Below, piece after piece: positions 1 through 64,000 of a DNA stretch of 64,000 nucleotides (position 1 is the first letter of the stretch; each line of letters starts with the position of its first letter). Where the stretch lies: the IMG/VR virus record IMGVR_UViG_3300028027_000059, positions 1 through 64,000 of that record; one strand, 5' to 3'. This DNA comes from a virus. The translations under genes were made by a program, and so were the position numbers. The notes below the pieces were generated by a model. The model saw nothing but the letters and a program-made list of their open reading frames with translations, was not told the DNA's origin and ran no database searches.

Positions 1-208
1 ATAGTTAAGGATAGTAGGCATTGCATCGTTACTGTCTTTAGGATACATTATCCAAATAGAATTTTCACCGTCTGCTGGTACTACTTTCATTAGCTTATAA
101 GTCTTACCGTGTATGACTATAAAGTCGCTTGGTTGTTCACGTACTTCACCTCGTTCACTACATGATATTAATGTGATTAATCCTAGTCCTAATAGTATTT
201 GTTTCATA
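1..208 (-). CDS. putative lipoprotein, truncated at the window edge
   Basis: Minus-strand ATG at 206-208. Predicted N-terminus MKQILLGLGLITLISCSE shows a signal peptide plus lipobox. The frame stays open to position 1. Confidence 0.35.
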
Positions 209-212
209 TTAT

Positions 213-443
213 TTAATTTTTTAATATTGCATTTACTCGTTCTTCTAATATTTGCCATTCTATATCGCTGTGATCAGCGTTGTAGCATTCGAATTTAATT
301 TCATAACCCTTACGCTTCATGTCTATTAGTACTAGTACATGGTATTCGTCTCCTAGATTACGCCCCGTTTTTTCTCTAACGTTATTAGCCATCTCAACTG
401 GTGCTGTTGATGGTAAGCGTACTATGAATATTGGCTTAGCCAT
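213..443 (-). CDS. hypothetical protein
   Basis: 76-aa ORF, tightly packed with its neighbours. Confidence 0.4.
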   Translation of the reverse strand: MAKPIFIVRLPSTAPVEMANNVREKTGRNLGDEYHVLVLIDMKRKGYEIKFECYNADHSDIEWQILEERVNAILKN

Positions 444-449
444 ACTATT

Positions 450-860
450 TTAGATTTTATATATTTTAATTCTTGTGAATTTAAACTGCTTATCTTGCTT
501 ACCTACAAGTATATCAATGCGCTTTTTATAACGTTTATTCATTACATCTTTAACTATGTATGTGCCGTTATGTTTACCTATACCTGTTACTCTAACTTTA
601 GTTCCAAATTTCCATTTACGTTTTAGATCTCTACTTACTGCTATTATCTTGTGTCGCTTAGGATTTAATGTGTCTATTTTAAATCCGCTAGCTGTAATGT
701 GTGGTGTACTATCACATTCATCTGTTGATGGGGTGTAAGTAGTTACTGTTACCTGTTCTGGTTTGAGTGTTGGAATTAATTGGCTTATTCTTAATTCTTC
801 TTGTTTTATTTTACAAGGTAGTAGTAATAGTGTAAATGATATTATTAAATTTATATTCAT
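450..860 (-). CDS. secreted 3D-domain (MltA-like) peptidoglycan-binding/lytic protein
   Basis: N-terminal signal peptide. C-terminal IIAVSRDL...FGTKVRVTG...GTYIVKDVM...RIDIL matches the three-Asp 3D-domain pattern. Confidence 0.5.
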   Translation of the reverse strand: MNINLIISFTLLLLPCKIKQEELRISQLIPTLKPEQVTVTTYTPSTDECDSTPHITASGFKIDTLNPKRHKIIAVSRDLKRKWKFGTKVRVTGIGKHNGTYIVKDVMNKRYKKRIDILVGKQDKQFKFTRIKIYKI

Positions 861-1058
861 TTTTAATTATTATCCATTTCGTATATTACTAAATCGATTT
901 CATCACGTACTTTATCTATTATTTCATTTATTTCATTAACATCAAGTAATTTGTGTTCTGAGTGATGTGTAATTGCTACGTTTAAACTGTAGTACAGTGT
1001 ATTTAATTCTTGTAATGTTAGTTCCATATTTTAATTTTATAACATCAATGTACGACCA

Positions 1059-1604
1059 TTACTCTGCCAAGTACAATCGATTATGATTGTATAATGCAAC
1101 GGGATTATCTTCGGTTAGTAATCCGTAGTTTTCCTTAACGTGCTCATATATTACACTTAATGGCTCATTAATCACTTCACCTAATAATTGAGCGAAGTAA
1201 TCGTTTGATGTTGTCACTGTTTCTTGCTCTGTACCTGGTAACCCACAATATGTTGCTTCACCTACCTCACTAATAAACATACCACTGTAGAATCCGTTTA
1301 ATTCGTGTCTATTCATGAATTGATCTGCATTACACCATATTGAGATACACTCAGTGTGTTTCAATGCGTCTACTGTCGTTGCATCAACTATATAGCCGTT
1401 ATTACCTATGAATTTACCTACACTGAATAATCCGAATGGCGAACCATGACCTAACATTATGATACGATCAACTCGAACCATTAATTCTTTAACTTGGTCC
1501 TTAGTTGCACCTCCATTTAATATAATGGCGTCGGTTAGGTTTGCATATATCGGTTTTAGGAAATCCGTTGATGCGTCTGTAGGGTGTATTACTAATGTTT
1601 TCAT
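1059..1604 (-). CDS. hypothetical protein
   Basis: 181-aa ORF with no recognisable motif. Confidence 0.45.
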   Translation of the reverse strand: MKTLVIHPTDASTDFLKPIYANLTDAIILNGGATKDQVKELMVRVDRIIMLGHGSPFGLFSVGKFIGNNGYIVDATTVDALKHTECISIWCNADQFMNRHELNGFYSGMFISEVGEATYCGLPGTEQETVTTSNDYFAQLLGEVINEPLSVIYEHVKENYGLLTEDNPVALYNHNRLYLAE

Positions 1605-1659
1605 ACGATAAAGATAGACACCTTACGGTGCCTATCCAAATTTACTAACCTAATCTAAA

Positions 1660-1938
1660 TTAATTCTCGTCTTCAATTTCAAAGTCGAATATTTCATCTC
1701 GTTTATCATCAATGATATCACCTAAATCGTTAAATGCATTGATAATATCACTACAAGCGTCACCTACTGATTTACCAATTTCGAATAAATTATCATCACC
1801 ATCAATGTCGTTTAATGTGTCTGAAGCATTATCTAACATGCTGTGAATTTCGACTAACTTTAATAATTGCTCTCTAGTTAATGTGATTAACTTTTCTTCT
1901 TTTGCTTCTAAACTTACTTTTACATTTGCTTTTGCCAT
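1660..1938 (-). CDS. hypothetical acidic protein
   Basis: The start was trimmed to MAKANVK (ATG at 1936-1938) because the conserved promoter-like motif lies inside the longer ORF. Confidence 0.4.
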   Translation of the reverse strand: MAKANVKVSLEAKEEKLITLTREQLLKLVEIHSMLDNASDTLNDIDGDDNLFEIGKSVGDACSDIINAFNDLGDIIDDKRDEIFDFEIEDEN

Positions 1939-2108
1939 AACTTTATTTTTTATTTTGTTTACGTGAATATAATTCGTCTTCAATGCCTATCCAATGTTTT
2001 CTCCACCATCTAGTGAATCGTGGGTTAGTATTATTTAGGGCATACGTTTCACCCATTACTAATAGTATTAATGATATAAATCCAAGGATGAATAGTATTA
2101 AGAATATT

Positions 2109-2357
2109 TTAAGCATTATCATAGCTATCTTCTTTTAACATTGAATTAACTTGATCTATAGTTAGTAACTCGCCTTTTTTAGCTTGATCCACTAACTCAA
2201 CCATATTAGCCCATAACATGTTTTTATCTTCGGCTAAGTAGTTATTTAATACAGTTTCAGCTAACGTTTCAGCGTCATCTCTAAATACTATTACTAATTG
2301 ATCATAAATTGAACTGATTTGTTCGTCTGTTAGGAGTTCGTCGTTACTGCTTGACAT
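2109..2357 (-). CDS. hypothetical protein
   Basis: 82-aa ORF. Confidence 0.35.
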   Translation of the reverse strand: MSSSNDELLTDEQISSIYDQLVIVFRDDAETLAETVLNNYLAEDKNMLWANMVELVDQAKKGELLTIDQVNSMLKEDSYDNA

Positions 2358-2788
2358 ATTTTAATTTTTTGTTTATTGGTAAGGTAAGTATAGAATTCTG
2401 CCAATGTACCATCGAAGTTAAGCATTTCATCATCAACTTCATCACGTTTCATTCCAAGTTCGTTTTTGAATGCTTTATACATTTCATCTAATATTTTAGC
2501 TTCGTCCGCTTCGTAATCCTTAGTTAAACGGCGTCTACGCTCTCCAAACATACATCTGATTTCGTGTTTCTTATCTGGATTAAGTTCATTAGCGATTGCT
2601 TCTTGCTCTAATACATCTTCATATTTGAGTTGCCAATAATAATCTGATACTTCGAAATCGCCATTTGGAATACGTTCGTCTAAACGATTATACTTGTGTA
2701 GCATTTGACGTGGCTGAAAGCGTCTCCACCAATAGAATTTATTGTAGGTATTCTTTCGAAACGTTGCTATTCTATCTTTTAATTCCAT
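2330..2788 (-). CDS. hypothetical protein
   Basis: 152-aa ORF. Confidence 0.4.
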   Translation of the reverse strand: MELKDRIATFRKNTYNKFYWWRRFQPRQMLHKYNRLDERIPNGDFEVSDYYWQLKYEDVLEQEAIANELNPDKKHEIRCMFGERRRRLTKDYEADEAKILDEMYKAFKNELGMKRDEVDDEMLNFDGTLAEFYTYLTNKQKIKICQAVTTNS

Positions 2789-3138
2789 CCATTTTCAGTT
2801 TTAACTTGAGTAATGTGCTTACAAGTGTGAGAATTACCTGACCAACCATAAGCAGGGCAAGTACAAGACCAAACATCATCTACACACTTAACTGTGTATG
2901 ATTTGCCTTTACTACCTGCAACTTCGGTTTCGTAATTATTTTTGAATGCTTCGTTTTTAGCACCCTTATACTCCTTTCTAAAGTGAGTAATGTGCTTATA
3001 ACCTAAATGGTTTGGGATTTCAGTCCATTTACCGTCGGCAATAACGTAACGTGTGCCTGGGTCGACTATAGAGTCAAACACAACGGGTACCATGTAACTG
3101 TGGACAATTAACTTGTCGTTTGTAATAATAACTGACAT
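2779..3138 (-). CDS. SWIM-type zinc-finger protein
   Basis: C-terminal WSCTCPAYGWSGNSHTCKHI fits the CxCxnCxH SWIM signature. Confidence 0.5.
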   Translation of the reverse strand: MSVIITNDKLIVHSYMVPVVFDSIVDPGTRYVIADGKWTEIPNHLGYKHITHFRKEYKGAKNEAFKNNYETEVAGSKGKSYTVKCVDDVWSCTCPAYGWSGNSHTCKHITQVKTENGWN

Positions 3139-3154
3139 AACCTTTAATTTTATA

Positions 3155-3170
3155 ACGTGAATATACGAAC
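3155..3170 (-). promoter_or_regulatory. conserved promoter-like motif
   Basis: Minus sense CGTTCGTATATTCACGT. The ATG of gene 2779..3138 follows ~25 nt further on, after TATAAAATTAAAGGTT. Confidence 0.4.
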
Positions 3171-3351
3171 GTTATAGTGCCATCCAACCTATTTATTCAA
3201 CCACTCATCAGCACCCATCTGCATTGCTTGAGCTGGTGTCATTGTTGGGTCTTCTTGCATATAGCGTAATGCATAATACACTACTTCGGCTTCTAGTCCC
3301 ATATCAAGTGCTTCCTCTAAGTAAACACCGATTGTTTTGATATCTTCTACT

Positions 3352-3549
3352 TTACCCATGATTTAGTCTTTCTTTTTTAATTTTAGCTAATCTAATCCAC
3401 TCAAGTTGTTCTGCTAGTGAAGCACCTCTTTGAGTTAATTCCATCCAAGCCTCTTCACCTAATGGCTTACGTTTTGACTTTTTATTCCAATTTCTGTCTA
3501 CTTTGTTTGACGCTTTGTCTTGAAACTGATCTCTGGTTTGAAATGCCAT
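3352..3549 (-). CDS. hypothetical basic protein
   Basis: 65-aa ORF. Confidence 0.3.
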   Translation of the reverse strand: MAFQTRDQFQDKASNKVDRNWNKKSKRKPLGEEAWMELTQRGASLAEQLEWIRLAKIKKERLNHG

Positions 3550-3577
3550 GTTTTGATTTTATTGATGATAAATATAA

Positions 3578-3853
3578 CTACTTTTTTACTGACAACCCGT
3601 AACCCATATCGAACCAACTGAATTCAAGTGATGCTTGTTGGTGATCGAATTTATAAACGTCTTGTATAGCCTTTATACTATACTCCTTCCATTCATTGTA
3701 CTGTTTTTTAGTCAGTTGGTGGTTTTGAAACCAATTTGGATCATCTTTAACCTCATCCCAAGTCTTACCCACATAAGCAAGTTGCTCATTAATTAAATGC
3801 ATTGGTAGTGTTTGCTCATTGAGCTTTGGTCGTCTTTGGAACAGGCGTTTCAT
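3578..3853 (-). CDS. hypothetical protein
   Basis: 91-aa ORF. Confidence 0.4.
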   Translation of the reverse strand: MKRLFQRRPKLNEQTLPMHLINEQLAYVGKTWDEVKDDPNWFQNHQLTKKQYNEWKEYSIKAIQDVYKFDHQQASLEFSWFDMGYGLSVKK

Positions 3854-3883
3854 GTAACATGGTTTTAGATGGTCGTAAATATA

Positions 3884-4156
3884 TCAATTTAAAGTTTCCT
3901 TAGCGTGTTTTAATTTAATTGCTAAATCAAATTTTTCCATGTCATTTAATACTCCAAAGCATGCAGCACGATGTAACATTCCACCTGTCTCTTTAAATTG
4001 AACCCATTGTCCTGATGCTGGAGTTATTCCTATAGCTCTGAAATCAGCACATTCAGGATTATAAACAATATTAATGACTGTAAATACATCACCTTTCTTA
4101 CATGTTAATTCACCTGTTACTCCATGATACACATCACATAACGCTTTAACTATCAT
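3884..4156 (-). CDS. hypothetical protein
   Basis: 90-aa ORF followed by the GGGGGT-TTTGACA-CCCCC hairpin at 4180-4200. Confidence 0.4.
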   Translation of the reverse strand: MIVKALCDVYHGVTGELTCKKGDVFTVINIVYNPECADFRAIGITPASGQWVQFKETGGMLHRAACFGVLNDMEKFDLAIKLKHAKETLN

Positions 4157-4213
4157 AACTTATTTGTTTAATAAAGATAAGATGGGGGTTTTGACACCCC
4201 CACTCACTTAAAA

Positions 4214-4960
4214 TTAAAGGTATGACTCAGCTAATTCGAACAATTGTTCGTTTAATTGAATATCTTTTTGGAAGTTCTTTACAGATCTAGCCTTACGACC
4301 ACCTGAAGTATATGAACCACCTAATATTTTTTCTTGAATACGATTAAATACTAACCATAAATCATTACCAACGTCTTCTTTACGAGTTGGTTCTAAGATA
4401 CTCATAATATTAACTGTTTTCTTAGTTCTCAATGCAGCCGCTTTAGTAGCGAAGTCTTCCATTTGAGGCTCAGTTAATACTTTAGTTTTAAACTTATTAA
4501 TCTTCTGAACTAATCCAGGTAACTTAGTAATCATTTCGTTTACCTTAACCTGTAATGAACCGAATGTGTAGTTAACGTGTCTGATAGACATTACTCCAAA
4601 ATCAGCATCGCTAATTACTAAACCATTACTACATACGAATCGGAAGATACCAACTCTAAAATTGAATGCAGCCTTACCATCATGTGAATTGGTAAGTAGG
4701 ATTTGGGGACATGAATCATCTCCATTAGCACCCTTAATCATAATAGATGGGTTTTGGAACATGATTAAATGTTTTTGGAAGCCTTTGTACTTACGAGATT
4801 TAACCTCTTGTACTTTAGTAACGTTCCAACCTAAATTCATTAAATCTTCTACAACACGGATTGTAGGTGTCTGAATGTATTTATCAGATAAATGTGAAGC
4901 TTTTTCAGTTGTAAATACTGACGGCGCTATTGCCTTAATTTGTTCAATGTTGTAACTCAT
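4214..4960 (-). CDS. DUF932-like phage/plasmid protein
   Basis: LLTNSHDGKAAFNFRVGIFRFVCSNG resembles the DUF932 core. The start was trimmed to MSYNIEQ because the promoter-like motif lies upstream. Confidence 0.45.
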   Translation of the reverse strand: MSYNIEQIKAIAPSVFTTEKASHLSDKYIQTPTIRVVEDLMNLGWNVTKVQEVKSRKYKGFQKHLIMFQNPSIMIKGANGDDSCPQILLTNSHDGKAAFNFRVGIFRFVCSNGLVISDADFGVMSIRHVNYTFGSLQVKVNEMITKLPGLVQKINKFKTKVLTEPQMEDFATKAAALRTKKTVNIMSILEPTRKEDVGNDLWLVFNRIQEKILGGSYTSGGRKARSVKNFQKDIQLNEQLFELAESYL

Positions 4961-4988
4961 AACCTTTATTTTAATTTTATTTATAACG

Positions 4989-5003
4989 TAAATATAGTAA
5001 GGG
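4989..5003 (-). terminator. GC-rich hairpin
   Basis: gggggcattgccccc forms a perfect 6-bp stem between two genes. Confidence 0.4.
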
Positions 5004-5020
5004 GGCATTGCCCCCTCTAA

Positions 5021-5206
5021 TTAATTTAATACTCCTAAACGTGCATATAATATAGCCTCGCTATACGCCTCCATTTCGTCTAATGTTTCAGGCTCGTACA
5101 TTTCATCTATTCGATATACGATCTCTTCTCTATCCATACCTCTTAACGTTAATGAACGGGTCCAATTTTCAACTTCGAAACATTTAGTTATCAATTCTGC
5201 TGTCAT
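5021..5206 (-). CDS. hypothetical protein
   Basis: 61-aa ORF preceded by the promoter-like motif. Confidence 0.35.
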   Translation of the reverse strand: MTAELITKCFEVENWTRSLTLRGMDREEIVYRIDEMYEPETLDEMEAYSEAILYARLGVLN

Positions 5207-5218
5207 ACTTAATTATTT

Positions 5219-5233
5219 GACATGAATGTACGA
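5219..5233 (-). promoter_or_regulatory. conserved promoter-like motif
   Basis: Minus sense GTCGTACATTCATGTC, 14 nt upstream of ATG 5206. Confidence 0.4.
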
Positions 5234-5635
5234 CTATTGCTCTGCCACCCACTTACCGCTATCAATCAACTTAAATTCCATATCATTTCTATCTATGAAT
5301 TGATACGTTGCTGATTGTAGATTAAAATGCTCGTTAATGTGATTTAATACTTGCTCAGGTGTGAAATCAGAGCAACTGTATAAGTCAAATTGGAACATTG
5401 AAGGATGAATTGCATCCCAAACATGTATTGAAGCGTGAGATGTAGCTAGTGTTACTGTACCTGTTATTCCCTCGTTTCCAAGTTCATTAACATATACTGA
5501 GGTAGGTCCTGCTACAACTACCATTCCGACTTTATTTACTAATTCTCTAAACCATTGGTTTAGTACTTCTTCTGACTTGGGTGGGTTAGTAATATAACCC
5601 TTTACTAATAGGTGGAGGTGATTTGGTACGAACAT
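5234..5635 (-). CDS. S-adenosylmethionine decarboxylase-like pyruvoyl proenzyme (SpeH/SpeD class 1B family)
   Basis: ITGTVTLATSHASIHVWD...FDLYSCSDF aligns with bacterial SpeH VVIISESHLTIHSFPE...IDVYTCGD. The self-cleavage dipeptide is T-S rather than E-S. Confidence 0.6.
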   Translation of the reverse strand: MFVPNHLHLLVKGYITNPPKSEEVLNQWFRELVNKVGMVVVAGPTSVYVNELGNEGITGTVTLATSHASIHVWDAIHPSMFQFDLYSCSDFTPEQVLNHINEHFNLQSATYQFIDRNDMEFKLIDSGKWVAEQ

Positions 5636-6264
5636 TACTTAAACTTAAATCCTGTTAATTTTTCAACATCAGCAAGATCGACTTGATTGTTATGAATACC
5701 GTCTGCTTTAGTTGTATTGTTATCAAATATAAATGCCATGTATTCTTTAGACTTTTTAGTGTATATTACTTTCCAGCATTGAGTTGGTACTGAAGTTGTA
5801 CCTATTTTTTTAGCTACGCCTACTGAACCACACCATACTTTAACTGAATCGTCTTTAAGTGCAATTTCACGAGATAACATCTCTAATGCTTTCCAATCGC
5901 CTCTGTTTAATGCAGGGTATTGAGCAGTCATATTGCTGAAGAAGAATGATTCTTCGTTTGCTATTTGATCACATACCACATCAGCTGCAGGCATATTATG
6001 TCCGCGATCGAATCCAGCGCCTGTATAATCTGCTTGAAGATTTGTTTCATTTGGTAATTTTGGATCTGGGATGAATTTATCACCACGTTTTACTTTAACA
6101 GGACATGTTAAACCTGCTTTAGTAATCCACCATTCAACTTTAACTGGGTAGTGTTTTGATTTACTGTAATGCGTTGTATACGCTTTGTGAGTTAGTGTAA
6201 CTACATCTTGAGCTGTAACTGTGAAACTAACTAATAATAATAGGGCTAATAGGCATTTTTTCAT
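5635..6264 (-). CDS. secreted DNA/RNA non-specific endonuclease (Serratia NucA family)
   Basis: Signal peptide MKKCLLALLLLVSFTVTAQ. DRGHNMPAAD catalytic motif. FSNMTAQ supplies the metal-binding Asn. Confidence 0.7.
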   Translation of the reverse strand: MKKCLLALLLLVSFTVTAQDVVTLTHKAYTTHYSKSKHYPVKVEWWITKAGLTCPVKVKRGDKFIPDPKLPNETNLQADYTGAGFDRGHNMPAADVVCDQIANEESFFFSNMTAQYPALNRGDWKALEMLSREIALKDDSVKVWCGSVGVAKKIGTTSVPTQCWKVIYTKKSKEYMAFIFDNNTTKADGIHNNQVDLADVEKLTGFKFK

Positions 6265-6275
6265 GCCGATAAATA

Positions 6276-6542
6276 TCAGGCACCTAACATAACCTTGGAT
6301 AGCCATATACCAAATACACTACCTACTACACCACCTAAAGCATAACCTAACCATTGATGTAATGTATTGTCGCTATTAGCAATACGTTTGATTACGAAAT
6401 AACCTAACGTTGCAATTGCGAAGTCAGATAGTGCTGACCATATGTAATGTGCTTGTGCTACTGCTCTATAGTTGATAACTAATAAGCCATAGCTTAGTGT
6501 TTGTATTCCTAACATAATTAGGAACTCTTTTAACTTAACCAT
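6276..6542 (-). CDS. small two-helix transmembrane protein (holin-like?)
   Basis: 88 aa with two hydrophobic helices. Lies immediately upstream of the nuclease. Confidence 0.35.
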   Translation of the reverse strand: MVKLKEFLIMLGIQTLSYGLLVINYRAVAQAHYIWSALSDFAIATLGYFVIKRIANSDNTLHQWLGYALGGVVGSVFGIWLSKVMLGA

Positions 6543-6617
6543 TGTGATAACATTGAAATTACGATTGTTAAACCTAACATTATTAACGTTATAGCCATGA
6601 ATAAATCCCCTTCTTGT

Positions 6618-6827
6618 TTACCCTTTTGCTTGCTCATCTAACTGTGTTTTAATTGTTTCGTAATATTCTTCACGTAAACGTCTAACTGCAGCTTCAGCGC
6701 TTGCTACACCTGCTTTAAACATTTGCTCATTACTTTGGTAACCACGCTCATTTATCACTTTAAATATTTCTTCGAACATTTCAAATCCGAATAAATTACT
6801 ACCTAATGCTTGATATTTGTCTCCCAT
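6618..6827 (-). CDS. hypothetical protein
   Basis: 69-aa ORF. Confidence 0.35.
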   Translation of the reverse strand: MGDKYQALGSNLFGFEMFEEIFKVINERGYQSNEQMFKAGVASAEAAVRRLREEYYETIKTQLDEQAKG

Positions 6828-6828
6828 A

Positions 6829-7065
6829 CTATACTATTTTATTTATAATTTTTAAAATGGTTTCTTCATCTTCCTTTGTTAATCTCCATTTGTTATCTAA
6901 TAGTTTGCTAACTGAATCATTCCATTCAGGTCCATCAGGATGTAATTCTTTCTCTAGCTTTTTAGGTATATAGCCCGCTTCATAGAGTTCATCTACTAGC
7001 TCTTGCTTTTCAAATCGGTCTAATCCATACATGATATCATCTACATCAACATCAAAACTTGCCAT
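6829..7065 (-). CDS. hypothetical protein
   Basis: 78-aa ORF. Confidence 0.35.
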   Translation of the reverse strand: MASFDVDVDDIMYGLDRFEKQELVDELYEAGYIPKKLEKELHPDGPEWNDSVSKLLDNKWRLTKEDEETILKIINKIV

Positions 7066-7143
7066 AATTTATATTTTAGTGAAAGTTAAAGAATTTAGTT
7101 TTACTCACTTGTTTATATTCTACTTTGGATTGTAATGGTCTTT

Positions 7144-8865
7144 CTACCACCACGCGCGCTTGCGGTTTACGACCTCTGCGTTTGCATATTCGTTCTTCGG
7201 TAACGCCCCAATTTGTTTCCTTGACCTGTTTGTAAAAGGCCTGCCTAATTTTTTCCCAGTATTCTTTATCTTGTTCCATAGACTTAAATGTACGACTTCT
7301 GGTTGTGCCTCCTCGGATCTTAATCTATTAATGTCAGCTTCTAACTCCTGAATAATTCGTTGGTTATTTTTAATACCAGCTAACATTTGCATTTTGATTT
7401 TTACATCATTATCCAATGTTCCTAGCTCAATATTATCTAATAGTGAATAGTGCTTTTCAGCTACACGTTCATTAGCTTCAGCTACTTGGGATGCCATTGC
7501 ATCTTCAAGACGTTGCTGTGATAGTTCAGCCATTCTACTATCGTCAAATTCTCTATTAAGTGAATTAACAACTTGTTGTATATCATCATCATTCATTTGT
7601 GGTGGTGGAACTGGTTCTGTTACATCTCCACCATTCCATTCTCTAGTTAATTCTTGAATAAGTTGTTCTCTGTTATAATTTTCTGGATCTAATAGGCCAT
7701 TCACATATCGTTCTCCATTAGGGCCATATGTGATATGATCTCCATTAGATGTTATTCTCATTCTTTCAACCCCATCATCTGTAAATCTAATATTTCCATT
7801 TCTAACTTCTAAATCACCATGAACTTGTATTTGTGCTGTTGGTGTTGAAGTACCTAACCCTATTCCCACATTGGTTGTAGTTGAACTAACTGTAAATGTA
7901 TTTGGGTTGTAAGTGTAAATAGTACCAGTACCTGTTGATGGCCAATTTGTTATTGTTGTACCACTACTTTCAACATGGTCTATTATACCACCTGATCTAT
8001 ATGAATTATCTATACCAGGTCCTTCTTCATACATTCCTGGTCTGTAATTACCATCCCTATACATTTCTAATTTATCACTTTCCTCTTGAGTCATTAATGT
8101 CTGATTAGGAACAGGCATTTCTTTAATTTCATTTCTGATTGCCTCTAATACTGCTGATGGTGCTTCTGAATCTAATGCCTCAATTCTTCTATCAGTAACA
8201 TCCCACCATGAGAATTCATTATCATGATTTGGGTCTATATTTTTAAAGCAAGCTACTTTATAACCTGTTTTCTTATTAATATTATAAATCAATATGCCAC
8301 GAGATGAATAGCGAGCATAGTATTGACCTGTATTGGTTGTAGTACACCATTTAGTATTAGCACCATATTTCATTGATGCCTCTAGTGATAGTGGTCTTAA
8401 GGATACCCAAGTATCGTCCTCGTATACCTTTTTAATTTGTTTCTCTAATTTCTTATCTATTAATTTGATTTCAGCTAATGCAACTGCTTGCTCAATTTCT
8501 TCCCATGTTGAATAAGACGTAACATCAGTGTTTTCAATTAATTTACGTTCAATGAATGAAGCGAACTTAGTAAATCGTTTTATATTTTCATCACCAATCA
8601 TATAATTAAAAGTACCAAGTAAGAATTGTAATGTATCTAAATCAAGTGTTTGAATATAATTATAATCTAATCCTGTATGTGATACTATATACTCAACTAC
8701 TTCATTACGATAATTATCTGAATGATGGTTGAGTTTGTTTTTATCTAATTTAATAAGCATTTCAATATACTTATTAGATTGATTTGGTGATATCATTTTA
8801 AAGACATCAATAGCGCTCATAGCGTAGAGTGGATGTTGTTTCTTTAATTCGTCTATTCTTGACAT
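7144..8865 (-). CDS. large hypothetical protein with a fibre-like G/T/S/N-rich central segment and a C-terminal coiled coil
   Basis: 573 aa. Central NVGIGLGTSTPTAQIQVHGDLEV resembles fibre motifs. An out-of-frame ORF 7076..7279 overlaps its 3' end. Confidence 0.45.
   Translation of the reverse strand: MSRIDELKKQHPLYAMSAIDVFKMISPNQSNKYIEMLIKLDKNKLNHHSDNYRNEVVEYIVSHTGLDYNYIQTLDLDTLQFLLGTFNYMIGDENIKRFTKFASFIERKLIENTDVTSYSTWEEIEQAVALAEIKLIDKKLEKQIKKVYEDDTWVSLRPLSLEASMKYGANTKWCTTTNTGQYYARYSSRGILIYNINKKTGYKVACFKNIDPNHDNEFSWWDVTDRRIEALDSEAPSAVLEAIRNEIKEMPVPNQTLMTQEESDKLEMYRDGNYRPGMYEEGPGIDNSYRSGGIIDHVESSGTTITNWPSTGTGTIYTYNPNTFTVSSTTTNVGIGLGTSTPTAQIQVHGDLEVRNGNIRFTDDGVERMRITSNGDHITYGPNGERYVNGLLDPENYNREQLIQELTREWNGGDVTEPVPPPQMNDDDIQQVVNSLNREFDDSRMAELSQQRLEDAMASQVAEANERVAEKHYSLLDNIELGTLDNDVKIKMQMLAGIKNNQRIIQELEADINRLRSEEAQPEVVHLSLWNKIKNTGKKLGRPFTNRSRKQIGALPKNEYANAEVVNRKRAWW
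7283..7296 (-). promoter_or_regulatory. conserved promoter-like motif
   Basis: Minus sense GTCGTACATTTAAG, upstream of ATG 7279. Confidence 0.35.
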
Positions 8866-8901
8866 AACATTATTTTATTAGATAAAGGTAATGAGAAGGC
8901 C

Positions 8902-9969
8902 TTAGGCCTCCTCTTTACTCCAAAATGGTTTTTCGTATTTAGGTTTCATTAACTTCCAAATGATATGGTCATATGGTTTTCCATCCCACATTGCAAAGCA
9001 CACTGAACGATGTCCAGGCAATACATTACCTTTTTCTAGGTGTAATGCAAAGTCCTTTTTAGTTGGTTCAGGATCTACATCATTGTATTTACCATATCTA
9101 AAGTAATCATGTATTTTACCACAGTACTCTCTAATACTGTATTTACCATACTCAAATGATCTAATTTGGTCTCTAACCCACTTATCGAATTCATCTGGTA
9201 CTCGTTCTAAGAATGGTTCTAAATCGTCTCCATTCATCATCAATTCCCAAATGTCTTTAGATGAGAAATTAGTTAGTATTCTATGTAAACGAACATATTC
9301 TTCACCTTTGATTTTCATTCTCATACCTGATCTAAATCGAATAACATATCCTTCTTGGTTAGGATCGATCATTTGCTTCAACGCTTTATAATCGTTTATA
9401 CCATCATATCGTTTTACAACTTCAAATCCTTCACTAACCATATTATCAATACTACCTTCATTACCTGTTTCGTTATTATAAACCCCAATTACAATTAGTT
9501 TTTCAACCCCACCATAATCAACTACAATTCTATTTTCAGGATAAATAATTTCAAATAAGTAAGTATAACCAGGTATCATTCCATATTCAGTATTTTCCTT
9601 ATCTAATAGTTGTTTACCTTTAATAGCTTGTTCTGATGTGAATGATCCTTTGGAGGCGAAATGCCATTCTCCATTATAATGAAAAGCAATACCTAATGAT
9701 CCATCTAACTTTTCAGTTACAGTAAATGGTTCGTTTGGAATTGAATCCAATTCTTCCATATTGAAGAACTTAGGAAACGCCTTTGCTACAACGTTACCTT
9801 TATCATCTAAGATCAAACCACGACAAGTCATAGTAACATTATCCCATTTACCTTCGTATTGACAAGTACGAGAGTAATTGTATATTGATAAAGGTAAAGA
9901 TGGGTGGTCTTGTTTAATCACCAATCCATCCTCTATGTATTTATTTAATATATTTAAACTATATTTCAT
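8902..9969 (-). CDS. ATP-dependent RNA ligase (T4 Rnl1-like nucleotidyltransferase)
   Basis: Motif I TEKLDGSL (KxDGSL). Motif IV NQEGYVIRF. Motif V MRMKIKGEEY. Confidence 0.7.
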   Translation of the reverse strand: MKYSLNILNKYIEDGLVIKQDHPSLPLSIYNYSRTCQYEGKWDNVTMTCRGLILDDKGNVVAKAFPKFFNMEELDSIPNEPFTVTEKLDGSLGIAFHYNGEWHFASKGSFTSEQAIKGKQLLDKENTEYGMIPGYTYLFEIIYPENRIVVDYGGVEKLIVIGVYNNETGNEGSIDNMVSEGFEVVKRYDGINDYKALKQMIDPNQEGYVIRFRSGMRMKIKGEEYVRLHRILTNFSSKDIWELMMNGDDLEPFLERVPDEFDKWVRDQIRSFEYGKYSIREYCGKIHDYFRYGKYNDVDPEPTKKDFALHLEKGNVLPGHRSVCFAMWDGKPYDHIIWKLMKPKYEKPFWSKEEA

Positions 9970-10567
9970 CTAAACTATCTGGGTAATATAATAATGTTGG
10001 GTTTTTCTTTTGAATATCGATGTGTGGAAATAAATCACTAAATTCTTTAACATCAAAGCGTTTAGTAATCAGATGAAATCCATTCTTTGTTGGAATTATA
10101 GTTTCAACTTTATTATCAATTTCAGGTCTACATACGCCAATTGCTGTTATTATACTTAATAATTTTGAACCATCTTTAGTATCAACATCTACAATCCATC
10201 TTTTCTCATGTGTTTTAAGTTGACCTACAACCGAATCAAATAAACCTTGTTGTTCGTGTTGTCCGTCTCTTATTTTTTGAGCTAACGCTACCATCATTTC
10301 CAATGATACGTCTTTATGGTTTTGTTTTTGAACATGAATATAAGCTCTTGCCTTAAACACCTCACACAGCATCATTATTTCATCATATCGCTTTTCTAAT
10401 TGCTCAATCGATTTGATACAGTATGATCTTATTGTTCTTACTGATTGGTGATTGTCCTTCTCGCTTTCAGGTTGATCCTTCTTACGTTTGAAAACGTATA
10501 ACATATAGAAATCACCTTCATTTTCGAAGTTAAGTAATGGTTTAATATGTTCTATGTTGTTTATCAT
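9959..10567 (-). CDS. hypothetical protein
   Basis: 202-aa ORF inside the RNA-repair gene block. Confidence 0.4.
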   Translation of the reverse strand: MINNIEHIKPLLNFENEGDFYMLYVFKRKKDQPESEKDNHQSVRTIRSYCIKSIEQLEKRYDEIMMLCEVFKARAYIHVQKQNHKDVSLEMMVALAQKIRDGQHEQQGLFDSVVGQLKTHEKRWIVDVDTKDGSKLLSIITAIGVCRPEIDNKVETIIPTKNGFHLITKRFDVKEFSDLFPHIDIQKKNPTLLYYPDSLDEI

Positions 10568-10974
10568 AACTTAATTTTATCTAATCTAATAACTGAACCT
10601 TGCCCATGCATTAACTGAATAACATATGAGCCTAAATAGTAAGCCATAGAAGTAAACATGTTCCAGTATTTTTCATCTCTACATTTTTCACCGTACTTTT
10701 CAGCATATAATAATAATATCCAAAGTAATGGCTCTCTAGGTTCACAACCTCGTTTATATTCTCTACTTACGTACTCATCAGAATAATATTTATTCATTAA
10801 TTTTTCAGTTAATAAGTCTATATTATCACCATAATGCGTTTTAATTTTTTCAACCCATCTGTTATCAACTTCATTTTTAACATTCATTCTTTCAATGAAT
10901 GCTTTCATATGAGCTTTACCCTTATCTGATTTAAGATAATCATCTAGTTCTTGTTTGAATGTTGATCTTGTCAT
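10564..10974 (-). CDS. hypothetical protein
   Basis: 136-aa ORF. Confidence 0.4.
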   Translation of the reverse strand: MTRSTFKQELDDYLKSDKGKAHMKAFIERMNVKNEVDNRWVEKIKTHYGDNIDLLTEKLMNKYYSDEYVSREYKRGCEPREPLLWILLLYAEKYGEKCRDEKYWNMFTSMAYYLGSYVIQLMHGQGSVIRLDKIKL

Positions 10975-10984
10975 AATTTAATAT

Positions 10985-11173
10985 TTAATCTTCTTCATCA
11001 ATCATCCACTCAGCATCGCATGGTGAACTTTTATCATTGTCAAATAAATCTTTACAATCATCACAGAAATGTTGAGAAGCGTATGCCCAAGCTTCTTCAC
11101 AGGAATCAAATCCACCCTTAGAGGGGTCATTCCTATCCGATGCAGGCATATAAATTGCTTCCCACTTTTTCAT
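10985..11173 (-). CDS. small Cys/Asp-rich protein
   Basis: 62 aa with CEEAWAY...CDDCKD...CDAEW. Confidence 0.3.
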   Translation of the reverse strand: MKKWEAIYMPASDRNDPSKGGFDSCEEAWAYASQHFCDDCKDLFDNDKSSPCDAEWMIDEED

Positions 11174-11174
11174 A

Positions 11175-11585
11175 TTATAATTTAATTTGAAATCTGTTTT
11201 TCATTTGTTCTAACTTCTCATCAGGCACATTGTGTACTGATTTATTTCCATGTCTATTTTCTACTATTAATGATATTACTTTATAATCATATTTGTTAGC
11301 TAAATCAATATATGGTTGTAGTTCCTTTTCAGTAGTAGATGTATTTGATACTACAATTTCAGGATAATATTGAGGGTTTTCTTCATGAGTTTTCATAGCT
11401 TGCTCTACTCTCGATTGACAGTCTTTATGTGCTGCTCCTAATTTAGTAGCATCAAAGTTATAATTACCTTCATTATCGTAGAAATATTGGTCAGCTTCAA
11501 ATATAACTCCACTTTGCCAAATGAAATTAGCAAATGTACTTTTACCTGCTCCAGGTAATCCTCTTAATAATATTAATTGTTTCAT
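11175..11585 (-). CDS. P-loop kinase, polynucleotide kinase-like
   Basis: N-terminus MKQLILLRGLPGAGKSTFANFI parallels the T4 Pnk kinase domain (Walker A GxxGxGKST). Confidence 0.55.
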   Translation of the reverse strand: MKQLILLRGLPGAGKSTFANFIWQSGVIFEADQYFYDNEGNYNFDATKLGAAHKDCQSRVEQAMKTHEENPQYYPEIVVSNTSTTEKELQPYIDLANKYDYKVISLIVENRHGNKSVHNVPDEKLEQMKNRFQIKL

Positions 11586-11588
11586 AAC

Positions 11589-11996
11589 TTATACTGTATG
11601 TTGAATTTGTACCCTAACACAATTTTGTGGTAATCGGCTTACGTGTCTATAATTGTTAATATAACCCATTATATTTGCCGAGCCAATAGCGTTTGCTGAG
11701 TGAGTGTAAACATCAAATATTGCTTCACCTTCTATCCATCTATCAACTAACCACTTAGCACAATCGTATCCTGTTTTTTCAGTGATATTGTTGTAGTCTA
11801 ATTGGTAATTTTTATAGACGTTTGTACGCCATTCTTTCATAGCACTATCACCTAAATCATGATCTAGAGATACTAATTCAATATTATTGAATCCAATTTT
11901 TTCAATTGTACTAACAAATTCGTCATAGTTTCTAACTATAACCCACCCTTCATCAATTGGGGTTCTAACATCGTCTAAGTATATTCTTTGTTTCAT
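11589..11996 (-). CDS. DHDLG-motif domain protein (possible receiver-like, cyclic-phosphate-processing domain)
   Basis: RIYLDDVRTP...VSLDHDLGD...TGYDCAKWL...HSANAIG. Lies between the kinase and the phosphoesterase. Confidence 0.35.
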   Translation of the reverse strand: MKQRIYLDDVRTPIDEGWVIVRNYDEFVSTIEKIGFNNIELVSLDHDLGDSAMKEWRTNVYKNYQLDYNNITEKTGYDCAKWLVDRWIEGEAIFDVYTHSANAIGSANIMGYINNYRHVSRLPQNCVRVQIQHTV

Positions 11997-12679
11997 TATT
12001 GTTCGTTTTTTAATCGTTCTTCGTGATGGTCGGAAGGTAATTTATTTGATTGGACAGGCCTACCTTTTAATGTTCTAATAATTTCAGTTGCGTTATAAGG
12101 CATCATGTTATTACCATCCATACCTACATCCATACTTCTACCATCCATTAATTTTTGGACTGGGGGTAAGTGAACGTGTCCAAATAAGTGAAATACACCT
12201 TTATTCATATCATGCCAACTACATAATGGGTAATGATCAATAATAAAATTATATTGTCCACCTATAAGTGCGCCGTGTGATGGATACTTTACGTGTAACC
12301 AAGTATATTGAAATGTTTGAGTGAATAGACTTTGAATATCGTTTTTATTCTTTTCAATATGATGATCATGATTACCATAAGCCAAATATATGTTTTGACA
12401 TATAATTCTGTCTCTAAATTCCTTAATAGAATCAAATCCACCAAATGACCAATCGCCTAAGTGAATTAAGATATCATCTTGACCTACTACACTATTAATG
12501 TTATTAACAATAGTATCGTTCATATGACCTAAATCCTTAAAGTCTCTAGTTTGATCAACAGGTATTTTATCGTCTGCTGTTCTCCAATCAGTAACTCCTC
12601 TACAAATATTTTTATGGTTGTAGTGAGTGTCAGATGTGAAGAATAGTTTTTGACCCCATTTTAATTCTATCTTTAACAT
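11996..12679 (-). CDS. calcineurin-like metallophosphoesterase
   Basis: Motifs SDTHYNH, LGDWSFGG, GNHDHH and GHVH. Confidence 0.7.
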   Translation of the reverse strand: MLKIELKWGQKLFFTSDTHYNHKNICRGVTDWRTADDKIPVDQTRDFKDLGHMNDTIVNNINSVVGQDDILIHLGDWSFGGFDSIKEFRDRIICQNIYLAYGNHDHHIEKNKNDIQSLFTQTFQYTWLHVKYPSHGALIGGQYNFIIDHYPLCSWHDMNKGVFHLFGHVHLPPVQKLMDGRSMDVGMDGNNMMPYNATEIIRTLKGRPVQSNKLPSDHHEERLKNEQ

Positions 12680-12682
12680 AAC

Positions 12683-12883
12683 TTAATTTATATATTCAGT
12701 TAATAATTCTTTAGCGCCTACAACATATTGTAATGCTCTTAATTTACATTCATCTTTAAACGGTTTACCGTTTTTAATATTCATATCCCATTGAGGTTCA
12801 CCTCCATTAGCCAACCCAGTAAAGAATCCATCTTCACTGAATATAACGAATTCATGTACTTTGGGTTCTTTTACTTTTTTCAT
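12683..12883 (-). CDS. hypothetical protein
   Basis: 66 aa. The promoter-like motif abuts its ATG. Confidence 0.4.
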   Translation of the reverse strand: MKKVKEPKVHEFVIFSEDGFFTGLANGGEPQWDMNIKNGKPFKDECKLRALQYVVGAKELLTEYIN

Positions 12884-12945
12884 GACGTGAATATAAGAAG
12901 GGGACTCTGACGAGCCCCCTAACTTATTATCATATATAAATAGCT

Positions 12946-13890
12946 CTATTGAATATTCTTAAACATTTGAGGTACAGTACCATATACAGGTAATTTACCA
13001 TCCCACTTATTAATATACTCTAACTGTAATAACAATGGTGTTAATGTTTGTTGTTTCATTCTATTTGATTCAGCTTCAGCCTTAGCGCTTGTTAACATCG
13101 CTTGAGCGTTACCTTCAGCCGTTGCTACTTTAATTTTAGCTTGTGCTTCAGCCGTTTTAACTTCATTTTCAGCTCGTAATGCTGCTTGTACAGCGTTATT
13201 CTTAGCTTCGATTGATTTCTTAAACGTTTCAGGATATACTAAGTTGGATGTGAATTGGTTAATTACGAATCCTTCTTTTAATAAGGTAACATCTAGTAAT
13301 CTTCTAACTTCAACTTCAAATACTGCTCTATTACTAATTAATTCATCAGCTGTATATTTGTTAGTTGCTAATCTAAATGCATCATATACCGCTGTCTTTA
13401 AGAATCCTTCTTCAATATCTTCTAGTGGTCTACGATATTTAGAGAAGATTGAAGGTACTTTTTCACGTTGTACTGAGTAGTTCATAATTGGAGATACTGC
13501 AAATTCAGATCCATCCTTACTATTTACAATAAATGAATTATCACCTACATATTCCTTGTGTTGGATAAATGTTGGAAACTCATATACTTTAGTAGTGATT
13601 GGATTGTAGAATACCATACCAGTAACTGCTACTACATCGTCTACACCTTTGTTATCACCATATTGATTTACTTTAACACCAACATGTCCAGCGTCAATAC
13701 GCTCACACGACATAAATAAGAATATTAAAGCGAAGAAACCTAATACACCTGCTGTAATTAACTTTGTCATTTTTTGTTTTATTATTTGTTGTTTTTGATT
13801 AAATTCTTGTTCTAGTTGATCAATTTCTTCATTACTTCTACGTCTACCGTAGTTGTCATACTGATAATCATACCTTCTAAATGTAGCCAT
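12946..13890 (-). CDS. SPFH/band-7 (prohibitin/HflC-like) membrane protein
   Basis: N-terminal TM helix, SPFH core, and a C-terminal Ala/Glu/Lys-rich coiled coil. Confidence 0.7.
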   Translation of the reverse strand: MATFRRYDYQYDNYGRRRSNEEIDQLEQEFNQKQQIIKQKMTKLITAGVLGFFALIFLFMSCERIDAGHVGVKVNQYGDNKGVDDVVAVTGMVFYNPITTKVYEFPTFIQHKEYVGDNSFIVNSKDGSEFAVSPIMNYSVQREKVPSIFSKYRRPLEDIEEGFLKTAVYDAFRLATNKYTADELISNRAVFEVEVRRLLDVTLLKEGFVINQFTSNLVYPETFKKSIEAKNNAVQAALRAENEVKTAEAQAKIKVATAEGNAQAMLTSAKAEAESNRMKQQTLTPLLLQLEYINKWDGKLPVYGTVPQMFKNIQ

Positions 13891-13891
13891 A

Positions 13892-14170
13892 CTATTTTGT
13901 TTTTTTAGTTTTTACTTGTTTCATCTTTTTATCAAGGTCCGCTTTCCACTTTGCCTCAAGTGCTTTTTCTTCCTCTGATTTAGTAAAGTATTTTTCCTTT
14001 ACATAATTAAGATCAAATAAGAACACAGCAATAAACCCTAACACAGTTAACATATTAATAAATGTACTTGCTGCTGTTAATCCTGGAAATATGATCAAAT
14101 CAAATGCAGCAATGTTGCCTAATAGCATTAAGATGGGTTCCCATCGTTTATCATTGAATAATTTTTTCAT
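13892..14170 (-). CDS. small membrane protein (possible NfeD-like partner of the SPFH protein)
   Basis: 92 aa with two TM helices. Directly downstream of the SPFH gene. Confidence 0.35.
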   Translation of the reverse strand: MKKLFNDKRWEPILMLLGNIAAFDLIIFPGLTAASTFINMLTVLGFIAVFLFDLNYVKEKYFTKSEEEKALEAKWKADLDKKMKQVKTKKTK

Positions 14171-14189
14171 AACCTATTTATTTTTTATT

Positions 14190-14447
14190 TTATTTATTTA
14201 CTTGCCAAATATGCCATACAAATGGACCATCAAATAATGAATCAATGTAGGTATGGGTCAGATAATCAAATTCAAAACTATGACCTGTACCAATTATTTC
14301 AAAATTACTTTCATATGTTTCTTTCTCATTTTGATCTACTAATACCCATATTTGCATAGTACCATTTTGCATTCCAACTTTTAAAACTTGTGAATCAATT
14401 GGTAATGTAACTTTTTTTGCTAATTCATATTTGTAAATCACTTTCAT
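14190..14447 (-). CDS. hypothetical protein
   Basis: 85-aa ORF. Confidence 0.35.
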   Translation of the reverse strand: MKVIYKYELAKKVTLPIDSQVLKVGMQNGTMQIWVLVDQNEKETYESNFEIIGTGHSFEFDYLTHTYIDSLFDGPFVWHIWQVNK

Positions 14448-14456
14448 AACCTATTT

Positions 14457-15245
14457 TTATTTATTATTTAATATCCCTAAATGTACGTCTCCATCTTTGA
14501 CAACCAAATATTGATTTTGTCCATATTCAAGTGTGTCAATGAAATAATATCTACCACCTGTAGCTTTGCCTTCAATATCAATTTGATCTTGAGGTGTATG
14601 TCCTACTACTTGTCTAATGAAATTTTTAAGTGTTTCTTTATTAGTAAGTTTACCATCTTGAGTTGACTTATTAGCAGCCATTAACGCTTTAGGTCTAATC
14701 CAAATTGGACCTTGAAACGTTTCCTCACCATAACCTCTAGCTCCAATCCACTCAGTTTCACTTATCATTTTAAATGAACGATAAGCAATTAAGCCTGGTT
14801 GGTGTTTGAATAATTCATTAACCTTATCAACCATATTAGTTACATCCCAATCTCCAATCATATCATCTAACCATTCACTACTTAACCCAGCATGTGAACA
14901 TACGAAATCATCAAATTGATAAGCTACTTGTAAGTGTTTCTTATTCTCACCTAATAGGATTTTGAAAGTAGGAGCCATTACTGTTTGATAACCTGATGTT
15001 GATGTGTCATCAATTTCAGGTAAATAATGGTAATCATGATTACCTAATAACAATACTACTTCTTTATCAGTTGATTGTTTAAATTCAATGATGTCTAAGA
15101 AATTATCCATTTGCTTTACACCTGGAATTGTAAATGAATCAAAATAATCACCTACGAAGACAAATCTGTCTGCGTCTTGCTCTTGTTCAGTAATTTGTTT
15201 CCAGTAAGGACGGCCATGAATATCGCCTATTAATACGGTTTTCAT
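14457..15245 (-). CDS. PPP-family Ser/Thr (lambda-type) protein phosphatase or phosphoesterase
   Basis: Motifs GDIHG, GDYFD, GNHDY and GHT. Confidence 0.7.
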   Translation of the reverse strand: MKTVLIGDIHGRPYWKQITEQEQDADRFVFVGDYFDSFTIPGVKQMDNFLDIIEFKQSTDKEVVLLLGNHDYHYLPEIDDTSTSGYQTVMAPTFKILLGENKKHLQVAYQFDDFVCSHAGLSSEWLDDMIGDWDVTNMVDKVNELFKHQPGLIAYRSFKMISETEWIGARGYGEETFQGPIWIRPKALMAANKSTQDGKLTNKETLKNFIRQVVGHTPQDQIDIEGKATGGRYYFIDTLEYGQNQYLVVKDGDVHLGILNNK

Positions 15246-15272
15246 AACTTAAATTTATAACCTTAATTATGC

Positions 15273-15497
15273 CTACCAAAACTTATACCATGCTTTCTCA
15301 ACTATGGGTTTTGGTGTTGAGCGTTTTATTGTACGATTAAGTAACAATGATGCTGTTTGATACATCTTATACTTATCATCTTCACTAAGATCTTTTAAAC
15401 TAATCTGTATTATAACGGGAGCTGTCGAATCGCCAGCTTGCATTTCGGTGTTAATTACTATATATTCCTTTCCGTTATTTTTAGTTAGTTTTATCAT
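15273..15497 (-). CDS. hypothetical protein
   Basis: 74-aa ORF. Confidence 0.35.
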   Translation of the reverse strand: MIKLTKNNGKEYIVINTEMQAGDSTAPVIIQISLKDLSEDDKYKMYQTASLLLNRTIKRSTPKPIVEKAWYKFW

Positions 15498-15515
15498 AGC
15501 GGATATAAATATATG

Positions 15516-15785
15516 CTACTCGGTTTCGCTTAGTTTGTCTTCAAATTTTTTAGCAGCAACACTATCTTCTTCACTTAATAAACCTAAAGCAGTCTCATAT
15601 CTACCAACATTAGATTGATTAATAAATAATTCAGCTTGTAAACTATCTAAATTTGTATTTTGGTAGGTTTTAATTTCGCTTCGTAATTTAGCTAATTCCT
15701 TTTGTTGTAAGTAGTTAACTACCAACATAGTAAGAGCAAATCCCATACCTAGTTTGCCGTAATTCTTTTTAATAAATTCTATCAT
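15516..15785 (-). CDS. hypothetical membrane-anchored protein
   Basis: 89 aa with one TM helix. Confidence 0.35.
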   Translation of the reverse strand: MIEFIKKNYGKLGMGFALTMLVVNYLQQKELAKLRSEIKTYQNTNLDSLQAELFINQSNVGRYETALGLLSEEDSVAAKKFEDKLSETE

Positions 15786-15795
15786 AATTATAATT

Positions 15796-16161
15796 TTAAT
15801 CCCACCATTTTTCTATATTATTACTTAAATATTTAAATAATTCTTGTCTTGCTTTATTATGATCTTTTGTAGACTTATTCATTCCTTCAGTAGTCCACTC
15901 TGTAGTCTCTGATAGATACTTATCAAGATGATACTCAGTTTGCACCTTTTCTATCATATCAATTGCTTTTAAAATATCATCAGCATCTCGATTATTATAA
16001 AAATGAACACCGTCTCTACGAATATATTTTTCAGTATCAATTAATTTTTGTTTTAATATCTCGTAAACGAAATAATAATCCCAATCACGATCTCTCCATA
16101 TAATTGGAATCCAACGTATTAATTTACGTAGTTGTTTTATTTTTTGTTTAATTCTATACAT
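15796..16161 (-). CDS. hypothetical protein
   Basis: 121-aa ORF. Confidence 0.4.
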   Translation of the reverse strand: MYRIKQKIKQLRKLIRWIPIIWRDRDWDYYFVYEILKQKLIDTEKYIRRDGVHFYNNRDADDILKAIDMIEKVQTEYHLDKYLSETTEWTTEGMNKSTKDHNKARQELFKYLSNNIEKWWD

Positions 16162-16175
16162 AACATTAATTTAGA

Positions 16176-16195
16176 GTAGAAAGTTGGCCTATCCA
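16176..16195 (-). terminator. perfect hairpin
   Basis: ggcctatc-caaa-gataggcc. Confidence 0.45.
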
Positions 16196-16212
16196 AAGAT
16201 AGGCCTTAACTT

Positions 16213-16386
16213 ATTACTTTACAGCTTCAACTTCTGTTGTAGGAGTTGCTGTACCTGCTGCAGTTGAATCAGTTGCTACTACTGTTGAATCTACTGCTAC
16301 TGCAGTTGAATCAGTCTTTACTTCAGTTGAAGCACCACCACAAGCTGTCAATGTAGCCACTGCTACGATTGCGATTACTTTTTTCA
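16213..16386 (-). CDS. small lipoprotein (57 aa)
   Basis: MKKVIAIVAVATLTACGG has a lipobox. Hand-translated because it falls below the 60-aa cutoff of the ORF track. Confidence 0.4.
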
Positions 16387-16445
16387 TAATGTAATTTTTG
16401 TTTTATTATAATTAAATATACAACCTAATTCTGCCATCTCCAATC

Positions 16446-17831
16446 TTAGAACATTGTTCTTGCTCCAATCATGAAGAAGTTTAATATAGGTGAACCAGGC
16501 GCCGTTGATGCATTTAATTTCCAATCAATAGCAAATGCGAATCGTTTTGATAATTGATAGGAATAACCAACACCAACTAACCCAGCTATGTTATAGTTCC
16601 AGGAGCCTCCGGTTTCCGTATTGTACGCATACGGGGAACCCATGATGAAGACCCCTGGGGATACCGTTGATTTCTTATTCAACGGATAAGGTTTGGTCCA
16701 GAAGCCTGTAGTCGACGATGCGAACTGATATGAATAGCTATCTGCACCTTTAAGTTTAATATTAATAATTGATAAGTTATAGCCTAATACACCATACTTA
16801 GGATGTGGTCTAACATAAGTGTAACCACCAAATGTCATTGGAATACCATTCATCCAAGCGAATGTATATGAATATGCTTTAATTGCTTTTAAACCACCTT
16901 TCTTATCAAACACCATGTTACTAGTGTTACCTGATAATGCAAATGATTTTAAATCAGCATAGATCATACTCGATAAACCCCAACTCGCGTCGCCTGCAGC
17001 TGAAGATGAAGACATACCTAATGAAATAATAGGTGTAAATCCGCCTGTTGGGTTTTGAGCTGTAGTTAGATCTGAATTAACTAAGATTGGGTTTAATCGT
17101 AGTTGTTTCTTTTCATCTTTCTTCTTATCCTCTTTTTTTTCTTCCTTTTTATCTTCTTTTTTTTCCTCTTTAGATTCAGATTTAGATTCTTCTTTCGATT
17201 CCGATTTGCTTTCTGACTTGCTCTCTGAACTGCTCTCGCTTTTTGTTTCGCTGCTTGATCCTGAACTCTCCGTGCTTGAGCTTGATGAAGAGGATTCCCC
17301 AGAAGACGATGAAGATTGGGAAGATGAGGAAGAGGACGATGAAGTTGATTGGGTAGATGAAGAAGCGGTTCCACTCGAAGCGGTTGATGCGCTCGATGAA
17401 GCAGCGCTTGAAGCACTTGATGATGCTGATGACGATGCTGAGGAAGCTGCTGTACTTGCAGCTGAAGACGCTGCGGATGAAGCTGCGCTTGCTGCTGACG
17501 ATGCTGCTGCTGATGCTGCTGTTGAGGCGGCTTGTGATACAGTTGCAGTTATTGTTTGTTGTACCGCTGTGTTTGTAGGACATGGCGTTGCGAATATTTC
17601 ACTGATCCATTTAGTTACTGTACCTGAAGCAAAATCAGCATATGTAAATGTTCTAGATTTGTTTCTGATAAGTACAACTACACCAGGTTGGTTTGATGCT
17701 ATAGGAACTAATACTGTGTATGTTTTGGAATCACAGGGATCAATGTAGGTTTGAGTAATAAATTGACCATTCGCTTTATTAGCGAAGGCAAACGAAACTA
17801 ATATTAATAGACTTAATATCCATTTTTTCAT
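16446..17831 (-). CDS. secreted protein with a long disordered Ser/Ala- and Lys/Glu-rich linker and a C-terminal outer-membrane beta-barrel-like domain
   Basis: Signal peptide. About 150 aa of (A/S)n then (ESK)n and KE-rich sequence. The last ~220 aa show alternating amphipathic strands and end ...GARTMF with a terminal Phe. Confidence 0.5.
   Translation of the reverse strand: MKKWILSLLILVSFAFANKANGQFITQTYIDPCDSKTYTVLVPIASNQPGVVVLIRNKSRTFTYADFASGTVTKWISEIFATPCPTNTAVQQTITATVSQAASTAASAAASSAASAASSAASSAASTAASSASSSASSSASSAASSSASTASSGTASSSTQSTSSSSSSSSQSSSSSGESSSSSSSTESSGSSSETKSESSSESKSESKSESKEESKSESKEEKKEDKKEEKKEDKKKDEKKQLRLNPILVNSDLTTAQNPTGGFTPIISLGMSSSSAAGDASWGLSSMIYADLKSFALSGNTSNMVFDKKGGLKAIKAYSYTFAWMNGIPMTFGGYTYVRPHPKYGVLGYNLSIINIKLKGADSYSYQFASSTTGFWTKPYPLNKKSTVSPGVFIMGSPYAYNTETGGSWNYNIAGLVGVGYSYQLSKRFAFAIDWKLNASTAPGSPILNFFMIGARTMF
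17093..17583. repeat. coding low-complexity tandem codon repeats
   Basis: gct/gca/tca/tct-rich on the coding strand, followed by gaa/aag repeats. Both strands give long spurious ORFs here. Confidence 0.6.
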
Positions 17832-18112
17832 TATCTTTTTCTAGATGGACGAGGAGGTAATTGTCTTTGTGGAACGAAACGATGAGTTGGTCTTTGAGGT
17901 ATCCAACGTTGTGGTTGGTATCTAGGTACACCCCATCTTTGAATTATAATTGGATTATAATAAGGAATTGGATTATAAAATAAAGGTGTATACTGGTAAT
18001 CGTATATTATTCTTTGTTTTTTAACTACTGAATCTTTAGGATCTACATACACATATTGTAACGGGGTACATCCTGCTAGAGCAAGAAACAGTATTAATAA
18101 TAAGAATCTCAT
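17831..18112 (-). CDS. Pro/Gln/Arg-rich lipoprotein
   Basis: MRFLLLILFLALAGCTP has a lipobox. Confidence 0.45.
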   Translation of the reverse strand: MRFLLLILFLALAGCTPLQYVYVDPKDSVVKKQRIIYDYQYTPLFYNPIPYYNPIIIQRWGVPRYQPQRWIPQRPTHRFVPQRQLPPRPSRKR

Positions 18113-18220
18113 GTTACTTTAATTTACTTAATATAACTTGATTAGCCTTAACTAATTCAAATTTTTTAACTCCAGAGCGTCTGCTACGCATTGAACGTGG
18201 CTTTGATTTTTTATTTGCCA

Positions 18221-18937
18221 TTACTTATCGAATATTTTTTTATCAACCATTCTCTTTAAAATACGAGCACAAGCGATATCAAGTGCTTTCTTAGTACAGA
18301 TACTGATTGTTGATTGATTAAATTTAATTGGATCTATTGTTGCGTCAGATAATAAAGTTAACTCACGTTTTGTAGTTGCTTCACCTAAACCAGATGCTCC
18401 AAATACAACTCCAGTTTCAGCGTTAGTAAATCTAACTTGTAAACCGATTCTAGTTACTAAATTATCTTTAATACCGTCTTTTAAATTGATAGTTTCATCT
18501 TCAGATACTGAGTAATCATAACATTCAACTGTAACGAAGTATTCAGCTAAGTTGATTTTACCTCTACCGTCTAATTTATTTTCAGAAATACCAGCTTGTG
18601 ATGCTTGGAATTGCTTAACCATACGATTCTTAATTTCAGTTTTGTCTTCTGTAAATTTGAATCGGTTTAAGTTTTCTAGATATTCCATTGTAATGTTAGC
18701 AACACCTAATCCAACACGTTTTTCCTTTAATTCAGGATACATTTCATATATCTCATCACTAATACCTGCTTTAAGGATTTGAATTGGTATTTGTTTACCT
18801 TCATAATCCATAAATTGACTAATGTCAATAGCAGTTTCAAACGATGCTTTATATTGTTCTGTTTTAGTGCTTCCTATTGTTTGGGCAGTTGCACCTATAG
18901 TTAAGAACAATCCTAATAATACTAATAATTTTTTCAT
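18221..18937 (-). CDS. secreted CsgG/LpoB-like protein
   Basis: Signal peptide ...ATAQ. VTVECYDYSVSED and TRIGLQVRFTNAETGVVFGASG resemble the CsgG core strands. Confidence 0.35.
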   Translation of the reverse strand: MKKLLVLLGLFLTIGATAQTIGSTKTEQYKASFETAIDISQFMDYEGKQIPIQILKAGISDEIYEMYPELKEKRVGLGVANITMEYLENLNRFKFTEDKTEIKNRMVKQFQASQAGISENKLDGRGKINLAEYFVTVECYDYSVSEDETINLKDGIKDNLVTRIGLQVRFTNAETGVVFGASGLGEATTKRELTLLSDATIDPIKFNQSTISICTKKALDIACARILKRMVDKKIFDK

Positions 18938-19122
18938 ACATCTTACTTATTAAAGGTACCATCTAAGGCCCAAGTTAATTCGTTACCGATTTTTGTTGCT
19001 AATTCAGGTTTAGCATAGCTTAAAGTTAACATTGTAACTTGAAATGATAGGGCAAATATTACCCATACAAACGCTAACTTTACAAACCCTTCGAATAATT
19101 TTTGTTTCATAAACTTATATTT

Positions 19123-19140
19123 AAAAGGGGGTATTTAACC
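19123..19140 (-). terminator. GC hairpin
   Basis: gggggt-attta-accccc. Confidence 0.4.
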
Positions 19141-19151
19141 CCCTTAATTAA

Positions 19152-19427
19152 TTAACCTTCTTCTTCGGTTTCAGCATCTAATTTAGCCTTATCGTGTTCT
19201 GCTTTACGATTGATATATTTGTCAACCGAAGCAATACCGAATGAACCTAATGTGATTACTAAGAAACCATTAAAAATGTATTCGTTGATTAATAATTCTT
19301 TACCCATCCAACCTGTGATTAGGTCTACAAATAAAGCGATTACCATCATACCGAATGACAAGAACCCAACTACTGATTTTTCGTTGATGTCGTTGTTGTC
19401 TTTAAATAAATCTTTCCAGAAGCCCAT
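19152..19427 (-). CDS. small membrane protein
   Basis: 91 aa with two TM helices. Confidence 0.4.
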   Translation of the reverse strand: MGFWKDLFKDNNDINEKSVVGFLSFGMMVIALFVDLITGWMGKELLINEYIFNGFLVITLGSFGIASVDKYINRKAEHDKAKLDAETEEEG

Positions 19428-19452
19428 ACTTTTAATTTTTAATTGTGATCAA

Positions 19453-20025
19453 TTATCCTACCTGTTCAGCATCATCATCTTTGATTTTGCCGCATTTTAA
19501 ACATTCTAAATCACCATCGTTATCAGAATCACCCCAAATGTGCTCACATTGTCTATGTTCGAAATACTCATCAATATCACCATCACCATCTGTATCTAAA
19601 CCATCCATTACTCCATCTCCATCTTCATCGATTTCAACAGGAACGAATGCTGCTTTAGGAGCTTCAGTTGTTTTTTCAGTTGATTCTGGTAATGTAACTA
19701 CTGTAGGTACTATTGGGGTGTTAGGCATATCAGCAGTATTACTTAATGATGTACCATCTTCCTCATCCATTTTCTGAACTAGCATTTTATCTTTATCAGT
19801 ATCACTAAACCAATAGTCAATGATTTTACCATAACTACCGATAAATGCTCCTAATAATAATAATAACAATTCTTTCCACTCACCAGCAATCTCAGATTTA
19901 TTTAATATAGCGAAGAACATTCCTCCTATAATTAACATAAATCCACCTAATACCAACGCAGTAATGTACCATCTGCGTTTCATCATATTGCTTAATAAAT
20001 CCTTAAATCCACTTGGTTGTTGCAT
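19453..20025 (-). CDS. membrane protein with thrombospondin type-3-like Ca-binding Asp repeats
   Basis: Two TM helices. DEDGDGVMDGLDTDGDGDIDE and DSDNDGDLECLKCG match DxDxDG repeats. Confidence 0.45.
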   Translation of the reverse strand: MQQPSGFKDLLSNMMKRRWYITALVLGGFMLIIGGMFFAILNKSEIAGEWKELLLLLLGAFIGSYGKIIDYWFSDTDKDKMLVQKMDEEDGTSLSNTADMPNTPIVPTVVTLPESTEKTTEAPKAAFVPVEIDEDGDGVMDGLDTDGDGDIDEYFEHRQCEHIWGDSDNDGDLECLKCGKIKDDDAEQVG

Positions 20026-20045
20026 ACTTTATTTTTTATTTTATA

Positions 20046-20357
20046 TTACCACGCAGCTGGTTTCTCTTTAAATTCGTCTGCTTCTTTCTTAGGCTTAGCT
20101 GGTGCTGCAGGTTTAGCTGCTACTTCTTTCTCTTTAATAATCACAGTTTTACCACCTGAAGCTGCTGCTTGTTGGTTGCTGTTAGTAATATTAATTACTG
20201 GAGCTGCTTGTTGTACTGGAGCTGCTGGTTCATCACCACCACCTGTTAATTTGTTGGTAACAAAACCACCAACACCTAATGTTACTGTACTCACTAAGGT
20301 AATTAAAATACCTTTAAATGATTTACCAGTTGATTCTTGTTCTACTTCTTCTGACAT
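20046..20357 (-). CDS. membrane-anchored Ala/Pro/Lys-rich protein
   Basis: 103 aa with one TM helix. Confidence 0.4.
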   Translation of the reverse strand: MSEEVEQESTGKSFKGILITLVSTVTLGVGGFVTNKLTGGGDEPAAPVQQAAPVINITNSNQQAAASGGKTVIIKEKEVAAKPAAPAKPKKEADEFKEKPAAW

Positions 20358-20370
20358 AATTTTTTAATTT

Positions 20371-20727
20371 TTATTTAATAACTAATGGGTATTTTACTTC
20401 CTTACCATTTATGTCGATAAATATTAAATCGTAGTCGCTCTTTGATAAAGTTGATAAATTGTATATCTTTTGAGTTGTTACATCACTCGCCGTGAATCCT
20501 TCCTTAAATGATGGTTTTTCACTACCGAACGGAATTACTTGTACTGAATACTTAGCTCCTGGTGTAGTTTCAAATACAGCTGTTACTGTATTATTCACTT
20601 GAACTATTGATTTAATACTAGTTGCTTGCGATTGAACACCTAAATCAATTGTTTGTTGTGGTGTTGGAGCAATCTTTGTACAAGCTGCTGCTAAGAACAT
20701 AACCATTATTAATGTTGCTTTTTTCAT
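20371..20727 (-). CDS. lipoprotein
   Basis: MKKATLIMVMFLAAACTK has a lipobox. Confidence 0.45.
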   Translation of the reverse strand: MKKATLIMVMFLAAACTKIAPTPQQTIDLGVQSQATSIKSIVQVNNTVTAVFETTPGAKYSVQVIPFGSEKPSFKEGFTASDVTTQKIYNLSTLSKSDYDLIFIDINGKEVKYPLVIK

Positions 20728-20728
20728 A

Positions 20729-22867
20729 TTAGAAATTGTTATATCCTGTTAATTTAATTGTTGTTGAATTTAGAACTACACCTAATTGATTACCCTTATT
20801 ATCAGCAGCATCCATTGTTTGTGATACTTTTACTGATGTTAATATATCAACTCCATCACCAATAGTTGAAAATTTCAATTTAAATGGCATGTTTGTTCCT
20901 TTAATTGGGTTTGAATTGTTTTGATCTAATGCTCCAAATTTAACTACACCATTTTTAGCGTTTGCAAATACAAACCAGCTATTAGGTACGTTTGAAGCCA
21001 TTTCTTCAAATTTAATCTTATTAGGGTCGTATGCAAATTCTAATTGTAAACCACCTACACTATTACCTTTAGTATCAATATTAATTGGTATTTCAATTGT
21101 GTTTGAAGTTACTGTTTGGTTAGTTAAATTTACATCAATTGAAGTATAAGCAAAATCAGTGTTAATAAACGGTCCTGTACTTGCCATTGACATCTTTTGA
21201 GTAACTTCATTAAATGCAATATTCATTTGTAAGCTTGGAATAGCATTTGTTTGAATTGTACTTGAACCACCTGCTGTAGTTACAACTTGAGATGAGTGAG
21301 AACGGTTTACATCACCCCATAAAAGATATTTTAAATCTAATATAGCATTTGCACCTAAAATACCTGTTCTAAAGTATGTTCTAGGATATGTAATATTACC
21401 CCAGTTAGTAGTTGTAATAGCACCCCAAGAATTATTAACTGAAGTATTGAATTCAAATTCAGCTCTAAAGTTATAATCTGTTTGGTTTTGTCTTATATAT
21501 GCTGCATAAGTTGAAGTTCCGTCTGTTGCTTTAGCAAATGATGATGGTACTTTATATAATGCCCAAGCAGCATCTTCACTTATATATTCAACAGGTCCTG
21601 TGTAAACATCAAATAATTGAATACTTCTTACTTGATTTGGAGTTGTTCCAGCTGGAAATTCTCTCATATCAATTCTTAAAGCACTAACTCCAGCTGAATA
21701 GCTATTTGGAGAAACATAAGCCCATTCTGTTTGACCCCATGTTGTGGTACCATCTGCTGCTCTCCATGTTGGTAAACTCATCCATCCACCACTACCTGCT
21801 GTATAACCTGCTGGTAATGTCATTAATGTATCTTTACCTGCTACTTGACCTAACAATCTAGGTAAATCACCACCATCAATTGCTCTATTTCTGTTAATAT
21901 CAGCAGCATATAATGCTTGACCTGTATTTAAGTTTGCACCTTTACCTCCTGGAGTTAATCCCATAGATGTAAATTCAGCTTGTGCTGTTGAGAAGTCAGA
22001 TATTGTAATAGCACCATTATAGATAGCATATGTTTTATCCATCTCATGCATTAAACTAACATCATAAACTGTATTAGCTGCTAATAATGATTGGTTAATA
22101 TCAACTGTACCATCTGCTAATACTGAGAATAATTGTCCTTGATTTGTTGCTGTATCTTTAAATGATACTTTTAAACTAGATAAATTATATAAGTTTGAGT
22201 TTAAATCAACTTTAGCACTAACAAATTTACCAAAGTTTTGGTTCATTAATACTGATGTTGATAATGGAGATTCCATTAAAGTGGCCTCTTGAACCCCAGA
22301 TCCATTCCAACCAGCAACAAAGTTTAATTTGATTGGATTAAATGTATAAGCAGTTGAATTTGCTTTTAATCTAAATACATAAACAATTAATCTGTCATAC
22401 CCACTATAAGGCATACCGTTTGTAGTAGACCATGTTAATGTAGTTCTTAAAATTGCATTTGCACCACCAGCACCATTAAATGTGTAATTAGCATATTGGT
22501 AGTTAGTAGTACCATTAGTTGTGTTATTAGCACTAGTACCTGATGTAACTGCATTCCAAGTGTAGTTTGGGTAGTTGGTGAAACTTAAATTAATTGTAGA
22601 GCCTGCAGGTAATACACCACCATTACCACCTGTACCTGTATGGTTAACAGATACTAATTCAAAGTTTACTTGATCATATTGCATATCAACCAAGATTTGA
22701 CGAGTAGTAGTGTTACCATTACCATTTGCTTGAACGATGTACTCAAATGTACCTCCTCTATCAAGTGTAGCTCCACCTACTGCTGATAATGCTCTAAATT
22801 TAATAGGGTTCTGTGCTGTTGCCCCAAAGCTTACTAATGTAAGCAATAATACTAATAATTTCTTCAT
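20729..22867 (-). CDS. large secreted Asn/Thr/Ser/Gly-rich protein (adhesin or structural-like)
   Basis: 712 aa. Signal peptide MKKLLVLLLTLVSFGATAQ. Confidence 0.5.
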   Translation of the reverse strand: MKKLLVLLLTLVSFGATAQNPIKFRALSAVGGATLDRGGTFEYIVQANGNGNTTTRQILVDMQYDQVNFELVSVNHTGTGGNGGVLPAGSTINLSFTNYPNYTWNAVTSGTSANNTTNGTTNYQYANYTFNGAGGANAILRTTLTWSTTNGMPYSGYDRLIVYVFRLKANSTAYTFNPIKLNFVAGWNGSGVQEATLMESPLSTSVLMNQNFGKFVSAKVDLNSNLYNLSSLKVSFKDTATNQGQLFSVLADGTVDINQSLLAANTVYDVSLMHEMDKTYAIYNGAITISDFSTAQAEFTSMGLTPGGKGANLNTGQALYAADINRNRAIDGGDLPRLLGQVAGKDTLMTLPAGYTAGSGGWMSLPTWRAADGTTTWGQTEWAYVSPNSYSAGVSALRIDMREFPAGTTPNQVRSIQLFDVYTGPVEYISEDAAWALYKVPSSFAKATDGTSTYAAYIRQNQTDYNFRAEFEFNTSVNNSWGAITTTNWGNITYPRTYFRTGILGANAILDLKYLLWGDVNRSHSSQVVTTAGGSSTIQTNAIPSLQMNIAFNEVTQKMSMASTGPFINTDFAYTSIDVNLTNQTVTSNTIEIPINIDTKGNSVGGLQLEFAYDPNKIKFEEMASNVPNSWFVFANAKNGVVKFGALDQNNSNPIKGTNMPFKLKFSTIGDGVDILTSVKVSQTMDAADNKGNQLGVVLNSTTIKLTGYNNF

Positions 22868-22870
22868 GTC

Positions 22871-23362
22871 TTAAAAAAGTTTAGACACAACCAATACGCA
22901 CGTTTTCTTAATAGCGTTTCTTGATACTGTAGAATTGAATTTTCCGTCTGTCGCAACTAAACCTGTTGACGCGATAATTTCGCTTGAACTGTCCTCAACA
23001 AGGACATTTTTTATAACTTGACCATCTTTTGTAACCTGGCCTCTCATTCTAATTACAACTGCATTTTCATCTTTATGAAATACAGATACACTACTTTTAG
23101 ATTTTTCAATATCAAAATAAATGATATCAATATCTAAAACTAAATCAGCATCCCATCTATCAGTTACAATAGAGTAACCTTTATCTTGAGTTGCTTCCTC
23201 AAGAACATTTTTAACACCAAACGCTAAGTTTGTGTTATTTGTTAGGGGTCCGACTTTAATTAGATTGTTAACGCTACTGATATATAGTTTTGTAGGAGCA
23301 ACTTGACTGTTTCCTACAAAACTGATTAGTAATGCGAAAACAACTATAGCAAGCTGTTTCAT
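22871..23362 (-). CDS. secreted protein
   Basis: 163 aa. Signal peptide ending ...GNSQ. Confidence 0.45.
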   Translation of the reverse strand: MKQLAIVVFALLISFVGNSQVAPTKLYISSVNNLIKVGPLTNNTNLAFGVKNVLEEATQDKGYSIVTDRWDADLVLDIDIIYFDIEKSKSSVSVFHKDENAVVIRMRGQVTKDGQVIKNVLVEDSSSEIIASTGLVATDGKFNSTVSRNAIKKTCVLVVSKLF

Positions 23363-23416
23363 ACTTTTAATTTTTAACGGCTATAAATATCTGGAAAGTA
23401 AGAGTTACTAATATAA

Positions 23417-23442
23417 AAGGGTAACCTTTCGGTTACCCTTAA
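23417..23442. terminator. perfect 10-bp hairpin
   Basis: aagggtaacc-tttc-ggttaccctt lies between the secreted-protein gene and the tmRNA 3' end. Confidence 0.5.
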
Positions 23443-23444
23443 TG

Positions 23445-23867
23445 TGGAGATGAGGGGAGTCGAACCCCTGTCTTTAATAGAGACAGCTATACCAGCGTGT
23501 CACACGTTTAGATCTGTTGCCTGATCAGTAGCTTTTGATCTACGTTTTAAGCTGATCAGTAAGGGCCGTACAGTTAAGTACCAAACCACCACTTTGTTTT
23601 ATGACTACAAAGAAAACTAATGATCACTCGAATCTTCCGCTAGTAGTGTGATCGTACTCCAGCTGTGCTGTTCTGTTGCAAGGCTATCAGCTGCCCCGTG
23701 CAATTAAGCCGCTAAAGCGTACTCGTTCGCGCCTACGAAAGACATTGCATCTTCGAAGGTCATAGTAGATAATTCTACGGTTATTGTTTTGCAAGTATTT
23801 AAAGACATTCTTACTTTGTCTACGTGTGGTATTACCTCTACAATTAAATCAATTCCAGGGCATCCCC
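23445..23867 (-). ncRNA. ssrA: tmRNA (SsrA)
   Basis: 5' GGGGAUG pairs with 3' CAUCUCC and includes a G3-U wobble. The T-arm is GGGGTTCGACTCCCC. The internal reading frame gcg aac gag tac gct tta gcg gct taa encodes the tag ANEYALAA*. Confidence 0.8.
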
Positions 23868-24248
23868 ATGTTTTTTACGTGGTTTCTTATCTAATATTTT
23901 CTTAACCTCAGCACATAATTCATACTCCTCAATTGCAATTAAATCGTTCAAACAATTGCTTAATAAATCAGTATACTGCGATTTTTCAATATTAAATATC
24001 ATTCCACTCATATCTTTGAATGTGATATCAAATATATCAATTCCGTCTTTATTTCGCTTATATGCGCTAAGTACACATTTAACCATTTTAAGAATCAAGT
24101 CGCTATCTCGTTCTTTCATTAGTTGAAAGAACTCACGTTGATCTTTTAATGTTAAACAATGACATGCCATGTAGATAAATATTTGAAAAAATACTAAGCA
24201 ACTCCCGAACTCTTGCCATGGGTGGTCTGGGAAAGCTGATTTGATCAA
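23844..24248 (-). CDS. hypothetical protein
   Basis: 134-aa ORF. Its 3' end overlaps the tmRNA 5' end by about 24 nt, so the true extent is uncertain. Confidence 0.3.
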   Translation of the reverse strand: MIKSAFPDHPWQEFGSCLVFFQIFIYMACHCLTLKDQREFFQLMKERDSDLILKMVKCVLSAYKRNKDGIDIFDITFKDMSGMIFNIEKSQYTDLLSNCLNDLIAIEEYELCAEVKKILDKKPRKKHGDALELI

Positions 24249-24292
24249 GACCAGACTCGGCCACTCATTCCTTGCGGATAGTATTTTTTTTG

Positions 24293-24378
24293 TGCCTCAG
24301 GCGGGAATCGAACCCGCACTCGCGTTGCGGCGAACAGGATTTTAAGTCCTGCGTGTCTACCAGTTCCACCACCAAGGC
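24293..24378 (-). tRNA. tRNA-Leu(TAA)
   Basis: Anticodon arm CAGGA-CTTAAAA-TCCTG, long variable arm, T-loop GGTTCGATTCC. Confidence 0.7.
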
Positions 24379-24384
24379 ATTAGC

Positions 24385-24545
24385 TGTAGGGGCTGGAATC
24401 GAACCAGCACGCAGCGATTCAATAAATGACAAAATAGCCGGCTTTGTGGTCAACCCCTATCATTTATCTATCTCGTTATCTGCACCCACGAGACGAGTGG
24501 GCGTGTATTCCAGTGGCGTACGCCTTTTCACCACCCTACAGTTTT
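24385..24545 (-). ncRNA. atypical ~160-nt tRNA-like element
   Basis: 3' T-arm GCTGGTTCGATTCCAGC. Acceptor-like 5' TGTAGGG pairs with 3' CCCTACA. About 65 extra internal nucleotides, so an intron or degenerate gene is possible. Confidence 0.3.
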
Positions 24546-24799
24546 TAATTAATACTGTCTTCTGTAAGATCAATATTAAACTTAGTTTGATTAATTCTAG
24601 CTTGTTCAGCTTCTTTAACCATATTAATCCAAGTTATAGACACATCAACTGGGGCTAATATCCAAGCCATAATTAAAACCATTATGGAATCCATTTCTGG
24701 TGATGTTCCATAATCAACACCTCTTGTTTTGTATTTTTTACTTAACTGATAGAAACAGTAAATAATACAAATAACGTAATACGTTAAAAAAATATTCAT
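24545..24799 (-). CDS. small membrane protein
   Basis: 84 aa with two TM helices. Confidence 0.35.
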   Translation of the reverse strand: MNIFLTYYVICIIYCFYQLSKKYKTRGVDYGTSPEMDSIMVLIMAWILAPVDVSITWINMVKEAEQARINQTKFNIDLTEDSIN

Positions 24800-24804
24800 A
24801 ATCT

Positions 24805-25263
24805 TTATTTTACTAAGTGATCTGCAGCATAAGTCATAATTGGTGAGTTACCTTTATGTCTTACTGCATATCCCATTCCTGTTACAATACCAACAGCGCT
24901 CGTTAATGCAGCATTTGATTTGTATTTTGGATCTGGATTTAGGTCAATATCAATCCACTTTGCTGCCACTCCAACCTCGTTTTTAATTATTTCAGCAGTT
25001 TCTACAGACATCCAAACTTCATTTAATAAACGATTTACGTTTTCACGTTCACGCGTTGTGGTAAAACGAGAGTATAATACGTGAGCACCTTTACCTGGTG
25101 TGTACAAACCAATTACGATAGCATAAATGGTTTCACGTTTTCTATTTTGTGAATCACAACCAACCAATATTTCTATATTTGGATGTTGCGAAACATACTC
25201 TTTTACGTAATCAATTAGTTCAATTTTTTTATTTGAAACTAATGTTTTGAATTGCCTTTCCAT
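24805..25263 (-). CDS. DUF458/YkuK-family protein (RNase H-like fold)
   Basis: ILVGCDSQNRKRETIYAIVIGLYTPGKGAH matches the vGtDSQ...GkG core of the family. Confidence 0.5.
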   Translation of the reverse strand: MERQFKTLVSNKKIELIDYVKEYVSQHPNIEILVGCDSQNRKRETIYAIVIGLYTPGKGAHVLYSRFTTTRERENVNRLLNEVWMSVETAEIIKNEVGVAAKWIDIDLNPDPKYKSNAALTSAVGIVTGMGYAVRHKGNSPIMTYAADHLVK

Positions 25264-25296
25264 AGCTGTTTTATTTCATAGATAAATATATTTTGG

Positions 25297-25378
25297 TACC
25301 CCATGAGGGAGTCGAACCCTCAATGCCTAAGGCGCTAGATCCTAAATCTAGTGTGTCTACCAATTCCACCAACGGGGC
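25297..25378 (-). tRNA. tRNA-Leu(TAG)
   Basis: Anticodon arm CTAGA-TTTAGGA-TCTAG, long variable arm. Confidence 0.7.
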
Positions 25379-25383
25379 ATTCA

Positions 25384-25487
25384 AATCAGGACAGGAATCA
25401 AACCTGTTTCAGCTTTATCATACAGAGTGCCATTAGCAGTTAGTCTCAACCTGGAGGGTGCTATGTTATCAATACACTACCTGATTT
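25384..25487 (-). ncRNA. ~105-nt tRNA-like element, anticodon unassigned
   Basis: Acceptor AATCAGG/CCTGATT, T-arm ACAGGTTTGATTCCTGT, long internal region. Confidence 0.3.
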
Positions 25488-25489
25488 TG

Positions 25490-25563
25490 AGGTCTTAATA
25501 GGATTCGAACCTATATAAATTCCTTAGAAGGGAATTGTACTAAATCCATTGTACGATAAGACC
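25490..25563 (-). tRNA. tRNA-Arg(TCT)
   Basis: Acceptor GGTCTTA/TAAGACC. Anticodon loop CTTCTAA. Confidence 0.7.
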
Positions 25564-25568
25564 AATTG

Positions 25569-25641
25569 AGCGAGTAGTCAGAATCGAACTGACATATCCT
25601 ACTTGGAAGGAAGGCATAATAAGCCATTATACTATACTCGC
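25569..25641 (-). tRNA. tRNA-Gly(TCC)
   Basis: Acceptor GCGAGTA/TACTCGC. Anticodon loop CTTCCAA. Confidence 0.6.
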
Positions 25642-25693
25642 CTGGAGAGGGACACGTTATTTATCCGTTTAAGGGACTCCCTCAGACCCTATG

Positions 25694-25765
25694 AGCTCAG
25701 TAACAGACTCGAACTGTTGTCTAATGATTACAAATCACTTGTTCTACCTACTGAACTAACCGAGC
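25694..25765 (-). tRNA. tRNA-Thr(TGT)
   Basis: Anticodon arm AGTGA-TTTGTAA-TCATT. T-loop AGTTCGAGTCT. Confidence 0.65.
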
Positions 25766-25969
25766 TTATTCAGGCCAGACTTAGGTTTCGTCTTTGGCCC
25801 TACTTAATAGTTGTGTTTAGAGGGAAGTCATAAACACGGTATTCACCAAAAGCGACTTTACTTTCAGATATCGTCGAAACTTTTAACCACGCTCAATTTA
25901 TATTTTTTAATTGTTTCTTTAACGTTAAAACAATTGTCTTAAATTGAGAAAGACAAAAAATACGACCTG

Positions 25970-26041
25970 TTGCGGGAGCCGGATTTGCACCGACGACTAG
26001 GAGCTTATGAGACTCCTCTGCTACTGCTGCATCATCCCGCA
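25970..26041 (-). tRNA. tRNA-Met(CAT), elongator or Ile2-like
   Basis: Anticodon arm GGAGT-CTCATAA-GCTCC. No three consecutive G-C pairs, so it is not called as initiator. Confidence 0.6.
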
Positions 26042-26046
26042 ATATG

Positions 26047-26119
26047 TGGATTCTGAGGGTCACGATCCCCCGACCTCGACATTATGAGTGTCTTGCTCTA
26101 CCAGCTGAGCTAAGAATCC
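26047..26119 (-). tRNA. tRNA-Met(CAT), second copy
   Basis: Acceptor GGATTCT/AGAATCC. D-arm GCTC-AGCTGGTA-GAGC. Anticodon loop CTCATAA. Confidence 0.6.
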
Positions 26120-26198
26120 ATATAACAACTACCCACAATTTTTCATAGGCACCTCCTTGTCATGCAATGGTTGACCAAGCGGCAGGTAGCATTATTAG

Positions 26199-26272
26199 CA
26201 CAACGTATGGGATTCGAACCCATGAACTCCTCCGTGACAGGGAGGCATGATAGACCACTTCACTAACGCTGT
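26199..26272 (-). tRNA. tRNA-Asp(GTC)
   Basis: Anticodon arm CCTCC-CTGTCAC-GGAGG. T-arm ATGGGTTCGAATCCCAT. Confidence 0.7.
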
Positions 26273-26279
26273 ATATTAG

Positions 26280-26351
26280 TACTCTGTACGGGATTCGAAC
26301 CCGTATTACCTCCGTGAAAGGGAGGTGAACTAACCCTTATTCGAACAGAGC
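26280..26351 (-). tRNA. tRNA-Glu(TTC)
   Basis: Anticodon arm CCTCC-CTTTCAC-GGAGG. Confidence 0.7.
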
Positions 26352-26360
26352 ATTCTTATA

Positions 26361-26375
26361 ATGTGAATATACGAC
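26361..26375 (-). promoter_or_regulatory. conserved promoter-like motif immediately upstream of tRNA-Glu
   Basis: Minus-strand sense GTCGTATATTCACAT. Confidence 0.4.
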
Positions 26376-26398
26376 TTTTATTTCGCCATTCACATTTG

Positions 26399-26480
26399 TT
26401 GAAGTGGAGGGACTCGAACCCCCGAACTCGAAAGAGAGCTGATTTACAGTCAGCTGCCATTGCCACTAGGCGACACTTCA
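26399..26480 (-). tRNA. tRNA-Tyr(GTA)
   Basis: Anticodon arm GCTGA-CTGTAAA-TCAGC. Long variable arm. Confidence 0.65.
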
Positions 26481-26485
26481 ATTTG

Positions 26486-26557
26486 CGCGGATGGAGAATT
26501 ACGATATCTCGACCTTGAACTTAACAGGTTCCTGCTCTGCCTCTGAGCTACATCCAC
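26486..26557 (-). tRNA. tRNA-Asn(GTT)
   Basis: Acceptor GTGGATG/CATCCGC. D-arm GCTC-AGAGGCA-GAGC. Anticodon loop CTGTTAA. The T-loop ATCGTAA is atypical. Confidence 0.5.
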
Positions 26558-26562
26558 TATTG

Positions 26563-26635
26563 TGCTTATGGGAAGACTCGAACTTCCAACTTCACGCGTA
26601 TCAGGCGTGTGCTCTCACCATTGAACTACATAAGC
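26563..26635 (-). tRNA. tRNA-Ile(GAT)
   Basis: Acceptor GCTTATG/CATAAGC. Anticodon arm CACGC-CTGATAC-GCGTG. Confidence 0.7.
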
Positions 26636-26840
26636 TTGAGCCCCGATACCAGCTTTCCATCGAACTCGGGGCATGATTCGCGTCGTACTGGGTCTGCGGA
26701 GAGTGGAGGTAACGATCCTCCTCGACTTTTACATCGGCCTCAGTTTAGCAAACTGGCCAGTTACCTTTCCTGCAACTCTCCATTTTAGTAGTTTTTTAAG
26801 TCATATCGAGGGACGGAGATACCAGCTCCTAAACTCGGGG
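26636..26840 (-). other. ~200-nt structured spacer with a duplicated element
   Basis: CCCCGAGTT...AGCTGGTATC occurs at both ends. GGAG-CTGGTAT-CTCC is an anticodon-arm-like hairpin. No canonical tRNA fold was found by hand. Confidence 0.3.
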
Positions 26841-26915
26841 TGGGGTGTAAGGACGGTATCGAACCGTCTTATCTGGCTCCACAAACCAGCGCATCACCTT
26901 AATGCTTCAAACACC
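26841..26915 (-). tRNA. tRNA-His(GTG)
   Basis: Extra G-1 opposite C73, and the CCA end is encoded. Anticodon arm CTGGT-TTGTGGA-GCCAG. T-arm GACGGTTCGATACCGTC. Two U-U mismatches in the acceptor stem. Confidence 0.6.
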
Positions 26916-26916
26916 G

Positions 26917-26981
26917 TATTGAGGAATCGAACCTCCTTCCCAACTAGCGGTCAGGCGATACTCCAGTATCCTTGCCGGTTG
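26917..26981 (-). ncRNA. tRNA-like element with a canonical T-loop but no assignable cloverleaf
   Basis: GGAGGTTCGATTCCTC is present, but the acceptor pairing is poor. Confidence 0.25.
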
Positions 26982-27067
26982 AGGTAGGTGCCGGATTCGA
27001 ACCCGCGAACCTGTTACGGCTTCTAGTTTTCAAGACTAGTGCAATCGACCAACTCTGCCAACCTACC
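26982..27067 (-). tRNA. tRNA-Ser(TGA)
   Basis: Acceptor GGTAGGT/ACCTACC. Anticodon arm CTAGT-CTTGAAA-ACTAG. Long variable arm. Confidence 0.7.
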
Positions 27068-27073
27068 TTATTG

Positions 27074-27145
27074 TTGTCCCTCAGGGATTCGAACCCCAAC
27101 TATCTGGACCAAAACCAGATGTACTAGCCGTTATACTAAAGGACA
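27074..27145 (-). tRNA. tRNA-Gln(TTG)
   Basis: Anticodon arm TCTGG-TTTTGGT-CCAGA. Confidence 0.6.
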
Positions 27146-27230
27146 ATATCCAATTTTGTTATCGCCATTCCCCCAGGTGTGCTTTATACACTAATCTTCC
27201 CGGAGTGCGTTCCTGATTGGTAACAGTTTG

Positions 27231-27306
27231 TAGAAGATATAGGATTCGAACCTATGATCTCTTGCATGTAAGGCAAGCGCTTTAAGACCAGCTAAGCGAA
27301 TCTTCT
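27231..27306 (-). tRNA. tRNA-Val(TAC)
   Basis: D-arm GCTT-AGCTGGTCTTA-AAGC. Anticodon arm CTTGC-CTTACAT-GCAAG. Confidence 0.65.
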
Positions 27307-27370
27307 ATGGGAGGAGACTGAATTTTACTTCACCCCTGTCGACATTGGGTAAGCTTTCGCTAATCTCCTG

Positions 27371-27443
27371 TGGAGAAGGTGGAACTCGAATCCACAACCT
27401 CATGCTTGCAAAGCACGTGCTCATCCACTAGAGCTTCATCCCC
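27371..27443 (-). tRNA. tRNA-Ala(TGC)
   Basis: G3-U70 identity pair. D-arm GCTC-TAGTGGAT-GAGC. Anticodon arm CGTGC-TTTGCAA-GCATG. Confidence 0.65.
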
Positions 27444-27448
27444 ATTTG

Positions 27449-27523
27449 TCGGGTAAGCAGGACTCGAACCTGCATGATGTCCACATCCCAAATGTGGCGA
27501 CTTAGCCATTAGTCCACTACCCG
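27449..27523 (-). tRNA. tRNA-Pro(TGG)
   Basis: Anticodon arm CCACA-TTTGGGA-TGTGG. Confidence 0.7.
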
Positions 27524-27529
27524 TTTTTG

Positions 27530-27600
27530 AGTCACGTGTTGGAGTCGAACCAACCTCAAGGGATTTGCAGTCCCTTACCTAACCGCTCGGCCAACCTGAC
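27530..27600 (-). tRNA. tRNA-Cys(GCA)
   Basis: Anticodon arm AGGGA-CTGCAAA-TCCCT. Confidence 0.65.
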
Positions 27601-27606
27601 TTATTG

Positions 27607-27680
27607 TACTCTCGAGTGGATTCGAACCACTACCCCTTGATCCGTAGTCAAGAATTCTGATCCATTAAACTACAAGAGCA
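27607..27680 (-). tRNA. tRNA-Arg(ACG)
   Basis: Anticodon arm CTTGA-CTACGGA-TCAAG. Confidence 0.6.
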
Positions 27681-27684
27681 TTCG

Positions 27685-27755
27685 CACGGATACCAGGACT
27701 CGAACCTAGAACAGCAGTTTTGGAGACTGTTATGATGCCATTTCACTATACCCGT
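27685..27755 (-). tRNA. tRNA-Trp(CCA)
   Basis: Acceptor ACGGGTA/TATCCGT. Anticodon loop CTCCAAA. Confidence 0.55.
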
Positions 27756-27783
27756 ATTTTCATCTATGTCAAAGATCCTTTCG

Positions 27784-27857
27784 TTCCCCCGGTGAGGCTC
27801 GAACTCACAACCCCATGGTTAAAAGCCACGTACTCTAGCCAATTGAGCTACAAGGGA
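27784..27857 (-). tRNA. tRNA-Lys(TTT)
   Basis: D-arm GCTC-AATTGGCTA-GAGT. Anticodon arm CGTGG-CTTTTAA-CCATG. Confidence 0.65.
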
Positions 27858-27934
27858 ATATTCGTTCCCTCTTGCTTCAGAGGGACTACTTACGTTTTCG
27901 TTTTAACATTTTTGTTTTCATAGTTGTTGTGTTG

Positions 27935-28007
27935 TGGTGAACCTCAGTTCCGACCTGAGTCCTCTAGATTTTCAGTCTAGTGCTTCTACCAAGTTAGCTT
28001 GATCACC
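27935..28007 (-). tRNA. tRNA-Phe(GAA)
   Basis: Acceptor GGTGATC/GTTCACC. Anticodon arm CTAGA-CTGAAAA-TCTAG. Confidence 0.65.
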
Positions 28008-28012
28008 ATAAA

Positions 28013-28050
28013 AAAAGCCCTGAATCTTTTGAATCCAGGGCTTGTAATAT
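28013..28050 (-). terminator. rho-independent terminator (minus strand) ahead of the tRNA array
   Basis: The 8-bp stem aagccctg...cagggctt is followed on the minus strand by TTTTTTTAT. Confidence 0.55.
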
Positions 28051-28458
28051 TGTTTTAAATTATAGTTTTAACCTACATCAGTATCACATTGCCCTGGTTT
28101 ATGCGGATTGCCCTTTTGATCGACTGTAATCGAACTAAAGCAATACCCTAGCGCTAACGTACTCATACGTTCTGCTTGCCATTGACTGTTATGTAATATG
28201 TTTGTTTTCATTGTTTGCGTCTATAAATATATACAAATCCTGTTTCCCGTTAAATATAAAACACCTTTCGTTGACATCCAAATAATAAGTTAGATTTCGT
28301 AAAGAGTTTTGATTGTTAATTTTTACTGTTTTTGAATCCTTGAACTTTGAACTTTGAGGAATCATTATCAGTATCATTTTCAGAGTATGTCAGGCACGAG
28401 GCCTAACAGAATTGAAATCAACTCACTATTCTTCAATCAACTACTCGGTGTTAGTTTT

Positions 28459-28902
28459 TTAGTACCCTACGATTGACGTTAAGGCATTAAATGCATCAAT
28501 TTCGTCTTGAATTGCTTCAATTTCGTCTTGAATTGATTTTACTTTAGCTTCTTTTTCTACTTCAGTAACATCAACGGCATACGTAAATGTTGAAGTTGAA
28601 TTGTAGCTATTGCTTTTAACAATACCTTCAGTTGTACTCATACTTGAGATATTAGTTAAGAAACTTTTTAATTCGCCCAATCTAAAGATTTTTGCTCTGA
28701 TTGGTTCTGAAGTTGAATGGATTGCTGATTTTAAAGCAACATAGTCATTCAACTGTGCTTCAGCTTGAGCCATTAACTCTTTTGAATTATACACTTTCTT
28801 ACTATCAACATCATAGCTGTTGTACGCTCTCATTTTCTGAACAGTCTTATTGTATTCAGATAATTTTTTGTTTTTAAGCTTTAAAGCTTTTGCTAAATTC
28901 AT
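28459..28902 (-). CDS. hypothetical coiled-coil protein
   Basis: 147-aa ORF. Confidence 0.4.
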   Translation of the reverse strand: MNLAKALKLKNKKLSEYNKTVQKMRAYNSYDVDSKKVYNSKELMAQAEAQLNDYVALKSAIHSTSEPIRAKIFRLGELKSFLTNISSMSTTEGIVKSNSYNSTSTFTYAVDVTEVEKEAKVKSIQDEIEAIQDEIDAFNALTSIVGY

Positions 28903-28932
28903 AACTATTTTTATTTGATTAAATATATAATC

Positions 28933-29163
28933 TTATTCTGCCGTCTCCACATTTTCTGCTAAGATAACTTGTACGATTTTAGATTCTGATGCTGCTTTAA
29001 CTTCAAAATCACTCTCATCGTTATCAGTTAGATACTTAGTTACCCTTGCTTCAGCTTCAGTAACTGACATTGCGTCAACTAAATAAGCGATATTTTGTTT
29101 TTTTGCTTTACCTTTATCATCGATATCAGTAAATTGTACTTTTACTTGGAAAAATTGTGCCAT
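28933..29163 (-). CDS. hypothetical protein
   Basis: 76-aa ORF. Confidence 0.35.
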   Translation of the reverse strand: MAQFFQVKVQFTDIDDKGKAKKQNIAYLVDAMSVTEAEARVTKYLTDNDESDFEVKAASESKIVQVILAENVETAE

Positions 29164-29169
29164 GTTTTA

Positions 29170-29463
29170 TTAATTTTGTTTTTCGTAAACTGAATAATCG
29201 TACAAGTATCTTCTGTACTTATATAATACTTTTGCAAATTTAGAACGTTGTCTAAATTGTTCTGGTGTTTCATCTTCACTACGTAATGGTCTATGAGCCA
29301 TATAATAATCAATATCATCGTTAGTGATTTGATTTTCATTGGCGAATAACATCATTTTAGTAAATGCTAATGAACCTACTAACTGTACACCTGCTCTGTG
29401 AGCATGTTTGATTTCTGCTGGTACTTCAAACTCAGCATATTTCTGTGCTAATTCGTAACTCAT
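29170..29463 (-). CDS. hypothetical protein
   Basis: 97 aa with the promoter-like motif upstream. Confidence 0.4.
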   Translation of the reverse strand: MSYELAQKYAEFEVPAEIKHAHRAGVQLVGSLAFTKMMLFANENQITNDDIDYYMAHRPLRSEDETPEQFRQRSKFAKVLYKYRRYLYDYSVYEKQN

Positions 29464-29481
29464 GTTTTATTTTTATTTATA

Positions 29482-29495
29482 CTTAAATGTACGAC
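29482..29495 (-). promoter_or_regulatory. conserved promoter-like motif
   Basis: Minus sense GTCGTACATTTAAG, ~20 nt upstream of ATG 29463. Confidence 0.4.
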
Positions 29496-29505
29496 TGGAT
29501 TTTGC

Positions 29506-30096
29506 CTAATCCAACAATCCTAATGCTTTCATATTCTCTATGTGAGCTTCATCCATGTCCCAATCGTGTGCCACTGCTTGTACTTGAGTATTGTCCTCAA
29601 TATGTCGTACTTGATCTGGTGTTAGTGGATCTGCTACTAATAAAAAGTAGTCATTATAACATAACAATTCAAGATTATCTAGTAAATAGTTGTTTTTATT
29701 ACCATCTTTAAAATTAAGTAATAATGGCATTTTGTAATCTGTAACTCGACGTTCACTAAAACCACAATTATAACATTCTTCTTTTAAATAACCCTCAGCA
29801 ATTAACCTTGATTTAATTTTTTCAGGTGTAAATGATTCCCACCCAGTGCCCGTTTCAACTATAATTTTAACGTTTGGTTCCTTACGTCTATTAGGTAAGA
29901 ATTTAGGAATACCTTTACCACTTTGATTTTTATGAGCATCAAATAATGTTACACCTTCATCATTAGTATGAAGTTTAGCATACGGCTTATAGTGTTGGTA
30001 TGAGCAACCTAAATAGCGAGCGGCAGCACGATTTGATTTTGTAAATCGCATTGCACGTAGTATATCTTCTTTACTTAGTGGTTTTGCTTGAGGCAT
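29506..30096 (-). CDS. putative DNA-binding protein (N-terminal HTH, central CxxC)
   Basis: LSKEDILRAMRFTKSNRAAARYLGCSYQHY resembles an HTH. ECYNCG is a CxxC pair. Confidence 0.4.
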   Translation of the reverse strand: MPQAKPLSKEDILRAMRFTKSNRAAARYLGCSYQHYKPYAKLHTNDEGVTLFDAHKNQSGKGIPKFLPNRRKEPNVKIIVETGTGWESFTPEKIKSRLIAEGYLKEECYNCGFSERRVTDYKMPLLLNFKDGNKNNYLLDNLELLCYNDYFLLVADPLTPDQVRHIEDNTQVQAVAHDWDMDEAHIENMKALGLLD

Positions 30097-30499
30097 TTTT
30101 TATAACATTTATTAAATCCCATAATTCAGCTGGACTGTTTAATACTATAGGATTGTCATTCATATCTCTTAATTCGTTAATAGAACCATCTGGATTCATT
30201 CTTTCATAAACATAAAAGAATATTACTTCAGCTGCTTGCTTTCCAAACTGCATTACCATTAAATTATCTATTACTTCGTAAAAGGTTTCATCATATTTAC
30301 TTAAATCGATTTCAAATTCAGTACCTACTAAAGCGGTTCTTATATTTGCTCGTTCTAAAGCAATAATGATTTTTTCAAACAGTTCTCTGTTTAAGTCGTG
30401 TTCGCTCTTCTTTTTACGTTTGAGAGATAAATCTGTACCAATCATCGTCTCAAGGGTTTGTTTAACTCCTTGAGCGTGTTTCTCACCTTTACTTTCCAT
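30071..30499 (-). CDS. hypothetical protein
   Basis: 142-aa ORF. Confidence 0.4.
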   Translation of the reverse strand: MESKGEKHAQGVKQTLETMIGTDLSLKRKKKSEHDLNRELFEKIIIALERANIRTALVGTEFEIDLSKYDETFYEVIDNLMVMQFGKQAAEVIFFYVYERMNPDGSINELRDMNDNPIVLNSPAELWDLINVIKNASSKTTK

Positions 30500-30501
30500 A
30501 A

Positions 30502-30801
30502 CTACAATTTATTAATCAAATCTCTACATTCAATACATCTATCGTATTCTTCTTTTTCAACGAAGTATTCGATTGCTGCTTCAAGAGATGGTTTGAATTT
30601 ATCTTTATTTAATTGAAGATAATAATCTGAATTTGCTACTTCAAACAATTCTATACTTGATTTCTTACGTTTAACCGCATCTTTAATAGCAACAATAACC
30701 TCCTCAATCACTACCTCTTTAACTTCAGGTATTTCATGTAGTTGGTTATAGTCAGCACCAGGTTGAACGTGAACTCTAAACACTGGTATTTGTCTTTTCA
30801 T
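30502..30801 (-). CDS. hypothetical protein
   Basis: 99-aa ORF. Confidence 0.4.
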   Translation of the reverse strand: MKRQIPVFRVHVQPGADYNQLHEIPEVKEVVIEEVIVAIKDAVKRKKSSIELFEVANSDYYLQLNKDKFKPSLEAAIEYFVEKEEYDRCIECRDLINKL

Positions 30802-30803
30802 AG

Positions 30804-31127
30804 TTAAATGTTTGGTTCTGCAGGAGGCGCTTCTGCTGGAGCAGCAGGTGCTGTGCTTGTGCCTTTTAAGGCATTTTTAATCATCAATCTAATATCCTGA
30901 ATTGTAATTAGAAAACCGATAATATTAGCATAAGGAACATCCGTGTCTATATTAGCAGTTAGATTATATTGAGCTAAACCTTGATTAAGTCTAGATTGTA
31001 ACTTTTGAGTCATTGTTGTTTTCTCATCACCAACTAAGGTTTGAGGTAATATGAATTGAACTTTAACACCCTTTTTAGTTGGATTGTGGTTAACGTCTAT
31101 CTTTAATTTTGGTTGCATTTCAGCCAT
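30804..31127 (-). CDS. hypothetical protein with an Ala/Pro-rich tail
   Basis: 107-aa ORF. Confidence 0.4.
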   Translation of the reverse strand: MAEMQPKLKIDVNHNPTKKGVKVQFILPQTLVGDEKTTMTQKLQSRLNQGLAQYNLTANIDTDVPYANIIGFLITIQDIRLMIKNALKGTSTAPAAPAEAPPAEPNI

Positions 31128-31155
31128 GGTCTGTGTTTATATATAAATATGTGAA

Positions 31156-31698
31156 TTATTCTAGAATCTCATCAACTAAACCATATCTCTGTGCTGTTTT
31201 AACATCGAAATACCATTCAGCTTGCTTTTCTCTATGTGGTTTTAATACCTTATCAGTAAATTTAGTTTTAGACATAAAGTAAGTATCACATAATTTATCA
31301 ATACGAATACATTCAGCTAGTTCTTGTTTATGAAATCCTACTTTACCTTCAACTTCATATGCACCTTCATGATACATGAATGTAGCATACTTGCTTGCTA
31401 TTCTGTGGTGTCCTGCTGAAAATACTACTAGTCCCATTGACATTGCATGACCATGACATATTGTATGAATTGGAGTCTGCGAGTTATCAATTACATCAAT
31501 TAAAGCCATACCATTATATATCTCTCCTCCAGGTGAGTTAATAATGAGTTTAATTGGGTCTACTATTTGTTTTTTAGCGTCTTCAGCATTAATCTCGTAA
31601 ATATCTTGGATTATTTCATTAACTGTTAACCCATCAATGTATCCTAGTGTTATAACTCGACTTAACGGGTCTAATTTGGAACGGCGCTCTCTTGACAT
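31156..31698 (-). CDS. ClpP-family serine protease (possible prohead protease)
   Basis: INSPGGEIY and HAMSMG catalytic-Ser motifs. Downstream His and Asp residues. Confidence 0.7.
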   Translation of the reverse strand: MSRERRSKLDPLSRVITLGYIDGLTVNEIIQDIYEINAEDAKKQIVDPIKLIINSPGGEIYNGMALIDVIDNSQTPIHTICHGHAMSMGLVVFSAGHHRIASKYATFMYHEGAYEVEGKVGFHKQELAECIRIDKLCDTYFMSKTKFTDKVLKPHREKQAEWYFDVKTAQRYGLVDEILE

Positions 31699-31730
31699 AA
31701 ACTAAATTTTCGATAAATATAATTAAAGTT

Positions 31731-32609
31731 TTAGAATATTTCAAATTCGATTTCAGTATCTCCAAATCCCCATGATTCGGTATTCTCTGTTTGTTTCTGA
31801 TAGATTATAGCTCGGTATTGGTCATTTGATTTTTTATTAATACCATCAGCTATTCCACCACCACCCCAGCCTTTAGAACCATGGTTAATGTGAAACATAG
31901 GTGGGTTGTATATTGCTTTTAGTCCAAAACCATGCATTACTGCTTTCTTCTGAACATTAGTATCAGCAAATAATGGGTATATTAGTTCTTCTTCAAATCC
32001 ACGAATACCATCCCAAACATGTTTAGGTGCTAATTGAAAATCACCACAGCAATTAATAATACTATAATCATCACCTGCCATTGTTTTTTCTTCATCCTTA
32101 CGTTCTTCAGAGTTAATATAAATGTAATCTCTTAATTCACTCCATTGGTCGTACTTTAATTCACCACCATGAAATTCTTTAATGATATCCCAAGTCATTT
32201 CTCTTCTACTAAGGGTAATAAATGTATTATCATCGCTATTTTTAATAATAGTTTCTATATCTTCACGTTTTGGGTGGATGATATCAATGTTAGTAGAAAC
32301 GATATAATCGCCTGTTGCTCTTCTAATGCCTATATTACGAGCTAGTACTTCGCAGCATTTTTGGGCCTGAGGATCGTTGTTTGTTAGTATTGAAGCCACT
32401 TCGGGCGTAATAACAATATGTTTTAAATTACCTTTAAGTTGTAAATTGTCTTTAATATCATAAAGCAAACTATGATTTTCTGAGTTCCAATCAATATAGA
32501 ATACTTCATCGTAAGTAGAGATTGCTGAATTGATAGCATAAGTTGCTCTTTCAGCTAAGTGTCCACCGTAATTGTCATTTCTAGATATTATTATTGCTGA
32601 TATTTTCAT
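31731..32609 (-). CDS. glycosyltransferase family 2
   Basis: N-terminal KISAIIISRND and a GT-A DxD region. Confidence 0.55.
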   Translation of the reverse strand: MKISAIIISRNDNYGGHLAERATYAINSAISTYDEVFYIDWNSENHSLLYDIKDNLQLKGNLKHIVITPEVASILTNNDPQAQKCCEVLARNIGIRRATGDYIVSTNIDIIHPKREDIETIIKNSDDNTFITLSRREMTWDIIKEFHGGELKYDQWSELRDYIYINSEERKDEEKTMAGDDYSIINCCGDFQLAPKHVWDGIRGFEEELIYPLFADTNVQKKAVMHGFGLKAIYNPPMFHINHGSKGWGGGGIADGINKKSNDQYRAIIYQKQTENTESWGFGDTEIEFEIF

Positions 32610-33465
32610 TTTCTATTTTAATTAAGAATTTTTTTAATTCGTCTGGAAATTGTTTATATGATAGTTCTCTTGAATTTTCTTTGTTTGCTACAGATTTTAC
32701 TTTGTCATTTGATCTGTCTGCAACCATATTTTCACTAATGTAAGCGCCTTTAAGTAAATATTGTTTAACATCAATACCTGCTCTAACAGCATAATTGCTA
32801 GCATACATAGCAAATGTATCTTCAGATCCATATCCACCAAATGATTCAGGTATGCCTATTAAGTCCCAAAATTCCTTAGAATATAAGGTATGCATACCAC
32901 AACCAAATTTAAATGTATCAAGTAATTGTAAACTTACTTCATTTATATCTTGATTATAAGTTAAATCAGCATCGTGTGTTAAATGATAGTTATATTCTTT
33001 ATTTATAAAATTATCATGAACAGCTAAATCCCAACTATTATCCCATAATTTAACTATTTGAGGTAATATAATGTATTTACCATTTAATTGATAAGACGCC
33101 TCAAGTTGGTATTTAAGTAATTGTTCTGGAAATGCTATGTCAGTATCTATAAAAATGAATTGATCATAGTTTAATTTAATAGCATCACGTTTTTGAGCTG
33201 TTGTTCCATATCCAGGCACTCTGCTAACTACCTCATTAATGTTTTTAACAGATTGTGCTTTACTAAATCTTCTAATAAAGTAAGGTTGTTTTAACTCACT
33301 GTTATCCCAATCAGTTAACGATGGAGATAAATTTAATGTTGCCATTAAGGTAACATTATCAGTATCATCTAAATATTGAAGTGCTTTTTTATATTGTTCC
33401 ACCCACCTATCGAATAAATCCATTTCATTAGGCATTACGTGAACACATACTAATGTTGATTTCAT
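32581..33465 (-). CDS. putative GT-A glycosyltransferase
   Basis: FIFIDTDIAF is a DxD motif. Confidence 0.4.
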   Translation of the reverse strand: MKSTLVCVHVMPNEMDLFDRWVEQYKKALQYLDDTDNVTLMATLNLSPSLTDWDNSELKQPYFIRRFSKAQSVKNINEVVSRVPGYGTTAQKRDAIKLNYDQFIFIDTDIAFPEQLLKYQLEASYQLNGKYIILPQIVKLWDNSWDLAVHDNFINKEYNYHLTHDADLTYNQDINEVSLQLLDTFKFGCGMHTLYSKEFWDLIGIPESFGGYGSEDTFAMYASNYAVRAGIDVKQYLLKGAYISENMVADRSNDKVKSVANKENSRELSYKQFPDELKKFLIKIENENISNNNI

Positions 33466-34286
33466 ATTACTCCGTTTTCTTTAAACAATTCAACGATTGT
33501 GTTTTTAATATTACCTACATAATCTTTATACTCAAACGCTTTTTGGTAATTATATTCAATAGCAGATAATTTTTCATTATAGAAGTCTGAGTCTATTAAG
33601 TTATTTATTACTTCAATGATTTGATCAGCATTGCTAACTTGAATAATACCTCCATCATCATAAAAATCACCTATGTTAGAGCAACCCCAATAGATTGGAA
33701 TTGTTTTATTCAATATACAATCAGTTATTTTCTCAGAAAAATAGTTCTCACGAGATGAATTTTCAATACAAACTGAATATTGGTATGGTCTAAATGTTTT
33801 GATTTTATCTTCACGCCATTGTTCAAAGTTACCTCTTTCACCTAATTTATCCCAGAATTGGATTGGTGTTTTTATTTCATTTTGTCTATCAAATAACTCA
33901 TGTCTGATAGCATGTCCAGGTAATTTTAATAATCCTCCTCTTAAGAATGATACTTTAAATTCCTTTTCAGTTTCAGTATATTCAAACGGTCTATCTTGCC
34001 ACCAACTTTCACCATATGTAACTTGTAAAGCATTAGGCACTTGATTAAGTACTTTAGTACTCCACGTTAATATGACACTAAATAAATGATGATTACGAAC
34101 AGCATAATCATGATTACCAAAATATTCATTTGGTTCGCTTCCAATTAACAATATGTTAATAGGATTTTTCTTTAATTCATCATAAGTAGGTTGATACTCA
34201 TTAAAGAAGGAAAAGTTCAGATGGGCTAGGTCCGCAAAGGCCTTTTCCCATCTTTCTTGTTCTATATAATTAGATACTATATACAT
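33462..34286 (-). CDS. GT10-like (alpha-1,3-fucosyltransferase-motif) glycosyltransferase
   Basis: YQYSVCIENSSRENYFSEKITD matches the FucT motif (F/Y)xxxFENS...YxTEK. Confidence 0.5.
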   Translation of the reverse strand: MYIVSNYIEQERWEKAFADLAHLNFSFFNEYQPTYDELKKNPINILLIGSEPNEYFGNHDYAVRNHHLFSVILTWSTKVLNQVPNALQVTYGESWWQDRPFEYTETEKEFKVSFLRGGLLKLPGHAIRHELFDRQNEIKTPIQFWDKLGERGNFEQWREDKIKTFRPYQYSVCIENSSRENYFSEKITDCILNKTIPIYWGCSNIGDFYDDGGIIQVSNADQIIEVINNLIDSDFYNEKLSAIEYNYQKAFEYKDYVGNIKNTIVELFKENGVI

Positions 34287-35224
34287 TATTTAAAACTATT
34301 AAAGTAAATGTCTAAGAATTCTTTAGTTTTTGTTGGGATATAATCATCAGTAGTATTTGGGTCTCTAGTAAAGTCTAATGTGTGTCTATATCCAATAACT
34401 TCTTTTTCTAAATTAGTGATTAAATCTTGAACATTTCTGTCTTGATAAACTGATGCTCTATTATAGATTAATTTATCATCACCAATCATCTTTTGAGTAT
34501 AATAGCCACCCCAAATATCATCCATTCTACCAACATAAGGCCACACTGCATAATGCTTTAAAGCATCTCTATGGATAAATGTGTTTTGAGAGTTGAATGG
34601 AGATATTTCAGCTGCAGCAAATGGAGCTGTAGTATCGAATTTAACAATTGGTTTAAATGTTAATCTACACATTGCATCAATGTCAGGATCACCATCCCAT
34701 AAATCAGCTTGAATTAATGGTATAATTGTTCTCTTACCCTTATATTCAATACTATTTTTTAAATGTAATAAATCGATTGGAAATCCTCTATGCCATAAGT
34801 TAGATTGATTAGTTACGGATAATGGATCAAATACTAAAAGTTCTTTATTAGTATAATAATCAACTTCTACTTCCTTACCAATATATAAATCAGTTCCCCA
34901 ATTGTCATAAGGGATATTATCATCATCAACTGTGGCTACTATGTCAGCACCTTTATTATAAGCATAAACAAACCCAATATTACGACGTTGAATTGTTTTC
35001 CATCCAATAATTTCACTTAATTCAGGATATAATTCAGCTTGTTGTTCTGGATCTAAATAGGTTACTGTTGGGTAATCTCTTTCAAGTTCTCTATATTCAT
35101 CATGTGGTGTTTTAGTATCACCTACAATAACGAATATCCAATTATCACGTTTTGCTATTTCAGCAAATAAACGAGTTGCTTTAGTTGGGTAATTAATTGT
35201 TGTTGTAACTATAAATTTATTCAT
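34286..35224 (-). CDS. putative glycosyltransferase (STELLO/DUF288-like)
   Basis: N-terminal TTINYPT and VDDDN. Confidence 0.35.
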   Translation of the reverse strand: MNKFIVTTTINYPTKATRLFAEIAKRDNWIFVIVGDTKTPHDEYRELERDYPTVTYLDPEQQAELYPELSEIIGWKTIQRRNIGFVYAYNKGADIVATVDDDNIPYDNWGTDLYIGKEVEVDYYTNKELLVFDPLSVTNQSNLWHRGFPIDLLHLKNSIEYKGKRTIIPLIQADLWDGDPDIDAMCRLTFKPIVKFDTTAPFAAAEISPFNSQNTFIHRDALKHYAVWPYVGRMDDIWGGYYTQKMIGDDKLIYNRASVYQDRNVQDLITNLEKEVIGYRHTLDFTRDPNTTDDYIPTKTKEFLDIYFNSFK

Positions 35225-35227
35225 ATA

Positions 35228-35833
35228 TTATTTTTGTAAAATGAAACAGCCTACTCCAAATGCTCTATCAGTGTATAATACATCTTCCATTTCATTTGGA
35301 TCAGTAATAACCCACTCATCATTAATTAATCTATAAGTGTATGATTCAACTATTTTAGAGCCTTTAGTTAAATCAAGAATTGCTTGCCAGTTGTAGTTTT
35401 GATGATACGGCTGCCAAACGTGTTTCCCAAAGGGTACTGTTAAGAATATATAACCACCATCATTTAAAATTGATAATGCTTTTTCATATCCTTTTCTATC
35501 ATATCCTTCTCTAAACACAACGTCTGATTCAGTACATTGAGGAAAATGTTCTAATGAAGATAAGAATATACCAATATCAAACTTCTGAGTTTCAAAATCA
35601 ATTTGAACAAAATCACCTGGGTAATGACATTCTCTGAAATTACTTACTCTATAATCGATATTGTTGTCTTTAATAAAATTATAGAAATTGCTTAGATGGG
35701 TGTGATTTGTAGGTACACCTCCAATATCAATAATTACATTTCCTTGTTTGTAGTATTTCTTAACACATTCTTCTATGAATATAGTTTCAACACTACGTTC
35801 ACTACCTAAGTAGTTTTGGATGGTTTGTTCCAT
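35228..35833 (-). CDS. class I SAM-dependent methyltransferase
   Basis: VIIDIGG motif I and GGYIFLTVP. Confidence 0.5.
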   Translation of the reverse strand: MEQTIQNYLGSERSVETIFIEECVKKYYKQGNVIIDIGGVPTNHTHLSNFYNFIKDNNIDYRVSNFRECHYPGDFVQIDFETQKFDIGIFLSSLEHFPQCTESDVVFREGYDRKGYEKALSILNDGGYIFLTVPFGKHVWQPYHQNYNWQAILDLTKGSKIVESYTYRLINDEWVITDPNEMEDVLYTDRAFGVGCFILQK

Positions 35834-36810
35834 TATGATAATTTGTTTAACCAGTAATTTAATAAATCTGTCATTGTTTGTTCAACAGGTATTTTTGGTT
35901 CCCAACCTGTTAATTGTTTTAATTCTTTACTATCACCTATTTGAACTTGAATATCAATTGGTCTGTAGAATGGAGCGTAAATTTCTTGTTTAATTTCATC
36001 ATATTCAAACTTAGATGCTTTAATTAACAAGTCAGTATAATGTTGCATTTTATGAACATCATCACCACAAACGTTAAATACCTTTTTATTGCTATCTGGG
36101 TTTAACATTAATAAATAATAAGCGTTAACACAATCTCTAACGTCAACTACTACTCTTTCTGTTTGTAAATTACCTACTTTCAATACTGGTTCTTGTAAAC
36201 CTAATTGCATTTTAGCAATTTGATAAGCATCAGAACTAATACTGAATATTTTACCTCTACGAGGACCAGTATGACTGAATGCTCTAGTTACGAATCCATC
36301 TAAGAAACCATTTGCTGTACGTTCTTGAACGTATAAATCGATAGCTGCTTTAGAAGAACCATAAGGATTACTTGGTGCTAAAGGAGTATCAACTGATAGC
36401 AATCCTACATCTTTACAAGTATCACCATATACTTCACTTGTAGAACAGAACATAAAGCGAGTATTACTACCTTCTAATGCTGTAATCAAGTTCATAGATG
36501 CACCTACGTTTTCTTCCCATGTTAAGATTGGATCTTTAAAACTGGTTGGTGGGTGTGATTGAGCTGCTAAATGGAATACACCATCAAACTTCTCGTTATT
36601 CAATAATTTTTGAACACTATGATACATCTTTAAATCCAAATAATGGAATTTAATAGCATCTAACTCATTTAGTGTTAAAATGTCTAATAAATCTGTTTCT
36701 CTACCGTTAGCTGTTCTTACAACTCCGTGTACTTCATGTCCTTCTTTTAATAATAGTTTTGCTAAATTAGGACCTGCAAAACCTGTAATGCCAGTAATTA
36801 AATACTTCAT
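35833..36810 (-). CDS. GDP-mannose 4,6-dehydratase / GDP-4-keto-6-deoxymannose reductase (GMD/RMD family SDR)
   Basis: ITGITGFAG, STSEVYG, YGSSK and FSHTGPRRG (compare GMD NHESPRRG). At 325 aa it is closer to RMD in size. Confidence 0.65.
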   Translation of the reverse strand: MKYLITGITGFAGPNLAKLLLKEGHEVHGVVRTANGRETDLLDILTLNELDAIKFHYLDLKMYHSVQKLLNNEKFDGVFHLAAQSHPPTSFKDPILTWEENVGASMNLITALEGSNTRFMFCSTSEVYGDTCKDVGLLSVDTPLAPSNPYGSSKAAIDLYVQERTANGFLDGFVTRAFSHTGPRRGKIFSISSDAYQIAKMQLGLQEPVLKVGNLQTERVVVDVRDCVNAYYLLMLNPDSNKKVFNVCGDDVHKMQHYTDLLIKASKFEYDEIKQEIYAPFYRPIDIQVQIGDSKELKQLTGWEPKIPVEQTMTDLLNYWLNKLS

Positions 36811-36813
36811 GTT

Positions 36814-37416
36814 TTATATTTTTGGAATAATAAATAAAAAGCCTTGATGTCTCAACGATTTCTCAAAAGTATGAGTATCTTTAAACATATCATAAATAAA
36901 TTGTGATTTAGTAACTAAACCCAATTCTTCTTGAAGTCCTGAATAAGCCCAGCCTCCAAATTCATAGTCACCTTCTTCGTATAACTTAAAATCATCAATT
37001 AAGAATACATCTTTGTCTGTATTTCTAAATTTCTTGATTGCTGTTAATTCTTGATGTAATGGAAATGCTTCATCCTTGTATGTACGGATTGATTCTTCAT
37101 AAGTCATCTTGTGAAAATCAGCTCCAGGGAAATGAGCATCTAGGAAAAAGAATACTGGTTCTTGATCTAATGTTGGAACATATTGTTCTAATGCTTTAGA
37201 AGAATAATCATTAATTAATGTTAATGGGTATCCTACAAAGCGGTTTTTAGCAGCAGCAACTAGTTCTTCATCTAAATCAACCGAATAGAATTTTTCAAAG
37301 TCAAAATTCAAAGCATGACTTAAACAAACACCTTTTCCGGTTCCTGTTTCGAAGTATGTTTTACAGTTATGTTTCTCAACATAAGGTGTTAAATCGAATA
37401 TATTAATCTCTCCCAT
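36814..37416 (-). CDS. putative methyltransferase (TylF/MycF-like?)
   Basis: FETGTGKG is a Gly-rich loop. LDAHFPGAD. Confidence 0.35.
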   Translation of the reverse strand: MGEINIFDLTPYVEKHNCKTYFETGTGKGVCLSHALNFDFEKFYSVDLDEELVAAAKNRFVGYPLTLINDYSSKALEQYVPTLDQEPVFFFLDAHFPGADFHKMTYEESIRTYKDEAFPLHQELTAIKKFRNTDKDVFLIDDFKLYEEGDYEFGGWAYSGLQEELGLVTKSQFIYDMFKDTHTFEKSLRHQGFLFIIPKI

Positions 37417-37419
37417 AAT

Positions 37420-38154
37420 TTAATTGTGGTAAACCCACTTGCTTTTAAATAAGTTTTTAATATGCATCCAGTTAGATGGAGTGTATCTTGAATACATGTT
37501 TACTCCATTTTCTAATGCTAGTTTTTCAAACAAATAACACCATGATGTATCTACAGTGTGAATTTGAAGAGCACACTGCATAATGTAGCTCCAATCAAAT
37601 AATGTAAAACCAGGTATATTATCTACTTCTACTACTTTAAGTGGGGTATTGAAGTTGATTTGTGTACAAACACCCTCTTTACCACTACCGAAGTATCTAT
37701 TAGTAACGATATAATTTTCTTCTGTCAATTCCAACAAATCGAATAAATCTCTTTCTCTTCCTTCATTACGATTGAAGTCAAAATAATCAGCCCAATCATC
37801 AAAATCCATATTGACCATCTTATATTTTGCTTCCATTACTGATCCTGGAATTTGCCAGTCAGCATGTTGAAGAGGGAGATATAAGCAATTATCTTCAATT
37901 TCAATTATATCTGAAATTGGTTGCTCGTAGACGTTTTTGTGTTTAAAATCTGATGATAACGGAATAAAGTCAACGTTTGGGGCAATTAGATAATCTTTAA
38001 CCCATATAAATTCATCTAATACAGGCCAAGTTACTCTGCAGTTGTAATGTTCAGCTAAGGTATGGGCGATCTTCTGTGTGAAGAATATATCGCCCAATCC
38101 TGCTGGTTGTTTTATTAGTATACTATCCATTAACTTGTTTATTAATCCATTCAA
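37420..38154 (-). CDS. putative glycosyltransferase (GT9-like?)
   Basis: QPAGLGD resembles the heptosyltransferase GLGD motif. Weak call. Confidence 0.25.
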   Translation of the reverse strand: MNGLINKLMDSILIKQPAGLGDIFFTQKIAHTLAEHYNCRVTWPVLDEFIWVKDYLIAPNVDFIPLSSDFKHKNVYEQPISDIIEIEDNCLYLPLQHADWQIPGSVMEAKYKMVNMDFDDWADYFDFNRNEGRERDLFDLLELTEENYIVTNRYFGSGKEGVCTQINFNTPLKVVEVDNIPGFTLFDWSYIMQCALQIHTVDTSWCYLFEKLALENGVNMYSRYTPSNWMHIKNLFKSKWVYHN

Positions 38155-39181
38155 ATGTTTGATTGATACCTTTATCTAAAGGATAATATACATCTGATCC
38201 GATTTTTTCTTTGAATAGTTTGTTATCTGAATTTCTACCTCTAACACCTACTGGACATTTAAAACCATATTTTGCTTCAAATTCTTCACCAGCAATGTTT
38301 TTGATAGTAATGTTTTTGCCTGAAGCAGCAATAGCTAATTCAGCTAATGTGTTAATAGTAACCATTTCTTCTGATCCAATATTAACTGGTCCTATAAATT
38401 CTTCTTGTCTCATTAAACGTAATACTGCATATACACACTCATCAATGTATAGGAATGAACGTGTTTGTTGACCATCACCCCATACTTCAATTGTTCCACC
38501 ATCTTCAGTTTCAGCTGCTTTACGACACATTGCTGCAGGTGCTTTTTCTTTACCACCTTTCCAAGTGCCTTGTGGTCCAAAGATATTGTGGAAACGAGCT
38601 ACACGAACATCTAATTTATAATTTCTATTAAATGCTAAGAATAAACGCTCACTAAACAGCTTTTCCCAGCCGTATTCTGAATCTGGATTTGCTGGATATG
38701 CACTTGATTCTTCACAATTTGGATTATTTGGATCCAATTGATTATGCTCAGGATACATACAAGCAGATGAGCTGTAGAATACACGTTTAGCTTTTTGCTT
38801 AACAGCCTCATGAGCAACGTTTAAGTTAACTAAAGCTGAATTATGCATTACATTTGCATCATTATCACCTGTAAAAATATAACCAGCACCACCCATATCA
38901 GCTGCTAATTGATAAACTTCATCAAATTGCAAACTTTCAGAAAATGGATAAGGTAAATACTTACAAGGTAATGGATGACCACTATATCCTTCTAGACGCA
39001 TTGCTGCTTCTACATTTTTAGGATCACGTAAATCATAAAGTAAAAAATCGTCTGCTGCTGTTTCTTCAAACTCAGGACGCTTTAAATCTACTCCACGAAC
39101 CCAAAATCCTTCTGATTTTAATCGTTTAACGAGGTGTGAGCCAATAAACCCACCTGCTCCTAATACTAGTGCTGTTTTCAT
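38123..39181 (-). CDS. GDP-mannose 3,5-epimerase (GME)
   Basis: GAGGFIGSH, LAADMGGAGYI, YSSSACMYPE, RFHNIFGPQGTWKGGKEKAPAAMCRKA and GVRGRNSDN align with plant GME nearly motif-for-motif. Confidence 0.8.
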   Translation of the reverse strand: MKTALVLGAGGFIGSHLVKRLKSEGFWVRGVDLKRPEFEETAADDFLLYDLRDPKNVEAAMRLEGYSGHPLPCKYLPYPFSESLQFDEVYQLAADMGGAGYIFTGDNDANVMHNSALVNLNVAHEAVKQKAKRVFYSSSACMYPEHNQLDPNNPNCEESSAYPANPDSEYGWEKLFSERLFLAFNRNYKLDVRVARFHNIFGPQGTWKGGKEKAPAAMCRKAAETEDGGTIEVWGDGQQTRSFLYIDECVYAVLRLMRQEEFIGPVNIGSEEMVTINTLAELAIAASGKNITIKNIAGEEFEAKYGFKCPVGVRGRNSDNKLFKEKIGSDVYYPLDKGINQTFEWINKQVNG

Positions 39182-39801
39182 ATTGTACTATAATAATTGT
39201 TTTGTTTTTCTTGTCTTTCAATTGTTTTAGGGTGTATTAACTCTAAATCATATCCTGTAGGAAGAAATGATACATTTGCATTGAATCCATCATCTCCTAA
39301 TATTCGTTCATGTACTTTACCTACCCACTTAAATTGTGGAATATTCTTACATAATCTAACTTGGTAATCAGGATAATTAACCCATCCCTTTTCATCTACT
39401 TTCCATCCCCATTTTTGAATATGTTCTTGAGTTAATCCTTCAACTGTGTTAATTCGAGGTACTGCGTATATGTCTATTACAGGATTTGCCTCTAATATGT
39501 CTGATAGATTTAATAGGAGGACATCTGATAAGTATTCATCAGCATCAATTTGGAATATATAATCTCTGGTACATAAACCTTTAAGATTATTTTTAAATGT
39601 AGCGAAATCATTATTTAACGGATGGAAATAATTCATCAACTTGTACTTATTGACTACTGCTTTAACCTCATCGGTAGCAGTAATATCCATCTGTACTACG
39701 ATTTCATCTTCAGGACGAATATGTTCTGTAAGTTGACTTAATAATCTATCTAATTCAACATGCTCATTATGAGCTGTGATTGCATAACTGATTGAGGGCA
39801 T
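39178..39801 (-). CDS. glycosyltransferase family 2
   Basis: ISYAITAHNE and FQIDADE (DxD). Confidence 0.6.
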   Translation of the reverse strand: MPSISYAITAHNEHVELDRLLSQLTEHIRPEDEIVVQMDITATDEVKAVVNKYKLMNYFHPLNNDFATFKNNLKGLCTRDYIFQIDADEYLSDVLLLNLSDILEANPVIDIYAVPRINTVEGLTQEHIQKWGWKVDEKGWVNYPDYQVRLCKNIPQFKWVGKVHERILGDDGFNANVSFLPTGYDLELIHPKTIERQEKQNNYYSTI

Positions 39802-39804
39802 AAC

Positions 39805-40197
39805 TTATTTTTGTTTAAAATAACCTATATATTCTAGAGCATCCATAAATCCATTTTGCTCATATTCTTTTTTAGTAGACATATCTGCCTTACCTTCTTT
39901 AGCTTGTACTGCTGACCATTTCCAGTTTTCAATTGAAGACCCTTCAGCAAATACCATTGATTTATCTTCTAACATTACACTGTTTGGGTACCAATACTTA
40001 CCATCAACATCCTTAAATCTAAGGGCTTTATACAATTCAGGTAAAGTACCTTCCATTTCAATATAATTCTTATCGGTAATTGTAGTATTAGATGTAAACC
40101 CACATCCCATACAAATCCATATTGTAACGACACCATTGGTCATTTCGCTACAAGCGTTACCACTACATTTAGGACATATTACTAATTTTTCTTCCAT
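39805..40197 (-). CDS. zinc-ribbon protein
   Basis: CPKCSGNAC...CMGCG. Confidence 0.4.
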   Translation of the reverse strand: MEEKLVICPKCSGNACSEMTNGVVTIWICMGCGFTSNTTITDKNYIEMEGTLPELYKALRFKDVDGKYWYPNSVMLEDKSMVFAEGSSIENWKWSAVQAKEGKADMSTKKEYEQNGFMDALEYIGYFKQK

Positions 40198-40198
40198 T

Positions 40199-41479
40199 TT
40201 ACTTTATTTTAGGTAGTTCGATTTTCTTTAATTGTGGTAGTTTAAATTCTACTGGTTTAGGTACTTTACTATCTAATATTGATAATAATTTCTCACCCAT
40301 TTTTTCTAAACTAAATTCAGTACGTGAACGATACGATTGTTTCTTTGCATTATCAATATATTTGTTATAATTCTTATAAACATCTACTAATACTTTAGAT
40401 GCACGTTCATAGTTAACTGTAAACCAAGCGCTTTCAGGAATTAACATATCTTGTACTACTGCTGAACCATGAATTTGTTTTAATTCACCAGGTAGCATTA
40501 TTGATAATTCTTTATCAAGAAAATCTAAATGACCACTATAAGCACTAGCAATTACTGGTTTGCCTGTAATTGATGCTTCAAGTAATGGGCGTCCATATCC
40601 TTCACCTTTAGTAAATGAAACAAATGCTTTTACTTTAGGATGGTTATTTAATTCATTAATTTCTTCATCACTTAATTCACCATGTACTAAATAAACACTT
40701 GGTAAATCACCACCTACTTCTTCTTGAATTTTTCTAATTTTATCTAATATCTCTTCTCTATCCATTACAGATGGGGTAGCAGATTGTGTTTTTAGTACTA
40801 ATGCAGGGCGTGGTTTTTTACCTTTAAACGTTTCAAGGAATGTTTTAATTAACATGCCTACATCTTTTCTATCTTGTCCAGTTTCACCTTGTAACCAATG
40901 ACCTACAAATAAATAACAGAACTCTTCATTAATACCATCTAATACTTCTTTTACATCAGTACTAAGTGTATCTAATCTTTTATAGATATCTAAATTAGCA
41001 CCTTCAAATAATACTTCTACTGGTGATTTTAATTCAATAATACCTTCTACTTGTTGTGTTTGTTGATTACGTCTTTCAAACTTAGATTCTTGGAATACTT
41101 TTTTAGCATGTTCTGAAGATACTAGGTTTAAATTCATTCTATTACAACCTTCAATCCATTGTGGAGCACATACTGTAGTTTCAATACCAGCAGTAATACC
41201 AATATTAAATTTGCCTACAGTTTGAAACTCATTTGGTACAGTAATCTGAATCCAAACATCTGGTTGTTTGGGCATTTGTTGAATAAAACAATCTTTAATT
41301 AACTTATGATCAGGGTTCTCATTTTGTAAGAATCCCCAAGGTGTACTACCCCATCTTTGAGGTAATATTTTTACATCGTAATTACCTGATTTAATTAAGG
41401 GTAATACTATATCTCTACTTCTTGCTCCATAACCTGAATATGTGTCAGCTGGGCAGCTTATAACTACTAGTGGTTTCAT
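40199..41479 (-). CDS. glycosyltransferase family 4 (GT-B)
   Basis: FVSFTKGEGYGRPLLEASITGKPVIAS is an EX7E motif. Confidence 0.6.
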   Translation of the reverse strand: MKPLVVISCPADTYSGYGARSRDIVLPLIKSGNYDVKILPQRWGSTPWGFLQNENPDHKLIKDCFIQQMPKQPDVWIQITVPNEFQTVGKFNIGITAGIETTVCAPQWIEGCNRMNLNLVSSEHAKKVFQESKFERRNQQTQQVEGIIELKSPVEVLFEGANLDIYKRLDTLSTDVKEVLDGINEEFCYLFVGHWLQGETGQDRKDVGMLIKTFLETFKGKKPRPALVLKTQSATPSVMDREEILDKIRKIQEEVGGDLPSVYLVHGELSDEEINELNNHPKVKAFVSFTKGEGYGRPLLEASITGKPVIASAYSGHLDFLDKELSIMLPGELKQIHGSAVVQDMLIPESAWFTVNYERASKVLVDVYKNYNKYIDNAKKQSYRSRTEFSLEKMGEKLLSILDSKVPKPVEFKLPQLKKIELPKIK

Positions 41480-41480
41480 A

Positions 41481-42935
41481 TTATTGTGCGATAACGTGTT
41501 TTACAAAATGTTTTGGATTCTCTAAGGGTTCTACCTTAATTAGCTCAAATGCATATCTAGGTTCCCATTTAGCGAATGTTTCTTCAATACCATCCATTAT
41601 ATTTTTAGACATTGCTGTTGATGTCATCATTGCTTCTTCTGAAGTAACCCATTTATAGGCAGCTTGGCATTGTTCATTATATACTTCTGGAGTTTCTGTT
41701 TTAGTTTTATACAATGCTGTTATTTGATCAGCAATATGAAATGGCTCAGCTCTGTCATCAAAAATATAAGGTGTTGGAATAGAACCTACAATTGATAAGT
41801 TTGAAGGGAATACGGGGTAGGCCCATTTACCGTGTTTTTTATATTTACCTCTATGGTTAGATCCGAATTCTTCAGTAAACTTAATCCACTCACCATTTTC
41901 ATCTTCAAAACGCATTTGGTCTTGCATACCACCTGTTACAGTAGCTATAATAGGTTTACCACACATCATTGCTTCTGTTAATGATAATCCCCAACCTTCA
42001 TTACTACTAATTAAAGCGGTTGCATCACAAGCATTATAAAGCAAATTCATAATGTTTGCTGGGTATCTACCTTCATCGAAGATAATGTTACCACCTTCTC
42101 TACCAAACAACATTTGTTGTACTGCTGGTAAGTCAGTTCCATTATCATCTAATCTTTGAGTATGCATTACTAAAGCACATTTATCTCTTTTATCTTCTGG
42201 GAGTTGATCACGGAATATCTTCCATGCTAACATTAAATCAGGAACGGATTTACGACGGATGTTACGCGCGTTATATAATAGAGTAAAATCATAAGTTTTT
42301 TCTCCAAATAAGCGCTTTTTAAATTCTTGTACAGCCAAGTACTCTGGGTGTTCTTGGGAGACAGGGAAGAATAGTTTTTCATTGATTCCATGGGGAACAT
42401 ATTTAATTACTTTTTCTGAAGCAACATCACCTAATACTGCTCGGTTAATGTTTTCTGTTTGTTTACTAATAGCTAATAAACAATCACATGATTCATAGTA
42501 TGGTTTATTATACATTGGATAAGGTAAATCATCCCAAATGTTTAAGTAAATTAATGGAATTTGTTTTCTAATCTCATGTTCCATCTGAAATAACCAAATC
42601 CAATATCTAGGATCTGTAAAGATCATAATTGCATCTGGTTTTTCAATTTCCATCATTTGTCTAATTAGCTCAGGAGAACCATAACCATCAATAGGATAAA
42701 GGTAAACACTCGCATCCGTAATACCAGCATGTTGGTTGGTATCATGGTTTAAATCGAATCTTTTACCTTTGTCTGGGTGTTGAATAGCACCTCCAATGTT
42801 TACCCAATTGTATTTATGGGCAGTACCTATAACGATTTCTCTAGCCATAGTGGAAATACCACTAGTCATTCGAATATCATCACATAATAATAGGATTTTT
42901 TTACGTTTCTCCTGCGGGATATAACCTTCTTTCAT
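41481..42935 (-). CDS. glycosyltransferase family 4 (GT-B)
   Basis: ISSNEGWGLSLTEAMMCGKPIIAT. Confidence 0.6.
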   Translation of the reverse strand: MKEGYIPQEKRKKILLLCDDIRMTSGISTMAREIVIGTAHKYNWVNIGGAIQHPDKGKRFDLNHDTNQHAGITDASVYLYPIDGYGSPELIRQMMEIEKPDAIMIFTDPRYWIWLFQMEHEIRKQIPLIYLNIWDDLPYPMYNKPYYESCDCLLAISKQTENINRAVLGDVASEKVIKYVPHGINEKLFFPVSQEHPEYLAVQEFKKRLFGEKTYDFTLLYNARNIRRKSVPDLMLAWKIFRDQLPEDKRDKCALVMHTQRLDDNGTDLPAVQQMLFGREGGNIIFDEGRYPANIMNLLYNACDATALISSNEGWGLSLTEAMMCGKPIIATVTGGMQDQMRFEDENGEWIKFTEEFGSNHRGKYKKHGKWAYPVFPSNLSIVGSIPTPYIFDDRAEPFHIADQITALYKTKTETPEVYNEQCQAAYKWVTSEEAMMTSTAMSKNIMDGIEETFAKWEPRYAFELIKVEPLENPKHFVKHVIAQ

Positions 42936-42942
42936 AACGTTT

Positions 42943-43143
42943 TTACTCGGTTTCTTTTGGTAATGTTGTGTCTAATTGATTGTGAATTTGTTTTCTAAAT
43001 TCATCGCTTGTCAGGTATAAGAACATTGTACGCTCAGTTAATTTTTGAACGCTAAATTTGTACTTAACACAGGCAATCTTGAATTGTTCAAACAAATCCT
43101 CAGGGATCTTCACACTTGTTAGTTGCATGTTTGATTTTGCCAT
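42943..43143 (-). CDS. hypothetical protein
   Basis: 66 aa with the promoter-like motif upstream. Confidence 0.35.
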   Translation of the reverse strand: MAKSNMQLTSVKIPEDLFEQFKIACVKYKFSVQKLTERTMFLYLTSDEFRKQIHNQLDTTLPKETE

Positions 43144-43161
43144 AATATTATATTTTGATAT

Positions 43162-43174
43162 AAATATATACGAC
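43162..43174 (-). promoter_or_regulatory. conserved promoter-like motif
   Basis: Minus sense GTCGTATATATTT, upstream of ATG 43143. Confidence 0.35.
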
Positions 43175-44118
43175 TACATAGAACCTGCAACTTTATCGCA
43201 AAGATCTGGTGAATCTTTGTAGGGGCACCATTTACAGCTGCTTTCACCTACATTTTTAAGGTACGACTTTATTTGTGGTTTACCACTATCGTCGAAACAA
43301 TCCTTAATAAATGATTGAAAATTTTCTACTGCTTGTTTACGCTTATTTTTCCCACTTGCTGGTTTGAAGGATTGGGTTCTGGGGATAGCATATTCGGATT
43401 GTTCCCAGATTTTTCGTTTAACGATGAAGTACTCGACTTCAATTTTCTCAACATCGAACCCAAATTGTTTTGAAAAGTACTCCTTGTATAGTAGGATTTG
43501 AGCAATTTTACTATCGTCTCTCTTTTCGGAGTCGCTCCATCCTCTTGTTGATGTTTTGATATCATATATATAAACTTTATCTAATTCTTCATCATACAAC
43601 ACAAAGTCAATAAATCCTTTTAAAAATACGTTATTAGCTACATTTAGTAATAGAGGTATCTCTATACCTAGTAAGCGCATTTTACGTATAGTAAATAATT
43701 TATTTCTATTTTTCTTAATAAAGTGAAGTATTGCTAAGGCATCTTCAAAAAATTCACCCATTTCTACAGGAGAACTAAAATGGTTACCTACTTTTTTATA
43801 CTCTTCAGCATATATAGTAGAAAATTTAGATTGAAATATATCAACTAAATCCATAGCATCAGCAGCAGTACCACTCACTTCATACATTGTACTAATGTAT
43901 GCTTGCAATGTTTCGTGAAACGCTGTACCAAATACAGTATGAATACTAGCTTGGTATGGTTGTTTGTTCTCTACATAGGTAAGATACCATTTGTGAGGAC
44001 ACGACGCCCACATAGAAAACTGAGAATAAGACACGCTTCTTTGGAATGCATGGTTAATCTCAGGTTTCTGATAATTTTTTATTTTAAGCTCTATCTCAGT
44101 AGATTTTCTTTTCGCCAC
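43174..44118 (-). CDS. PD-(D/E)xK nuclease of the Cas4/RecB family with an Fe-S Cys cluster
   Basis: N-terminal Cys (ASCPHKWYL) plus C-terminal CKWCPYKDSPDLC. IDFVLYDEELDKVYIYDIKTS is a D..E..K motif. Confidence 0.6.
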   Translation of the reverse strand: MAKRKSTEIELKIKNYQKPEINHAFQRSVSYSQFSMWASCPHKWYLTYVENKQPYQASIHTVFGTAFHETLQAYISTMYEVSGTAADAMDLVDIFQSKFSTIYAEEYKKVGNHFSSPVEMGEFFEDALAILHFIKKNRNKLFTIRKMRLLGIEIPLLLNVANNVFLKGFIDFVLYDEELDKVYIYDIKTSTRGWSDSEKRDDSKIAQILLYKEYFSKQFGFDVEKIEVEYFIVKRKIWEQSEYAIPRTQSFKPASGKNKRKQAVENFQSFIKDCFDDSGKPQIKSYLKNVGESSCKWCPYKDSPDLCDKVAGSM

Positions 44119-44416
44119 TTTGGATTGTTATTTGTTTAATTTTTTCTAAATACAGAATAGCGTCCATATGCTCTTGTTTAGCATGTTCAATCCATTCCAG
44201 TAATGATAAATCATCACGATCAAGATCAACACCGTATTTTGCCTTACCCATTTTAGCTCGTGATGTAAACTGTTCTATAATAGATGTAACTACTGAATCT
44301 AATTGTTGTTCTTTTTCTAGTTCTTCTCTCATGTGTTGTTGGTTTTTTTCTTGTTCACACATAAAGCAATAACCCTCTTGATTAGTTGCCCAGGGATGTT
44401 TACTACACTTTTCCAT
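44096..44416 (-). CDS. hypothetical protein (CxxC)
   Basis: 106-aa ORF. Confidence 0.35.
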   Translation of the reverse strand: MEKCSKHPWATNQEGYCFMCEQEKNQQHMREELEKEQQLDSVVTSIIEQFTSRAKMGKAKYGVDLDRDDLSLLEWIEHAKQEHMDAILYLEKIKQITIQSGEKKIY

Positions 44417-44780
44417 TAATTTGTGATATTATATTTTTTAGTTCATCTTTAGGTAACATATCAATATATTGTTTAGCTTCTTTTTTACTAACTTCAAAGT
44501 ATGTAACTACCGCTTCTACATCACTAGCATCATATTCGTTCTTTTTAGATGATTTGATGTATTTAAGATACTTGTATTGCTTAGGTATAAGATCCTTATA
44601 TAGGTTGTATAGGTACTCACCCTTCATTTGCCAAGTATTCTTCTGAACTATATTTACTACTTCACAGTAGTCTTGATCCATACTTAAAAAACGATTGATC
44701 ATCCAATTATTCCAACCTTCGTCTCCTAAGTAAGCACCCTTATTAGTAGTGATATTTTTAATATGATCAAATATATTCAT
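44403..44780 (-). CDS. hypothetical protein
   Basis: 125-aa ORF. Confidence 0.4.
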   Translation of the reverse strand: MNIFDHIKNITTNKGAYLGDEGWNNWMINRFLSMDQDYCEVVNIVQKNTWQMKGEYLYNLYKDLIPKQYKYLKYIKSSKKNEYDASDVEAVVTYFEVSKKEAKQYIDMLPKDELKNIISQINGKV

Positions 44781-45025
44781 TAGTAGTATCTTGAGTTGTT
44801 ATCGGTTCTGCTAAAATCACCTATTGTTATATTAAGTAATTTTATTTGAGTCTCATAATCTTTTATTAGATTAGTTAAATCATCTTTTTCACGTAATAAT
44901 AAAGAATTATTAGCCTGAACAACACGAATTGATTTTTCTAGATGTTTATTTTTTTCTGTTAATTCTTTTATAACAGTATTCAGACGTTCTATTTCACGTT
45001 TTTTCTTATTTAAGAAGCTAAACAT
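44780..45025 (-). CDS. hypothetical coiled-coil protein
   Basis: 81-aa ORF. Confidence 0.35.
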   Translation of the reverse strand: MFSFLNKKKREIERLNTVIKELTEKNKHLEKSIRVVQANNSLLLREKDDLTNLIKDYETQIKLLNITIGDFSRTDNNSRYY

Positions 45026-45028
45026 AAA

Positions 45029-45328
45029 TTAAAATTGAATAATTTTGCCACCACTATCGTTTGTTGGTTCTTCTTCAATCACTTCAATAAATTCATTTTT
45101 AGATTGATTTTTTAATTGAATAGGCATAAATTCATCATTTACATGACCACATTTAGTACAAGCAAATACTTGAATAGGAATTAAAGCATCCTGTGGTGAA
45201 CCAGTTAATAAACGAGATGCTTTTCTAAGCAAGAATGATTGATTAAAGGTTTGGTTATCACACTTCTCACATTTAAGAGCTTGTGTTTGATCTAAACTAA
45301 TGTTTAGGTTAAAATCTTGTTGATTCAT
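45029..45328 (-). CDS. zinc-ribbon protein
   Basis: CEKCDN...CTKCGH. Confidence 0.4.
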   Translation of the reverse strand: MNQQDFNLNISLDQTQALKCEKCDNQTFNQSFLLRKASRLLTGSPQDALIPIQVFACTKCGHVNDEFMPIQLKNQSKNEFIEVIEEEPTNDSGGKIIQF

Positions 45329-45344
45329 TATTATTTTATTTTAT

Positions 45345-45839
45345 TTAGTCTACTATTTCGGTTACATTAACAGGAACAGCATTTGTTTGATTAAATCTGC
45401 CTTGTACATCATAAGAACCCAAAGTCATATTTTCAACATGCTTTCTATATACTGGGCTTCTAAATACTGTTTCAACTAATTTAGTACTAACATCAGCTCT
45501 TTTTTGAGATTCTTCTAGTTTTAATTTAAGCATTTCTACTTCTAAATTTCTTTCTCTTTCTTCTAATTTAGACCATTCTGCTTTTAGTTGTTGCTCTGAG
45601 TAGGTATGTTGGCGTTCTTTTTCTAGTTTTTCTTTAAAATTACTAATATCTTTGTTTGCTTCAGATAATACTCTATTTAAATAATCAACTTCAGCCTCTA
45701 ATTTATCGGCCTTATTTAATCTTTCTTTAAGTACATCACCAACATGCTGTGGTAAATTTTTGGAAATAATGTCTTTAATTTCTTGTTCCATAACTATAAT
45801 ATTTGTTTTTTGTTTGTTTCTAACACTTTGGCTATACAA
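45345..45839 (-). CDS. hypothetical coiled-coil protein
   Basis: 164-aa ORF. Confidence 0.4.
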   Translation of the reverse strand: MYSQSVRNKQKTNIIVMEQEIKDIISKNLPQHVGDVLKERLNKADKLEAEVDYLNRVLSEANKDISNFKEKLEKERQHTYSEQQLKAEWSKLEERERNLEVEMLKLKLEESQKRADVSTKLVETVFRSPVYRKHVENMTLGSYDVQGRFNQTNAVPVNVTEIVD

Positions 45840-46714
45840 GCAGCGAAATTAATTTCTTTGTCAGGTACTACACCTGCTCTCCAGATGAAATCATCTAATA
45901 TAACCGATAATTGAGCATCGTTTCCGTAACTGAATTCAGTTAAATGATCAAACATATAGCGATAAGCGGTTTGAAAATCATCTACTTGCGCGTCTGCTAC
46001 TAATTGTCGTACTTGGTACCAAGCGTTTTTATCGCGCTTAATCAGTATTTGAACTAACTGTTTAGTCCAATCATCATCAATAGTATCAACAACTAATTTA
46101 CCATTTTTAGAGAACTGTTGTAATGTTTTAAGTATAGAACGTACATCAGGGTAAAACGTATTAATAACCTGAGCTACATCTTTCATATCATACGTAACAT
46201 TCTCAATATCAAGAACATTAAGACATAAATGTTTAGCAACAGCACCTTTAGTTGGTGGTTTTAACATATGTAATTCACAACGTGATTGAAGTGGTTCAAT
46301 TAAACGCTCTACATAATTACAAGTCAATATAAAACGAGTATACGCTGAATATTCCTCAATTAAATTACGTAATGCTGCTTGAGCAGGTTGAGTTAAGAAA
46401 TCAGCCTCATCTAATATAACAACCTTAAGTGGTTGGAAAGATGCTGTAGAAGCAAACCCTTTAACTTTATCTCTAATAGTATCAATTCCATTCTCATCGC
46501 TGGCGTTAATATAAAGATAATCACATTGGATGTTCTTGACAATCAACTTCGCGAGGGTAGTTTTTCCTGTGCCTGCGCTACCAGCAAATAAGAGATGGGG
46601 TATATCGTTATTAGCAATACAATCGGCGATGCGAGCTTTAATCGCATCATTGCCGATGTATTGTTCTAATGTTTCTGATCTGTATTTTTCAATCCAAAGA
46701 GTGTGTTGTTTCAT
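45794..46714 (-). CDS. clamp loader ATPase (RFC small subunit / T4 gp44-like)
   Basis: WIEKYRS, GSAGTGKTT, ILDEAD and SRC motifs. Confidence 0.8.
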   Translation of the reverse strand: MKQHTLWIEKYRSETLEQYIGNDAIKARIADCIANNDIPHLLFAGSAGTGKTTLAKLIVKNIQCDYLYINASDENGIDTIRDKVKGFASTASFQPLKVVILDEADFLTQPAQAALRNLIEEYSAYTRFILTCNYVERLIEPLQSRCELHMLKPPTKGAVAKHLCLNVLDIENVTYDMKDVAQVINTFYPDVRSILKTLQQFSKNGKLVVDTIDDDWTKQLVQILIKRDKNAWYQVRQLVADAQVDDFQTAYRYMFDHLTEFSYGNDAQLSVILDDFIWRAGVVPDKEINFAACIAKVLETNKKQIL

Positions 46715-46734
46715 AACCTTATATTTTTATCAAA

Positions 46735-48357
46735 TTACATTCCAAATCCTGCCATTCCACCCATATCGTCTGCTTTCTTTTCATCTGGCTTACTATGGAT
46801 AACACATTCAGTCATAAGTAATGTAACTGCGGCTGCCGCTGCATTTTCAATTGCTGAGCGTACTACCTTAGTTGGATCAATAATACCTGCTTCAAATGCA
46901 TCAATTGTATTGTTTTCTGATAAATTAGGTACAATTGTATTTCCATCTTGAGCATATATTTGATTCCACCACTCATTAGCATCTTCACCAGCATTAGTTA
47001 AGATTTGTTTGAATGGAGTAGCACATGCTTTAAATACAATCTCAGCACCTTTACTCTTATCATCTTTACCATTAAGTACAAGTACTTTTCTAGCATGTAA
47101 TAATGCCACACCAGCACCTGGTAAAATACCTTCATCTAAAGCGGCTTTAGTTGCTTGTAAAGCATCGTCTAAACGATCTTTTTTCTCTTTCATTTCGATT
47201 TCAGTACCACCACCTACATTGATAATAGCAACCCCACCAACTAACTTACCTAAACGCTCTTGTAAACGCTCAACGTTATAAGGTGTTGTTTCTTTATCTA
47301 ATTGTGTTTTTAAAGACATGATACGCTCTTCAATCTTATCAGCATCACCTTTACCATCAACAATTGTAGTTGTTTCTTTACCCACAGTAACTACTCTAGC
47401 TTTACCTAACCAATCCATGTTTAATTTAGCTAATGACATACCTCTCTCAGTTGAAATAACTGTAGCGCCTGTCAAAATAGCCATATCTTCTAACATTTGG
47501 TTTCTTAAATCACCAAATCCAGGAGCTTTAACAGCAGCAACTTTTAATGCACCTCTACCCTTGTTCATAACAAGTGTTGCTAATGCTTCACCTTCAATAT
47601 CTTCAGCAATAACAAGTAACGATTTTTGTTCAGCAGATACTTTCTCTAGTAATGGTAATAAATCCTTAATTGTACTAATTTTCTTATCGTAAATTAAAAT
47701 TAATGGATCATTTAATACAGCTGACATTGAAGTATTATCAGTCACAAAGTAATGTGATTTATAACCTCTATCAAACTGTAAACCCTCTACTACCTCAAGT
47801 GATGTCTCACCTGAACGAGATTCTTCCACTGTAACTACCCCATCTCTACCTACTTTATCTAACGCTGTAGCTACTAACTCACCTATTTCAGTGTCGCCAT
47901 TAGCTGATAATGTTGCTACTTGCTTGATTTGTTCTTCACCTGTAATGTCTTTAGACATTGCTTTTAATTCAGCAACTACTTCTTTAACAGCGGCTTCAAT
48001 ACCACGCTTAATTTGAGTTGCATTAGTTGAAGCATGTGATGTAGCATTCAATGCTTGAGAAGCAATTGAATATGCTAACACAGTAGATGTTGTTGTACCA
48101 TCACCTGCTGCATCAACTGTTTTTTGTGCTGCCTGCTTAATAACTGTAGCGGCCATGTTTTCAATTGGATCTTCCAAAGTAATGGTTTTAGCTACTGTAA
48201 CACCATCTTTAGTTGATGAAACCTCACCATGTTCTTTTTCAATCAAAACATTACGTCCGAAAGGACCCATTGTTGTCGCAACTGCTTTATTTACTTTTTC
48301 GATGCCCGCTTGTAGCTTTTGTTTTGCTTCGCGATCGAAACTAATTATTTTACTCAT
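46735..48357 (-). CDS. groL: chaperonin GroEL (Cpn60)
   Basis: 540 aa with GroEL-wide similarity. ATP-binding DGTTT and a GGM-type C-terminal tail (MGGMAGFGM). Confidence 0.9.
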
Positions 48358-48364
48358 TTTTTAT

Positions 48365-48655
48365 TTATTTTTCTATTACTGCAATTAAATCTGTTTCTTT
48401 TAACACAACGTACTCATCACCATCAACGGTAATTTTAGTACCTCCGAATGCAGGAAACACTACTGTTAAACCCACTTCTAAAGTTGTTTTTACATAAGCA
48501 CCTGTTTCAGTAGTTCTACCTAATCCAATTGCTACAATCTCACCCATTAGCGGTTTTTCCTTACCCATATCAGGTACTAGGATGTTACCATACATTTCTT
48601 CTGTGTTGTCAGTTTGTTTAATCACAACGTTGTTGTGTAACGGAATAATTTTCAT
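48365..48655 (-). CDS. groS: co-chaperonin GroES (Cpn10)
   Basis: 96 aa, MKIIPLHNNVVIK. Lies directly upstream of groEL. Confidence 0.8.
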   Translation of the reverse strand: MKIIPLHNNVVIKQTDNTEEMYGNILVPDMGKEKPLMGEIVAIGLGRTTETGAYVKTTLEVGLTVVFPAFGGTKITVDGDEYVVLKETDLIAVIEK

Positions 48656-48683
48656 TTTATAACTTTGTTTATTTTTAAATATA

Positions 48684-48695
48684 ACGACAGGTCTC
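48684..48695. promoter_or_regulatory. 12-mer ACGACAGGTCTC upstream of groES
   Basis: The same 12-mer occurs in the opposite orientation at 49204-49215 upstream of hsp20. Confidence 0.35.
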
Positions 48696-48708
48696 GGGTT
48701 TTCAAAAC

Positions 48709-49161
48709 TTATTTTTTCTTGCTTGGTTTTAACTCAAGCGGAGCATTAATCGAAATTTTCTTTGGTGCTCTTTCTGCTGAAACTGGAATGTCAATTATTA
48801 ACAATCCTTTATCCATAGTAGCTGTTAATTGATTTAAATCAAATTTCATTGCTACTTTCCATGCTAAATCAAATGAACGTCTAGCTATACCTCTTTGGAT
48901 ATAAGGACGGTATTCATCTGTTGCCTTTCTGTCGTGGGTAATTCTAAGTGTATCTCCTTCTACTTGGATATCTAAGTCTTCTTGATTGAGACCTACTACT
49001 GCTAATTCGAAACGTAAACCGTTTTCGATTTCATAAATGTCAACTGGATAGTTGATTTTGCTGTCTAATGTATTGAATGGGGAATTTACATCTAAAAAAT
49101 TCTTCCAAACAATGTCGAATGGGTCCATTGCCCAATGTTGTAATTGTGTCATTTTGTTCAC
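48709..49161 (-). CDS. small heat-shock protein (Hsp20 / alpha-crystallin domain)
   Basis: ACD core FELAVVGLNQEDLDIQVEGDTLRITH...RSFDL. Confidence 0.8.
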   Translation of the reverse strand: MNKMTQLQHWAMDPFDIVWKNFLDVNSPFNTLDSKINYPVDIYEIENGLRFELAVVGLNQEDLDIQVEGDTLRITHDRKATDEYRPYIQRGIARRSFDLAWKVAMKFDLNQLTATMDKGLLIIDIPVSAERAPKKISINAPLELKPSKKK

Positions 49162-49199
49162 ATTTTGTGCTCCCCTAAGGTAAGCGGTTTAATAATAAA

Positions 49200-49224
49200 A
49201 TTTGAGACCTGTCGTATCTCAAAT
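49200..49224. promoter_or_regulatory. inverted repeat ATTTGAGA-N9-TCTCAAAT upstream of hsp20
   Basis: Contains the shared 12-mer GAGACCTGTCGT (reverse complement of ACGACAGGTCTC). Confidence 0.35.
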
Positions 49225-49240
49225 ATAAATATATCCAAGA

Positions 49241-49963
49241 TTATATTTTCGCGAGAATTATATAAGAAGATTGTTGAAAATCTTCGGTCATGAAATCTAA
49301 TTTCATAGCACCATCATTTGAAACATAAGCATTACCTGTAGCTCCATAATTAGCATCGAATATAGCTTTTAAATAATCTGCATTGAATTTTAATGTTGTA
49401 GATTCCATAGCTAATTCTGTAATTGGAATTTCAAATTGTATTTTATTTGAGTGTCCTTCGGGTTCACCTAATGTAAAGTTTACCTTATGTTCATTATCTT
49501 CGTTTGTGTATGCTTTTAATATTGTTGTATCCGAATTTAATGCTTTTTTAGCTTTAATCCAATTGTTAATAAAGTCATTATCAATAGTAAATTCATAGTC
49601 GCTTTCAAATTCACTAACTGTAAAATTAACGTTTGGTGCTAACATTAAGTTTGCTAAAGCATATTCTAAGTTATATTCGCTGTCGGCTAATAATAGTTTA
49701 GTTGCTATTTTACCTTCAAGCTGTATATCCATAGTAAGGAATTGGTTACATATCCCGACAAGCTTTAAAAATTTGGACGTGTCGAATATTACAAATTCAC
49801 TATCTGGAAATTCGAATGGAGCCGTAACTACACCTACCATATCTTTAGTTGGTGAGAATGTTTTGATAGTAACAGTGTTATCTTTAACTGTCCATTTTAC
49901 TTTTTCGCCTATACCATTTAGGTAGTACTTATCGATTATCGATATTAATGATTGTTTTTCCAT
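49241..49963 (-). CDS. putative sliding clamp (gp45-like)
   Basis: 240 aa, a size typical of phage clamps. Lies between the polymerase and chaperone genes near the clamp loader. Call is from context only. Confidence 0.35.
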   Translation of the reverse strand: MEKQSLISIIDKYYLNGIGEKVKWTVKDNTVTIKTFSPTKDMVGVVTAPFEFPDSEFVIFDTSKFLKLVGICNQFLTMDIQLEGKIATKLLLADSEYNLEYALANLMLAPNVNFTVSEFESDYEFTIDNDFINNWIKAKKALNSDTTILKAYTNEDNEHKVNFTLGEPEGHSNKIQFEIPITELAMESTTLKFNADYLKAIFDANYGATGNAYVSNDGAMKLDFMTEDFQQSSYIILAKI

Positions 49964-49964
49964 A

Positions 49965-50303
49965 TTATTTCCAAAGTATTTGAATTAAAATTATGCAAAC
50001 TCCTAGGCTTAAACAAGTAAGTGTTTTAGGAGTTAATGGTTCATTAAACATAAAATGAGACATAGCAGTAAATACTATTACTCCTATCCCAAACCCAATT
50101 AAACGTGAAGGCCATATTTGCCCATCATATGCACCTACGAAATTACGTACCGAATACATAAATAACAATGATATAGGTACACCCATACACGCTACTAGTA
50201 ATGTATTATTTTTAAACCACTCTATTTTCATTTGTCCTTGTAGTTGGAAAAATGTAAGCACTTGGGCTATTAGACCAAATATAAAACCTTTTAATAATTG
50301 CAT
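49965..50303 (-). CDS. membrane protein
   Basis: 112 aa with three to four TM helices. The promoter-like motif abuts its ATG. Confidence 0.4.
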   Translation of the reverse strand: MQLLKGFIFGLIAQVLTFFQLQGQMKIEWFKNNTLLVACMGVPISLLFMYSVRNFVGAYDGQIWPSRLIGFGIGVIVFTAMSHFMFNEPLTPKTLTCLSLGVCIILIQILWK

Positions 50304-50304
50304 A

Positions 50305-50317
50305 ACGTGAATATATA
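50305..50317 (-). promoter_or_regulatory. conserved promoter-like motif abutting a start codon
   Basis: Minus sense TATATATTCACGTTATG. The same arrangement occurs at 12885-12897. Confidence 0.35.
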
Positions 50318-50330
50318 ACCTTTATTGTGA

Positions 50331-52901
50331 CTAATCAAATTTAAAGAATTTACCTGCTTTTTCGTGCATCGATGGGAATACCCATCCTAAATCCTCATAA
50401 ATACCTACTAACTTATTCATCAATGATGATTCGAATCCCTGTTCTCTATCAGCATATTTGTTCATAAATTCAGTTATAAATTCAGGATCATTACCTGTAA
50501 ATCCTATTACATCGATTCTATATGGATTATCTTTCAATTGAATATATTTCATTTTATCACCTTCAGTAAAACATGGATATTTTTTATCTAGTTTCTTAAA
50601 ACGTAGTAAATCATTATACCATATTGCTGCTTTGGTATTGATAGGACATTTTAATTTTAATGTACTAAATATCTCACCAATACCTGGTTTACGATCAATA
50701 TATGAAGATACTTGTTTTACTCCAGTAGGTTTAGCTATATCACTAAGAGGTAAGTCTTTAACATATTTTTTAAAGTCAAGTATACGTTTATCAATATCTG
50801 ATTTAGGAGCACCAAACATAATTTGTTGTAATAGTTCCTCTCCAAATTTACGATACATTGGGGTCATATTTGATTTCATTAGATCAAGACCCATCATTAC
50901 CATTTCATCAACAGTAACACCTTCTTTATTTACAATATACATTGCATAACGTCTTTTACCTGCAAAGTAACCTCTTTCAATAACCACTTCTTGTTTTAAT
51001 TCAAAATAATGATCACCTTTAATATTAAATTTTTCTCTAGCTACACGTTCAATATTAGCATTAGCATATTTTTGTACTTCAGTAGCAATCTCTAATACTG
51101 CTTTAATATATTCATCCTTAGTTTTAGTTTCAGGATAGCGTTGTAATACTAAATCTTTAACTTGAATGAATAATGAATCAGTATCTGATGTTACAACATA
51201 ATCTTTATCAGTAGTACCTAGTTGTTCATTCATCCAAGCATTACAAAATTTAATTGATTCTTGTGTTACACGTTGGCCTGTAAGTGTAATGGCTTTAGAT
51301 ATAATTTTATGTCCGTCAGTGTATCTCCATCCGTTAATAGCATAACAGCCATAAACGTCATTTAATTTAATTTTGTAAGCATGTTGTCTACGGTTGTAGA
51401 ATTCGCCTTTAACAGCATCGCCTGCTTTATAGGCTTTCTTCATTAAATTTTTATATTCAACACGCTTATTAAACCAATCAGTTAATACCTCACACACTAC
51501 AGATGGTTTATCGGTTCTAAAGATAGCACCCGATGCTGCTATCATCATTCCTCCTTGTTCAATGTAATCAATAATTTGACCTACTTTAATTTCGCTTTGT
51601 GATGTTGTTTTATCATCTTTTAGGCGTTCAATAGTAACTAATTGTTCATGATCCATTCCTTTAAGATCATCTAATGTCCAATTATTATCGTATTTATCTT
51701 TATTAACTATACGTCCAATGTATGTTTCAATACCAATATTAAGCGAGCGTATAATTGACGGATACAACGACGTAAAATCCAAATCAATAACCCATTCATA
51801 AAGTCCAGGTACTGGGTCTTTTAGGTATCCACCTGCATATTCTTCTTTAATGTCGTATAATGCAGGGCGAATAGTAGTTGGTTTATTTGGTGAAACTATA
51901 TCTTGACGTTTAAGATATGTTAATATAGCTCCATCATTTAGTGCTGTTGATAAATAAATCTGTTCATAGGGCACATGACATAAGTGACAAATTGCAATTG
52001 TTAATTCTATAAATTTGAATTTACTTTCTAATTTAATTAATATTTCAACGTCACGAATATTATATTCAATAAACTTATTTATATCTTCTTGAAATAATCT
52101 ATCTAAATTACCTTCATATTCAATTTTAGATAATCCAACATATTTCTCTCCTATATCACCTAATTTGTAAGACGGTTCTTGTTTTGGATTATACTTTTTA
52201 AACAACAACATATAATCTAAATGATTTAATCCTGCTAATTCTACAGGAGCATCATGTGCATATTGTCCAAATTTTACTTTACGTAACGGAGACATACGAG
52301 CAGCCTCACTAGCACCTAATTGATTTTCTATTCTATAATATAAGAATGGAACGTCAAAATATTCTGTATTCCATCCTGTGATAATAGTAGGATCTAATTG
52401 TTCCCATAAATTAAGGAAGGCATGTAGTAAATCATGCTCATGAGGAAATGGAATAATAGCTCTATTTTCCTCATTAATAGTTTGTAGCTGTTGTTTTTCA
52501 TCTAAAATTAAACAGTAATACTTTTGAGTAGTATTATCATAAATAGCTATAGATGTAATTTTAGTAGGGGCATTTTTAATGAGTTCAGGTGTTAATGCAC
52601 CTGCAATTTCACACTCAATATCGAAGTAAACAATGTTCTGCCACTCAGCAGTATCATCACTGTCTTTATATTTGTCAATTAATACTGATGTGTAGGCATC
52701 TAAATCTGATTCATATAATGAGTTATCCTTCCAATCATATTTGGTTACAGCGTTAGCACGCTTACCATCTAATGTTTGGTACTGACCATTAGGGTCAATC
52801 TTGAATCGTGGGCGATGATATTTGAATTCGCTCCAACCAGTCTTGTCGTCACGTAAATTAAATGTGTAGGTAGACCTATCGTAATAAATTGCTTGATACA
52901 T
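50331..52901 (-). CDS. DNA polymerase family B
   Basis: DFTSLYPSII (DxxSLYPS), KLNDVYGCYA (KxxxNSxYG-like) and VTSDTDSLF (YGDTDS-like). Confidence 0.9.
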   Translation of the reverse strand: MYQAIYYDRSTYTFNLRDDKTGWSEFKYHRPRFKIDPNGQYQTLDGKRANAVTKYDWKDNSLYESDLDAYTSVLIDKYKDSDDTAEWQNIVYFDIECEIAGALTPELIKNAPTKITSIAIYDNTTQKYYCLILDEKQQLQTINEENRAIIPFPHEHDLLHAFLNLWEQLDPTIITGWNTEYFDVPFLYYRIENQLGASEAARMSPLRKVKFGQYAHDAPVELAGLNHLDYMLLFKKYNPKQEPSYKLGDIGEKYVGLSKIEYEGNLDRLFQEDINKFIEYNIRDVEILIKLESKFKFIELTIAICHLCHVPYEQIYLSTALNDGAILTYLKRQDIVSPNKPTTIRPALYDIKEEYAGGYLKDPVPGLYEWVIDLDFTSLYPSIIRSLNIGIETYIGRIVNKDKYDNNWTLDDLKGMDHEQLVTIERLKDDKTTSQSEIKVGQIIDYIEQGGMMIAASGAIFRTDKPSVVCEVLTDWFNKRVEYKNLMKKAYKAGDAVKGEFYNRRQHAYKIKLNDVYGCYAINGWRYTDGHKIISKAITLTGQRVTQESIKFCNAWMNEQLGTTDKDYVVTSDTDSLFIQVKDLVLQRYPETKTKDEYIKAVLEIATEVQKYANANIERVAREKFNIKGDHYFELKQEVVIERGYFAGKRRYAMYIVNKEGVTVDEMVMMGLDLMKSNMTPMYRKFGEELLQQIMFGAPKSDIDKRILDFKKYVKDLPLSDIAKPTGVKQVSSYIDRKPGIGEIFSTLKLKCPINTKAAIWYNDLLRFKKLDKKYPCFTEGDKMKYIQLKDNPYRIDVIGFTGNDPEFITEFMNKYADREQGFESSLMNKLVGIYEDLGWVFPSMHEKAGKFFKFD

Positions 52902-52936
52902 ACCTTAAATATAAGATATTATTTTTGCCCTACAAA

Positions 52937-53491
52937 CTAACTAAATGTTAAAGTAATTGTTTGTGTTGGAGCATTAACTGTAGTACCATTGACACCACCC
53001 CAGTTTAAGTTATTAATCATTGGTCTTAAAGAGTATGTACTAGAAGCACTACATGAACCAATATTTGAAAATTCAACAGCTACACCTCCAATTTTAGGAG
53101 CACCACAACCAATACCAACATACCAAGTATTTGAAGAACCGGTTCCTATAAGAAAATTTCCAGCAGTGGCCGTTCTTAAATTATTTGCAATTTGTTGAAC
53201 TTTAATAGCATCAGTAACAGTTATACCAGCATTTAAATTACTAAAGAACCTGAATGTAGTGTAAGTACCTGTTAAACTTGCTCTAAATGTATTCCAAGCC
53301 GTTTCTATTGTAGTAGTTGGAGCAACACCTTGAGTAAATAGTTGAGAAAATGTAGTTCCTGATGGTAAAGGAGTTGGTGTTGGAATTGGTGGTGCAAATT
53401 CACCTACACTAAGGCCAATATTGCCTGTGTTGTTTGTGTTTGATAATCTTAAATTACCAGATGACCCATTATTGGAAAGTTGTATTGGCAT
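52937..53491 (-). CDS. putative virion structural protein (fibre-associated?)
   Basis: T/N/G-rich protein just downstream of the tail-fibre gene. Confidence 0.35.
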   Translation of the reverse strand: MPIQLSNNGSSGNLRLSNTNNTGNIGLSVGEFAPPIPTPTPLPSGTTFSQLFTQGVAPTTTIETAWNTFRASLTGTYTTFRFFSNLNAGITVTDAIKVQQIANNLRTATAGNFLIGTGSSNTWYVGIGCGAPKIGGVAVEFSNIGSCSASSTYSLRPMINNLNWGGVNGTTVNAPTQTITLTFS

Positions 53492-53530
53492 ATATATAAA
53501 TATAAGATGGGGCTTTTTAGGCCCCACTTT

Positions 53531-55252
53531 TTATACTAATCTAATTTTTATTGTGCCTGAGGTATGATATAAACCTCCTAAAGGAATACCACTTCCTGAT
53601 GCTTCAGTGTCATCAGCAAAATTAAAGCTTGATGATACTTGAGATAATATTGCTGTAGATCTTTGTACTGTTAATGAACCACTAGTTATCATTGATCCAC
53701 TAGTATAAAGATTATTTGAAAATATAGCTAAACCTGAACTGCTAATAAATAGTCTTTGGTTACCAAGACCATCAGCTATAATAATAGTATTATTTATAGA
53801 TGAAGTTTGTGGTAAAATTACTGCGCCTATAAAGGTATTATTAGAACCTGTTGTTAAATTTGAACCAGCAAAAGTACCTATAAATGTATTGTTTGAACCT
53901 GATATTAAGTCGGTTCCTGATCTTGAACCATAAGAAGAGTTATTAGTACCCGCTAATAGGCTAAATCCAGTATTCAAACCTATACCAATGTTGTTAGAAC
54001 CTGATGTAAGTGAGAAATGGCTAAAGTCACCTATTGCTATGTTTCTAATATTAGAAGCACTAACATTGCTAAATAAGGTGTTTACACCTATGGCTACGTT
54101 AGAACTAATTTTATTAGCTCCCGTTCCTATAGGTAATCCTTGAATTGATAGTGAACCAGTACCAGTAATAGATATATCACCGTTTATTACTTGGCTACCA
54201 CTAAATACATTTGAACTCGTTGTTGCAAGTATTGATTTATGATAACCATCTAAGAAATCTGCATTTGAAGCACTTAATGCGTAAGATGAACTTATAGCAC
54301 TAAAAGCAAGGGATGAAGTTTCAGCGTATATTGTATAAGAAGCTGTGTGCATTTCATCTACCATCATAGCATAAGATGCTGTATCAGACATTATTGAGTA
54401 TGAAGCAGTATCAGCTATCATAGCATATGAAGCAGTATCAGCCATAATAGCATATGAAGATGTGTGCATTTCATCCACCATCATAGCATAAGAAGCAGTA
54501 TCAGACATCATTGAGTATGAAGCGCTTGTAGCATTGGCTGCTTGAGAAGATATCAAAGCGTATGAAGCGCTTGTAGCATTGGCTGCTTGAGATGCTATAG
54601 ATGCATAAGAAGCACTTATAGCATTGTATGCTTGAGAAGCTGTAAAAGCGTAAGAAGCACTTTCGATACTACCACCAATAGTACCATTAATGATTCCTGT
54701 TACTGTTAAACTACCTGTAATAACTGTATTAACTTTTGAGGTAAAGGTAGATCCATCTTCAAATAATGCGGATGAAGTAATGTGATCACCACCTTGTCCT
54801 TTCATTAATGCATTTAATGTAGTTCCTTGTTCATTACCCATTGAACCCGTATTACGAGGACCTGAAATTAACATACCACCACTATAGCTTGAACCAGATG
54901 GGTTTGTATAAATCCAATGGTTGGCTTGGCTATCCCATAATATAGAGCCTGTTAATCCAGTTGATCCTGAATCATAAACAGCTAAACCTCCAAATCTAAT
55001 ACTTGGAGTACTAGTATTAACTGTAATTAAGTTAGTACTAATATCAAGTTGCGATGAAGTAATATACGATATACTTGAAGTACCATATACATTTAAGTTA
55101 CCAAATATTGATTGGTTACCTATAAATTCATTTGAACCTATGGTTGCAAATGAACCTGTATTATTGGCTAAATTTTCTAAGAAATCTAAGTTAGCATCAC
55201 CTTCTGCAAATGTTAGCGGAGTACCTTTTACTAGTCTTTTTATTAATGGCAT
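53531..55252 (-). CDS. putative tail fibre with internal tandem peptide repeats
   Basis: 573 aa. Repeated TASYAM(M/I)xD and ASQAANATSASYA units. S/T/N/G-rich flanks. Confidence 0.5.
   Translation of the reverse strand: MPLIKRLVKGTPLTFAEGDANLDFLENLANNTGSFATIGSNEFIGNQSIFGNLNVYGTSSISYITSSQLDISTNLITVNTSTPSIRFGGLAVYDSGSTGLTGSILWDSQANHWIYTNPSGSSYSGGMLISGPRNTGSMGNEQGTTLNALMKGQGGDHITSSALFEDGSTFTSKVNTVITGSLTVTGIINGTIGGSIESASYAFTASQAYNAISASYASIASQAANATSASYALISSQAANATSASYSMMSDTASYAMMVDEMHTSSYAIMADTASYAMIADTASYSIMSDTASYAMMVDEMHTASYTIYAETSSLAFSAISSSYALSASNADFLDGYHKSILATTSSNVFSGSQVINGDISITGTGSLSIQGLPIGTGANKISSNVAIGVNTLFSNVSASNIRNIAIGDFSHFSLTSGSNNIGIGLNTGFSLLAGTNNSSYGSRSGTDLISGSNNTFIGTFAGSNLTTGSNNTFIGAVILPQTSSINNTIIIADGLGNQRLFISSSGLAIFSNNLYTSGSMITSGSLTVQRSTAILSQVSSSFNFADDTEASGSGIPLGGLYHTSGTIKIRLV
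54240..54700. repeat. coding tandem repeats (~21-42-nt units) within the fibre gene
   Basis: Repeated gcatatgaagcagtatcag and tgcttgagaagctat variants are visible on the plus strand. Confidence 0.5.
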
Positions 55253-55255
55253 ATT

Positions 55256-55552
55256 TTATAGGAATGTAGTTTCGTAATAATATTGATCACCTTCTACATC
55301 ATAATAATCATCCCCGTTTACAGGATAATAATATGAATTTACTACTGTTGGGGCCCCTTTAGCAAATGATGGAGAAGACTGGTTTATATATGACACACTA
55401 CCAACACCATCAATAGTTCTATCACTAATGATGCTTAGACCTACAGTATAAGGAGATGCAGGGCGTGCAGGTCCTAAACTAGATTTTAATCCTAATAATC
55501 CTGTATTGCGTGGTGCCAAAATAAATGTGCTTTGCGTATAAATATACAACAA
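55256..55552 (-). CDS. hypothetical protein
   Basis: 98-aa ORF. Confidence 0.35.
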   Translation of the reverse strand: MLYIYTQSTFILAPRNTGLLGLKSSLGPARPASPYTVGLSIISDRTIDGVGSVSYINQSSPSFAKGAPTVVNSYYYPVNGDDYYDVEGDQYYYETTFL

Positions 55553-55575
55553 AGCACAATATTTTTAAAATTTAA

Positions 55576-56103
55576 TTACAAGCTACTGCGTTGCTTATCA
55601 TTTTGCCACTGACCATCATACTTTTCAGCTGGTTCACATTCATGAAAATAGATTTGTGCTACACGAGCATCTTTCTCAATGAATAATGGCTCATGGACGT
55701 ACAACAATGTGCCCATAAATTCTGTTTCAAATCCTGGATCAAATACAGGGCTATTAATTATTGCACCATTACGATATAATGATGAGCGTTGTTTGATAAA
55801 TGCTACACGATTTTCAGGTATTTTACAACCTTCATTAAATGTAATATCATATACACCATCATGTAATAACCACCCTTCAACACCATCTAACATGATAGTA
55901 CTTTGTAAAGTATAGGTAGTTAATTGCGTTTTATCTTTTAATACTTTACCAATTCTACCCTCCTTAAACGTATTGTAACCAATTCTGTTACCAATTTTAT
56001 TTACTGCTTTTAAGGTAATATCATAACCAACCTGTGCTGGTTTGCCTTGTGCATGTTCTAATAATAATAACCCTTCGTCAATAATTTGTTTTGCGTTTAA
56101 CAT
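55576..56103 (-). CDS. dcd: dCTP deaminase (dUTPase superfamily)
   Basis: VGYDITLK, SSLYRNG and DPGFETEFMGTLL. Confidence 0.7.
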   Translation of the reverse strand: MLNAKQIIDEGLLLLEHAQGKPAQVGYDITLKAVNKIGNRIGYNTFKEGRIGKVLKDKTQLTTYTLQSTIMLDGVEGWLLHDGVYDITFNEGCKIPENRVAFIKQRSSLYRNGAIINSPVFDPGFETEFMGTLLYVHEPLFIEKDARVAQIYFHECEPAEKYDGQWQNDKQRSSL

Positions 56104-56466
56104 AACTTTATTTTATTCTTTTAGATTCTATGTATTGTGCTTTTAACACTTCAGTTCTACGTACAACAGAAGGTTTAGTAAAGGTCTGACGATTACGCAG
56201 TTCCTTTACTATACCAATCTTGTTGTGTTTATTTTTGTATAATTTTAATACCTGTTCTATAGGTTTATTTCGTGCATCTATTATAATCATATAAATAAAT
56301 ATATTATAATTCTTCAGCCACTCCTAATAGTTCAGCTATAATTAGTAAAGCACCAGCTAATGGTAATTTACCAAATATTAAAGCAAATCCAGCCCCAAAT
56401 CTAAAACCAGATTTAACTAGGCTAATCCAGAAATGCCAATTTGTATGTGATTCTTTTATTTGCATA

Positions 56467-57099
56467 TTAGAATTTTGTTCCATTTACTTCAATTGCGTGT
56501 AAGAATTCTTCACGAATTAAATTTTCTTTTTCCATAAATACACCACTAAACTTATTTGTAGTCATAGTAGAACCATGTTTAATACCTCTGTGTGAACAAC
56601 ATGTATGCTTACAAGCAATACTAACTGCTACTGATTCACACTGCATTTTATCAGCAATATAATCATGAATTTGTGTTGTTAATGACTCTTGCATTTGTGG
56701 TCTACGTCCAAACCATTCAACTATACGATTTAATTTACTTAAACCAATAACGTTTTCTGCTGGTACATAAGCTACTGTAGCATAACCTGTAAATGCTAAA
56801 TTGTGGTGAGCACACATACTAACAATAGGGATACCTGATTGGATTACTAACCCATCGTAGCCTTCATCATTAGGGAATACTGTAATATTTGGTTCATCAC
56901 TAACTGATCCTACGATTAGGTCTTTTAACCATGCTTTAGCTACACGACGAGGTGTATCTACTGTTTGTCTATCAGCTGTGTAGTCAAATCCCACTGCATT
57001 AAGGAAATTTCCGTATGCTTTAGCTGCTTTATCAATCATTTGCTCAATTTCTTTTGGTGTACGAGCTAAACTACCATTTGATTTTTTTAATAATTCCAT
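56467..57099 (-). CDS. folE: GTP cyclohydrolase I (FolE)
   Basis: VSMCAHHNLAF is the CxHH zinc motif. QMQESLTTQI. Confidence 0.8.
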   Translation of the reverse strand: MELLKKSNGSLARTPKEIEQMIDKAAKAYGNFLNAVGFDYTADRQTVDTPRRVAKAWLKDLIVGSVSDEPNITVFPNDEGYDGLVIQSGIPIVSMCAHHNLAFTGYATVAYVPAENVIGLSKLNRIVEWFGRRPQMQESLTTQIHDYIADKMQCESVAVSIACKHTCCSHRGIKHGSTMTTNKFSGVFMEKENLIREEFLHAIEVNGTKF

Positions 57100-57103
57100 T
57101 TGT

Positions 57104-57538
57104 TTATAATTTATTTTCCCAATATAATTTCCTTACTTTGGCCCCCAACTCTTGATCGTTTGGAGTTCCTAAAATCGTGTTATAGTCTACGGCTATAGCA
57201 CCATGTTCTGTTCCTCTACTGTAGCAATTAGAACATAATTGACCAGCACCTTCAATATAACCATGTCTCATATCAACATGAGTACTGCGTTTATATGCTG
57301 TTTCTACTCCACATAGTACACAGTGATCAAATTCATTTGCTTTAGATTTATTTTCTGCTTCTAAAGCACAAGCTAAATGATCATAACCATTTAAATAATC
57401 GTACTCTACGTTTGAAGTGTCCTTACCACAGAATTGACAAGTCCACACTGTTGTTTGTTTATTTTCCATGTTTGTTTTTTTACCGCTTTTTTCTCTAATC
57501 CAGTTGTACATAAAGTCTGGATCTGATTTATTAGTCAT
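57104..57538 (-). CDS. Cys-rich zinc-binding protein of unknown function
   Basis: CQFCG...CVLCG...CSNC. Confidence 0.4.
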   Translation of the reverse strand: MTNKSDPDFMYNWIREKSGKKTNMENKQTTVWTCQFCGKDTSNVEYDYLNGYDHLACALEAENKSKANEFDHCVLCGVETAYKRSTHVDMRHGYIEGAGQLCSNCYSRGTEHGAIAVDYNTILGTPNDQELGAKVRKLYWENKL

Positions 57539-57789
57539 TACTTTTTAGTTGTTTTCTTTTTAGGTACTGCTTTTTTAGCTTTTGGTTTTGGTTCTTCAAT
57601 TTCCTCTAAGAATGAAAACTCAGTATCATCTTGATAACACTGATCATCGTCTAAACGAGTGATACCATCGCACATTCCATCAGGACAATCTTCAACCATT
57701 TCAATTGCTGTCTCATAATCATCAGCTTCAACTATATAAGTCCAAGCTTCTACAAGGGTACGTTCACCCATTATTTTATACTTTGGCAT
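57538..57789 (-). CDS. hypothetical acidic protein with a Lys-rich tail
   Basis: 83-aa ORF. Confidence 0.35.
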   Translation of the reverse strand: MPKYKIMGERTLVEAWTYIVEADDYETAIEMVEDCPDGMCDGITRLDDDQCYQDDTEFSFLEEIEEPKPKAKKAVPKKKTTKK

Positions 57790-57937
57790 ATTATTTTATT
57801 TGTTTAACCATCCATCTATAAAACCACTCTTAATGTCTGGGTAGTATTTAAGTAGTAAAAGGACTCCAACTACAGTCAATATAGATTTCCAATGTTTTTT
57901 ACCAAATGCTTCTAAATCTTTAATAAATTCTTTCATA

Positions 57938-58786
57938 TTATACGTTTAATGTTTTATCCCAAGCTGCAATGTGTAATCTAGTTAAACCACGGAAACGATA
58001 TTTCTTAGCCATTTCCATTACAAATCGAGTGCGCTCTTCGAAGTTAGAAGCATCATCTAAACCAGGCATACAAACAACGTTTTTAAGCGGTATATTAAAT
58101 GGTTCTACGAAGTCACGGAATAATTCCTTAACATCATCTTCGGTGCTGATAACGAATTTAAACTGGTAGTTTGCATGTTCCATAATACGCTTGATAGCAG
58201 CAGGAACAATACGTTGTTTTTCTGTCATGCCTGAATTAGCTAATTTAGGTGAACAGTTGATTTGACTTAACCAACTAAATAATTCGTCTTCAATAACGAT
58301 AGTACCATTTGTTTCAATTTCATGATATGGAACTTTTATGACTTCAGCATTTTCTACGCTTTCACTTCCTTGCCAATAGTTTAAAAAGTTAGTAATTGCT
58401 ACTTGATGACCTTTAATTGTTGGCTCACCACCAGTCCAAATAACATGAACAGTACCATCTAAAATATCATCATATACACCTTCTTCTTTCCAACGATTAA
58501 TTAAATAATCGAAATCTTTATCTTCACCTCTCCATAACCACTGAGATGTAGAGTCACAAGTCCAGGTAGCTTTACCTTCCTTAACTAAATCACCTTCAAA
58601 TATTTCACCATCTTCTAATTTAGCTTCTTTAGCTAACATATTAGTAAATGCACGAGACATACCGCAAGTTAGGTTACAAATACCTAAACGGACGAAATAT
58701 GCAGGAATGCCTGATGAAATACCTTCACCTTGTATTGTATAGAAATCACTACTGATGAGTAGTTTATGAGGATCAATTTTGCTCAT
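57938..58786 (-). CDS. queE: 7-carboxy-7-deazaguanine synthase (QueE, radical SAM)
   Basis: YTIQGEG...YFVRLGICNLTCG corresponds to the QueE TIQGEG...FVR..GC N-terminus. Confidence 0.65.
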   Translation of the reverse strand: MSKIDPHKLLISSDFYTIQGEGISSGIPAYFVRLGICNLTCGMSRAFTNMLAKEAKLEDGEIFEGDLVKEGKATWTCDSTSQWLWRGEDKDFDYLINRWKEEGVYDDILDGTVHVIWTGGEPTIKGHQVAITNFLNYWQGSESVENAEVIKVPYHEIETNGTIVIEDELFSWLSQINCSPKLANSGMTEKQRIVPAAIKRIMEHANYQFKFVISTEDDVKELFRDFVEPFNIPLKNVVCMPGLDDASNFEERTRFVMEMAKKYRFRGLTRLHIAAWDKTLNV

Positions 58787-58906
58787 TTGAATATTGTTTT
58801 TATGTAATTGAATATAGGACTAAAATTGTGCCATTCACTAATTATAGCAATAATACTAGGGTGTTTATCACCACATAGTCCTAATATGTGCATTATTTCG
58901 TGCATA

Positions 58907-59092
58907 TTATTTTACTTCTTCTGTTACGGGAACTGATTTTTTAAATTGGGCTCTCCACTCTGATTTTGGAATAAATTTCCAATACCCATTATTTACCTTT
59001 TCGTCTGCTTCAATATCTTTAACTCTGCGAATTTCATTTAGATCATAGCCTTTAGCTACTTTGATACACTTAATACACTTCATATTGTCCAT
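58907..59092 (-). CDS. hypothetical protein
   Basis: 61-aa ORF. Confidence 0.3.
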   Translation of the reverse strand: MDNMKCIKCIKVAKGYDLNEIRRVKDIEADEKVNNGYWKFIPKSEWRAQFKKSVPVTEEVK

Positions 59093-59119
59093 GTTTAGTT
59101 TTAAAATAAAAAAAAAAAC

Positions 59120-59140
59120 ATCCCCCTTTCGGGGGATGTT
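59120..59140 (-). terminator. rho-independent terminator
   Basis: catccccc-tttc-gggggatg is followed on the minus strand by T10. Confidence 0.6.
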
Positions 59141-59150
59141 GGGTCTCTAA

Positions 59151-59387
59151 TTACGCTTGAGCGTACTCAGAATTTTTTGCTCTACGACGTGTTAACATGT
59201 ACATTGCGTTTGCAATCTCATTTGTTACTTTACGTCTCAAACTTGTAATGTTTGATAAGTGGCTAACTGAATAACCTGTCTCTTCAGATAATCTTGTCAA
59301 ATCACCTTGCTTTTGGCGGTGAGTAAAGAATGACAATTTTGCTGTGCGGTTTAAATAGTTCGCACGAACTTTAGTTTGATAACTCAT
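59151..59387 (-). CDS. small HTH DNA-binding protein
   Basis: LSEETGYSVSHLSNI resembles an HTH. Confidence 0.4.
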   Translation of the reverse strand: MSYQTKVRANYLNRTAKLSFFTHRQKQGDLTRLSEETGYSVSHLSNITSLRRKVTNEIANAMYMLTRRRAKNSEYAQA

Positions 59388-59402
59388 AACTATATTTGGT
59401 TT

Positions 59403-60203
59403 TTATTTACTGTGTTGCGCTAATACTTCTTCAACATGAGCCTTAGCTACTTCCCATGTTACAGGTCCTGTTTCGTCAGCATATGCTACAGGATCAGGAC
59501 GATCTAATTTAATAAATGCTTCAATACGTTCTACTGATGAAGCTGATTTGTAATCGGAATACCACACGCCGTCAATTTCAATTGGTTTGTAGGAAGTATT
59601 TGTACGTTTGTACACTTCGTTAAAATCAATATTTAATTTAGCACATGCTGCATTTCCACTTTTTAAAATATCAAATTTATTTATTTGAAGATAAGGAGTC
59701 ATTATAGTTATTTTTTCAGTACCCCAATTACCTAATCTAAATGTTTTAAAATCAAAATCACGAAATTCTTCTCTACAATCAGGATATATAGCATGATCAC
59801 CAGCATGAATACCCATTGCTATAGCACATTCAGTATCTTTTTTAGTTGAAATAGATAATGCTACTGCTTGAATAATAGAACTAAATATTTTATTACGATT
59901 AGGTACAACTGTTTCTTTCATGTTGTCTTGTTCGTAATGTCCTTCTGGTACATCATTACCACCTTCAACTAATGATGAGTTTAGTAATTGTGATAAACCA
60001 TCTAATTTAATAACCTGATAAGTTACTGGTAGATTGTGTGATTTTAAGTAATCAACTAATTCTTGTGCTCGTTGTAATTCAACTTTATGTTTTTGACCAT
60101 AATCAAAACCTAATGCTGTTACTTCAAATTGAGCTGATAGTAAATGGATTAATAATGAACTACTGTCCATTCCTCCAGATAATGATAAAACTGCTTGTTT
60201 CAT
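59403..60203 (-). CDS. queC: 7-cyano-7-deazaguanine synthase (QueC)
   Basis: PP-loop SLSGGMDSS. Confidence 0.8.
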   Translation of the reverse strand: MKQAVLSLSGGMDSSSLLIHLLSAQFEVTALGFDYGQKHKVELQRAQELVDYLKSHNLPVTYQVIKLDGLSQLLNSSLVEGGNDVPEGHYEQDNMKETVVPNRNKIFSSIIQAVALSISTKKDTECAIAMGIHAGDHAIYPDCREEFRDFDFKTFRLGNWGTEKITIMTPYLQINKFDILKSGNAACAKLNIDFNEVYKRTNTSYKPIEIDGVWYSDYKSASSVERIEAFIKLDRPDPVAYADETGPVTWEVAKAHVEEVLAQHSK

Positions 60204-60247
60204 TTGTTTGTAATTAAAAATATATAGGCGGTATTTTTACGTTTAGC

Positions 60248-61036
60248 CTATTTAATAAACGATTTAAACATTTGTACGTTAAATATAATATCTTCTATTT
60301 TGCCACTCAAATCTTTTTCAAAATAATGTTCAAGTTTTTCTTTTGGTTTCCATGTTAAGCCGCTGTCAGTGTATCTTTTACCTTCAGCACCAACTAGAAT
60401 TGGATTAGACGTATCCACTGATTTAATAAATGGCCAATCTTTGTATGACATAAATTCTTGTGGCAATGAACACCCTAATAAATGATGGTAATGTGATTTT
60501 CTAATAGTACCAGACACAACTAAACGTCTAATAAATTCCATTCTACCATACATTTGTGCTTTTAAATCAGGCATAGCACCGTCATATTCTTTTCTATAAG
60601 CAATGCTAGAATGATTAAACGCAATGTGGGTATAACCTATATCAACTAGGGTTTGATATGTTGTAACTAGCTCACCCATGTCATTACCTTGACATACTGC
60701 CATTAGGTTTACCTCATCGGGTATATGTTGCTTGTAGTTGATCATCCAACTTTTAGCATTTACTAATGTTGTGTTTGCATCATTCCAAGCATCAGGAACG
60801 ATGAATATATTAGGACGAACTAAATTGATTTTTTCTAATAAATCTTCTGTTGTATGAGTTACTCCTTCAAATAAACCATTATCCATGATAATGAATCGTT
60901 TATCTAAACGTGATTTTTGAAAGAATAATCTATATTGATCATAATGATCGATTAAATGGGGAAGGCAATAATCATAATCATTCCATTTGTAAGCGTTATG
61001 CATTAAGCTAAGAGGCAGCTCATGACTAATTTTCAT
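60248..61036 (-). CDS. tRNA-guanine transglycosylase-like protein (candidate DpdA DNA transglycosylase)
   Basis: FIIMDNGLFEG and SVDTSNP are in positions analogous to the two catalytic Asp motifs of TGT. Co-located with folE, queC, queD and queE. Confidence 0.4.
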   Translation of the reverse strand: MKISHELPLSLMHNAYKWNDYDYCLPHLIDHYDQYRLFFQKSRLDKRFIIMDNGLFEGVTHTTEDLLEKINLVRPNIFIVPDAWNDANTTLVNAKSWMINYKQHIPDEVNLMAVCQGNDMGELVTTYQTLVDIGYTHIAFNHSSIAYRKEYDGAMPDLKAQMYGRMEFIRRLVVSGTIRKSHYHHLLGCSLPQEFMSYKDWPFIKSVDTSNPILVGAEGKRYTDSGLTWKPKEKLEHYFEKDLSGKIEDIIFNVQMFKSFIK

Positions 61037-61325
61037 AGTGTTTTAGTTTTTTCTTTAATCTATTAATTCTAATTTGACAATACCATTTACCCATATTACC
61101 AGAGGCGTTAGCATATCTATCCTCCCAATACTTAATACCCTCATTTGTTTTTTTATTTGCTTTTTCAAGTATATCTATATCATAATAACTATGATTTTCT
61201 AGCAATTCATCTTCAGTAGGAATACGAGGATTATTTGCCTCATATTCTTCACGAAGCATTCTGCGACGAGATTTTTCTTGATTTTTTTCAAATTTTTTAC
61301 TCATAAATAGCAGTATTTTTACCAT
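61026..61325 (-). CDS. hypothetical basic protein
   Basis: 99-aa ORF. Confidence 0.35.
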   Translation of the reverse strand: MVKILLFMSKKFEKNQEKSRRRMLREEYEANNPRIPTEDELLENHSYYDIDILEKANKKTNEGIKYWEDRYANASGNMGKWYCQIRINRLKKKLKHYEN

Positions 61326-61758
61326 GCTCCATAAATTCTACTCTTATAACACTAACTCTACCTTCTGTTTCTTCTTGAACAAATGCATTTAATTTATCGT
61401 AAATATATTTTGCAAATTGTTCAGCACCAACAGATTCTAATTCTCTTAATTGAATAATACCTAATTCATTCATTGTTCTAAACCCACCAATACCTGGATC
61501 ATCTGTAGCTACAATTGTAGTATGATCAAACATATAATCCATCCATGCTTTAGGATTTTTACCATCAATAGTACATTTAGCGCGTTTCATACCTCCAAAA
61601 TCCCAAACCCAATTACGTTCGTCTAATTCACCTTCGAACCATACTCTAAATGATACTCCATATCCATGAAGGAATTTACAATGAGTACCTTCTGCTCTCC
61701 ATTGACGGAATACTGTGCTGAAACCATCAAATAATTTTGTTGATTGAAACTTTGCCAT
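61297..61758 (-). CDS. queD: 6-carboxy-5,6,7,8-tetrahydropterin synthase (QueD)
   Basis: CKFLHGYG is the CxxxHGH motif, with downstream His and Glu residues. Confidence 0.7.
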   Translation of the reverse strand: MAKFQSTKLFDGFSTVFRQWRAEGTHCKFLHGYGVSFRVWFEGELDERNWVWDFGGMKRAKCTIDGKNPKAWMDYMFDHTTIVATDDPGIGGFRTMNELGIIQLRELESVGAEQFAKYIYDKLNAFVQEETEGRVSVIRVEFMEHGKNTAIYE

Positions 61759-61759
61759 A

Positions 61760-61972
61760 TTAATCTTCTTTTTTTATGTTAATGTTTGATTTAAATAAAA
61801 TGCCTGCTAACATGTTTAAACCAAGTGCTTGCCAAAAGGTAACCATTGGTAAATCAAAAATTGTTGGCATTAGCCAATTCCACAATAATTGGAGTGGTAG
61901 TGCAAGTAAAATTGCTGCTAGTACAATTAATCCTACAATTAGGAGGATTGCTTCTAAAACGTTATTCTTCAT
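61760..61972 (-). CDS. small membrane protein
   Basis: 70 aa with two TM helices. Confidence 0.35.
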   Translation of the reverse strand: MKNNVLEAILLIVGLIVLAAILLALPLQLLWNWLMPTIFDLPMVTFWQALGLNMLAGILFKSNINIKKED

Positions 61973-62149
61973 CTTGTTGTATTGTTTTTAAACTTTCTTC
62001 TTCCATTTTTTCTAGTTCACCATATGCTAAATCGTATGATGATTCTAACTTACCAACTATTTCTTTTACTTCATCTTCAGTTAATTCCACACCACTACTA
62101 ACTAGTTTTTCTATTTGTTTTAATTCTTCTAATGTTTGTTCTAACGTTT

Positions 62150-62341
62150 TCATTGCTTAAATTTAATAAATTTTTCTGCCACAACCACCTTTCCTTTAGT
62201 ATGTTTTGGATCATAAGGGCAGTGGCGACATCCGTTACCACAACATGATCCACGTTTAATGTGGAAGAGCGCAGTGAATATCACGCGCTCTCCCTCCATA
62301 TAGAAGTCTATATCTTGTTGTAAATTTTTAAACGATTTCAA
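62150..62341 (-). CDS. small Cys-rich protein
   Basis: SCCGNGCRHCPY. Confidence 0.35.
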   Translation of the reverse strand: MKSFKNLQQDIDFYMEGERVIFTALFHIKRGSCCGNGCRHCPYDPKHTKGKVVVAEKFIKFKQ

Positions 62342-62891
62342 TTTTTATTTTTGATTTTGTTCCGTCTGGTTGTGAATATACAGCATATTTTGGTGTTGTT
62401 GTAAATTCAGATGCCCCTTTATCTTTAAATAACTTTACATATTTTTTACCTAATCCTGGTTTTAAATAAGCTATAGTAGCATGGGGATGGTAATCTGGGA
62501 ATGTTTGTGTGTTAGGTAATGTTTGTAATTCATTGTTGCATTTGTGTAAGAATGCTCCCCCTCTTGTAGGATACCCTATATCATATTTTAATACATCAAA
62601 CTTTTCATTTTCAAATAAACTAGGACCTGTTGCTTTTAAATCGCTAAACTTATACTTGTTTATTATATTCTTTACTTCATCTAATGTCACACCATCGTGT
62701 AACCCATAAAGTAATGTACAGTGGGGTTCATATTCAATACCGGTACCACCTACATTATCAGTAGATATGTCTTCAGGATTAATGATGTCCTGTAACTTAA
62801 TTATTTGGGAAGGAAAATCAAAGTAGAGCATAGCACAACCATAATCATACTTTTCCTTTTCTTCTTTTATCAAATCTATTAATTTTATCAT
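62328..62891 (-). CDS. 2H phosphoesterase (LigT-like 2'-5' RNA ligase / cyclic phosphodiesterase)
   Basis: Two HxT/Sx motifs, HCTLLY and HATIAY, about 80 aa apart. Confidence 0.55.
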   Translation of the reverse strand: MIKLIDLIKEEKEKYDYGCAMLYFDFPSQIIKLQDIINPEDISTDNVGGTGIEYEPHCTLLYGLHDGVTLDEVKNIINKYKFSDLKATGPSLFENEKFDVLKYDIGYPTRGGAFLHKCNNELQTLPNTQTFPDYHPHATIAYLKPGLGKKYVKLFKDKGASEFTTTPKYAVYSQPDGTKSKIKIEIV

Positions 62892-63466
62892 TTATATGAA
62901 TTTATACAATCTGTTATGTTTTTAATAGTACCCCAACTTACATTATATTCTCTGCCCAAACTAGATCTTTTATGGCCTTCTTTATACTTTAATCTAATTT
63001 CTTCTACTATATGTGGTGGTACTAATTTACCTCGCTCCCATTTGTTTGCACGAGGTTTACTCATTTTTTGTATTTGTTCCTCAGTGTATTTATATCCTTT
63101 AGGCATTCCTACCTTCCATGTTACTTCACGTCCTATAAAGCGTCCTTTATTAGCTTCACTTATTTTAGTATTTCGAGTTGTATTTTGTTTTACTCCTATA
63201 CTTATCTTTTTCCTAACATCATCACTTACTTTGTCGGGACCAAATGCTTTAAAAGACTTATTTAATAATTTATATCCCCAACTATGAAACAACCACATAT
63301 AATGTATTTCCCAGAAGTCAATATTATCATTCACTTCATCAATAATAACCATCTCTATGTTAGGACCAAATTTTTTAATATGATCTCGTTTTCTACTAGT
63401 TGGGGATATTGTTCGTCCTATATAGAACGGAACCTTATCTTTTTCTAAATAATATATATAATACAT
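62888..63466 (-). mobile_element. GIY-YIG homing endonuclease gene
   Basis: N-terminal YYIYYLEKDKVPFYIGRT is a GIY...YIG motif. C-terminal LGREYNVSWGTIKNI is an HTH/NUMOD-like region. Confidence 0.7.
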
Positions 63467-63491
63467 AATGCCTTATTGTCGGCAATAAATA

Positions 63492-64000
63492 TTACTGTAT
63501 TTCACAAGCCCCACCAGCGCACGCAAGGTTTTCACTGAATGCGGTATCATCGCTAAATTCAACGATTTGACTTAAGTCAATGTTATGTAAATGTTTAGCC
63601 ATCTCATTGAATTGTTCTTCAGTGATATCTTCAAATGGAGCTTGTGTGTAGCTGCCTCCGAAGTAAGGTAATACTGATAGGCCATTAAATGTATCTCTGT
63701 TTTCCCACATCCACTGTCCTACTTGTTCCCATTCATTTTCTTGAATTGAAACTGTAGCAGATACATTGTTTGTGTTTGCTCCTTTTCTATGACCCTTCTT
63801 AACCCACTGCATATTAAATTTCTTAGTACGCTCAAGCATATCCATTACATTTTCTGTTCTTAAAATAGATCCTGCTGGTGCTTTTTGTGGTACTGAAATT
63901 ACAGCTTGAATTGTTGGTTTAAAGAAATCATCTTCAACTAATTCAGGGTGGTTAATAGCTAAGTAATTGTAAATAGCTTCGTTCTTACCTACACGAATAC
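63492..64000 (-). CDS. ribonucleotide reductase large subunit, C-terminal fragment (gene continues beyond the window)
   Basis: The frame is open from the window edge. The C-terminus ...NLACAGGACEIQ parallels the class Ia NrdA redox tail CESGACKI. Confidence 0.45.
   Translation of the reverse strand, partial: IRVGKNEAIYNYLAINHPELVEDDFFKPTIQAVISVPQKAPAGSILRTENVMDMLERTKKFNMQWVKKGHRKGANTNNVSATVSIQENEWEQVGQWMWENRDTFNGLSVLPYFGGSYTQAPFEDITEEQFNEMAKHLHNIDLSQIVEFSDDTAFSENLACAGGACEIQ

Follow-up and report, generated by a model that had tools for sequence, protein, structure and literature searches.

The stretch of DNA analysed here (the window, 64,000 nucleotides), which belongs to a T4-like phage that has not been cultured (about 160-185 kb, 32% G+C), carries a recurrent motif ahead of many genes, and the question is what kind of signal this motif represents and which polymerase reads it. 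The 18-mer GTCGTAYATTCACGTTAT has six matches with at most three mismatches in the window, all on the minus strand, compared to 0.12 in shuffled sequences. It represents just the 3′ half of a tripartite element of ~39 bases, TTGG-N3-G(G/T)CA-N9-TCn-TAYATTYA-nGTTA; the consensus given in the preliminary description, GTCGTAyATTCACGTTAT, captured a real core but neither the -33 nor the G(G/T)CA box. The fuller consensus of this class (class A) is (a)tTTGG-N3-G(G/T)CA-aAa-N5-gTCG-TAYATTYA-nGTT-A. Nearly all phage copies have A at position -5; position -6 is T or C. Directly ahead of the core, a CGT triplet is present in a subset of sites only, with C at core position -2 in 43%.

Sites were scored with a 39-nt weight matrix derived from the window and its relatives. 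At a score of at least 12 bits, the window contains 34 matches on the gene strand and none on the antisense strand, with 0.4 in shuffled sequences; the earlier figure of at least 13 copies was therefore too low. The G(G/T)CA and TTGG boxes are confined to the 121 core copies that have a start no more than 50 nt away and were not found on 255 intragenic and 227 antisense core copies. A reverse test, in which only the upstream boxes served as the anchor, recovered T, A, T, T and A at core positions 0, 1, 4, 5 and 7. A de novo count retrieved the 8-mer TATATTTA 43 times in sense intergenic DNA, with 1.1 expected; TATAAT was not enriched in this count, and a scan with the σ70 consensus revealed no excess (85 found, 92 expected). 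We conclude that the motif is genuine and forms part of a probable promoter element.

Ten of the 13 sites listed initially are strong members of the family, with scores of 17.8-28.4 bits (1047-1056, 1961-1978, 3155-3170, 4986-5000, 5219-5233, 12885-12897, 26361-26375, 29482-29495, 48678-48688 and 50305-50317), and, as had been described, the distance from a true site to the start codon or tRNA downstream of it is 0-35 nt. The site at 7283-7296 (7279..7318, core 7292) has a full core (14.2 bits) and a spacer longer by one base, which shifts the upstream box and lowers the full-matrix score to 8.1 bits; it is retained as a class A-like member. The site at 25955-25966 scores -17 bits and is merely a tRNA trailer, and that at 43162-43174, TATATTTAT, lacks the upstream boxes and belongs to a different class (see below).

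The two spacing classes proposed earlier can be sharpened. All sites below are on the minus strand, and ATG offsets are counted from the first T of the core. The ATG is found at +12 or +13 in nine window sites scoring at least 10 bits. Offset +12 is seen at 62152..62190 (core 62165, 15.5 bits; gene 62153-61962, predicted leaderless), 52900..52938 (core 52913, 31.7 bits; family B DNA polymerase, ATG 52901, predicted leaderless), 50302..50340 (core 50315, 26.7 bits; ATG 50303; orthologous copies exist), 16160..16198 (core 16173, TAAATTAA, 16.5 bits; ATG 16161), 15244..15282 (core 15257, TAAATTTA, 24.5 bits; ATG 15245 of a metallophosphoesterase by Pfam), 12882..12920 (core 12895, 23.2 bits; ATG 12883) and 1603..1641 (core 1616, TATCTTTA, 22.0 bits; ATG 1604). 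Offset +13 is seen at 56290..56328 (core 56303, 21.1 bits; ATG 56290 of the bS21 gene, predicted leaderless) and 53491..53529 (core 53504, 17.9 bits; ATG 53491, overlapping the hairpin GTGGGGC-CTAAAAA-GCCCCA), as well as at the weaker site with core 7292 (ATG 7279). The -33 TTTG of the site at 50302..50340 overlaps the end of the polymerase gene. The site at 16160..16198 sits behind a hairpin, GGCCTATC/GATAGGCC, and that at 12882..12920 is fused to a terminator-like hairpin, GGGGGCTC-GTCA-GAGTCCCC.

The remaining sites precede A-rich leaders. From the right, these are 58803..58841 (core 58816, 20.6 bits; QueE-like gene, start 58786, 18-nt leader, orthologous copies in relatives), 48670..48708 (core 48683, 17.8 bits; GroES, 48655, 16 nt), 31708..31746 (core 31721, 14.2 bits; ClpP, 31698, 11 nt), 29478..29516 (core 29491, 28.4 bits; gene 29463, 16 nt), 28914..28952 (core 28927, 18.8 bits; gene 28902, 13 nt), 16407..16445 (core 16420, 21.9 bits; gene 16387, 21 nt), 14472..14510 (core 14485, 19.2 bits; gene 14447, 26 nt), 5217..5255 (core 5230, 18.4 bits; gene 5206, 12 nt), 4166..4204 (core 4179, TATCTTTA, 25.7 bits; gene 4156, 11 nt), 1958..1996 (core 1971, 19.2 bits; gene 1938, 21 nt) and 1039..1077 (core 1052, TACATTGA, 22.6 bits; gene 1027, 13 nt). 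Leaders ending in AAAGGTT-ATG follow the sites at 3152..3190 (core 3165, 28.4 bits; 15 nt, ATG 3138) and 4983..5021 (core 4996, 22.9 bits; fused to the hairpin GGGGGCA-A-TGCCCCC), where the 24-nt leader ends at ATG 4960, likely the true start of the DUF932 gene. The site at 4166..4204 is fused to the hairpin GGGGG-TGTCAAAA-CCCCC, and that at 29478..29516 contains a TTGGATT/AATCCA hairpin whose loop holds AGGCAA.

Three sites lie upstream of or within the tRNA array, or at the end of another gene: 28245..28283 (core 28258, 17.0 bits) has small ORFs and the tRNA array downstream, 26358..26396 (core 26371, 25.2 bits) lies within the array with its predicted start 8 nt ahead of tRNA-Glu (26351), and 60274..60312 (core 60287, 22.5 bits; orthologous copies in L006, L007, L008 and L011) is at the 3′ end of gene 61036-60248. 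The start of the QueC gene (60203) lies 72 nt beyond the latter site. A weak class A-like sequence, TAATTTGA (46724..46762, core 46737, 10.0 bits), precedes the clamp-loader gene (46714); its orthologue in L013 and L016 reads TAATTTTG.

Across all phage loci, the ATG is at +12/+13 in 53 of 160 sites. The same offset peak is obtained (43 of 139) when sites are picked without gene calls, and the ATGs concerned open real ORFs. For about a third of the sites, the ATG would thus coincide exactly with the predicted transcription start, and leaderless mRNAs, suggested earlier for ATGs abutting the motif, are predicted from this geometry. In the leadered class, the commonest leader length is 18 nt, and leaders of 9-26 nt are G-poor, A-rich and devoid of a Shine-Dalgarno site. 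GTT directly precedes the ATG in 44% of leadered sites; AAAGGTT, noticed previously, is together with AAAAGTT the commonest heptamer. Genomes that have no promoter at a given position retain the identical start codon.

Class A-like matches also occur inside genes. The match at 30608..30646 (core 30621, 24.1 bits), with the next gene start 110 nt from the predicted transcription start, is possibly a promoter with a long leader. At 11650..11688 (core 11663, 18.5 bits), gene 11585 is 66 nt from the predicted start. The match within the PDDEXK gene (43250..43288, core 43263, TACCTTAA, 22.4 bits) is kept in all relatives as coding sequence, and its function is uncertain. The different class mentioned above, class B, is represented by GTATATATTTATAT at 43159..43170 (the initially listed site 43162-43174; upstream sub-score -6.3; no -33 or G(G/T)CA box), which is 25 nt upstream of ATG 43143, the first of a glycosyltransferase operon, and is kept in L007, L009-L013 and L021. 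A second copy, CATATATTTATAT, lies at 15504..15515 (ATG 15497, 16 nt on) and a class B-like one, GATATTTATAG, at 23382..23393 (ATG 23362, 29 nt on), all on the minus strand. The latter heads an operon containing a 712-aa cohesin-like protein. Tail-fibre and baseplate genes bear this other motif instead of class A.

More than 20 related metagenomic phage genomes have class A sites at the orthologous positions, and 13 relatives share the DNA polymerase site (alignment A4). Where DNA polymerase identity between relatives is 75-96%, the sites persist while the flanks, and even the hairpin, diverge. Genes behind the sites include those for DNA polymerase, clamp loader, helicase, primase, UvsX and chaperonins, Que genes and tRNAs, and a 14-gene block of small ORFs in L035 has one site per gene. 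No structural families are present among the 25 best-represented families downstream of sites. Since small ORFs, replication genes, chaperonins and tRNAs are found downstream, class A belongs to the early or middle class, which fits the early-gene idea put forward at the outset. The promoter reading itself is favoured by the strand bias, the start-linked boxes, the σ70-family geometry, the orthologous conservation and the fixed ATG offset.

The phage probably infects a freshwater bacterium of the Bacteroidota; the phylum is assigned mainly from one small protein, the phage bS21, and from translation signals, Shine-Dalgarno sites being absent. The best match of phage bS21 is the Flavobacterium johnsoniae ribosome chain 7jil_z (43.8 bits), the best chain outside the top two reaching 27 bits; the closest bacterial bS21 genes are from Saprospiraceae/Lewinellaceae, Chitinophagales, Algoriphagus and Flavobacterium (49-64% identity). 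Shine-Dalgarno sequences are not enriched at phage gene starts, and positions -13 to -11 are A-rich. The class A geometry (TTG, 19-20 nt, TAnnTT, then the ATG or predicted start 4-5 nt past the box) is that of Bacteroidota primary-σ promoters, which consist of a -33 TTTG and a -7 TAnnTTTG with the start 4-5 nt past the box (PMC6847099), spaced as TTG-N17-23-TAnnTTTG (bioRxiv 10.1101/172254). In 65 Bacteroidota rpsU promoters, TTTG is at -23 to -20 from the first T of TAnnTTTG, coinciding with the position of the phage TTGG.

With moderate confidence, we favour a reading in which class A is a ~39-bp promoter of early and middle phage genes recognized by host RNAP containing the primary σ factor. 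Region 4 of this σ would contact TTG at about -35 to -33, region 2 would bind TAnnTT at -12 to -7, and the 19-20 nt between the boxes would provide the Bacteroidota -33/-7 spacing. Transcription would start at an A located 4-5 nt past the 8-nt box; in about a third of copies this would be the A of the ATG, giving a leader-free mRNA, and elsewhere leaders of 9-26 nt with no Shine-Dalgarno site would suit a host that makes no use of Shine-Dalgarno pairing. Several observations count against host recognition. T-6 and G-5 are near-invariant in Bacteroidota promoters (PMC6847099), whereas the phage has T or C and A, respectively. The host form prevails in 80 candidate-host rpsU regions (78 TAhhTTTG vs 17 TAhhTTTA), and canonical TAnnTTTG is depleted beside phage gene starts (7% vs 18% in coding DNA). 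As a rule, phage early promoters come close to the consensus of their host instead of departing from it. The G(G/T)CA box, at about -27, stands where host promoters have a T-rich stretch and, judged from this comparison, is phage-specific. Finally, leaderless mRNAs constitute just 3.7-5.5% of transcripts in Bacteroidota (PMC7366714, PMC9723704).

An unlikely alternative is that these are middle-type promoters, at which host RNAP is redirected by a phage protein, through σ appropriation resembling that by T4 MotA/AsiA or through covalent RNAP modification. The redirecting factor would read the TTGG-N3-G(G/T)CA block near -30 and tolerate A at -5. This 11-bp block lies at the position of the T4 MotA box, ~12 nt from the -10 element (PMC4122927, and in part general knowledge), G(G/T)CA is absent from promoters of the host lineage, the -7 box avoids the host G-5, and many genes behind the sites, for instance those for DNA polymerase, clamp loader, helicase and UvsX, count among the middle genes of T4. 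However, a normal -33 TTG is retained, whereas T4 middle promoters have no -35 element; no MotA, AsiA or σ-like protein was detected among the ORFs of the 64-kb window; no separate host-like early class that would express such a factor first was found; and small-ORF blocks in which each gene has its own promoter are characteristic of early regions. Less probable still is a phage-encoded σ, other than the T4-type late σ, that replaces host σA and recognizes the whole element. Compared with a host promoter, the element is far richer in information, its -7 variant is private to it, and two thirds of the genome lie beyond the window; against this, no such σ was found in the 64 kb, the -33/-7 positions and most bases coincide with those read by host σA, and no early or middle σ with region 4 is known from T4-like phages.

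It is very improbable that the repeats act mainly as cassettes for recombination or termination, or at the RNA level (as 3′ ends or processing sites, for example), rather than as transcription starts. Some copies are indeed joined to a terminator-like hairpin whose stem shows compensatory changes, and PeSL elements have been proposed to mediate gene shuffling (PMC4122927, PMC2839356). The motif had been said to follow GC hairpins often: in positions 1-17000 of the window, three of four strong minus-strand terminator-like hairpins do abut a class A site, but of the 67 unique sites only 11 overlap a GC-rich hairpin, and among the 56 that have none, 36 retain G(G/T)CA. The conserved part also extends on the downstream side, up to a constant distance from the ATG, and at the polymerase promoter some relatives have lost the hairpin and kept the boxes. 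Promoters of alternative host σ factors are hardly credible: TGGCA and TCGTA resemble the σ54 -24 box and the ECF -10 box CGT, the latter reported from F. psychrophilum (PMC9723704), but the spacing contradicts both, as the GG-N10-GC register of σ54 is absent (-12 bases gT, not GC; second G of the doublet often T in G(G/T)CA), GGCA and CGT are 10 nt apart instead of the 16-17 nt needed by ECF factors, with no AAC -35 box and CGT in a subset of sites only, and neither accounts for the invariant TA..TT.A or the ATG offset.

Returning to recognition by host RNAP with its primary σ, the phage would have added two conserved blocks of its own, G(G/T)CA at about -28 to -25 and TCG at -15 to -13, the latter occupying the position of the extended -10 element. 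These blocks may strengthen the promoter, may offset the non-host A at -5 or may instead be read by a phage factor. In some copies, the terminator hairpin of the upstream gene would be fused to the promoter, with G(G/T)CA in the loop and the T-rich core serving as the terminator tail; such copies would be compact terminator-promoter cassettes resembling the PeSL elements of T4-type phages. Class A is a variant of a familiar promoter-type signal, a kind of signal that is itself already known.

The preliminary description had listed 13 copies of an 18-mer as a promoter-like motif upstream of minus-strand genes. Its recurrence was borne out: with up to three mismatches allowed, the 18-mer has six matches in the window, all on the minus strand, against 0.12 expected. 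Ten of the 13 sites score 17.8-28.4 bits and the copy at 7283-7296 is a member whose spacer is one base longer, whereas the sequence at 43162-43174 belongs to a different class (class B, discussed below) and 25955-25966 is no site. The motif is real and has more copies than had been reported, but the 18-mer is incomplete, since conserved bases continue upstream when the 13 sites are read in gene orientation. The full element, which we refer to as class A, spans about 39 nt and can be written TTGG-N3-G(G/T)CA-N9-TCn-TAYATTYA, the last eight bases being its core.

The core anchor TAYATT[CTG]A was searched in the window and 20 related loci (426 kb). Around the 121 cores located no more than 50 nt from a gene start, conserved bases were found at -23 to -20 (TTGG), -16 to -13 (G(G/T)CA) and -3/-2 (TC) relative to the first T of the core; 255 intragenic and 227 antisense copies of the core showed no upstream conservation. 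Conversely, selection on nothing but the upstream boxes recovered T, A, T, T and A at core positions 0, 1, 4, 5 and 7, and none of the antisense sites chosen in this way had the core bases. An iterated 39-nt weight matrix, with the consensus atTTGG...GGCAaAa.tc.ggTCGTATATTCAagtTat, retrieved 34 sense and no antisense sites from the window at a threshold of at least 12 bits, compared to 0.4 in shuffles. The top intergenic 8-mer, TATATTTA, was seen 43 times, with 1.1 occurrences expected. When viral contigs were scanned for exact matches to the three-part pattern, 21 were found, mostly from the same clade. The lone match in an unrelated small phage (loci L028 and L029) sits inside an ORF and was taken as chance, so it provides no independent support for recognition by host polymerase.

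The window has a G+C content of 32%, and every gene is on the minus strand. Among its products is a gp43-type family B DNA polymerase, whose best named match is that of Microcystis phage Mel-JY01 (36% identity), with T4-like cyanophages next; clamp-loader subunits, RNA ligase, GroES, GroEL, HSP20, ClpP, ribosomal protein bS21, 7-deazaguanine synthesis enzymes and a glycosyltransferase cluster are also encoded, along with 24-25 tRNAs and tmRNA. Since a megablast of 12 kb against GenBank phages found no close relative, while metagenomic contigs of 160-186 kb (IMGVR_UViG_3300008117_000025 and JACCDP011195399.1, for example) include many, the window is part of an uncultured T4-like phage, and, with the best polymerase match at only 36% identity, no annotated relative was usable for comparison.

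Among solved ribosomes, the phage bS21 best matches the Flavobacterium johnsoniae chain 7jil_z (43.8 bits), followed by chain 9i5v (63 residues, 41.3 bits), with all others at 27 bits or less. It keeps a tyrosine aligned with Tyr54 of F. johnsoniae bS21, a residue that has been discussed for phages of Bacteroidetes (PMC9723584). Its closest bacterial counterparts, retrieved with search patterns biased to Bacteroidota, are the bS21 genes of Saprospiraceae/Lewinellaceae (57-64%), Chitinophagales, Algoriphagus and Flavobacterium. A member of Bacteroidota is the probable host. A search for GroEL homologues as host clues returned only metagenomic phage copies. The phage bS21 gene itself (56108-56290, minus strand) is of the Bacteroidota type and lies, in a leaderless arrangement, directly behind the class A site at 56303. 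Some 10-25 nt ahead of the ATG, Flavobacterium rpsU leaders (L060, L067, L069, L072 and L073) contain a strong Shine-Dalgarno-like GAGAGGAGGTGT, an unusual feature in this phylum that the phage bS21 gene does not share.

Genes located behind class A sites code for DNA polymerase, clamp loader, helicase, primase, UvsX, GroES/GroEL, Que proteins, phosphoesterases, homing endonucleases and many proteins without assigned function; no structural families are found among the 25 best represented. Class A also precedes tRNAs, as at 26371 in the window. In L035, a related locus, a block of ca. 6 kb (1-6182, minus strand) contains 14 consecutive small genes, each with its own class A site and a near-identical leader, AAAATTAAAgGTTATG; this block is a possible hyperplastic region in which cassettes would mediate the shuffling of genes. 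In another relative, a class A site precedes a tRNA-like gene (L032, 1000-1200, minus strand) on the strand opposite a baseplate operon, an arrangement in which early and late units would be divergent, as in T4.

The primary-sigma (sigma-ABfr) promoter of Bacteroidetes consists of a -33 TTTG and a -7 TAnnTTTG element, with transcription starting 4-5 nt past the box and with T-12, A-11, T-8, T-7, T-6 and G-5 near-invariant (PMC6847099, PMC7366714 and PMC9723704; for F. johnsoniae, PMC6847099). Class A has the corresponding geometry: a box that starts with TA and has TT at its fifth and sixth bases is preceded by a TTG or TTTG ending 19-20 nt upstream, within the 17-23 nt spacing range, and the start predicted for the phage likewise lies 4-5 nt after the box. 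In 65 rpsU promoters of the candidate host lineages, TTTG occupies positions -23 to -20 from the box, exactly where the phage has TTGG (or TTTG). This spacing is also that of a sigma-70-family promoter, in which 17 nt separate the -35 hexamer from the -10 hexamer; neither the phage nor the Bacteroidota system uses TATAAT, and no excess of sigma-70 consensus promoters was detected, TATAAT and TTGACA not being enriched. Four of the six defining bases are shared: T-12, A-11, T-8 and T-7 have frequencies of 0.58, 0.68, 0.67 and 0.67 in the upstream-anchored set, which includes false positives, and are invariant in the alignment of polymerase promoters.

The two systems differ at -6, at -5 and in the spacer. 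The phage box ends in YA and the host box in TG: at -5, A (0.56) prevails over G (0.15) in the upstream-anchored set, and boxes near phage gene starts end in TA or CA in 182 cases and in TG in 17, most of the latter being the TTTG of the -33 box. The rpsU regions of the candidate host lineages show the opposite (78 TG and 17 TA). Furthermore, G(G/T)CA occupies positions -16 to -13 of the phage element, where hosts are T-rich, and TCG adjoins the phage box. On the best-supported reading, class A sites would be early or middle promoters, read by the host polymerase with its primary sigma in the -33/-7 manner, and the two phage-specific blocks may strengthen or modify this recognition. The support for class A is statistical and comparative, and it is from this that we infer polymerase binding, start points and timing.

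The main alternative starts from the same departures. If the host polymerase had to be redirected by a phage factor before it could read class A, both the A at -5, which is not host-like, and the presence of G(G/T)CA would be expected. We regard this as unlikely, since the TTG is retained, no other early class was found, and no MotA-, AsiA- or sigma-like protein was identified by Pfam or PHROG matches among the window ORFs, ca. 100 kb of the genome lying outside the window. A Sigma70_r1_1 match in the window (E=0.0037) was dismissed as noise. In its fullest form, which we consider similarly doubtful, this proposal holds that A at -5 and G(G/T)CA mark the promoters as 'non-host', to be read only by host polymerase re-programmed by a phage protein, and that the unusually numerous leaderless early mRNAs are preferentially translated by ribosomes carrying phage bS21.

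T4 middle promoters combine a MotA box, (a/t)(a/t)(a/t)TGCTT(t/c)A, at -30 with a sigma-70 -10 element and have no -35 element. Like class A, they have a phage-specific block ca. 12 nt upstream of a -10-like box and serve replication genes; class A, however, lacks the TGCTT MotA box and, with its TTGG-N3-G(G/T)CA consensus, retains the -33 TTG. Two other types of promoter were rejected by spacing. In the sigma-54 promoter (TGGCAC-N5-TTGCW), GG and GC doublets are precisely 10 nt apart, but 12 bases after the first G class A has gT rather than GC; the second G of the doublet is, in addition, often T. The ECF promoter has an AAC -35 box separated by 16-17 nt from CGT; in class A there is no AAC box, GGCA is 10 nt from CGT, and CGT is present in only a subset of sites. 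The literature searched contained no description of promoters of T4-like phages of Bacteroidota.

At 139 sites selected without gene calls, the position of the ATG forms a sharp peak at +12/+13 from the first T of the core (43 sites), which coincides with the start predicted 4-5 nt past the 8-nt box. Minor ATG peaks at +8 and +10 were discarded as conserved intragenic matches that are not gene starts. The start codons are real, since the polymerase gene and the gene following it keep the same ATG in relatives that have no promoter there. Across all phage loci, leaderless-type geometry is present in 53 of 160 unique sites, and by this ATG offset about a third of class A sites are predicted to produce leaderless mRNAs, compared to 4-6% in hosts (3.7-5.5% of transcripts in Bacteroides and Flavobacterium; PMC7366714, PMC9723704). 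The remaining sites have leaders of 9-26 nt, mostly 18 nt, in which positions -13 to -5 contain 60-77% A and at most 6% G, and 44% of leadered sites have GTT directly before the ATG. The region from -13 to -1 of all window genes is likewise strongly A-rich and G-poor, with GTT often adjoining the ATG (AAAGGTTATG, AAAAGTTATG). No Shine-Dalgarno sites were found upstream of window genes; Bacteroidetes genes, too, lack such sites and have A-rich upstream regions (PMC6847099).

In relatives with 75-96% polymerase identity, class A elements are present at matching positions on both sides of the polymerase gene, the surrounding intergenic sequence having diverged. At the putative polymerase promoter (52900-52938 in the window), some genomes have a GC hairpin between the boxes, with compensatory changes in the stem, and others have none; the -33 TG, the TG(T/G)CAAA block and TA.ATTTA are kept either way. 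A hairpin overlaps only 11 of 67 unique class A sites; of the 56 that lack one, 36 still have G(G/T)CA. The hairpin is thus an optional terminator of the upstream gene and does not account for the motif; a hairpin origin of the G(G/T)CA box was likewise rejected, since the box persists without it. Three of the four strong terminator-like hairpins on the minus strand of window positions 1-17000 adjoin a class A site. Stem-loops are more common in the early block of L035 than across class A sites, where a GC stem separates the -33 box from the -7 box in many promoters. That class A is purely an RNA-level or recombinational signal is highly improbable, given its fixed distance to the ATG and its persistence without hairpins.

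PeSL cassettes of T4-type phages, in which repeated early promoters, coupled to stem-loops, precede small variable genes (PMC2839356, PMC4122927), are, together with the Bacteroidota sigma-A promoter, the systems closest to class A. Both PeSL (Arbiol 2010, PMC2839356; Comeau 2014, PMC4122927) and class A are found in T4-like genomes, as judged here by the gp43-type polymerase, clamp-loader subunits and RNA ligase of the window and by UvsX, helicase and primase in related loci. In both, copies of a highly conserved promoter precede many small ORFs of variable regions, and conservation of the cassette extends downstream into the translation-start region. A further trait of PeSL cassettes is their location at the edges of insertions, deletions and gene swaps that distinguish close relatives. 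However, a stem-loop or terminator is often joined to the PeSL promoter and lies upstream of it, while in the minority of class A sites that have one it is inside the promoter, between the -33 and -7 boxes. PeSL boxes are TTGACA-N17-TATAAT and are followed by a Shine-Dalgarno site and the ATG; class A has boxes of the Bacteroidota type instead of near-consensus sigma-70 boxes, no Shine-Dalgarno site and many predicted leaderless copies.

The second motif, class B, reads (T/C)ATATTTAT(at), with a variable first base, no upstream boxes and an ATG 19-35 nt downstream. Class B sites are located in the window at 43159-43170, 31144-31155, 28224-28235, 25283-25294, 24176-24187, 23382-23393, 15504-15515, 12935-12946, 3876-3887 and 3569-3580, and in relatives at L031 536 and 3491 and L032 3545, 4803, 10947 and 11629. 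In relatives, class B is found before tail-fibre and baseplate genes. Genes for nrd products, glycosyltransferases and homing endonucleases are likewise preceded by class B, which in the window heads a glycosyltransferase operon. Assignment to a clearly late class was dropped because of these nrd, glycosyltransferase and homing endonuclease genes, and class B is probably late or a middle class. By analogy, it may be the clade's counterpart of the gp55-dependent T4 late promoter TATAAATA, with which it shares an A/T-only -10-type box, no upstream element and a location before tail and baseplate genes, although the sequence is different; class A differs from the T4 late promoter in having upstream boxes. 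About 95 nt upstream of one class B site, a class-A-like match of 22 bits (43250-43288, minus strand) lies within a PDDEXK nuclease gene and is kept in all relatives; either an internal promoter or chance similarity within coding sequence could account for it.

Several other features of the window were recorded. FolE (56467-57099), QueE-like (57938-58786), QueC-like (59403-60203) and QueD/PTPS (61297-61758) genes, all on the minus strand, suggest 7-deazaguanine modification of phage DNA, which, if present, could alter recognition of G-containing promoter boxes. A proteostasis set that is unusual for one phage comprises tmRNA (tag ANEYALAA), ClpP, HSP20, GroES and GroEL (23444-23867, 31156-31698 and 46735-49161, minus strand). 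RNA-repair-like genes include a T4 Rnl1-type RNA ligase (8902-9969, minus strand) and nearby small ORFs with matches to cREC_REC, polynucleotide kinase and 2'-5' RNA ligase/Acb1-like domains. The 25th tRNA (27935-28007, minus strand; Rfam 44.5 bits) was missed by ARAGORN. In the interval from the dCTP deaminase gene to the polymerase gene, the window and its relative L021 differ in the genes they carry. The 323 nt at 55253-55575 (minus strand) have no called ORF and contain TATATTTA in an inverted-repeat loop (TGTGCTTTG...CAAAGCACA, near 55546).

The two promoter classes, with ca. 160 unique class A sites, provide a promoter model usable for an abundant uncultured freshwater T4-like clade and allow operons and timing to be predicted from sequence alone. 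As far as the literature searched shows, this is the first account of putative T4-like early promoters that are probably adapted to the unusual transcription and translation machinery of Bacteroidota: the -33/-7 geometry is kept, the Shine-Dalgarno site is dropped and many starts are predicted to be leaderless. The consistent departure at -5, together with G(G/T)CA, hints that a phage factor may discriminate between promoters; a re-programmed polymerase, if true, would be the equivalent in Bacteroidota of sigma appropriation in T4, with a sequence unrelated to MotA/AsiA. Genetic tools for Flavobacteriia or Saprospiria could also draw on class A sites as strong promoters. No basic concept is changed; rather, known phage promoter biology is extended to what is probably a new host phylum.

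Follow-up and report, generated by a model that had tools for sequence, protein, structure and literature searches.

Repair of broken RNA by healing and sealing enzymes has been described in several gene arrangements. T4 uses Pnkp together with Rnl1 and so counters the PrrC anticodon nuclease, whereas in Clostridium thermocellum Pnkp, of the Pnkp/Hen1 system, a single polypeptide combines the kinase and ligase with a lambda-phosphatase-like metallophosphoesterase, a binuclear enzyme that heals both 2',3'-cyclic phosphate and 3'-phosphate ends (PMC2190708, PMC3675462). Gene neighbourhoods containing cREC (cyclic-phosphate-processing Receiver-like) proteins have also been predicted to function in RNA repair (Iyer, Burroughs, Anand, de Souza and Aravind; PMC7824862, 2021; PMC9503650, 2022). 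One such neighbourhood consists of a T4-like tRNA ligase, cREC, a nucleotide kinase, MazG and occasionally a calcineurin-like protein (PMC9503650), with examples of the E. coli phage V5 or Proteus phage Mydo type. In E. coli phage JohannJBalmer, we find cREC, an Rnl1, a kinase and a homolog of the phosphoesterase here called MPE1 within 2.8 kb.

In this study we analysed 64,000 nucleotides of DNA (the window) from a Bacteroidota phage of the Flavobacteriia type. We put at roughly 60% the probability that an operon of separate ligase, kinase and phosphoesterase genes in this window serves to re-join tRNAs cut by host defences. The view that the core of this operon is a healing-and-sealing gene set for RNA repair is supported: the proteins match the expected families and keep their catalytic motifs intact, the operon is tightly packed, and the genes stay clustered in many phages. 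The initial annotation had presented the separation of the genes as a distinguishing feature. They are indeed separate, but the arrangement is not novel: because the split core is also present in cultured coliphages such as JohannJBalmer, as in the published neighbourhoods (PMC9503650), its architecture is of a known kind.

Organisation and enzymes of the core unit

Every ORF named in the initial annotation was confirmed, on the minus strand and at exactly the coordinates given. Minus-strand positions 12883-8902 are most likely a single transcription unit, in the order U66, MPE1, cREC, kinase, U62, U136, U202 and Rnl1 ligase, and within this block genes overlap or are separated by gaps of 1-10 nt. 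Two minus-strand terminator-like hairpins, each with a 9-bp stem containing six G-C pairs, flank the block. That at 12899..12920, between the SPFH gene and U66 and followed by a T-rich tail, is the probable upstream boundary, while that at 8893..8913, which spans the ligase stop codon, is probably the end of the unit; the region holds 8 terminator-like sites against 2.7 ± 1.7 in shuffles. Two small minus-strand ORFs are lineage-specific, namely U66 (12683..12883; 66 aa), the first gene of the unit, and the Cys/acid-rich U62 (10985..11173; 62 aa). Neither matches a Pfam or PHROGs family, and homologs were found neither for U66 among related loci nor for U62 in 117 related loci.

The last gene of the operon (8902..9969, minus strand) encodes an Rnl1-family RNA ligase, the candidate sealing enzyme, which matches Pfam RNA_lig_T4_1 (PF09511; E = 2e-17), phrog_562 (E = 2e-67, residues 13-348) and the T4 Rnl1 structure 2c5u (E = 1.5e-15). 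Its KxDGSL (K87), EGYV (E206) and KIK (K219/K221) motifs correspond to T4 K99, E227 and K240/K242, and R50, K67/F69 and E140 align with T4 R54, K75/F77 and E159, which upholds its earlier assignment as an Rnl1-type ligase with KxDGSL, EGYV and KxK motifs. The C-terminal tRNA-binding domain falls outside the alignment to 2c5u. The P-loop kinase (11175..11585, minus strand), a candidate 5'-OH kinase, matches AAA_33 (E = 1e-8), phrog_2071 (E = 3.5e-44) and phrog_505, 'polynucleotide kinase' (E = 4e-8). It had been called T4-Pnk-like, and T4 Pnk (1ly1/1ltq) is the top PDB match of its family profile (E = 3e-5, covering the whole kinase domain), ahead of PSTK, CthPnkp kinase and Pnkp1. With coliphage kinases adjoining an RNA ligase the window's kinase shares about 50% identity, and its homologs have been termed simply 'nucleotide kinase' (PMC9503650). 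The catalytic D35 of T4 Pnk has D32 as its aligned counterpart, F35 occupies the site of T4 R38, and the lid arginine does not align clearly. The missing R38 equivalent, and a ligase score of 75 bits against the 242-bit cut-off of the T4 RnlA equivalog TIGR02308, count against a repair role.

The neighbouring minus-strand gene at 11589..11996 had been put forward as a candidate new component on the strength of its DHDLG motif. It is instead a published family, cREC (PF20274, cREC_REC; E = 8e-23, 81 bits, gathering score 27; PMC7824862, PMC9503650), with acidic motifs LDD (7-9) and LDHDLG (44-49) and 67% identity to a protein encoded by Flavobacterium phage immuto. It is predicted to be a 2',3'-cyclic phosphodiesterase, a role proposed by the Aravind group in 2021-22 (PMC7824862, PMC9503650). 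MPE1 (11996..12679, minus strand), a candidate 3'-end phosphatase or phosphodiesterase, was rightly described as a calcineurin-like metallophosphoesterase: it scores 25.6 bits against PF00149 (Metallophos; gathering score 21.5), matches phrog_547 (E = 4e-38) and has the complete motif set, DTH (17-19), GD (75-76), GNHD (102-105), H149 and GHVH (167-170). The PDB offers only one relative, aq_1665 (1xm7; E = 1e-8), itself uncharacterised. In phage immuto, the closest cultured relative, cREC and MPE1 are retained, but neither a ligase nor a kinase lies within 9 kb of them, so that the pair can act outside a ligase pathway, an observation that weighs against the repair reading.

To rank co-occurrence, 71 loci with U136 or U202 as anchor were searched with all 105 ORFs of the window. 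MPE1 (32/71), the kinase (31/71), cREC (26/71) and the ligase (21/71) came first, every other window gene being found in at most 11 loci; many of the loci are near-duplicates, and the counts therefore overstate independence. Gene order is permuted between loci (for example LIG-U202-MPE1-KIN, MPE1-cREC-KIN-U202-LIG and MPE1-U136-KIN) and protein identities are merely about 50%. The clustering of the four core enzymes with U202 and U136 is not due to chance.

Outlying genes and the tRNA array

Three further minus-strand genes are most likely optional accessories rather than core members. The SPFH/Band-7 protein (12946..13890; PF01145, E = 1e-19; phrog_200, E = 6e-68) has an N-terminal membrane helix and is a possible scaffold. 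It is loosely linked, its gene occurring in 10 of the 71 related loci of at least 15 kb and, when loci of any length anchored on U202 are counted, in 26 of 80, many of which are near-duplicates. MPE2 (14457..15245), in the upstream unit, is a second metallophosphoesterase with PPP/lambda-phosphatase-type motifs (GDIHG, GDYFD, GNHD, H118 and GHT). It matches PF00149 above the gathering score (E = 8e-10), the phosphatase part of the Pnkp-like fusion phrog_8238 (E = 3e-8) and the NinI-like phosphatase phrog_246 (E = 7e-7); in the PDB it has weak ApaH matches only. The product of the gene at 62328..62891, which lies 47 kb away from the cassette, is placed in the 2H superfamily by its two HxT motifs (H57, H137). 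It scores below the cut-offs of both Pfam Acb1 (E = 1e-4, 22.4 bits against 27) and LigT TIGR02258 (E = 0.0085, 16 bits against 65.7), and matches phrog_755 (E = 8e-7). In the PDB its family profile finds Acb1 chains only (E = 0.09-1.4), with which it has a PDYxPH.T..Y motif in common. The initial annotation had counted both phosphoesterases as parts of the repair cassette. The lambda-PPase-like and 2H assignments hold, but the LigT label is doubtful, the 2H protein being at least as Acb1-like. Core membership is not supported: MPE2 occurs in 4/71 loci and is parted from the core by a terminator-like hairpin, and in 6/71 loci the 2H gene and the cassette are no more than 10 kb apart.

The tmRNA and an array of 23-24 tRNA genes occupy 23442..28007 on the minus strand. 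ARAGORN reports 23 tRNAs and the tmRNA, the latter at 23442-23867 with an Rfam score of 64 bits (gathering score 47), and Rfam adds a tRNA at 27935-28007. The array thus exists as annotated, but since it starts about 8 kb from the cassette it is nearby and not, as had been said, beside it. This further investment by the phage in translation genes speaks for repair. The position of 24 tRNA genes and the tmRNA on the same strand, 8-19 kb off, with an RNaseH-like ORF inside the array, might also suggest that the cassette serves to mature the tRNAs and tmRNA encoded by the phage itself, by splicing, end trimming or repair, and is not directed against host nucleases. We regard this as very improbable, as ARAGORN reports no intron-containing or split tRNA, a ligase is not needed for ordinary tRNA processing, and the cassette is also present where a phage has few tRNAs, for instance at the coliphage JohannJBalmer locus.

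U202, U136 and their possible roles

The two genes next to the ligase had been proposed as candidate new components, and this is sustained: they are conserved cassette partners, and some 70 phage loci from metagenomes contain them, in shuffled orders, beside genes for a ligase, a kinase, cREC and phosphoesterases. U202 (9959..10567, minus strand; 202 aa), whose gene overlaps that of the ligase by 11 nt, has an archaeo-eukaryotic-primase (AEP) fold with intact DxD/H/D motifs and is a candidate nucleotidyltransferase. At the sequence level it matches none of the Pfam AEP families. Among GenBank phages it is confined to those of Bacteroidota. The company of its homologs in other lineages also speaks for repair: in Tenacibaculum phage pT24 the homolog and an Rnl1 ligase are 7 kb apart, and in the crAss-like cr116_1 the distance to an RNA ligase is 1.3 kb.

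Its top structural matches are DNA primases (RepB', PrimPol and PriS), and U202 could simply be a phage DNA primase or primase-polymerase of replication or repair, located here through a shared early or nucleic-acid-metabolism block, which would count against its part in repair. Its conservation, the highest of the cluster (about 73% where neighbours show about 50%), would suit an essential replication enzyme; DNA polymerase I lies within 6 kb in cr116_1 and DNA ligase within 2.4 kb in Cellulophaga phage phi17:2, and the contigs L002/L003 and some 15 U202 loci without a match have no RNA-repair gene nearby. We nevertheless consider this rather unlikely. U202 is small, with no helicase, zinc-finger or helix-bundle domain found; of all window genes, those of the four RNA-repair enzymes accompany it most often, whereas the polymerase, the clamp loader and the nuclease of the window reach at most 2/71 loci apiece; the association survives shuffled gene order; and in phi17:2 a tRNA nucleotidyltransferase abuts the U202 homolog.

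U136 (10564..10974, minus strand; 136 aa), whose gene overlaps that of U202 by 4 nt, is mostly helical with a small C-terminal sheet. Its structure model is confident, yet has no structural relative in the PDB or BFVD, and no match was found in Pfam, PHROGs or NCBIfam. In relatives, cassette genes are interleaved with NAD+-salvage genes, U136 standing directly upstream of PRPP-synthetase-like and NAMPT-like genes and near NMNAT and nucleoside-deoxyribosyltransferase-like genes, and one U136 relative is a fusion to a DUF1937/DUF4406 domain. This interleaving fits a role in nucleotide-signal or ADP-ribose metabolism and counts against repair. The locus could then be an island for counter-defence whose targets are nucleotide second messengers together with NAD+/ADP-ribose metabolism, and not broken RNA. 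In it, cREC, MPE1, MPE2 and the 2H protein would break down signals made of cyclic (oligo)nucleotides or cyclic ADP-ribose, and the ligase and kinase would be bystanders or have another role. The proposal that cREC processes cADPr or 2'-3' cyclic nucleotides (PMC7824862), the weak matches of the 2H family to anti-CBASS Acb1 and the cREC-MPE1 pair of immuto point the same way. Against this, the Rnl1 ligase and Pnk-like kinase, which have no role in signal degradation, are among the four tightest-linked genes, the Acb1 matches are all sub-threshold, and NAMPT, PRPP-synthetase, NMNAT, sirtuin, Macro and Nudix were not found in the scanned parts of the window. We think such an island improbable.

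If the cassette repairs tRNA, cREC and/or MPE1 would produce a 3'-OH by opening and removing the cyclic or 3'-phosphate, and the kinase, judging from its homology to T4 Pnk, would phosphorylate the 5'-OH. The ligase, with its fully conserved motifs, would then seal the nick through lysyl-AMP on K87. It is proposed that U202 is the nucleotidyltransferase of the system, restoring nucleotides lost from the broken ends, and U136 may be an accessory.

Comparison with known systems

U202 differs from AEP superfamily members such as RepB' of plasmid RSF1010 and the AEP domain of cyanophage S-2L PrimPol in matching no Pfam AEP family, in having no helix-bundle, zinc-finger or helicase partner domain and in neighbouring RNA-repair enzymes, not replication genes. 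The 2H protein has the two HxT motifs of its fold and the motif common with Acb1, but falls below both curated thresholds and is distant from, and rarely linked to, the cassette.

With T4 the cassette shares a healing-then-sealing logic, an Rnl1-family ligase with all nucleotidyl-transfer motifs and a kinase whose profile is nearest the T4 Pnk kinase domain. However, in T4 the kinase is fused to a HAD (DxDxT) domain that acts as the 3'-phosphatase, whereas here the kinase stands alone and lacks an R38 equivalent, the candidate 3'-healing enzymes are cREC and the metallophosphoesterases, and the ligase is distant (below the TIGR02308 cut-off). As for Pnkp/Hen1, the window's kinase, MPE2 and ligase each match the corresponding module of Pnkp-like phrog_8238, but the genes are split, the ligase is Rnl1-type and the Hen1 methyltransferase is absent. 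Furthermore, the lambda-phosphatase-like MPE2 is loosely linked, and the tightly linked MPE1 belongs to another, uncharacterised clade (aq_1665-like).

The cREC neighbourhoods are alike in clustering a separate Rnl1, a small AAA_33 kinase, cREC and a calcineurin-like phosphoesterase, though the scanned parts of the window are without sirtuin, MazG, Nudix or NAD+-salvage genes. The JohannJBalmer locus lacks U202 and U136, which are inserted in this cassette. What is new here is the addition to a known split core of two conserved proteins, U202, with its AEP fold, and U136, with no known relatives.

Boundaries and phage background of the cassette

Every ORF named in the initial annotation was recovered on the (-) strand with exactly the coordinates assigned to it. 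Between 12883 and 8902 eight genes follow one another, overlapping or separated by only 1-10 nt: U66 (a 66-aa ORF, 12683-12883), the metallophosphoesterase MPE1 (11996-12679), the receiver-like protein cREC (11589-11996), a kinase, KIN (11175-11585), U62 (62 aa, 10985-11173), U136 (136 aa, 10564-10974), the AEP-fold protein U202 (202 aa, 9959-10567) and the Rnl1-family ligase LIG (8902-9969). Two terminator-like hairpins on the (-) strand bracket them, a strong one at 12920-12899 in the gap between the SPFH gene and U66 (9-bp stem, 6 G-C pairs, T-rich tail) and the other at 8913-8893 across the ligase stop codon. On account of this tight packing and the bracketing hairpins, 12883-8902 is taken as the core unit. 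The genes for a second metallophosphoesterase (MPE2, 14457-15245), DUF7352, U92 and a membrane-anchored SPFH/Band-7 protein (12946-13890) would make up a separate upstream unit, possibly read through. In promoter scans, sigma-70-type and Bacteroidetes-type (TAnnTTTG) motifs occurred no more often than expected by chance, and Rfam detected no structured RNA within the cassette (8000-16000).

The window is AT-rich (G+C about 32%) and is transcribed almost wholly from the (-) strand. When the cassette was compared by megablast with 50,697 deposited phage genomes, there were zero nucleotide-level matches; by protein, the nearest cultured relative is Flavobacterium phage vB_FspM_immuto, which at the cassette shares only cREC (67%) and MPE1 (52%). 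Signal peptides and the presence of S21 and queuosine-precursor genes fit a Bacteroidota (Flavobacteriia) phage. The ribosomal protein S21 homolog (56108-56290 (-); PF01165, E 1e-8) adjoins a dCTP-deaminase-like gene (55576-56103), and the 7-deazaguanine (queuosine-precursor) synthesis genes occupy 56467-61758 (-). The latter set consists of GTP cyclohydrolase I (56467-57099), a probable QueE-like ORF (57938-58786), QueC (59403-60203) and PTPS/QueD (61297-61758), with a 262-aa ORF of no Pfam match (60248-61036) between QueC and QueD, all on the (-) strand; phage immuto also has this pathway, near its cREC gene (locus L001). A 461-aa ORF at 16446-17831 (-), which combines a signal peptide with a long low-complexity tract of Ser/Ala/Thr/Lys/Glu, has a weak homolog in the same phage (L001 453-1079). 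Elsewhere on the (-) strand, Pfam matches identify Hsp20 (48709-49161) and a ClpP-like protease (31156-31698), and putative GroEL (46735-48357) and GroES (48365-48655) genes were read from translations. A DUF932 protein, an S-adenosylmethionine-decarboxylase-like protein and a secreted DNA/RNA non-specific endonuclease (PF01223, E 3e-38) are encoded in a row at 4214-6306 (-).

The at least 23 tRNAs and the tmRNA reported initially agree with ARAGORN, which places 23 tRNA genes at 24292-27857 (-) and the tmRNA at 23444-23867 (-); the latter is supported by Rfam (64 bits against a gathering score of 47). Rfam adds a tRNA absent from the ARAGORN list (27935-28007 (-)) and does not report the ARAGORN tRNA-Ser(gct) (26696-26781 (-)) at its gathering score, and the true count is probably 24. 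A Ribonuclease H-like ORF (24805-25263 (-); PF04308, E 6e-18) lies within the array between two tRNA-Leu genes. The first RNA genes are about 8 kb from the cassette. It is unlikely that the cassette serves the maturation of the phage's own tRNAs, as no introns are reported and the enzymatic core is also present in a coliphage locus.

Predicted sealing and healing enzymes

We favour, with a probability of roughly 0.6, the view that the cassette heals the ends of RNA cleaved by metal-independent ribonucleases and seals them again. This reading is based on which genes are present, on their conserved catalytic residues and on the conservation of the cluster, and from these we infer each of the chemical steps. 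cREC and/or MPE1 would turn 2',3'-cyclic phosphate or 3'-phosphate ends into 3'-OH, the Pnk-like kinase would supply the 5'-phosphate, and the nick would then be sealed by the Rnl1 ligase. T4 Pnkp together with Rnl1 offers a precedent. Another is CthPnkp, for which PMC2190708 and PMC3675462 describe a lambda-phosphatase-like metallophosphoesterase performing both the 2',3'-cyclic phosphodiesterase and the phosphatase steps.

LIG passes the RNA_lig_T4_1 model (PF09511; 64 bits against a threshold of 28.3, E 2e-17), matches phrog_562 over nearly its full length (E 2e-67) and finds the T4 Rnl1 structure 2c5u at E 1.5e-15. It falls short of the NCBIfam equivalog for T4 RnlA (TIGR02308; 75 vs 242 bits), which points to a member of the Rnl1 family rather than an ortholog of T4 RnlA, and its nearest relatives are actinophage ligases of 36-39% identity. 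In the 2c5u alignment the adenylylated lysine K87 corresponds to T4 K99, E140 to E159, E206-G207 to E227-G228 and K219 and K221 to K240 and K242, so that motifs I, III, IV and V are all aligned, as are the Rnl1-specific N-terminal residues R50 (T4 R54) and K67 and F69 (K75 and F77). The C-terminal helical domain of Rnl1 ligases confers tRNA specificity; in LIG the PHROG profile match extends to residue 348 of 355, but the alignment with 2c5u only as far as residue 252.

KIN is a 136-aa P-loop kinase (AAA_33) with GLPGAGKST at residues 9-17. A profile of 23 family members retrieved T4 polynucleotide kinase as the best PDB match over the whole kinase domain (E 3e-5), followed by PSTK (L-seryl-tRNA(Sec) kinase), the CthPnkp kinase and Pnkp1, and KIN also matches phrog_505, 'polynucleotide kinase', at E 4e-8. 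Within an invariant EAD, D32 aligns with the catalytic general base D35 of T4 Pnk in the profile alignment to 1ly1. T4 Pnk uses Arg38 to bind the phosphate 3' of the 5'-terminal nucleoside, and Arg126 is a lid residue. By the same alignment KIN lacks an equivalent of Arg38, the position being an invariant F35, and the position aligned with Arg126 is not conserved, with R111, H112 and H118 invariant nearby.

The initial annotation took the small protein with a DHDLG motif, at 11589-11996, for a candidate new component. It is in fact a published domain, PF20274 cREC_REC, which it matches with 81.3 bits (gathering score 27, E 8e-23), and it has the acidic active-site motifs LDD (residues 7-9) and LDHDLG (44-49). 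cREC is a Receiver-like domain named by Iyer et al. and predicted to open cyclic phosphates on RNA ends or ADP-ribose derivatives (PMC7824862, PMC9503650); it is stated to be experimentally uncharacterised (PMC9503650), and our literature search found no later experimental paper on it. Here the gene adjoins those of KIN and MPE1 and lies 1.6 kb from the Rnl1 ligase, in company similar to that seen in related loci, and the parts of the window that were scanned gave no sign of a histidine kinase.

Of the two metallophosphoesterases, MPE1 matches PF00149 (25.6 bits against a threshold of 21.5), and its metal-binding motifs are invariant in 22 sequences (D17, H19, G75-D76, G102-N103-H104-D105, H149, G167-H168 and H170); its sole solved relative is the uncharacterised Aquifex aq_1665. 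MPE2 has motifs of the PPP/lambda-phosphatase type (GDIHG, GDYFD, GNHD and GHT) and matches both the NinI-like phosphatase phrog_246 (E 7e-7) and the phosphatase segment of a Pnkp-like fusion, phrog_8238 (E 3e-8). In the PDB it has only weak ApaH matches (E about 0.1), and its NCBIfam ApaH match is far under the cut-off. Single-sequence PDB searches with KIN, cREC, MPE1, MPE2 and the 2H protein returned nothing significant; profiles were needed to find PDB relatives, and even so MPE2 and the 2H protein stayed ambiguous.

The gene for the 2H protein (62328-62891) lies 47 kb away. Its description as a LigT-like 2H phosphoesterase holds with regard to the 2H fold motifs, since it has two HxT motifs, H57-C-T59 and H137-A-T139, which do not vary among 6 sequences, but not with regard to LigT, whose model (TIGR02258) gives 16 bits against a cut-off of 65.7. 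The Acb1 model PF23474 is likewise sub-threshold (22.4 bits against 27), and in the PDB the family profile finds only chains of the anti-CBASS protein Acb1 (E 0.09-1.4). Directly upstream, the ORF 62888-63466 (-) begins in a GIY-YIG-like manner (YIYYL...FYIGRT), has no Pfam match at E<=0.001 and may encode a homing endonuclease.

Conserved clustering and the two added genes

Conservation of the cluster was assessed in 34 viral contigs with relatives of U136 and 80 with relatives of U202, taken with 10-kb flanks, whose ORFs were searched with the window proteins. As a control, the 71 loci that measure at least 15 kb were searched with all 105 window ORFs. MPE1 was found in 32 of these 71, the kinase in 31, cREC in 26 and the ligase in 21, followed by ClpP (11, the most frequent non-cassette neighbour of U202 and U136), SPFH (10), 15796-16161 and 7144-8865 (7 each), the 2H gene (6) and MPE2 (4); many of the counted loci are near-duplicates, and the counts do not represent independent events. 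The four enzymes are thus far ahead, and 7144-8865, which in the window is directly downstream of the ligase, reaches just 7 of 71. General synteny therefore does not explain the association, which is specific to the four enzymes. Gene order is shuffled among loci, both with U202 (MPE1-cREC-KIN-U202-LIG, LIG-U202-MPE1-KIN and cREC...U202-LIG-MPE1-KIN) and with U136 (MPE1-U136-KIN, KIN-U136, cREC-U136 and U136-LIG). Other direct neighbours of U136 relatives are an Rnl2-like ligase and HAD "Swiss-army-knife" phosphatases.

Relatives of U136 also stand directly upstream of pairs of PRPP-synthetase-like and NAMPT-like genes (loci L004, L007, L010, L011, L018-L021, L024-L029, L034 and L039), and such a pair is found beside the RNA-repair core of E. 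coli phage JohannJBalmer (L123). NMNAT and nucleoside-deoxyribosyltransferase-like genes often accompany the pairs. Their resemblance to NAD+ reconstitution genes suggests that RNA repair and NAD+ rescue form one counter-defence island. A different function for the cassette itself, in countering defences based on nucleotide signals or NAD+, is improbable in our view. It would accord with what was first predicted for cREC, with the resemblance of the 2H gene to Acb1 and with the NAD+-salvage genes found nearby in relatives, as well as with phage immuto, where cREC and MPE1 are retained and the surrounding 9 kb hold neither a ligase nor a kinase; against it stands the close linkage of the ligase and kinase genes.

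The proposal that the unannotated genes 9959-10567 and 10564-10974 are candidate new components has gained support, as both behave as conserved partners of the cassette in related loci. U202 is assigned to the AEP catalytic fold, and its invariant D127, D129, G163, H165 and D172 follow one another in the order expected of AEP motifs I (DxD), II (sxH) and III (hD), whose putative counterparts they are; it has no match among Pfam AEP models. U202 has 6,612 homologs (E<=0.001), and the top 120 of these show 74-87% identity. In loci whose ligase, kinase and MPE1 share about 50% identity with those of the window, U202 shares 66-74%, and it is the slowest-evolving and best-conserved gene of the cluster. 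Among deposited phages its homologs are confined to Bacteroidota phages; in Cellulophaga phage phi17:2 they lie beside a tRNA nucleotidyltransferase, in crAss-like cr116_1 an RNA ligase is 1.3 kb away, and in Tenacibaculum phage pT24 the distance to an Rnl1 ligase is 7 kb.

The U136 family comprises 534 clusters at 50% identity and has no match in PDB or BFVD. Domain fusions were seen twice among 150 representatives. One, P0250 (258 aa), has an N-terminal DUF1937/DUF4406 domain (E 8e-13), which we take to belong to a nucleoside 2-deoxyribosyltransferase-like clan. The other is a 336-aa U136-U202 ORF (L126 521-1531, P0046) that follows a kinase in the same order as in the window, on a single 1.5-kb contig; it may be genuine or result from an indel in the assembly. 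Since U136 occurs within 10 kb in 0 of the 80 best U202 loci, the idea that U202 depends on it as an obligate partner was rejected. A literature search found no published description of either family; Burroughs & Aravind 2016 (NAR 44:8525), outside that search, is said to mention, perhaps, RNA-acting prim-pol domains in RNA repair.

Published RNA-repair neighbourhoods commonly hold a nucleotidyltransferase that restores lost bases, namely RlaP, a CCA-adding enzyme or Thg1 (PMC7824862, PMC2904730). By its context U202 is the obvious candidate for this slot in the cassette. We suggest only tentatively that U202 is an RNA-acting AEP-fold nucleotidyltransferase, rebuilding or extending lost nucleotides at cleaved tRNA ends before Rnl1 sealing, with U136 a dedicated accessory of the pathway; that U202 is instead a DNA primase is a conjecture of the same doubtful standing. 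If it does act on RNA, the known activities of the AEP superfamily would be extended and a nucleotide-restoring step added to phage tRNA repair. U202 and U136 would then stand for an enzymatic step that has so far gone unrecognised and is widespread among uncultivated Bacteroidota phages.

Relation to known repair systems

Few answers to host anticodon nucleases are known, and RNA repair by phages is among them; beyond T4 and bacterial Pnkp/Hen1, almost all that is known of it comes from gene-neighbourhood predictions. The window provides a compact, well-delimited example from a Bacteroidota phage. Each predicted step falls to a separate small protein, making it a convenient system for testing the role of cREC and which metallophosphoesterase heals the 3' end.

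The neighbourhoods described by Iyer et al. (PMC9503650) contain a T4-like tRNA ligase, cREC, a nucleotide kinase, MazG and sometimes a calcineurin-like phosphoesterase, together with a sirtuin. The window resembles them in having ligase, cREC, kinase and calcineurin-like genes within 3.8 kb. It differs in that no SIR2 or MazG was found in the cassette or in the other ORFs scanned with Pfam, which covered the window apart from about 33462-42935 and 45794-55552; the same scan found no sirtuin, KptA, Nudix, Macro, NAMPT, PRPP-synthetase-like, NMNAT, Rnl2-like ligase, HAD_SAK or SmpB genes. In phage JohannJBalmer, cREC, an MPE1 homolog, an Rnl1 ligase and a kinase (about 50% identical) lie within 2.8 kb, beside the PRPP-synthetase and NAMPT genes. 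As the split core is already present in PMC9503650 and in JohannJBalmer, neither the novelty of the DHDLG protein nor the unusual character ascribed to the split architecture can be upheld, and the core is of a known, computationally predicted kind. What sets the cassette apart from it are the lack of sirtuin, MazG and NAD+ genes in the scanned parts, the Bacteroidota phage background and the addition of two conserved genes, U136, which has no detectable relatives, and U202, with its AEP fold.

What the first reader, a model, noticed from the sequence alone, without database searches (positions are those of the whole stretch)
23445..28050. tmRNA plus an array of at least 23 tRNAs on one strand, with several non-canonical tRNA-like elements
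Hand folding yields tRNAs for Leu(TAA), Leu(TAG), Arg(TCT), Gly, Thr, Met x2, Asp, Glu, Tyr, Asn, Ile, His, Ser(TGA), Gln, Val, Ala, Pro, Cys, Arg(ACG), Trp, Lys and Phe. tRNA-His has G-1 and an encoded CCA. tRNA-Ala carries the G3-U70 pair. The tmRNA (23445-23867) encodes the tag ANEYALAA. A rho-independent terminator at 28013-28050 precedes the array.

Three elements do not fit a cloverleaf:
- 24385-24545 is about 160 nt between perfect acceptor halves and a canonical T-arm;
- 25384-25487 is about 105 nt;
- 26636-26840 is a 200-nt spacer bracketed by duplicated CCCCGAGTT...GCTGGTATC boxes and containing an anticodon-arm-like hairpin GGAG-CTGGTAT-CTCC.

These could be intron-containing tRNAs, permuted or split tRNAs, processing signals, or small RNAs.
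Basis: seen in the sequence. Interest (0 to 1): 0.62.

Follow-up and report, generated by a model that had tools for sequence, protein, structure and literature searches.

The report
Phage tRNA array hiding tRNA-like RNAs
A large phage carries a tmRNA and 24 tRNA genes, and one odd element among them is a copy of an apparently undescribed tRNA-shaped RNA that Bacteroidota bacteria keep beside their asparagine-regulator gene and that bears the recognition marks for loading with aspartate and conversion to asparagine.

Summary
The array is real. It lies on the minus strand and holds a tmRNA (tag ANEYALAA) and 24 tRNAs covering all 20 amino acids.

Of the three "non-cloverleaf" elements:
- **26636-26840** is not odd. 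It holds a divergent tRNA-Ser(GCU) flanked by conserved spacer hairpins.
- **Element B (25383-25486)** is a rare tRNA-framed RNA. It has a nearly invariant, poorly folding 48-nt core. Its function is unknown.
- **Element A (24384-24540)** is the important one.

Element A belongs to a covariation-supported family of 141-198 nt. The family is found in more than 120 phage contigs and about 100 Bacteroidota chromosomes. It has no match in Rfam, cultured phages or the searchable literature.

The fold is a cloverleaf with a giant ~85-nt variable arm. Its conserved bases match the five strong aspartate identity determinants (G73, G34, U35, C36, C38), plus G2-C71, plus U1-A72, which is the mark read by the GatCAB amidotransferase. 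Position 37 is always U, which is non-decoding.

In bacteria the gene lies divergently beside an asnC orthologue, where E. coli has asnA.

Best inference, untested: a non-decoding RNA on which aspartate is converted to asparagine, captured by phages. Phage copies add a self-complementary tip that suggests dimerisation.

The parts
23444..23867 (-). tmRNA, tag peptide ANEYALAA
   Evidence: ARAGORN; Rfam RF00023 64.2 bits, E 1e-23
23417..23440 (-). terminator-like hairpin plus T run directly after the tmRNA (end of the RNA operon)
23844..24170 (-). ORF of about 108 aa between tRNA-Leu(UAA) and the tmRNA; no family match
24292..24378 (-). tRNA-Leu(UAA)
   Evidence: 57.2 bits
24384..24540 (-). Element A: tRNA-shaped RNA of 157 nt (U1 to G73; C74 at 24383). 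Acceptor strands 24534-24540 and 24385-24391. D loop with inserted palindrome GGCGUACGCC at 24515-24524. Anticodon-type stem 24497-24501 / 24485-24489 with loop UCGUCUC at 24490-24496. Giant variable arm 24411-24483, with invariant GGGGUUGACCAC at 24446-24457 and tip palindrome AGCCGGCU at 24436-24443. T arm 24392-24408.
   Evidence: CM R1 152.6 bits, against <= 43 bits for ordinary tRNAs; alignments A1 and A2 with covariation; coordinates
24545..24799 (-). ORF of 84 aa inside the array; no family match
24805..25263 (-). RNase H-like DUF458 protein gene inside the array. It was the marker used to fetch related phage loci.
   Evidence: Pfam PF04308 E 3e-19; 54 related IMG/VR loci
25294..25378 (-). 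tRNA-Leu(UAG)
25383..25486 (-). Element B: tRNA-framed RNA of 104 nt. Acceptor strands 25480-25486 and 25384-25390. D arm 25463-25477. Conserved core 25413-25460. T arm 25391-25407.
   Evidence: homologues at L119:1958-2060, L177:686-788 (= L178) and L183:193-294
25489..25563 (-). tRNA-Arg(UCU)
25568..25641 (-). tRNA-Gly(UCC)
25642..25692 (-). Thr-Gly spacer; conserved at 89-94% in five distant contigs
25693..25765 (-). tRNA-Thr(UGU)
25766..25968 (-). AT-rich 203-nt Met-Thr gap; 100 nt of it is 86% identical in L099
25969..26041 (-). tRNA with anticodon CAU (Met, fMet or Ile2 not distinguished)
26046..26119 (-). tRNA with anticodon CAU (second copy)
26120..26197 (-). Asp-Met spacer; conserved at 79-81% in L130 and L151
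26198..26272 (-). tRNA-Asp(GUC), canonical, anticodon loop CUGUCAC
26279..26351 (-). tRNA-Glu(UUC)
26398..26480 (-). tRNA-Tyr(GUA)
26485..26557 (-). tRNA-Asn(GUU)
26562..26635 (-). tRNA-Ile(GAU)
26636..26695 (-). Ser-Ile spacer holding the second CCCCGAGUU...GCUGGUAUC box, which forms the hairpin CCCCGA...UCGGGG
26696..26781 (-). tRNA-Ser(GCU), divergent (T loop AUCGUUA).
   Evidence: ARAGORN; orthologues; not scored by Rfam
26782..26840 (-). His-Ser spacer holding the first CCCCGAGUU...GCUGGUAUC box and the GGAG-CUGGUAU-CUCC hairpin; 78-91% identical in L042/L043, L071 and L022, always just after a tRNA
26841..26914 (-). tRNA-His(GUG) with G-1 and encoded CCA
26915..26980 (-). Ser-His spacer with a T-arm-like hairpin GGAGGUUCGAUUCCUC; 84% identical in L036
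26981..27067 (-). tRNA-Ser(UGA)
27073..27145 (-). tRNA-Gln(UUG)
27146..27229 (-). Val-Gln spacer; 82-83% identical over all 84 nt in L121 and L138
27230..27306 (-). tRNA-Val(UAC)
27370..27443 (-). tRNA-Ala(UGC) with G3-U70
27448..27523 (-). tRNA-Pro(UGG)
27529..27600 (-). tRNA-Cys(GCA)
27606..27679 (-). tRNA-Arg(ACG)
27684..27755 (-). tRNA-Trp(CCA)
27783..27857 (-). tRNA-Lys(UUU)
27935..28007 (-). tRNA-Phe(GAA)
   Evidence: Rfam 44.5 bits; ARAGORN only at a lowered threshold
28015..28043 (-). terminator-like hairpin (12 pairs) plus T run, 5-7 nt before tRNA-Phe

Best explanation
**Shown**
- The region is the RNA operon of a large, distantly T4-like phage, probably infecting Bacteroidota. It holds 24 tRNAs for all 20 amino acids and a tmRNA, interleaved with conserved non-tRNA RNAs.
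- Element A is a phage copy of a cellular tRNA-shaped RNA family. The fold has a 7-bp acceptor stem, U8, a 3-bp D stem with a tRNA-Leu-type D loop, a 5-bp anticodon-type stem with the 7-nt loop YYGUCUC, an ~85-nt three-helix variable arm, and a canonical T arm.
- In Bacteroidota chromosomes the RNA is a separate gene, with promoter-like and terminator-like flanks. It lies divergently ~180 nt from an asnC orthologue.

**Inferred mechanism**
1. After tRNA-type processing (RNase P, 3' trimming, CCA completion after the encoded C74), aspartyl-tRNA synthetase charges the RNA. The RNA keeps all five strong aspartate determinants (G73, G34, U35, C36, C38) and G2-C71.
2. GatCAB then amidates the bound aspartate to asparagine, because the RNA has the U1-A72 pair that marks GatCAB substrates.
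3. U37, the frequent C33 and the huge arm keep the RNA out of decoding. It therefore acts as a carrier for asparagine synthesis under AsnC control, in the genomic position where E. coli has asnA.
4. The phage copy would boost or take over this step during infection.
5. Its G/C-rich self-complementary tip suggests that phage versions act as dimers.

**Other elements**
- Element B and the conserved spacers are most simply further small RNAs released from the same precursor by tRNA processing. B uses a tRNA top half as its processing and stability frame.
- Element C is a tRNA-Ser(GCU).
For: **The family is real**
- Alignment A1 (24 phage copies): 97.9% of cells paired against 42-53% for slid controls, 24/36 pairs with compensatory changes, 0/500 shuffles reach this.
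- Alignment A2 (69 bacterial copies): 97.7% against 49-59%, 23/34 pairs, 0/500.
- Covariance model R1 scores family members at >= 100 bits and ordinary tRNAs at <= 43 bits.

**Spread**
- About 100 chromosomal copies in Chitinophaga, Pedobacter, Spirosoma, Flectobacillus, Arcicella, Aquirufa, Saprospiraceae and Cyclobacteriaceae.

**Identity marks**
- U1-A72, G2-C71 and U3-A70 are invariant in sets retrieved without using them (69/69 bacterial, 100/107 phage).
- GUCUC is invariant in the 24 copies retrieved without using it.
- It is also kept in two divergent copies found only by the model (L010, L002).
- Literature: the Asp determinants are G73, G34, U35, C36 and C38, with G2-C71 minor. U1-A72 confers amidation, and G1-C72 and U20a block it (PMC9976931; PMC4206432).

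**asnC link**
- The regulator lies within 600 nt and divergent in 68 of 99 copies, median 176 nt.
- NCBIfam AsnC E 1e-47 against Lrp 1e-9.
- 42% identity to E. coli AsnC over the full length.
- E. coli asnC and asnA are divergent, 151 nt apart.

**Phyletic fit**
- Orders holding the RNA are GatCAB-positive even though they also have AsnRS (and most also GlnRS). Pedobacter heparinus has no AsnA or AsnB.
- Flavobacteriales and Bacteroidales are mostly GatCAB-negative (Table S1 of PMC4206432).

**Own transcription unit:** TAnnTTTG about 35 nt upstream in a subset, and a hairpin plus U run downstream.

**Palindromic tip**
- At least 6 nt in 94/100 phage copies, at least 10 nt in 64/100, and more than 20 different palindromes.
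- The shuffled null gives 18% at >= 6 nt. Bacterial copies match the null.
Against: - Nothing here shows expression, charging or amidation.
- The review says G1-C72 helps place the acceptor end in E. coli AspRS. The family has U1-A72, although non-discriminating AspRS enzymes do accept tRNA-Asn, which has that pair.
- From general knowledge: class II synthetases face the variable region, so an 85-nt arm might clash.
- No step is known that would release asparagine from a non-decoding carrier.
- Many host genera also have AsnB (Chitinophaga has 3 copies), so the RNA cannot be the only route to asparagine.
- In Cytophagales the asnC-like gene is followed by sufBCD, and its ligand is unknown.
- The genome scan stopped at 120 rows, so the phyletic pattern is provisional. 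There are three exceptions:
  - Sphingobacterium sp. 21 lacks GatCAB.
  - Polaribacter has GatCAB.
  - One MAG labelled Bacteroidaceae carries the RNA beside asnC.
- Part of the invariance (GUCUC, GGGWWGACCAC, GGUUCGA) is built into the search pattern used for most copies.
- The window encodes no GatCAB, AspRS or asparagine synthetase.
- Its Asn content of 6.1% is unremarkable.
Confidence: 0.4

Rival explanations
1. Element A and its family are decoys. They mimic the tRNA-Asp anticodon loop and acceptor end to soak up a protein that reads them. Candidates are AspRS or GatCAB (a regulatory titration under AsnC control), tRNA-guanine transglycosylase, or, for the phage copy, a host anticodon nuclease or tRNA-end-modifying toxin. 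No product needs to be made on the RNA.
For: - The same identity marks apply.
- U37, the C33 variants and the giant arm all argue against decoding.
- The phage also carries a T4-type RNA ligase at 8902-9969 and preQ0 genes. This points to conflict over tRNA damage and over queuosine-type (GUN) anticodons.
- The dimerising tip could raise avidity for dimeric targets.
Against: - A decoy for a phage-defence toxin does not explain the chromosomal copies or their asnC linkage.
- U33 is replaced by C in about a quarter of phage copies. From general knowledge, transglycosylase recognition uses U33-G34-U35.
- A pure titrator would not need U1-A72 and G73-C74 to be invariant together.
Confidence: 0.2
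2. The tRNA shape is only a processing and stability frame, as proposed for T4 species 1 and 2 RNAs and for the tRNA module of YrlA. The working part is the conserved big arm (GGAUAAAC/GCUAAC or CGAAAUAG/UGAAUCG loops, GGGGUWGACCAC), which binds an unknown protein or RNA. On this view the Asp-like loop is an inherited relic.
For: - The most conserved non-tRNA bases lie in the big arm.
- Element B and the many AGUCAGG-frame RNAs keep a constant tRNA top half while their cargo is unrelated. This shows that such phages do use tRNA frames as scaffolds.
- T4 rnaC has a canonical T arm.
Against: - A relic would not keep G34, U35, C36, C38, G73, G2-C71 and U1-A72 invariant across phages and four bacterial orders while the neighbouring stems covary freely.
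- This view gives no account of the asnC neighbour.
Confidence: 0.2
3. Elements A and B are tRNA genes interrupted by introns or insertions that are removed to give working tRNAs. ARAGORN proposals were Gln(UUG) with a 72-nt intron for A and a CUA suppressor with an 18-nt intron for B.
For: - ARAGORN in intron mode makes these calls.
- A related contig holds a tRNA-Leu(UAA) orthologue with a 26-nt insertion in its anticodon loop (L052:637-749).
Against: - The proposed anticodon stems are poor and are not conserved in homologues.
- No group I intron or ribozyme family matches.
- In A the extra sequence is in the variable-arm position. It covaries as part of the mature fold and is conserved from phages to bacteria.
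- From general knowledge, bacteria have no splicing system for short tRNA introns.
Confidence: 0.03
4. Element A is a decoding tRNA-Asp isoacceptor with an unusually long variable arm.
For: It has a GUC anticodon in a 7-nt loop, Asp determinants and a canonical T arm.
Against: - Position 37 is U in every copy, and position 33 is C in about a quarter of phage copies.
- It has U1-A72 in place of the G1-C72 that the review calls strictly conserved in bacterial tRNA-Asp.
- The phage already has a canonical tRNA-Asp at 26198-26272.
Confidence: 0.03

Closest known systems
Phage T4 species 1 and species 2 RNAs (rnaC, rnaD) in the T4 tRNA cluster
   Same: They are small stable RNAs of 119-139 nt encoded among phage tRNA genes and co-transcribed with them. 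rnaC ends in a canonical T arm (CCGGGUUCGAAUCCCGG). Their function has been unknown for decades (general knowledge).
   Different: - Model R1 does not hit them. The only T4 hit is tRNA-Ser at 30 bits, so they are analogues, not homologues.
- No cellular counterpart of the T4 RNAs is known (general knowledge).
- They lack the Asp-type loop.
tRNA-Asn as substrate of the transamidosome (non-discriminating AspRS plus GatCAB)
   Same: It has G73, G34 and U35, and the U1-A72 pair read by GatCAB. In some bacteria this route is the only way to make asparagine (PMC4206432, PMC9976931).
   Different: - Family A has C36 (the Asp anticodon, so even a discriminating AspRS should accept it).
- It also has U37, a tRNA-Leu-type D arm and an 85-nt variable arm.
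- It should not decode, so any asparagine made on it would have to leave the RNA.
YrlA / bacterial Y RNAs (tRNA-mimicking partners of Ro60/Rsr)
   Same: They are non-coding RNAs with a tRNA-like module that is a substrate for RNase P, CCA addition and tRNA modification enzymes. They are found in bacteria and in phages (PMC4201824).
   Different: - In YrlA the RNA ends form the Ro-binding stem and the 'acceptor' is closed by a loop. Family A has free acceptor ends.
- Rfam YrlA does not match A or B.
- No Ro60 gene was seen in the window.
tmRNA
   Same: It has a tRNA-like top half with a large functional insertion in place of the lower half. It is processed and charged like a tRNA, and it is present in the same operon.
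   Different: - tmRNA has G3-U70 (alanine identity), no anticodon arm, pseudoknots and a tag reading frame.
- Family A keeps an anticodon-type arm and places its insertion in the variable region.
Class II tRNAs (Leu, Ser, Tyr), tRNA-Sec and allo-tRNAs
   Same: They have a 3-bp D stem with a large D loop (GAAAUUGGCAGAC resembles tRNA-Leu GGAAUUGGUAGAC) and a helical variable arm. They have G73, as in Ser and Sec.
   Different: - The variable arm is four to five times longer and has three helices.
- Family A has a 7/5 acceptor/T geometry, not 8/5, 8/4 or 9/3 (PMC5389517).
- It has G73 where Leu has A73.
- Its anticodon is GUC.
Non-proteinogenic tRNA-Gly of Staphylococcus (cell-wall synthesis)
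   Same: These are tRNA-derived carriers that are charged but kept out of translation and feed a biosynthetic pathway. This is general knowledge and is the nearest functional precedent.
   Different: They are of normal tRNA size and shape. They donate glycine to peptidoglycan, not serving as the site where one amino acid is converted to another.

Membership tests
tRNA (Rfam RF00005), the 24 array genes | Covariance-model score at or above the gathering threshold, or a cloverleaf with a 7-nt anticodon loop | tested here: met
   23 genes score 41.8-70.1 bits against a threshold of 29. tRNA-Ser(GCU) at 26696-26781 is called by ARAGORN only and is not scored by Rfam.
tmRNA (RF00023) | Full-length model match plus a tag reading frame ending in ...ALAA | tested here: met
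   64.2 bits against 47, model positions 1-374; tag ANEYALAA
Intron-containing tRNA (bacterial group I type) | Group I intron core inserted in the anticodon loop | tested here: not met
   No intron or ribozyme family matches at E <= 5. The extra sequence is 50-85 nt. In A it lies between the anticodon-type arm and the T arm.
Permuted or split tRNA | 3' half encoded before the 5' half, or the two halves at separate loci | tested here: not met
   A and B run colinearly from the 5' acceptor strand to the 3' acceptor strand.
T4 rnaC / rnaD | Sequence and structure homology to the T4 species 1 or 2 RNAs | tested here: not met
   R1 search of T4 66000-76000 hits only tRNA-Ser, at 30 bits.
YrlA (RF02553) | Ro-binding terminal stem with an internal tRNA-like module | tested here: not met
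   The only sub-threshold YrlA hit lies on tRNA-Asn/Ile. The topology differs.
tRNA-Asp (aspartate acceptor) | Strong determinants G73, G34, U35, C36 and C38 | tested here: met
   All are invariant in A1 and A2 and in the model-found copies L010 and L002. Determinants are from PMC9976931.
tRNA-Asp (aspartate acceptor) | G1-C72 strictly conserved in bacterial tRNA-Asp; purine at position 37; short variable loop | tested here: not met
   The family has U1-A72, U37 and an ~85-nt arm in all copies.
tRNA-Asp (aspartate acceptor) | Actual aspartylation by AspRS | not testable with these tools
   Needs an aminoacylation assay.
GatCAB substrate (as for tRNA-Asn) | U1-A72 pair and no extra U20a in the D loop | tested here: met
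   U1-A72 is present in 69/69 bacterial and 24/24 phage aligned copies. The D loop reads ...UUGG-C-A-G..., with no extra base after G19 (read by eye).
GatCAB substrate (as for tRNA-Asn) | The host genome encodes GatCAB | tested here: inconclusive
   This was checked only at genus or order level from a published table, not in the genomes that carry the RNA.
tRNA-Leu | A73 discriminator with a Leu-type D arm | tested here: not met
   The D arm matches, but the discriminator is G in all copies of A. B homologues have A73, while the window copy has U73.
tRNA-Sec / allo-tRNA | 8/5, 8/4 or 9/3 acceptor/T geometry; UCA anticodon for Sec | tested here: not met
   The geometry is 7/5 and the loop holds GUC.

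The most novel reading that the evidence does not exclude
Family A is a dedicated RNA cofactor for amino-acid biosynthesis. It is a non-decoding, tRNA-shaped carrier on which AspRS and GatCAB make asparagine. In Bacteroidota it is switched on by AsnC in place of asparagine synthetase A. Large phages have captured it repeatedly as an auxiliary metabolic RNA gene and remodelled it into a dimer. More broadly, phage tRNA arrays would then be operons for many tRNA-framed small RNAs, not only tRNAs.
Probability: 0.35. Interest if true: 0.92.

Novelty: new variant of a known kind. Interest (0 to 1): 0.8.

Why it matters
**The open question it would address.** Some bacteria keep GatCAB although they already have both AsnRS and GlnRS, and it is unclear how those without asparagine synthetase obtain free asparagine. 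If the inference holds, the answer is a tRNA-like carrier that carries Asp marks for the synthetase and the Asn/Gln mark for the amidotransferase.

**What else would follow.**
- It would be a rare case of an RNA gene standing in the genomic and regulatory place of an enzyme gene (asnA).
- It would be the first auxiliary metabolic gene of phages that is an RNA.

**Value independent of function.**
- The family is large, strongly covarying, absent from Rfam, and shared between cells and viruses.
- The phage-specific palindromic tip is a clean, testable prediction of RNA dimerisation.

**Practical consequences.**
- tRNA finders skip these genes or mis-call them as intron-bearing tRNAs.
- 'Spacers' in phage tRNA arrays should be treated as candidate RNA genes.
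- The family gives a host marker (non-Flavobacteriales, non-Bacteroidales Bacteroidota) for uncultured phages.

Tried and rejected
- **Rfam** at gathering and at E <= 5 gave nothing for A or B, or for 8 bacterial loci.
- **Cultured-phage collection:** no relative of the whole region, of A (phage or bacterial version) or of B.
- **Exact 32-mer of A** in IMG/VR gave no hit.
- **One IMG/VR scan was wasted** on a wrong gap range.
- **The single metagenome scan** used too loose a B pattern. It returned almost only chance hits, with one true B copy, L183.
- **ARAGORN intron calls** for A (Gln) and B (CUA) were rejected as not conserved.
- **Obligate link between A and the DUF458 gene** was rejected. 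Of the motif-retrieved phage hits, 54 have at least 1.5 kb of flank on both sides and no DUF458 gene.
- **Homology of A to T4 rnaC/rnaD** was rejected.
- **Folding of the B core** found no stable or conserved structure, about -5 kcal/mol.
- **Antisense targets of the B core** in the window: only its own complement.
- **An ordinary tRNA-Leu sharing the AGUCAGG frame:** none found.
- **Actinomycete and other non-Bacteroidota genome hits** are chance matches in protein genes, GGGAAGACCAC in P-loop-type ATPase motifs.
- **Loop-loop pairing between GUCU and AGAC in A:** both partners are invariant, so there is no covariation test. Not pursued.
- **Anti-Shine-Dalgarno reading** of CCUCC in the A stem was rejected because the stem covaries.
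- **Enrichment of Asn in the phage proteins** is not informative (6.1%).
- **Literature searches** for a described Bacteroidota or phage RNA of this kind found none. One survey of IMG/VR structured RNAs mentions unnamed tRNA-like candidates and may contain the family (PMC10690425).

Full report
**1. Observation**

ARAGORN and Rfam agree on a minus-strand RNA gene cluster between 23444 and 28007.
- It holds a tmRNA at 23444-23867 (64.2 bits, tag ANEYALAA).
- ARAGORN tRNAs, and Rfam adds tRNA-Phe(GAA) at 27935-28007.
- All 20 amino acids are covered.
tRNA-His has G-1 and an encoded CCA. tRNA-Ala has G3-U70.
- A 12-pair hairpin plus T run lies at 28015-28043 just before tRNA-Phe, and another follows the tmRNA at 23417-23440.

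Three protein genes sit inside the cluster: an RNase H-like DUF458 gene (24805-25263), an 84-aa ORF and a ~108-aa ORF.

The window comes from a large phage.
- All genes are on one strand and the G+C content is ~32%.
- It has a T4-type family B polymerase, only 36% identical to the nearest cultured phage.
- It also encodes GroEL, ClpP, a T4-type RNA ligase, preQ0 synthesis genes and sugar-modifying enzymes.
- Nothing in the cultured-phage collection resembles the region at the DNA level.

**2. The third 'odd' element is a tRNA**

Positions 26696-26781 fold as tRNA-Ser(GCU).
- The same tRNA is found in related contigs. In L022 it has a canonical T loop.
- The window copy has the T loop AUCGUUA, which explains why Rfam misses it.
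CCCCGAGUU...GCUGGUAUC occurs in the His-Ser spacer and again in the Ser-Ile spacer.
- The first copy is 78-91% identical in four other contigs, always directly after a tRNA.

**3. Element A is a member of a large RNA family**

Retrieval of relatives:
- Using the DUF458 protein as a handle, 54 related IMG/VR loci were fetched, at 47-81% protein identity.
- BLASTN and a structural pattern found A-like sequences in about half of them.
This gave 107 distinct copies of 141-198 nt.

The fold:
- a 7-bp acceptor stem, followed by U8 G9;
- a 3-bp D stem with the loop AAAUUGGCAGA, which resembles tRNA-Leu, sometimes with an inserted hairpin;
- a 5-bp stem with the 7-nt loop YYGUCUC;
- a three-helix arm of ~85 nt in the variable-arm position, with conserved internal loops and the block GGGGUWGACCAC;
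- a canonical T arm, then G73 and C74.

Covariation is strong.
- On 24 phage copies, 97.9% of cells pair against 42-53% for slid controls. 24 of 36 pairs show compensatory changes. No shuffle out of 500 reaches this.
- A covariance model scores members at >= 100 bits (window copy 152.6) and ordinary tRNAs at <= 43 bits.
- The model does not hit T4 rnaC or rnaD.

**4. The family is cellular as well**

- About 100 hits are full-length homologues in chromosomes of Bacteroidota. The genera and families are Chitinophaga, Pedobacter, Spirosoma, Larkinella, Flectobacillus, Arcicella, Aquirufa, Niastella, Saprospiraceae (sometimes 2-3 tandem copies), Cyclobacteriaceae and other Cytophagales.
- The remaining hits, in actinomycetes and others, are chance matches inside protein genes.
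- None of eight bacterial loci tested has any Rfam match.
- An independent alignment of 69 bacterial copies supports the same fold: 97.7% paired against 49-59% slid, 23 of 34 pairs compensatory, 0/500 shuffles.
- The bacterial genes look like separate transcription units. A Bacteroidota-type TAnnTTTG element lies ~35 nt upstream in a subset, and a hairpin plus U run lies downstream.

**5. What the conserved bases say**

- U1-A72, G2-C71, U3-A70, G73 and C74 are invariant in sets that were retrieved without using them.
- GUCUC is invariant in the set retrieved without using it. It is also kept in two divergent copies found only by the model.
- With a 5-bp stem and a 7-nt loop, GUCUC occupies positions 34-38. 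The loop differs from the tRNA-Asp loop CUGUCAC only at position 37.
- The identity review lists exactly G73, G34, U35, C36 and C38 as the five strong aspartate determinants, with G2-C71 as a minor one.
- The same review states that amidation of Asp-tRNA-Asn by the amidotransferase is conferred by U1-A72. It is blocked in tRNA-Asp by G1-C72 and U20a (PMC9976931; also PMC4206432).
- The family therefore combines the marks for AspRS with the mark for GatCAB.
- It also carries features that should keep it out of decoding. U37 is present in every copy. C33 occurs in about a quarter of phage copies. The variable arm is enormous.

**6. Genomic company**

- In 68 of 99 bacterial copies, a gene for a ~155-aa regulator lies within 600 nt and is divergently oriented (median 176 nt). 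It is the only consistently linked gene.
- The regulator matches NCBI's AsnC model at E 1e-47, against 1e-9 to 1e-13 for Lrp. It is 42% identical to E. coli AsnC over the full length without gaps.
- In E. coli, asnC is divergent from asnA, 151 nt apart. The RNA therefore sits where asparagine synthetase A sits in E. coli.
- A published census gives the following (PMC4206432, Table S1):
  - GatCAB present together with AsnRS and GlnRS: Chitinophaga, Pedobacter, Spirosoma, Dyadobacter, Runella, Emticicia, Niastella and Haliscomenobacter.
  - Pedobacter heparinus has neither AsnA nor AsnB.
  - GatCAB absent: Bacteroides, Prevotella, Porphyromonas, Flavobacterium, Gramella, Zobellia, Cellulophaga and Capnocytophaga.
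- This matches the orders in which the RNA was and was not found. The exceptions and the truncated scan are noted under evidence against.

**7. Mechanism proposed**

Shown:
- the fold;
- the conserved bases;
- the asnC neighbourhood;
- presence in phage tRNA operons.

Inferred, in order:
1. tRNA-type processing and CCA completion.
2. Aspartylation by AspRS.
3. Amidation by GatCAB to give Asn on the RNA.
4. Exclusion from the ribosome.
5. Control by AsnC.
6. For the phage, reinforcement of this step during infection.

How asparagine would leave the carrier is not explained.

Rivals are a decoy or titrator of proteins that read tRNA-Asp-type loops, and a scaffold model in which the big arm is the working part. 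The intron and decoding-tRNA readings are unlikely.

**8. A phage-specific twist**

- In 94 of 100 phage copies the tip of the big arm is a perfect palindrome of at least 6 nt. In 64 of 100 it is at least 10 nt.
- More than 20 different sequences occur, for example GCUUGCAAGC, GCCGGCCGGC and UCCUGCAGGA. The window copy has AGCCGGCU.
- The shuffled null gives 18% at >= 6 nt.
- The central four bases could not pair within a hairpin, yet they are always self-complementary. This points to pairing between two molecules.
- Bacterial copies do not show the feature.

**9. Element B and the wider picture**

Element B (25383-25486):
- It has a 7-bp acceptor stem, a D arm and a T arm. These covary with its three known homologues (L119, L177/L178, L183).
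- It has a 48-nt core, CACCCUCCAGGUUGAGA..GCUAAUGGCACUCUGUAUGAUAAAG. The core is almost invariant between very distant phages.
- The core has no stable predicted fold and no antisense target in the window.

Related RNAs elsewhere:
- The frame of the B homologues is AGUCAGG-UG-GCGGAAUGGUAGACGC...ACAGGUUCGAAUCCUGU-CCUGACU-A.
- This frame recurs up to five times per contig in other phages (L105, L157, L119, L118, L183), with unrelated 40-100-nt inserts.
- No ordinary tRNA shares this frame.

Spacers:
- In the window itself, six inter-tRNA 'spacers' are 78-94% identical to sequences in contigs whose proteins have diverged to ~50% identity.
- The cluster is therefore best seen as an operon that yields tRNAs, a tmRNA and a set of other small RNAs, cut out by the same processing enzymes. 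T4 is a modest precedent.

**10. Novelty and verdict**

- The tRNA/tmRNA array is ordinary for a large phage.
- Element A is not ordinary. No Rfam family, cultured phage or paper in the searchable library describes it. A bulk survey of IMG/VR structured RNAs may contain it unnamed.
- I classify it as a new variant of the known kind 'tRNA-derived non-decoding RNA'.
- There is about a one-in-three chance that it is something more: an RNA carrier for asparagine synthesis captured by phages.

Noticed in passing
L105, L157, L119, L118, L183, L135, L124, L066, L072 (for example L105:5130-5276, 6143-6262, 6478-6616, 7683-7830, 7947-8052): A constant tRNA-like frame (AGUCAGG-UG-GCGGAAUGGUAGACGC ... 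ACAGGUUCGAAUCCUGU-CCUGACU-A) recurs up to five times per phage contig, with unrelated 40-100-nt inserts in place of the anticodon and variable arms. It looks like a tRNA-top-half scaffold carrying varied cargo. The discriminator is A73 and the D arm is Leu-like.
   Followed up: partly
L052:637-749: This is an orthologue of the window's tRNA-Leu(UAA), with the same acceptor, D arm and anticodon stem. It carries a 26-nt insertion inside the anticodon loop (CUUAA-CGGGGUUAGCCACUCGCUUCUCCGUU-AA). That is far too short for a group I intron.
   Followed up: no
L053:2930-3012 and L054:2493-2581: These are class II-shaped tRNAs (long variable arm, Leu-like D arm) with a UUG (Gln) anticodon and G at the discriminator position (L053 has a U1·U72 mismatch). 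They could be recoding or mis-charging tRNAs. They score 43 bits with the family A model.
   Followed up: no
window 25642-25692, 26120-26197, 26782-26840, 26915-26980, 27146-27229, and part of 25766-25968: Inter-tRNA 'spacers' are 78-94% identical to sequences in distantly related phage contigs, so they are probably further small RNA genes or processing modules. The Ser-His spacer contains a T-arm-like hairpin, GGAGGUUCGAUUCCUC.
   Followed up: partly
window 56467-57099, 59403-60203, 61297-61758: Genes for GTP cyclohydrolase I, QueC and QueD (preQ0 / 7-deazaguanine synthesis). This is relevant to queuosine at G34 of GUN anticodons (Asp, Asn, His, Tyr, and possibly element A) or to DNA modification.
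   Followed up: no
window 8902-9969: A T4 Rnl1-type RNA ligase gene (Pfam RNA_lig_T4_1, E 2e-17). Pfam hits to a cyclic-phosphate-processing receiver domain and a kinase-like AAA_33 domain occur elsewhere in the window. Together they suggest a tRNA repair system.
   Followed up: no
window 24805-25263: An RNase H-like DUF458 gene is embedded in the tRNA array. Homologues occur in KVP40-like Vibrio phages, in huge uncultured phages and in 54 IMG/VR contigs, often directly next to family A. It may be a tRNA or RNA processing nuclease.
   Followed up: partly
window 24171-24291: The region after tRNA-Leu(UAA) holds a GGUCUGG...CCAGACC hairpin, a T-loop-like GAGUUCGGGAG and a T run. ARAGORN at a low threshold proposed a tRNA-like fold. 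No homologue was found in the fetched loci.
   Followed up: partly
window 27745-27772: There is a near-consensus sigma-70-type promoter match (TTGACA-16-TATAGT, 11/12) in the Lys-Trp spacer. The count of such sites in the region is no higher than in shuffles, and Bacteroidota promoters differ.
   Followed up: no
L300:3550-4250 and L339:250-1030 (Saprospiraceae); L403, L407, L312, L322, L387: Several bacteria carry two or three tandem copies of the family A gene. L322 has a truncated copy just upstream of a full one.
   Followed up: no
L347, L313, L334 and other Cytophagales loci: The asnC-like gene next to the RNA is followed in the same orientation by sufB and sufC (27 and 17 of 94 loci respectively). 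The regulator may therefore have targets other than the RNA.
   Followed up: no
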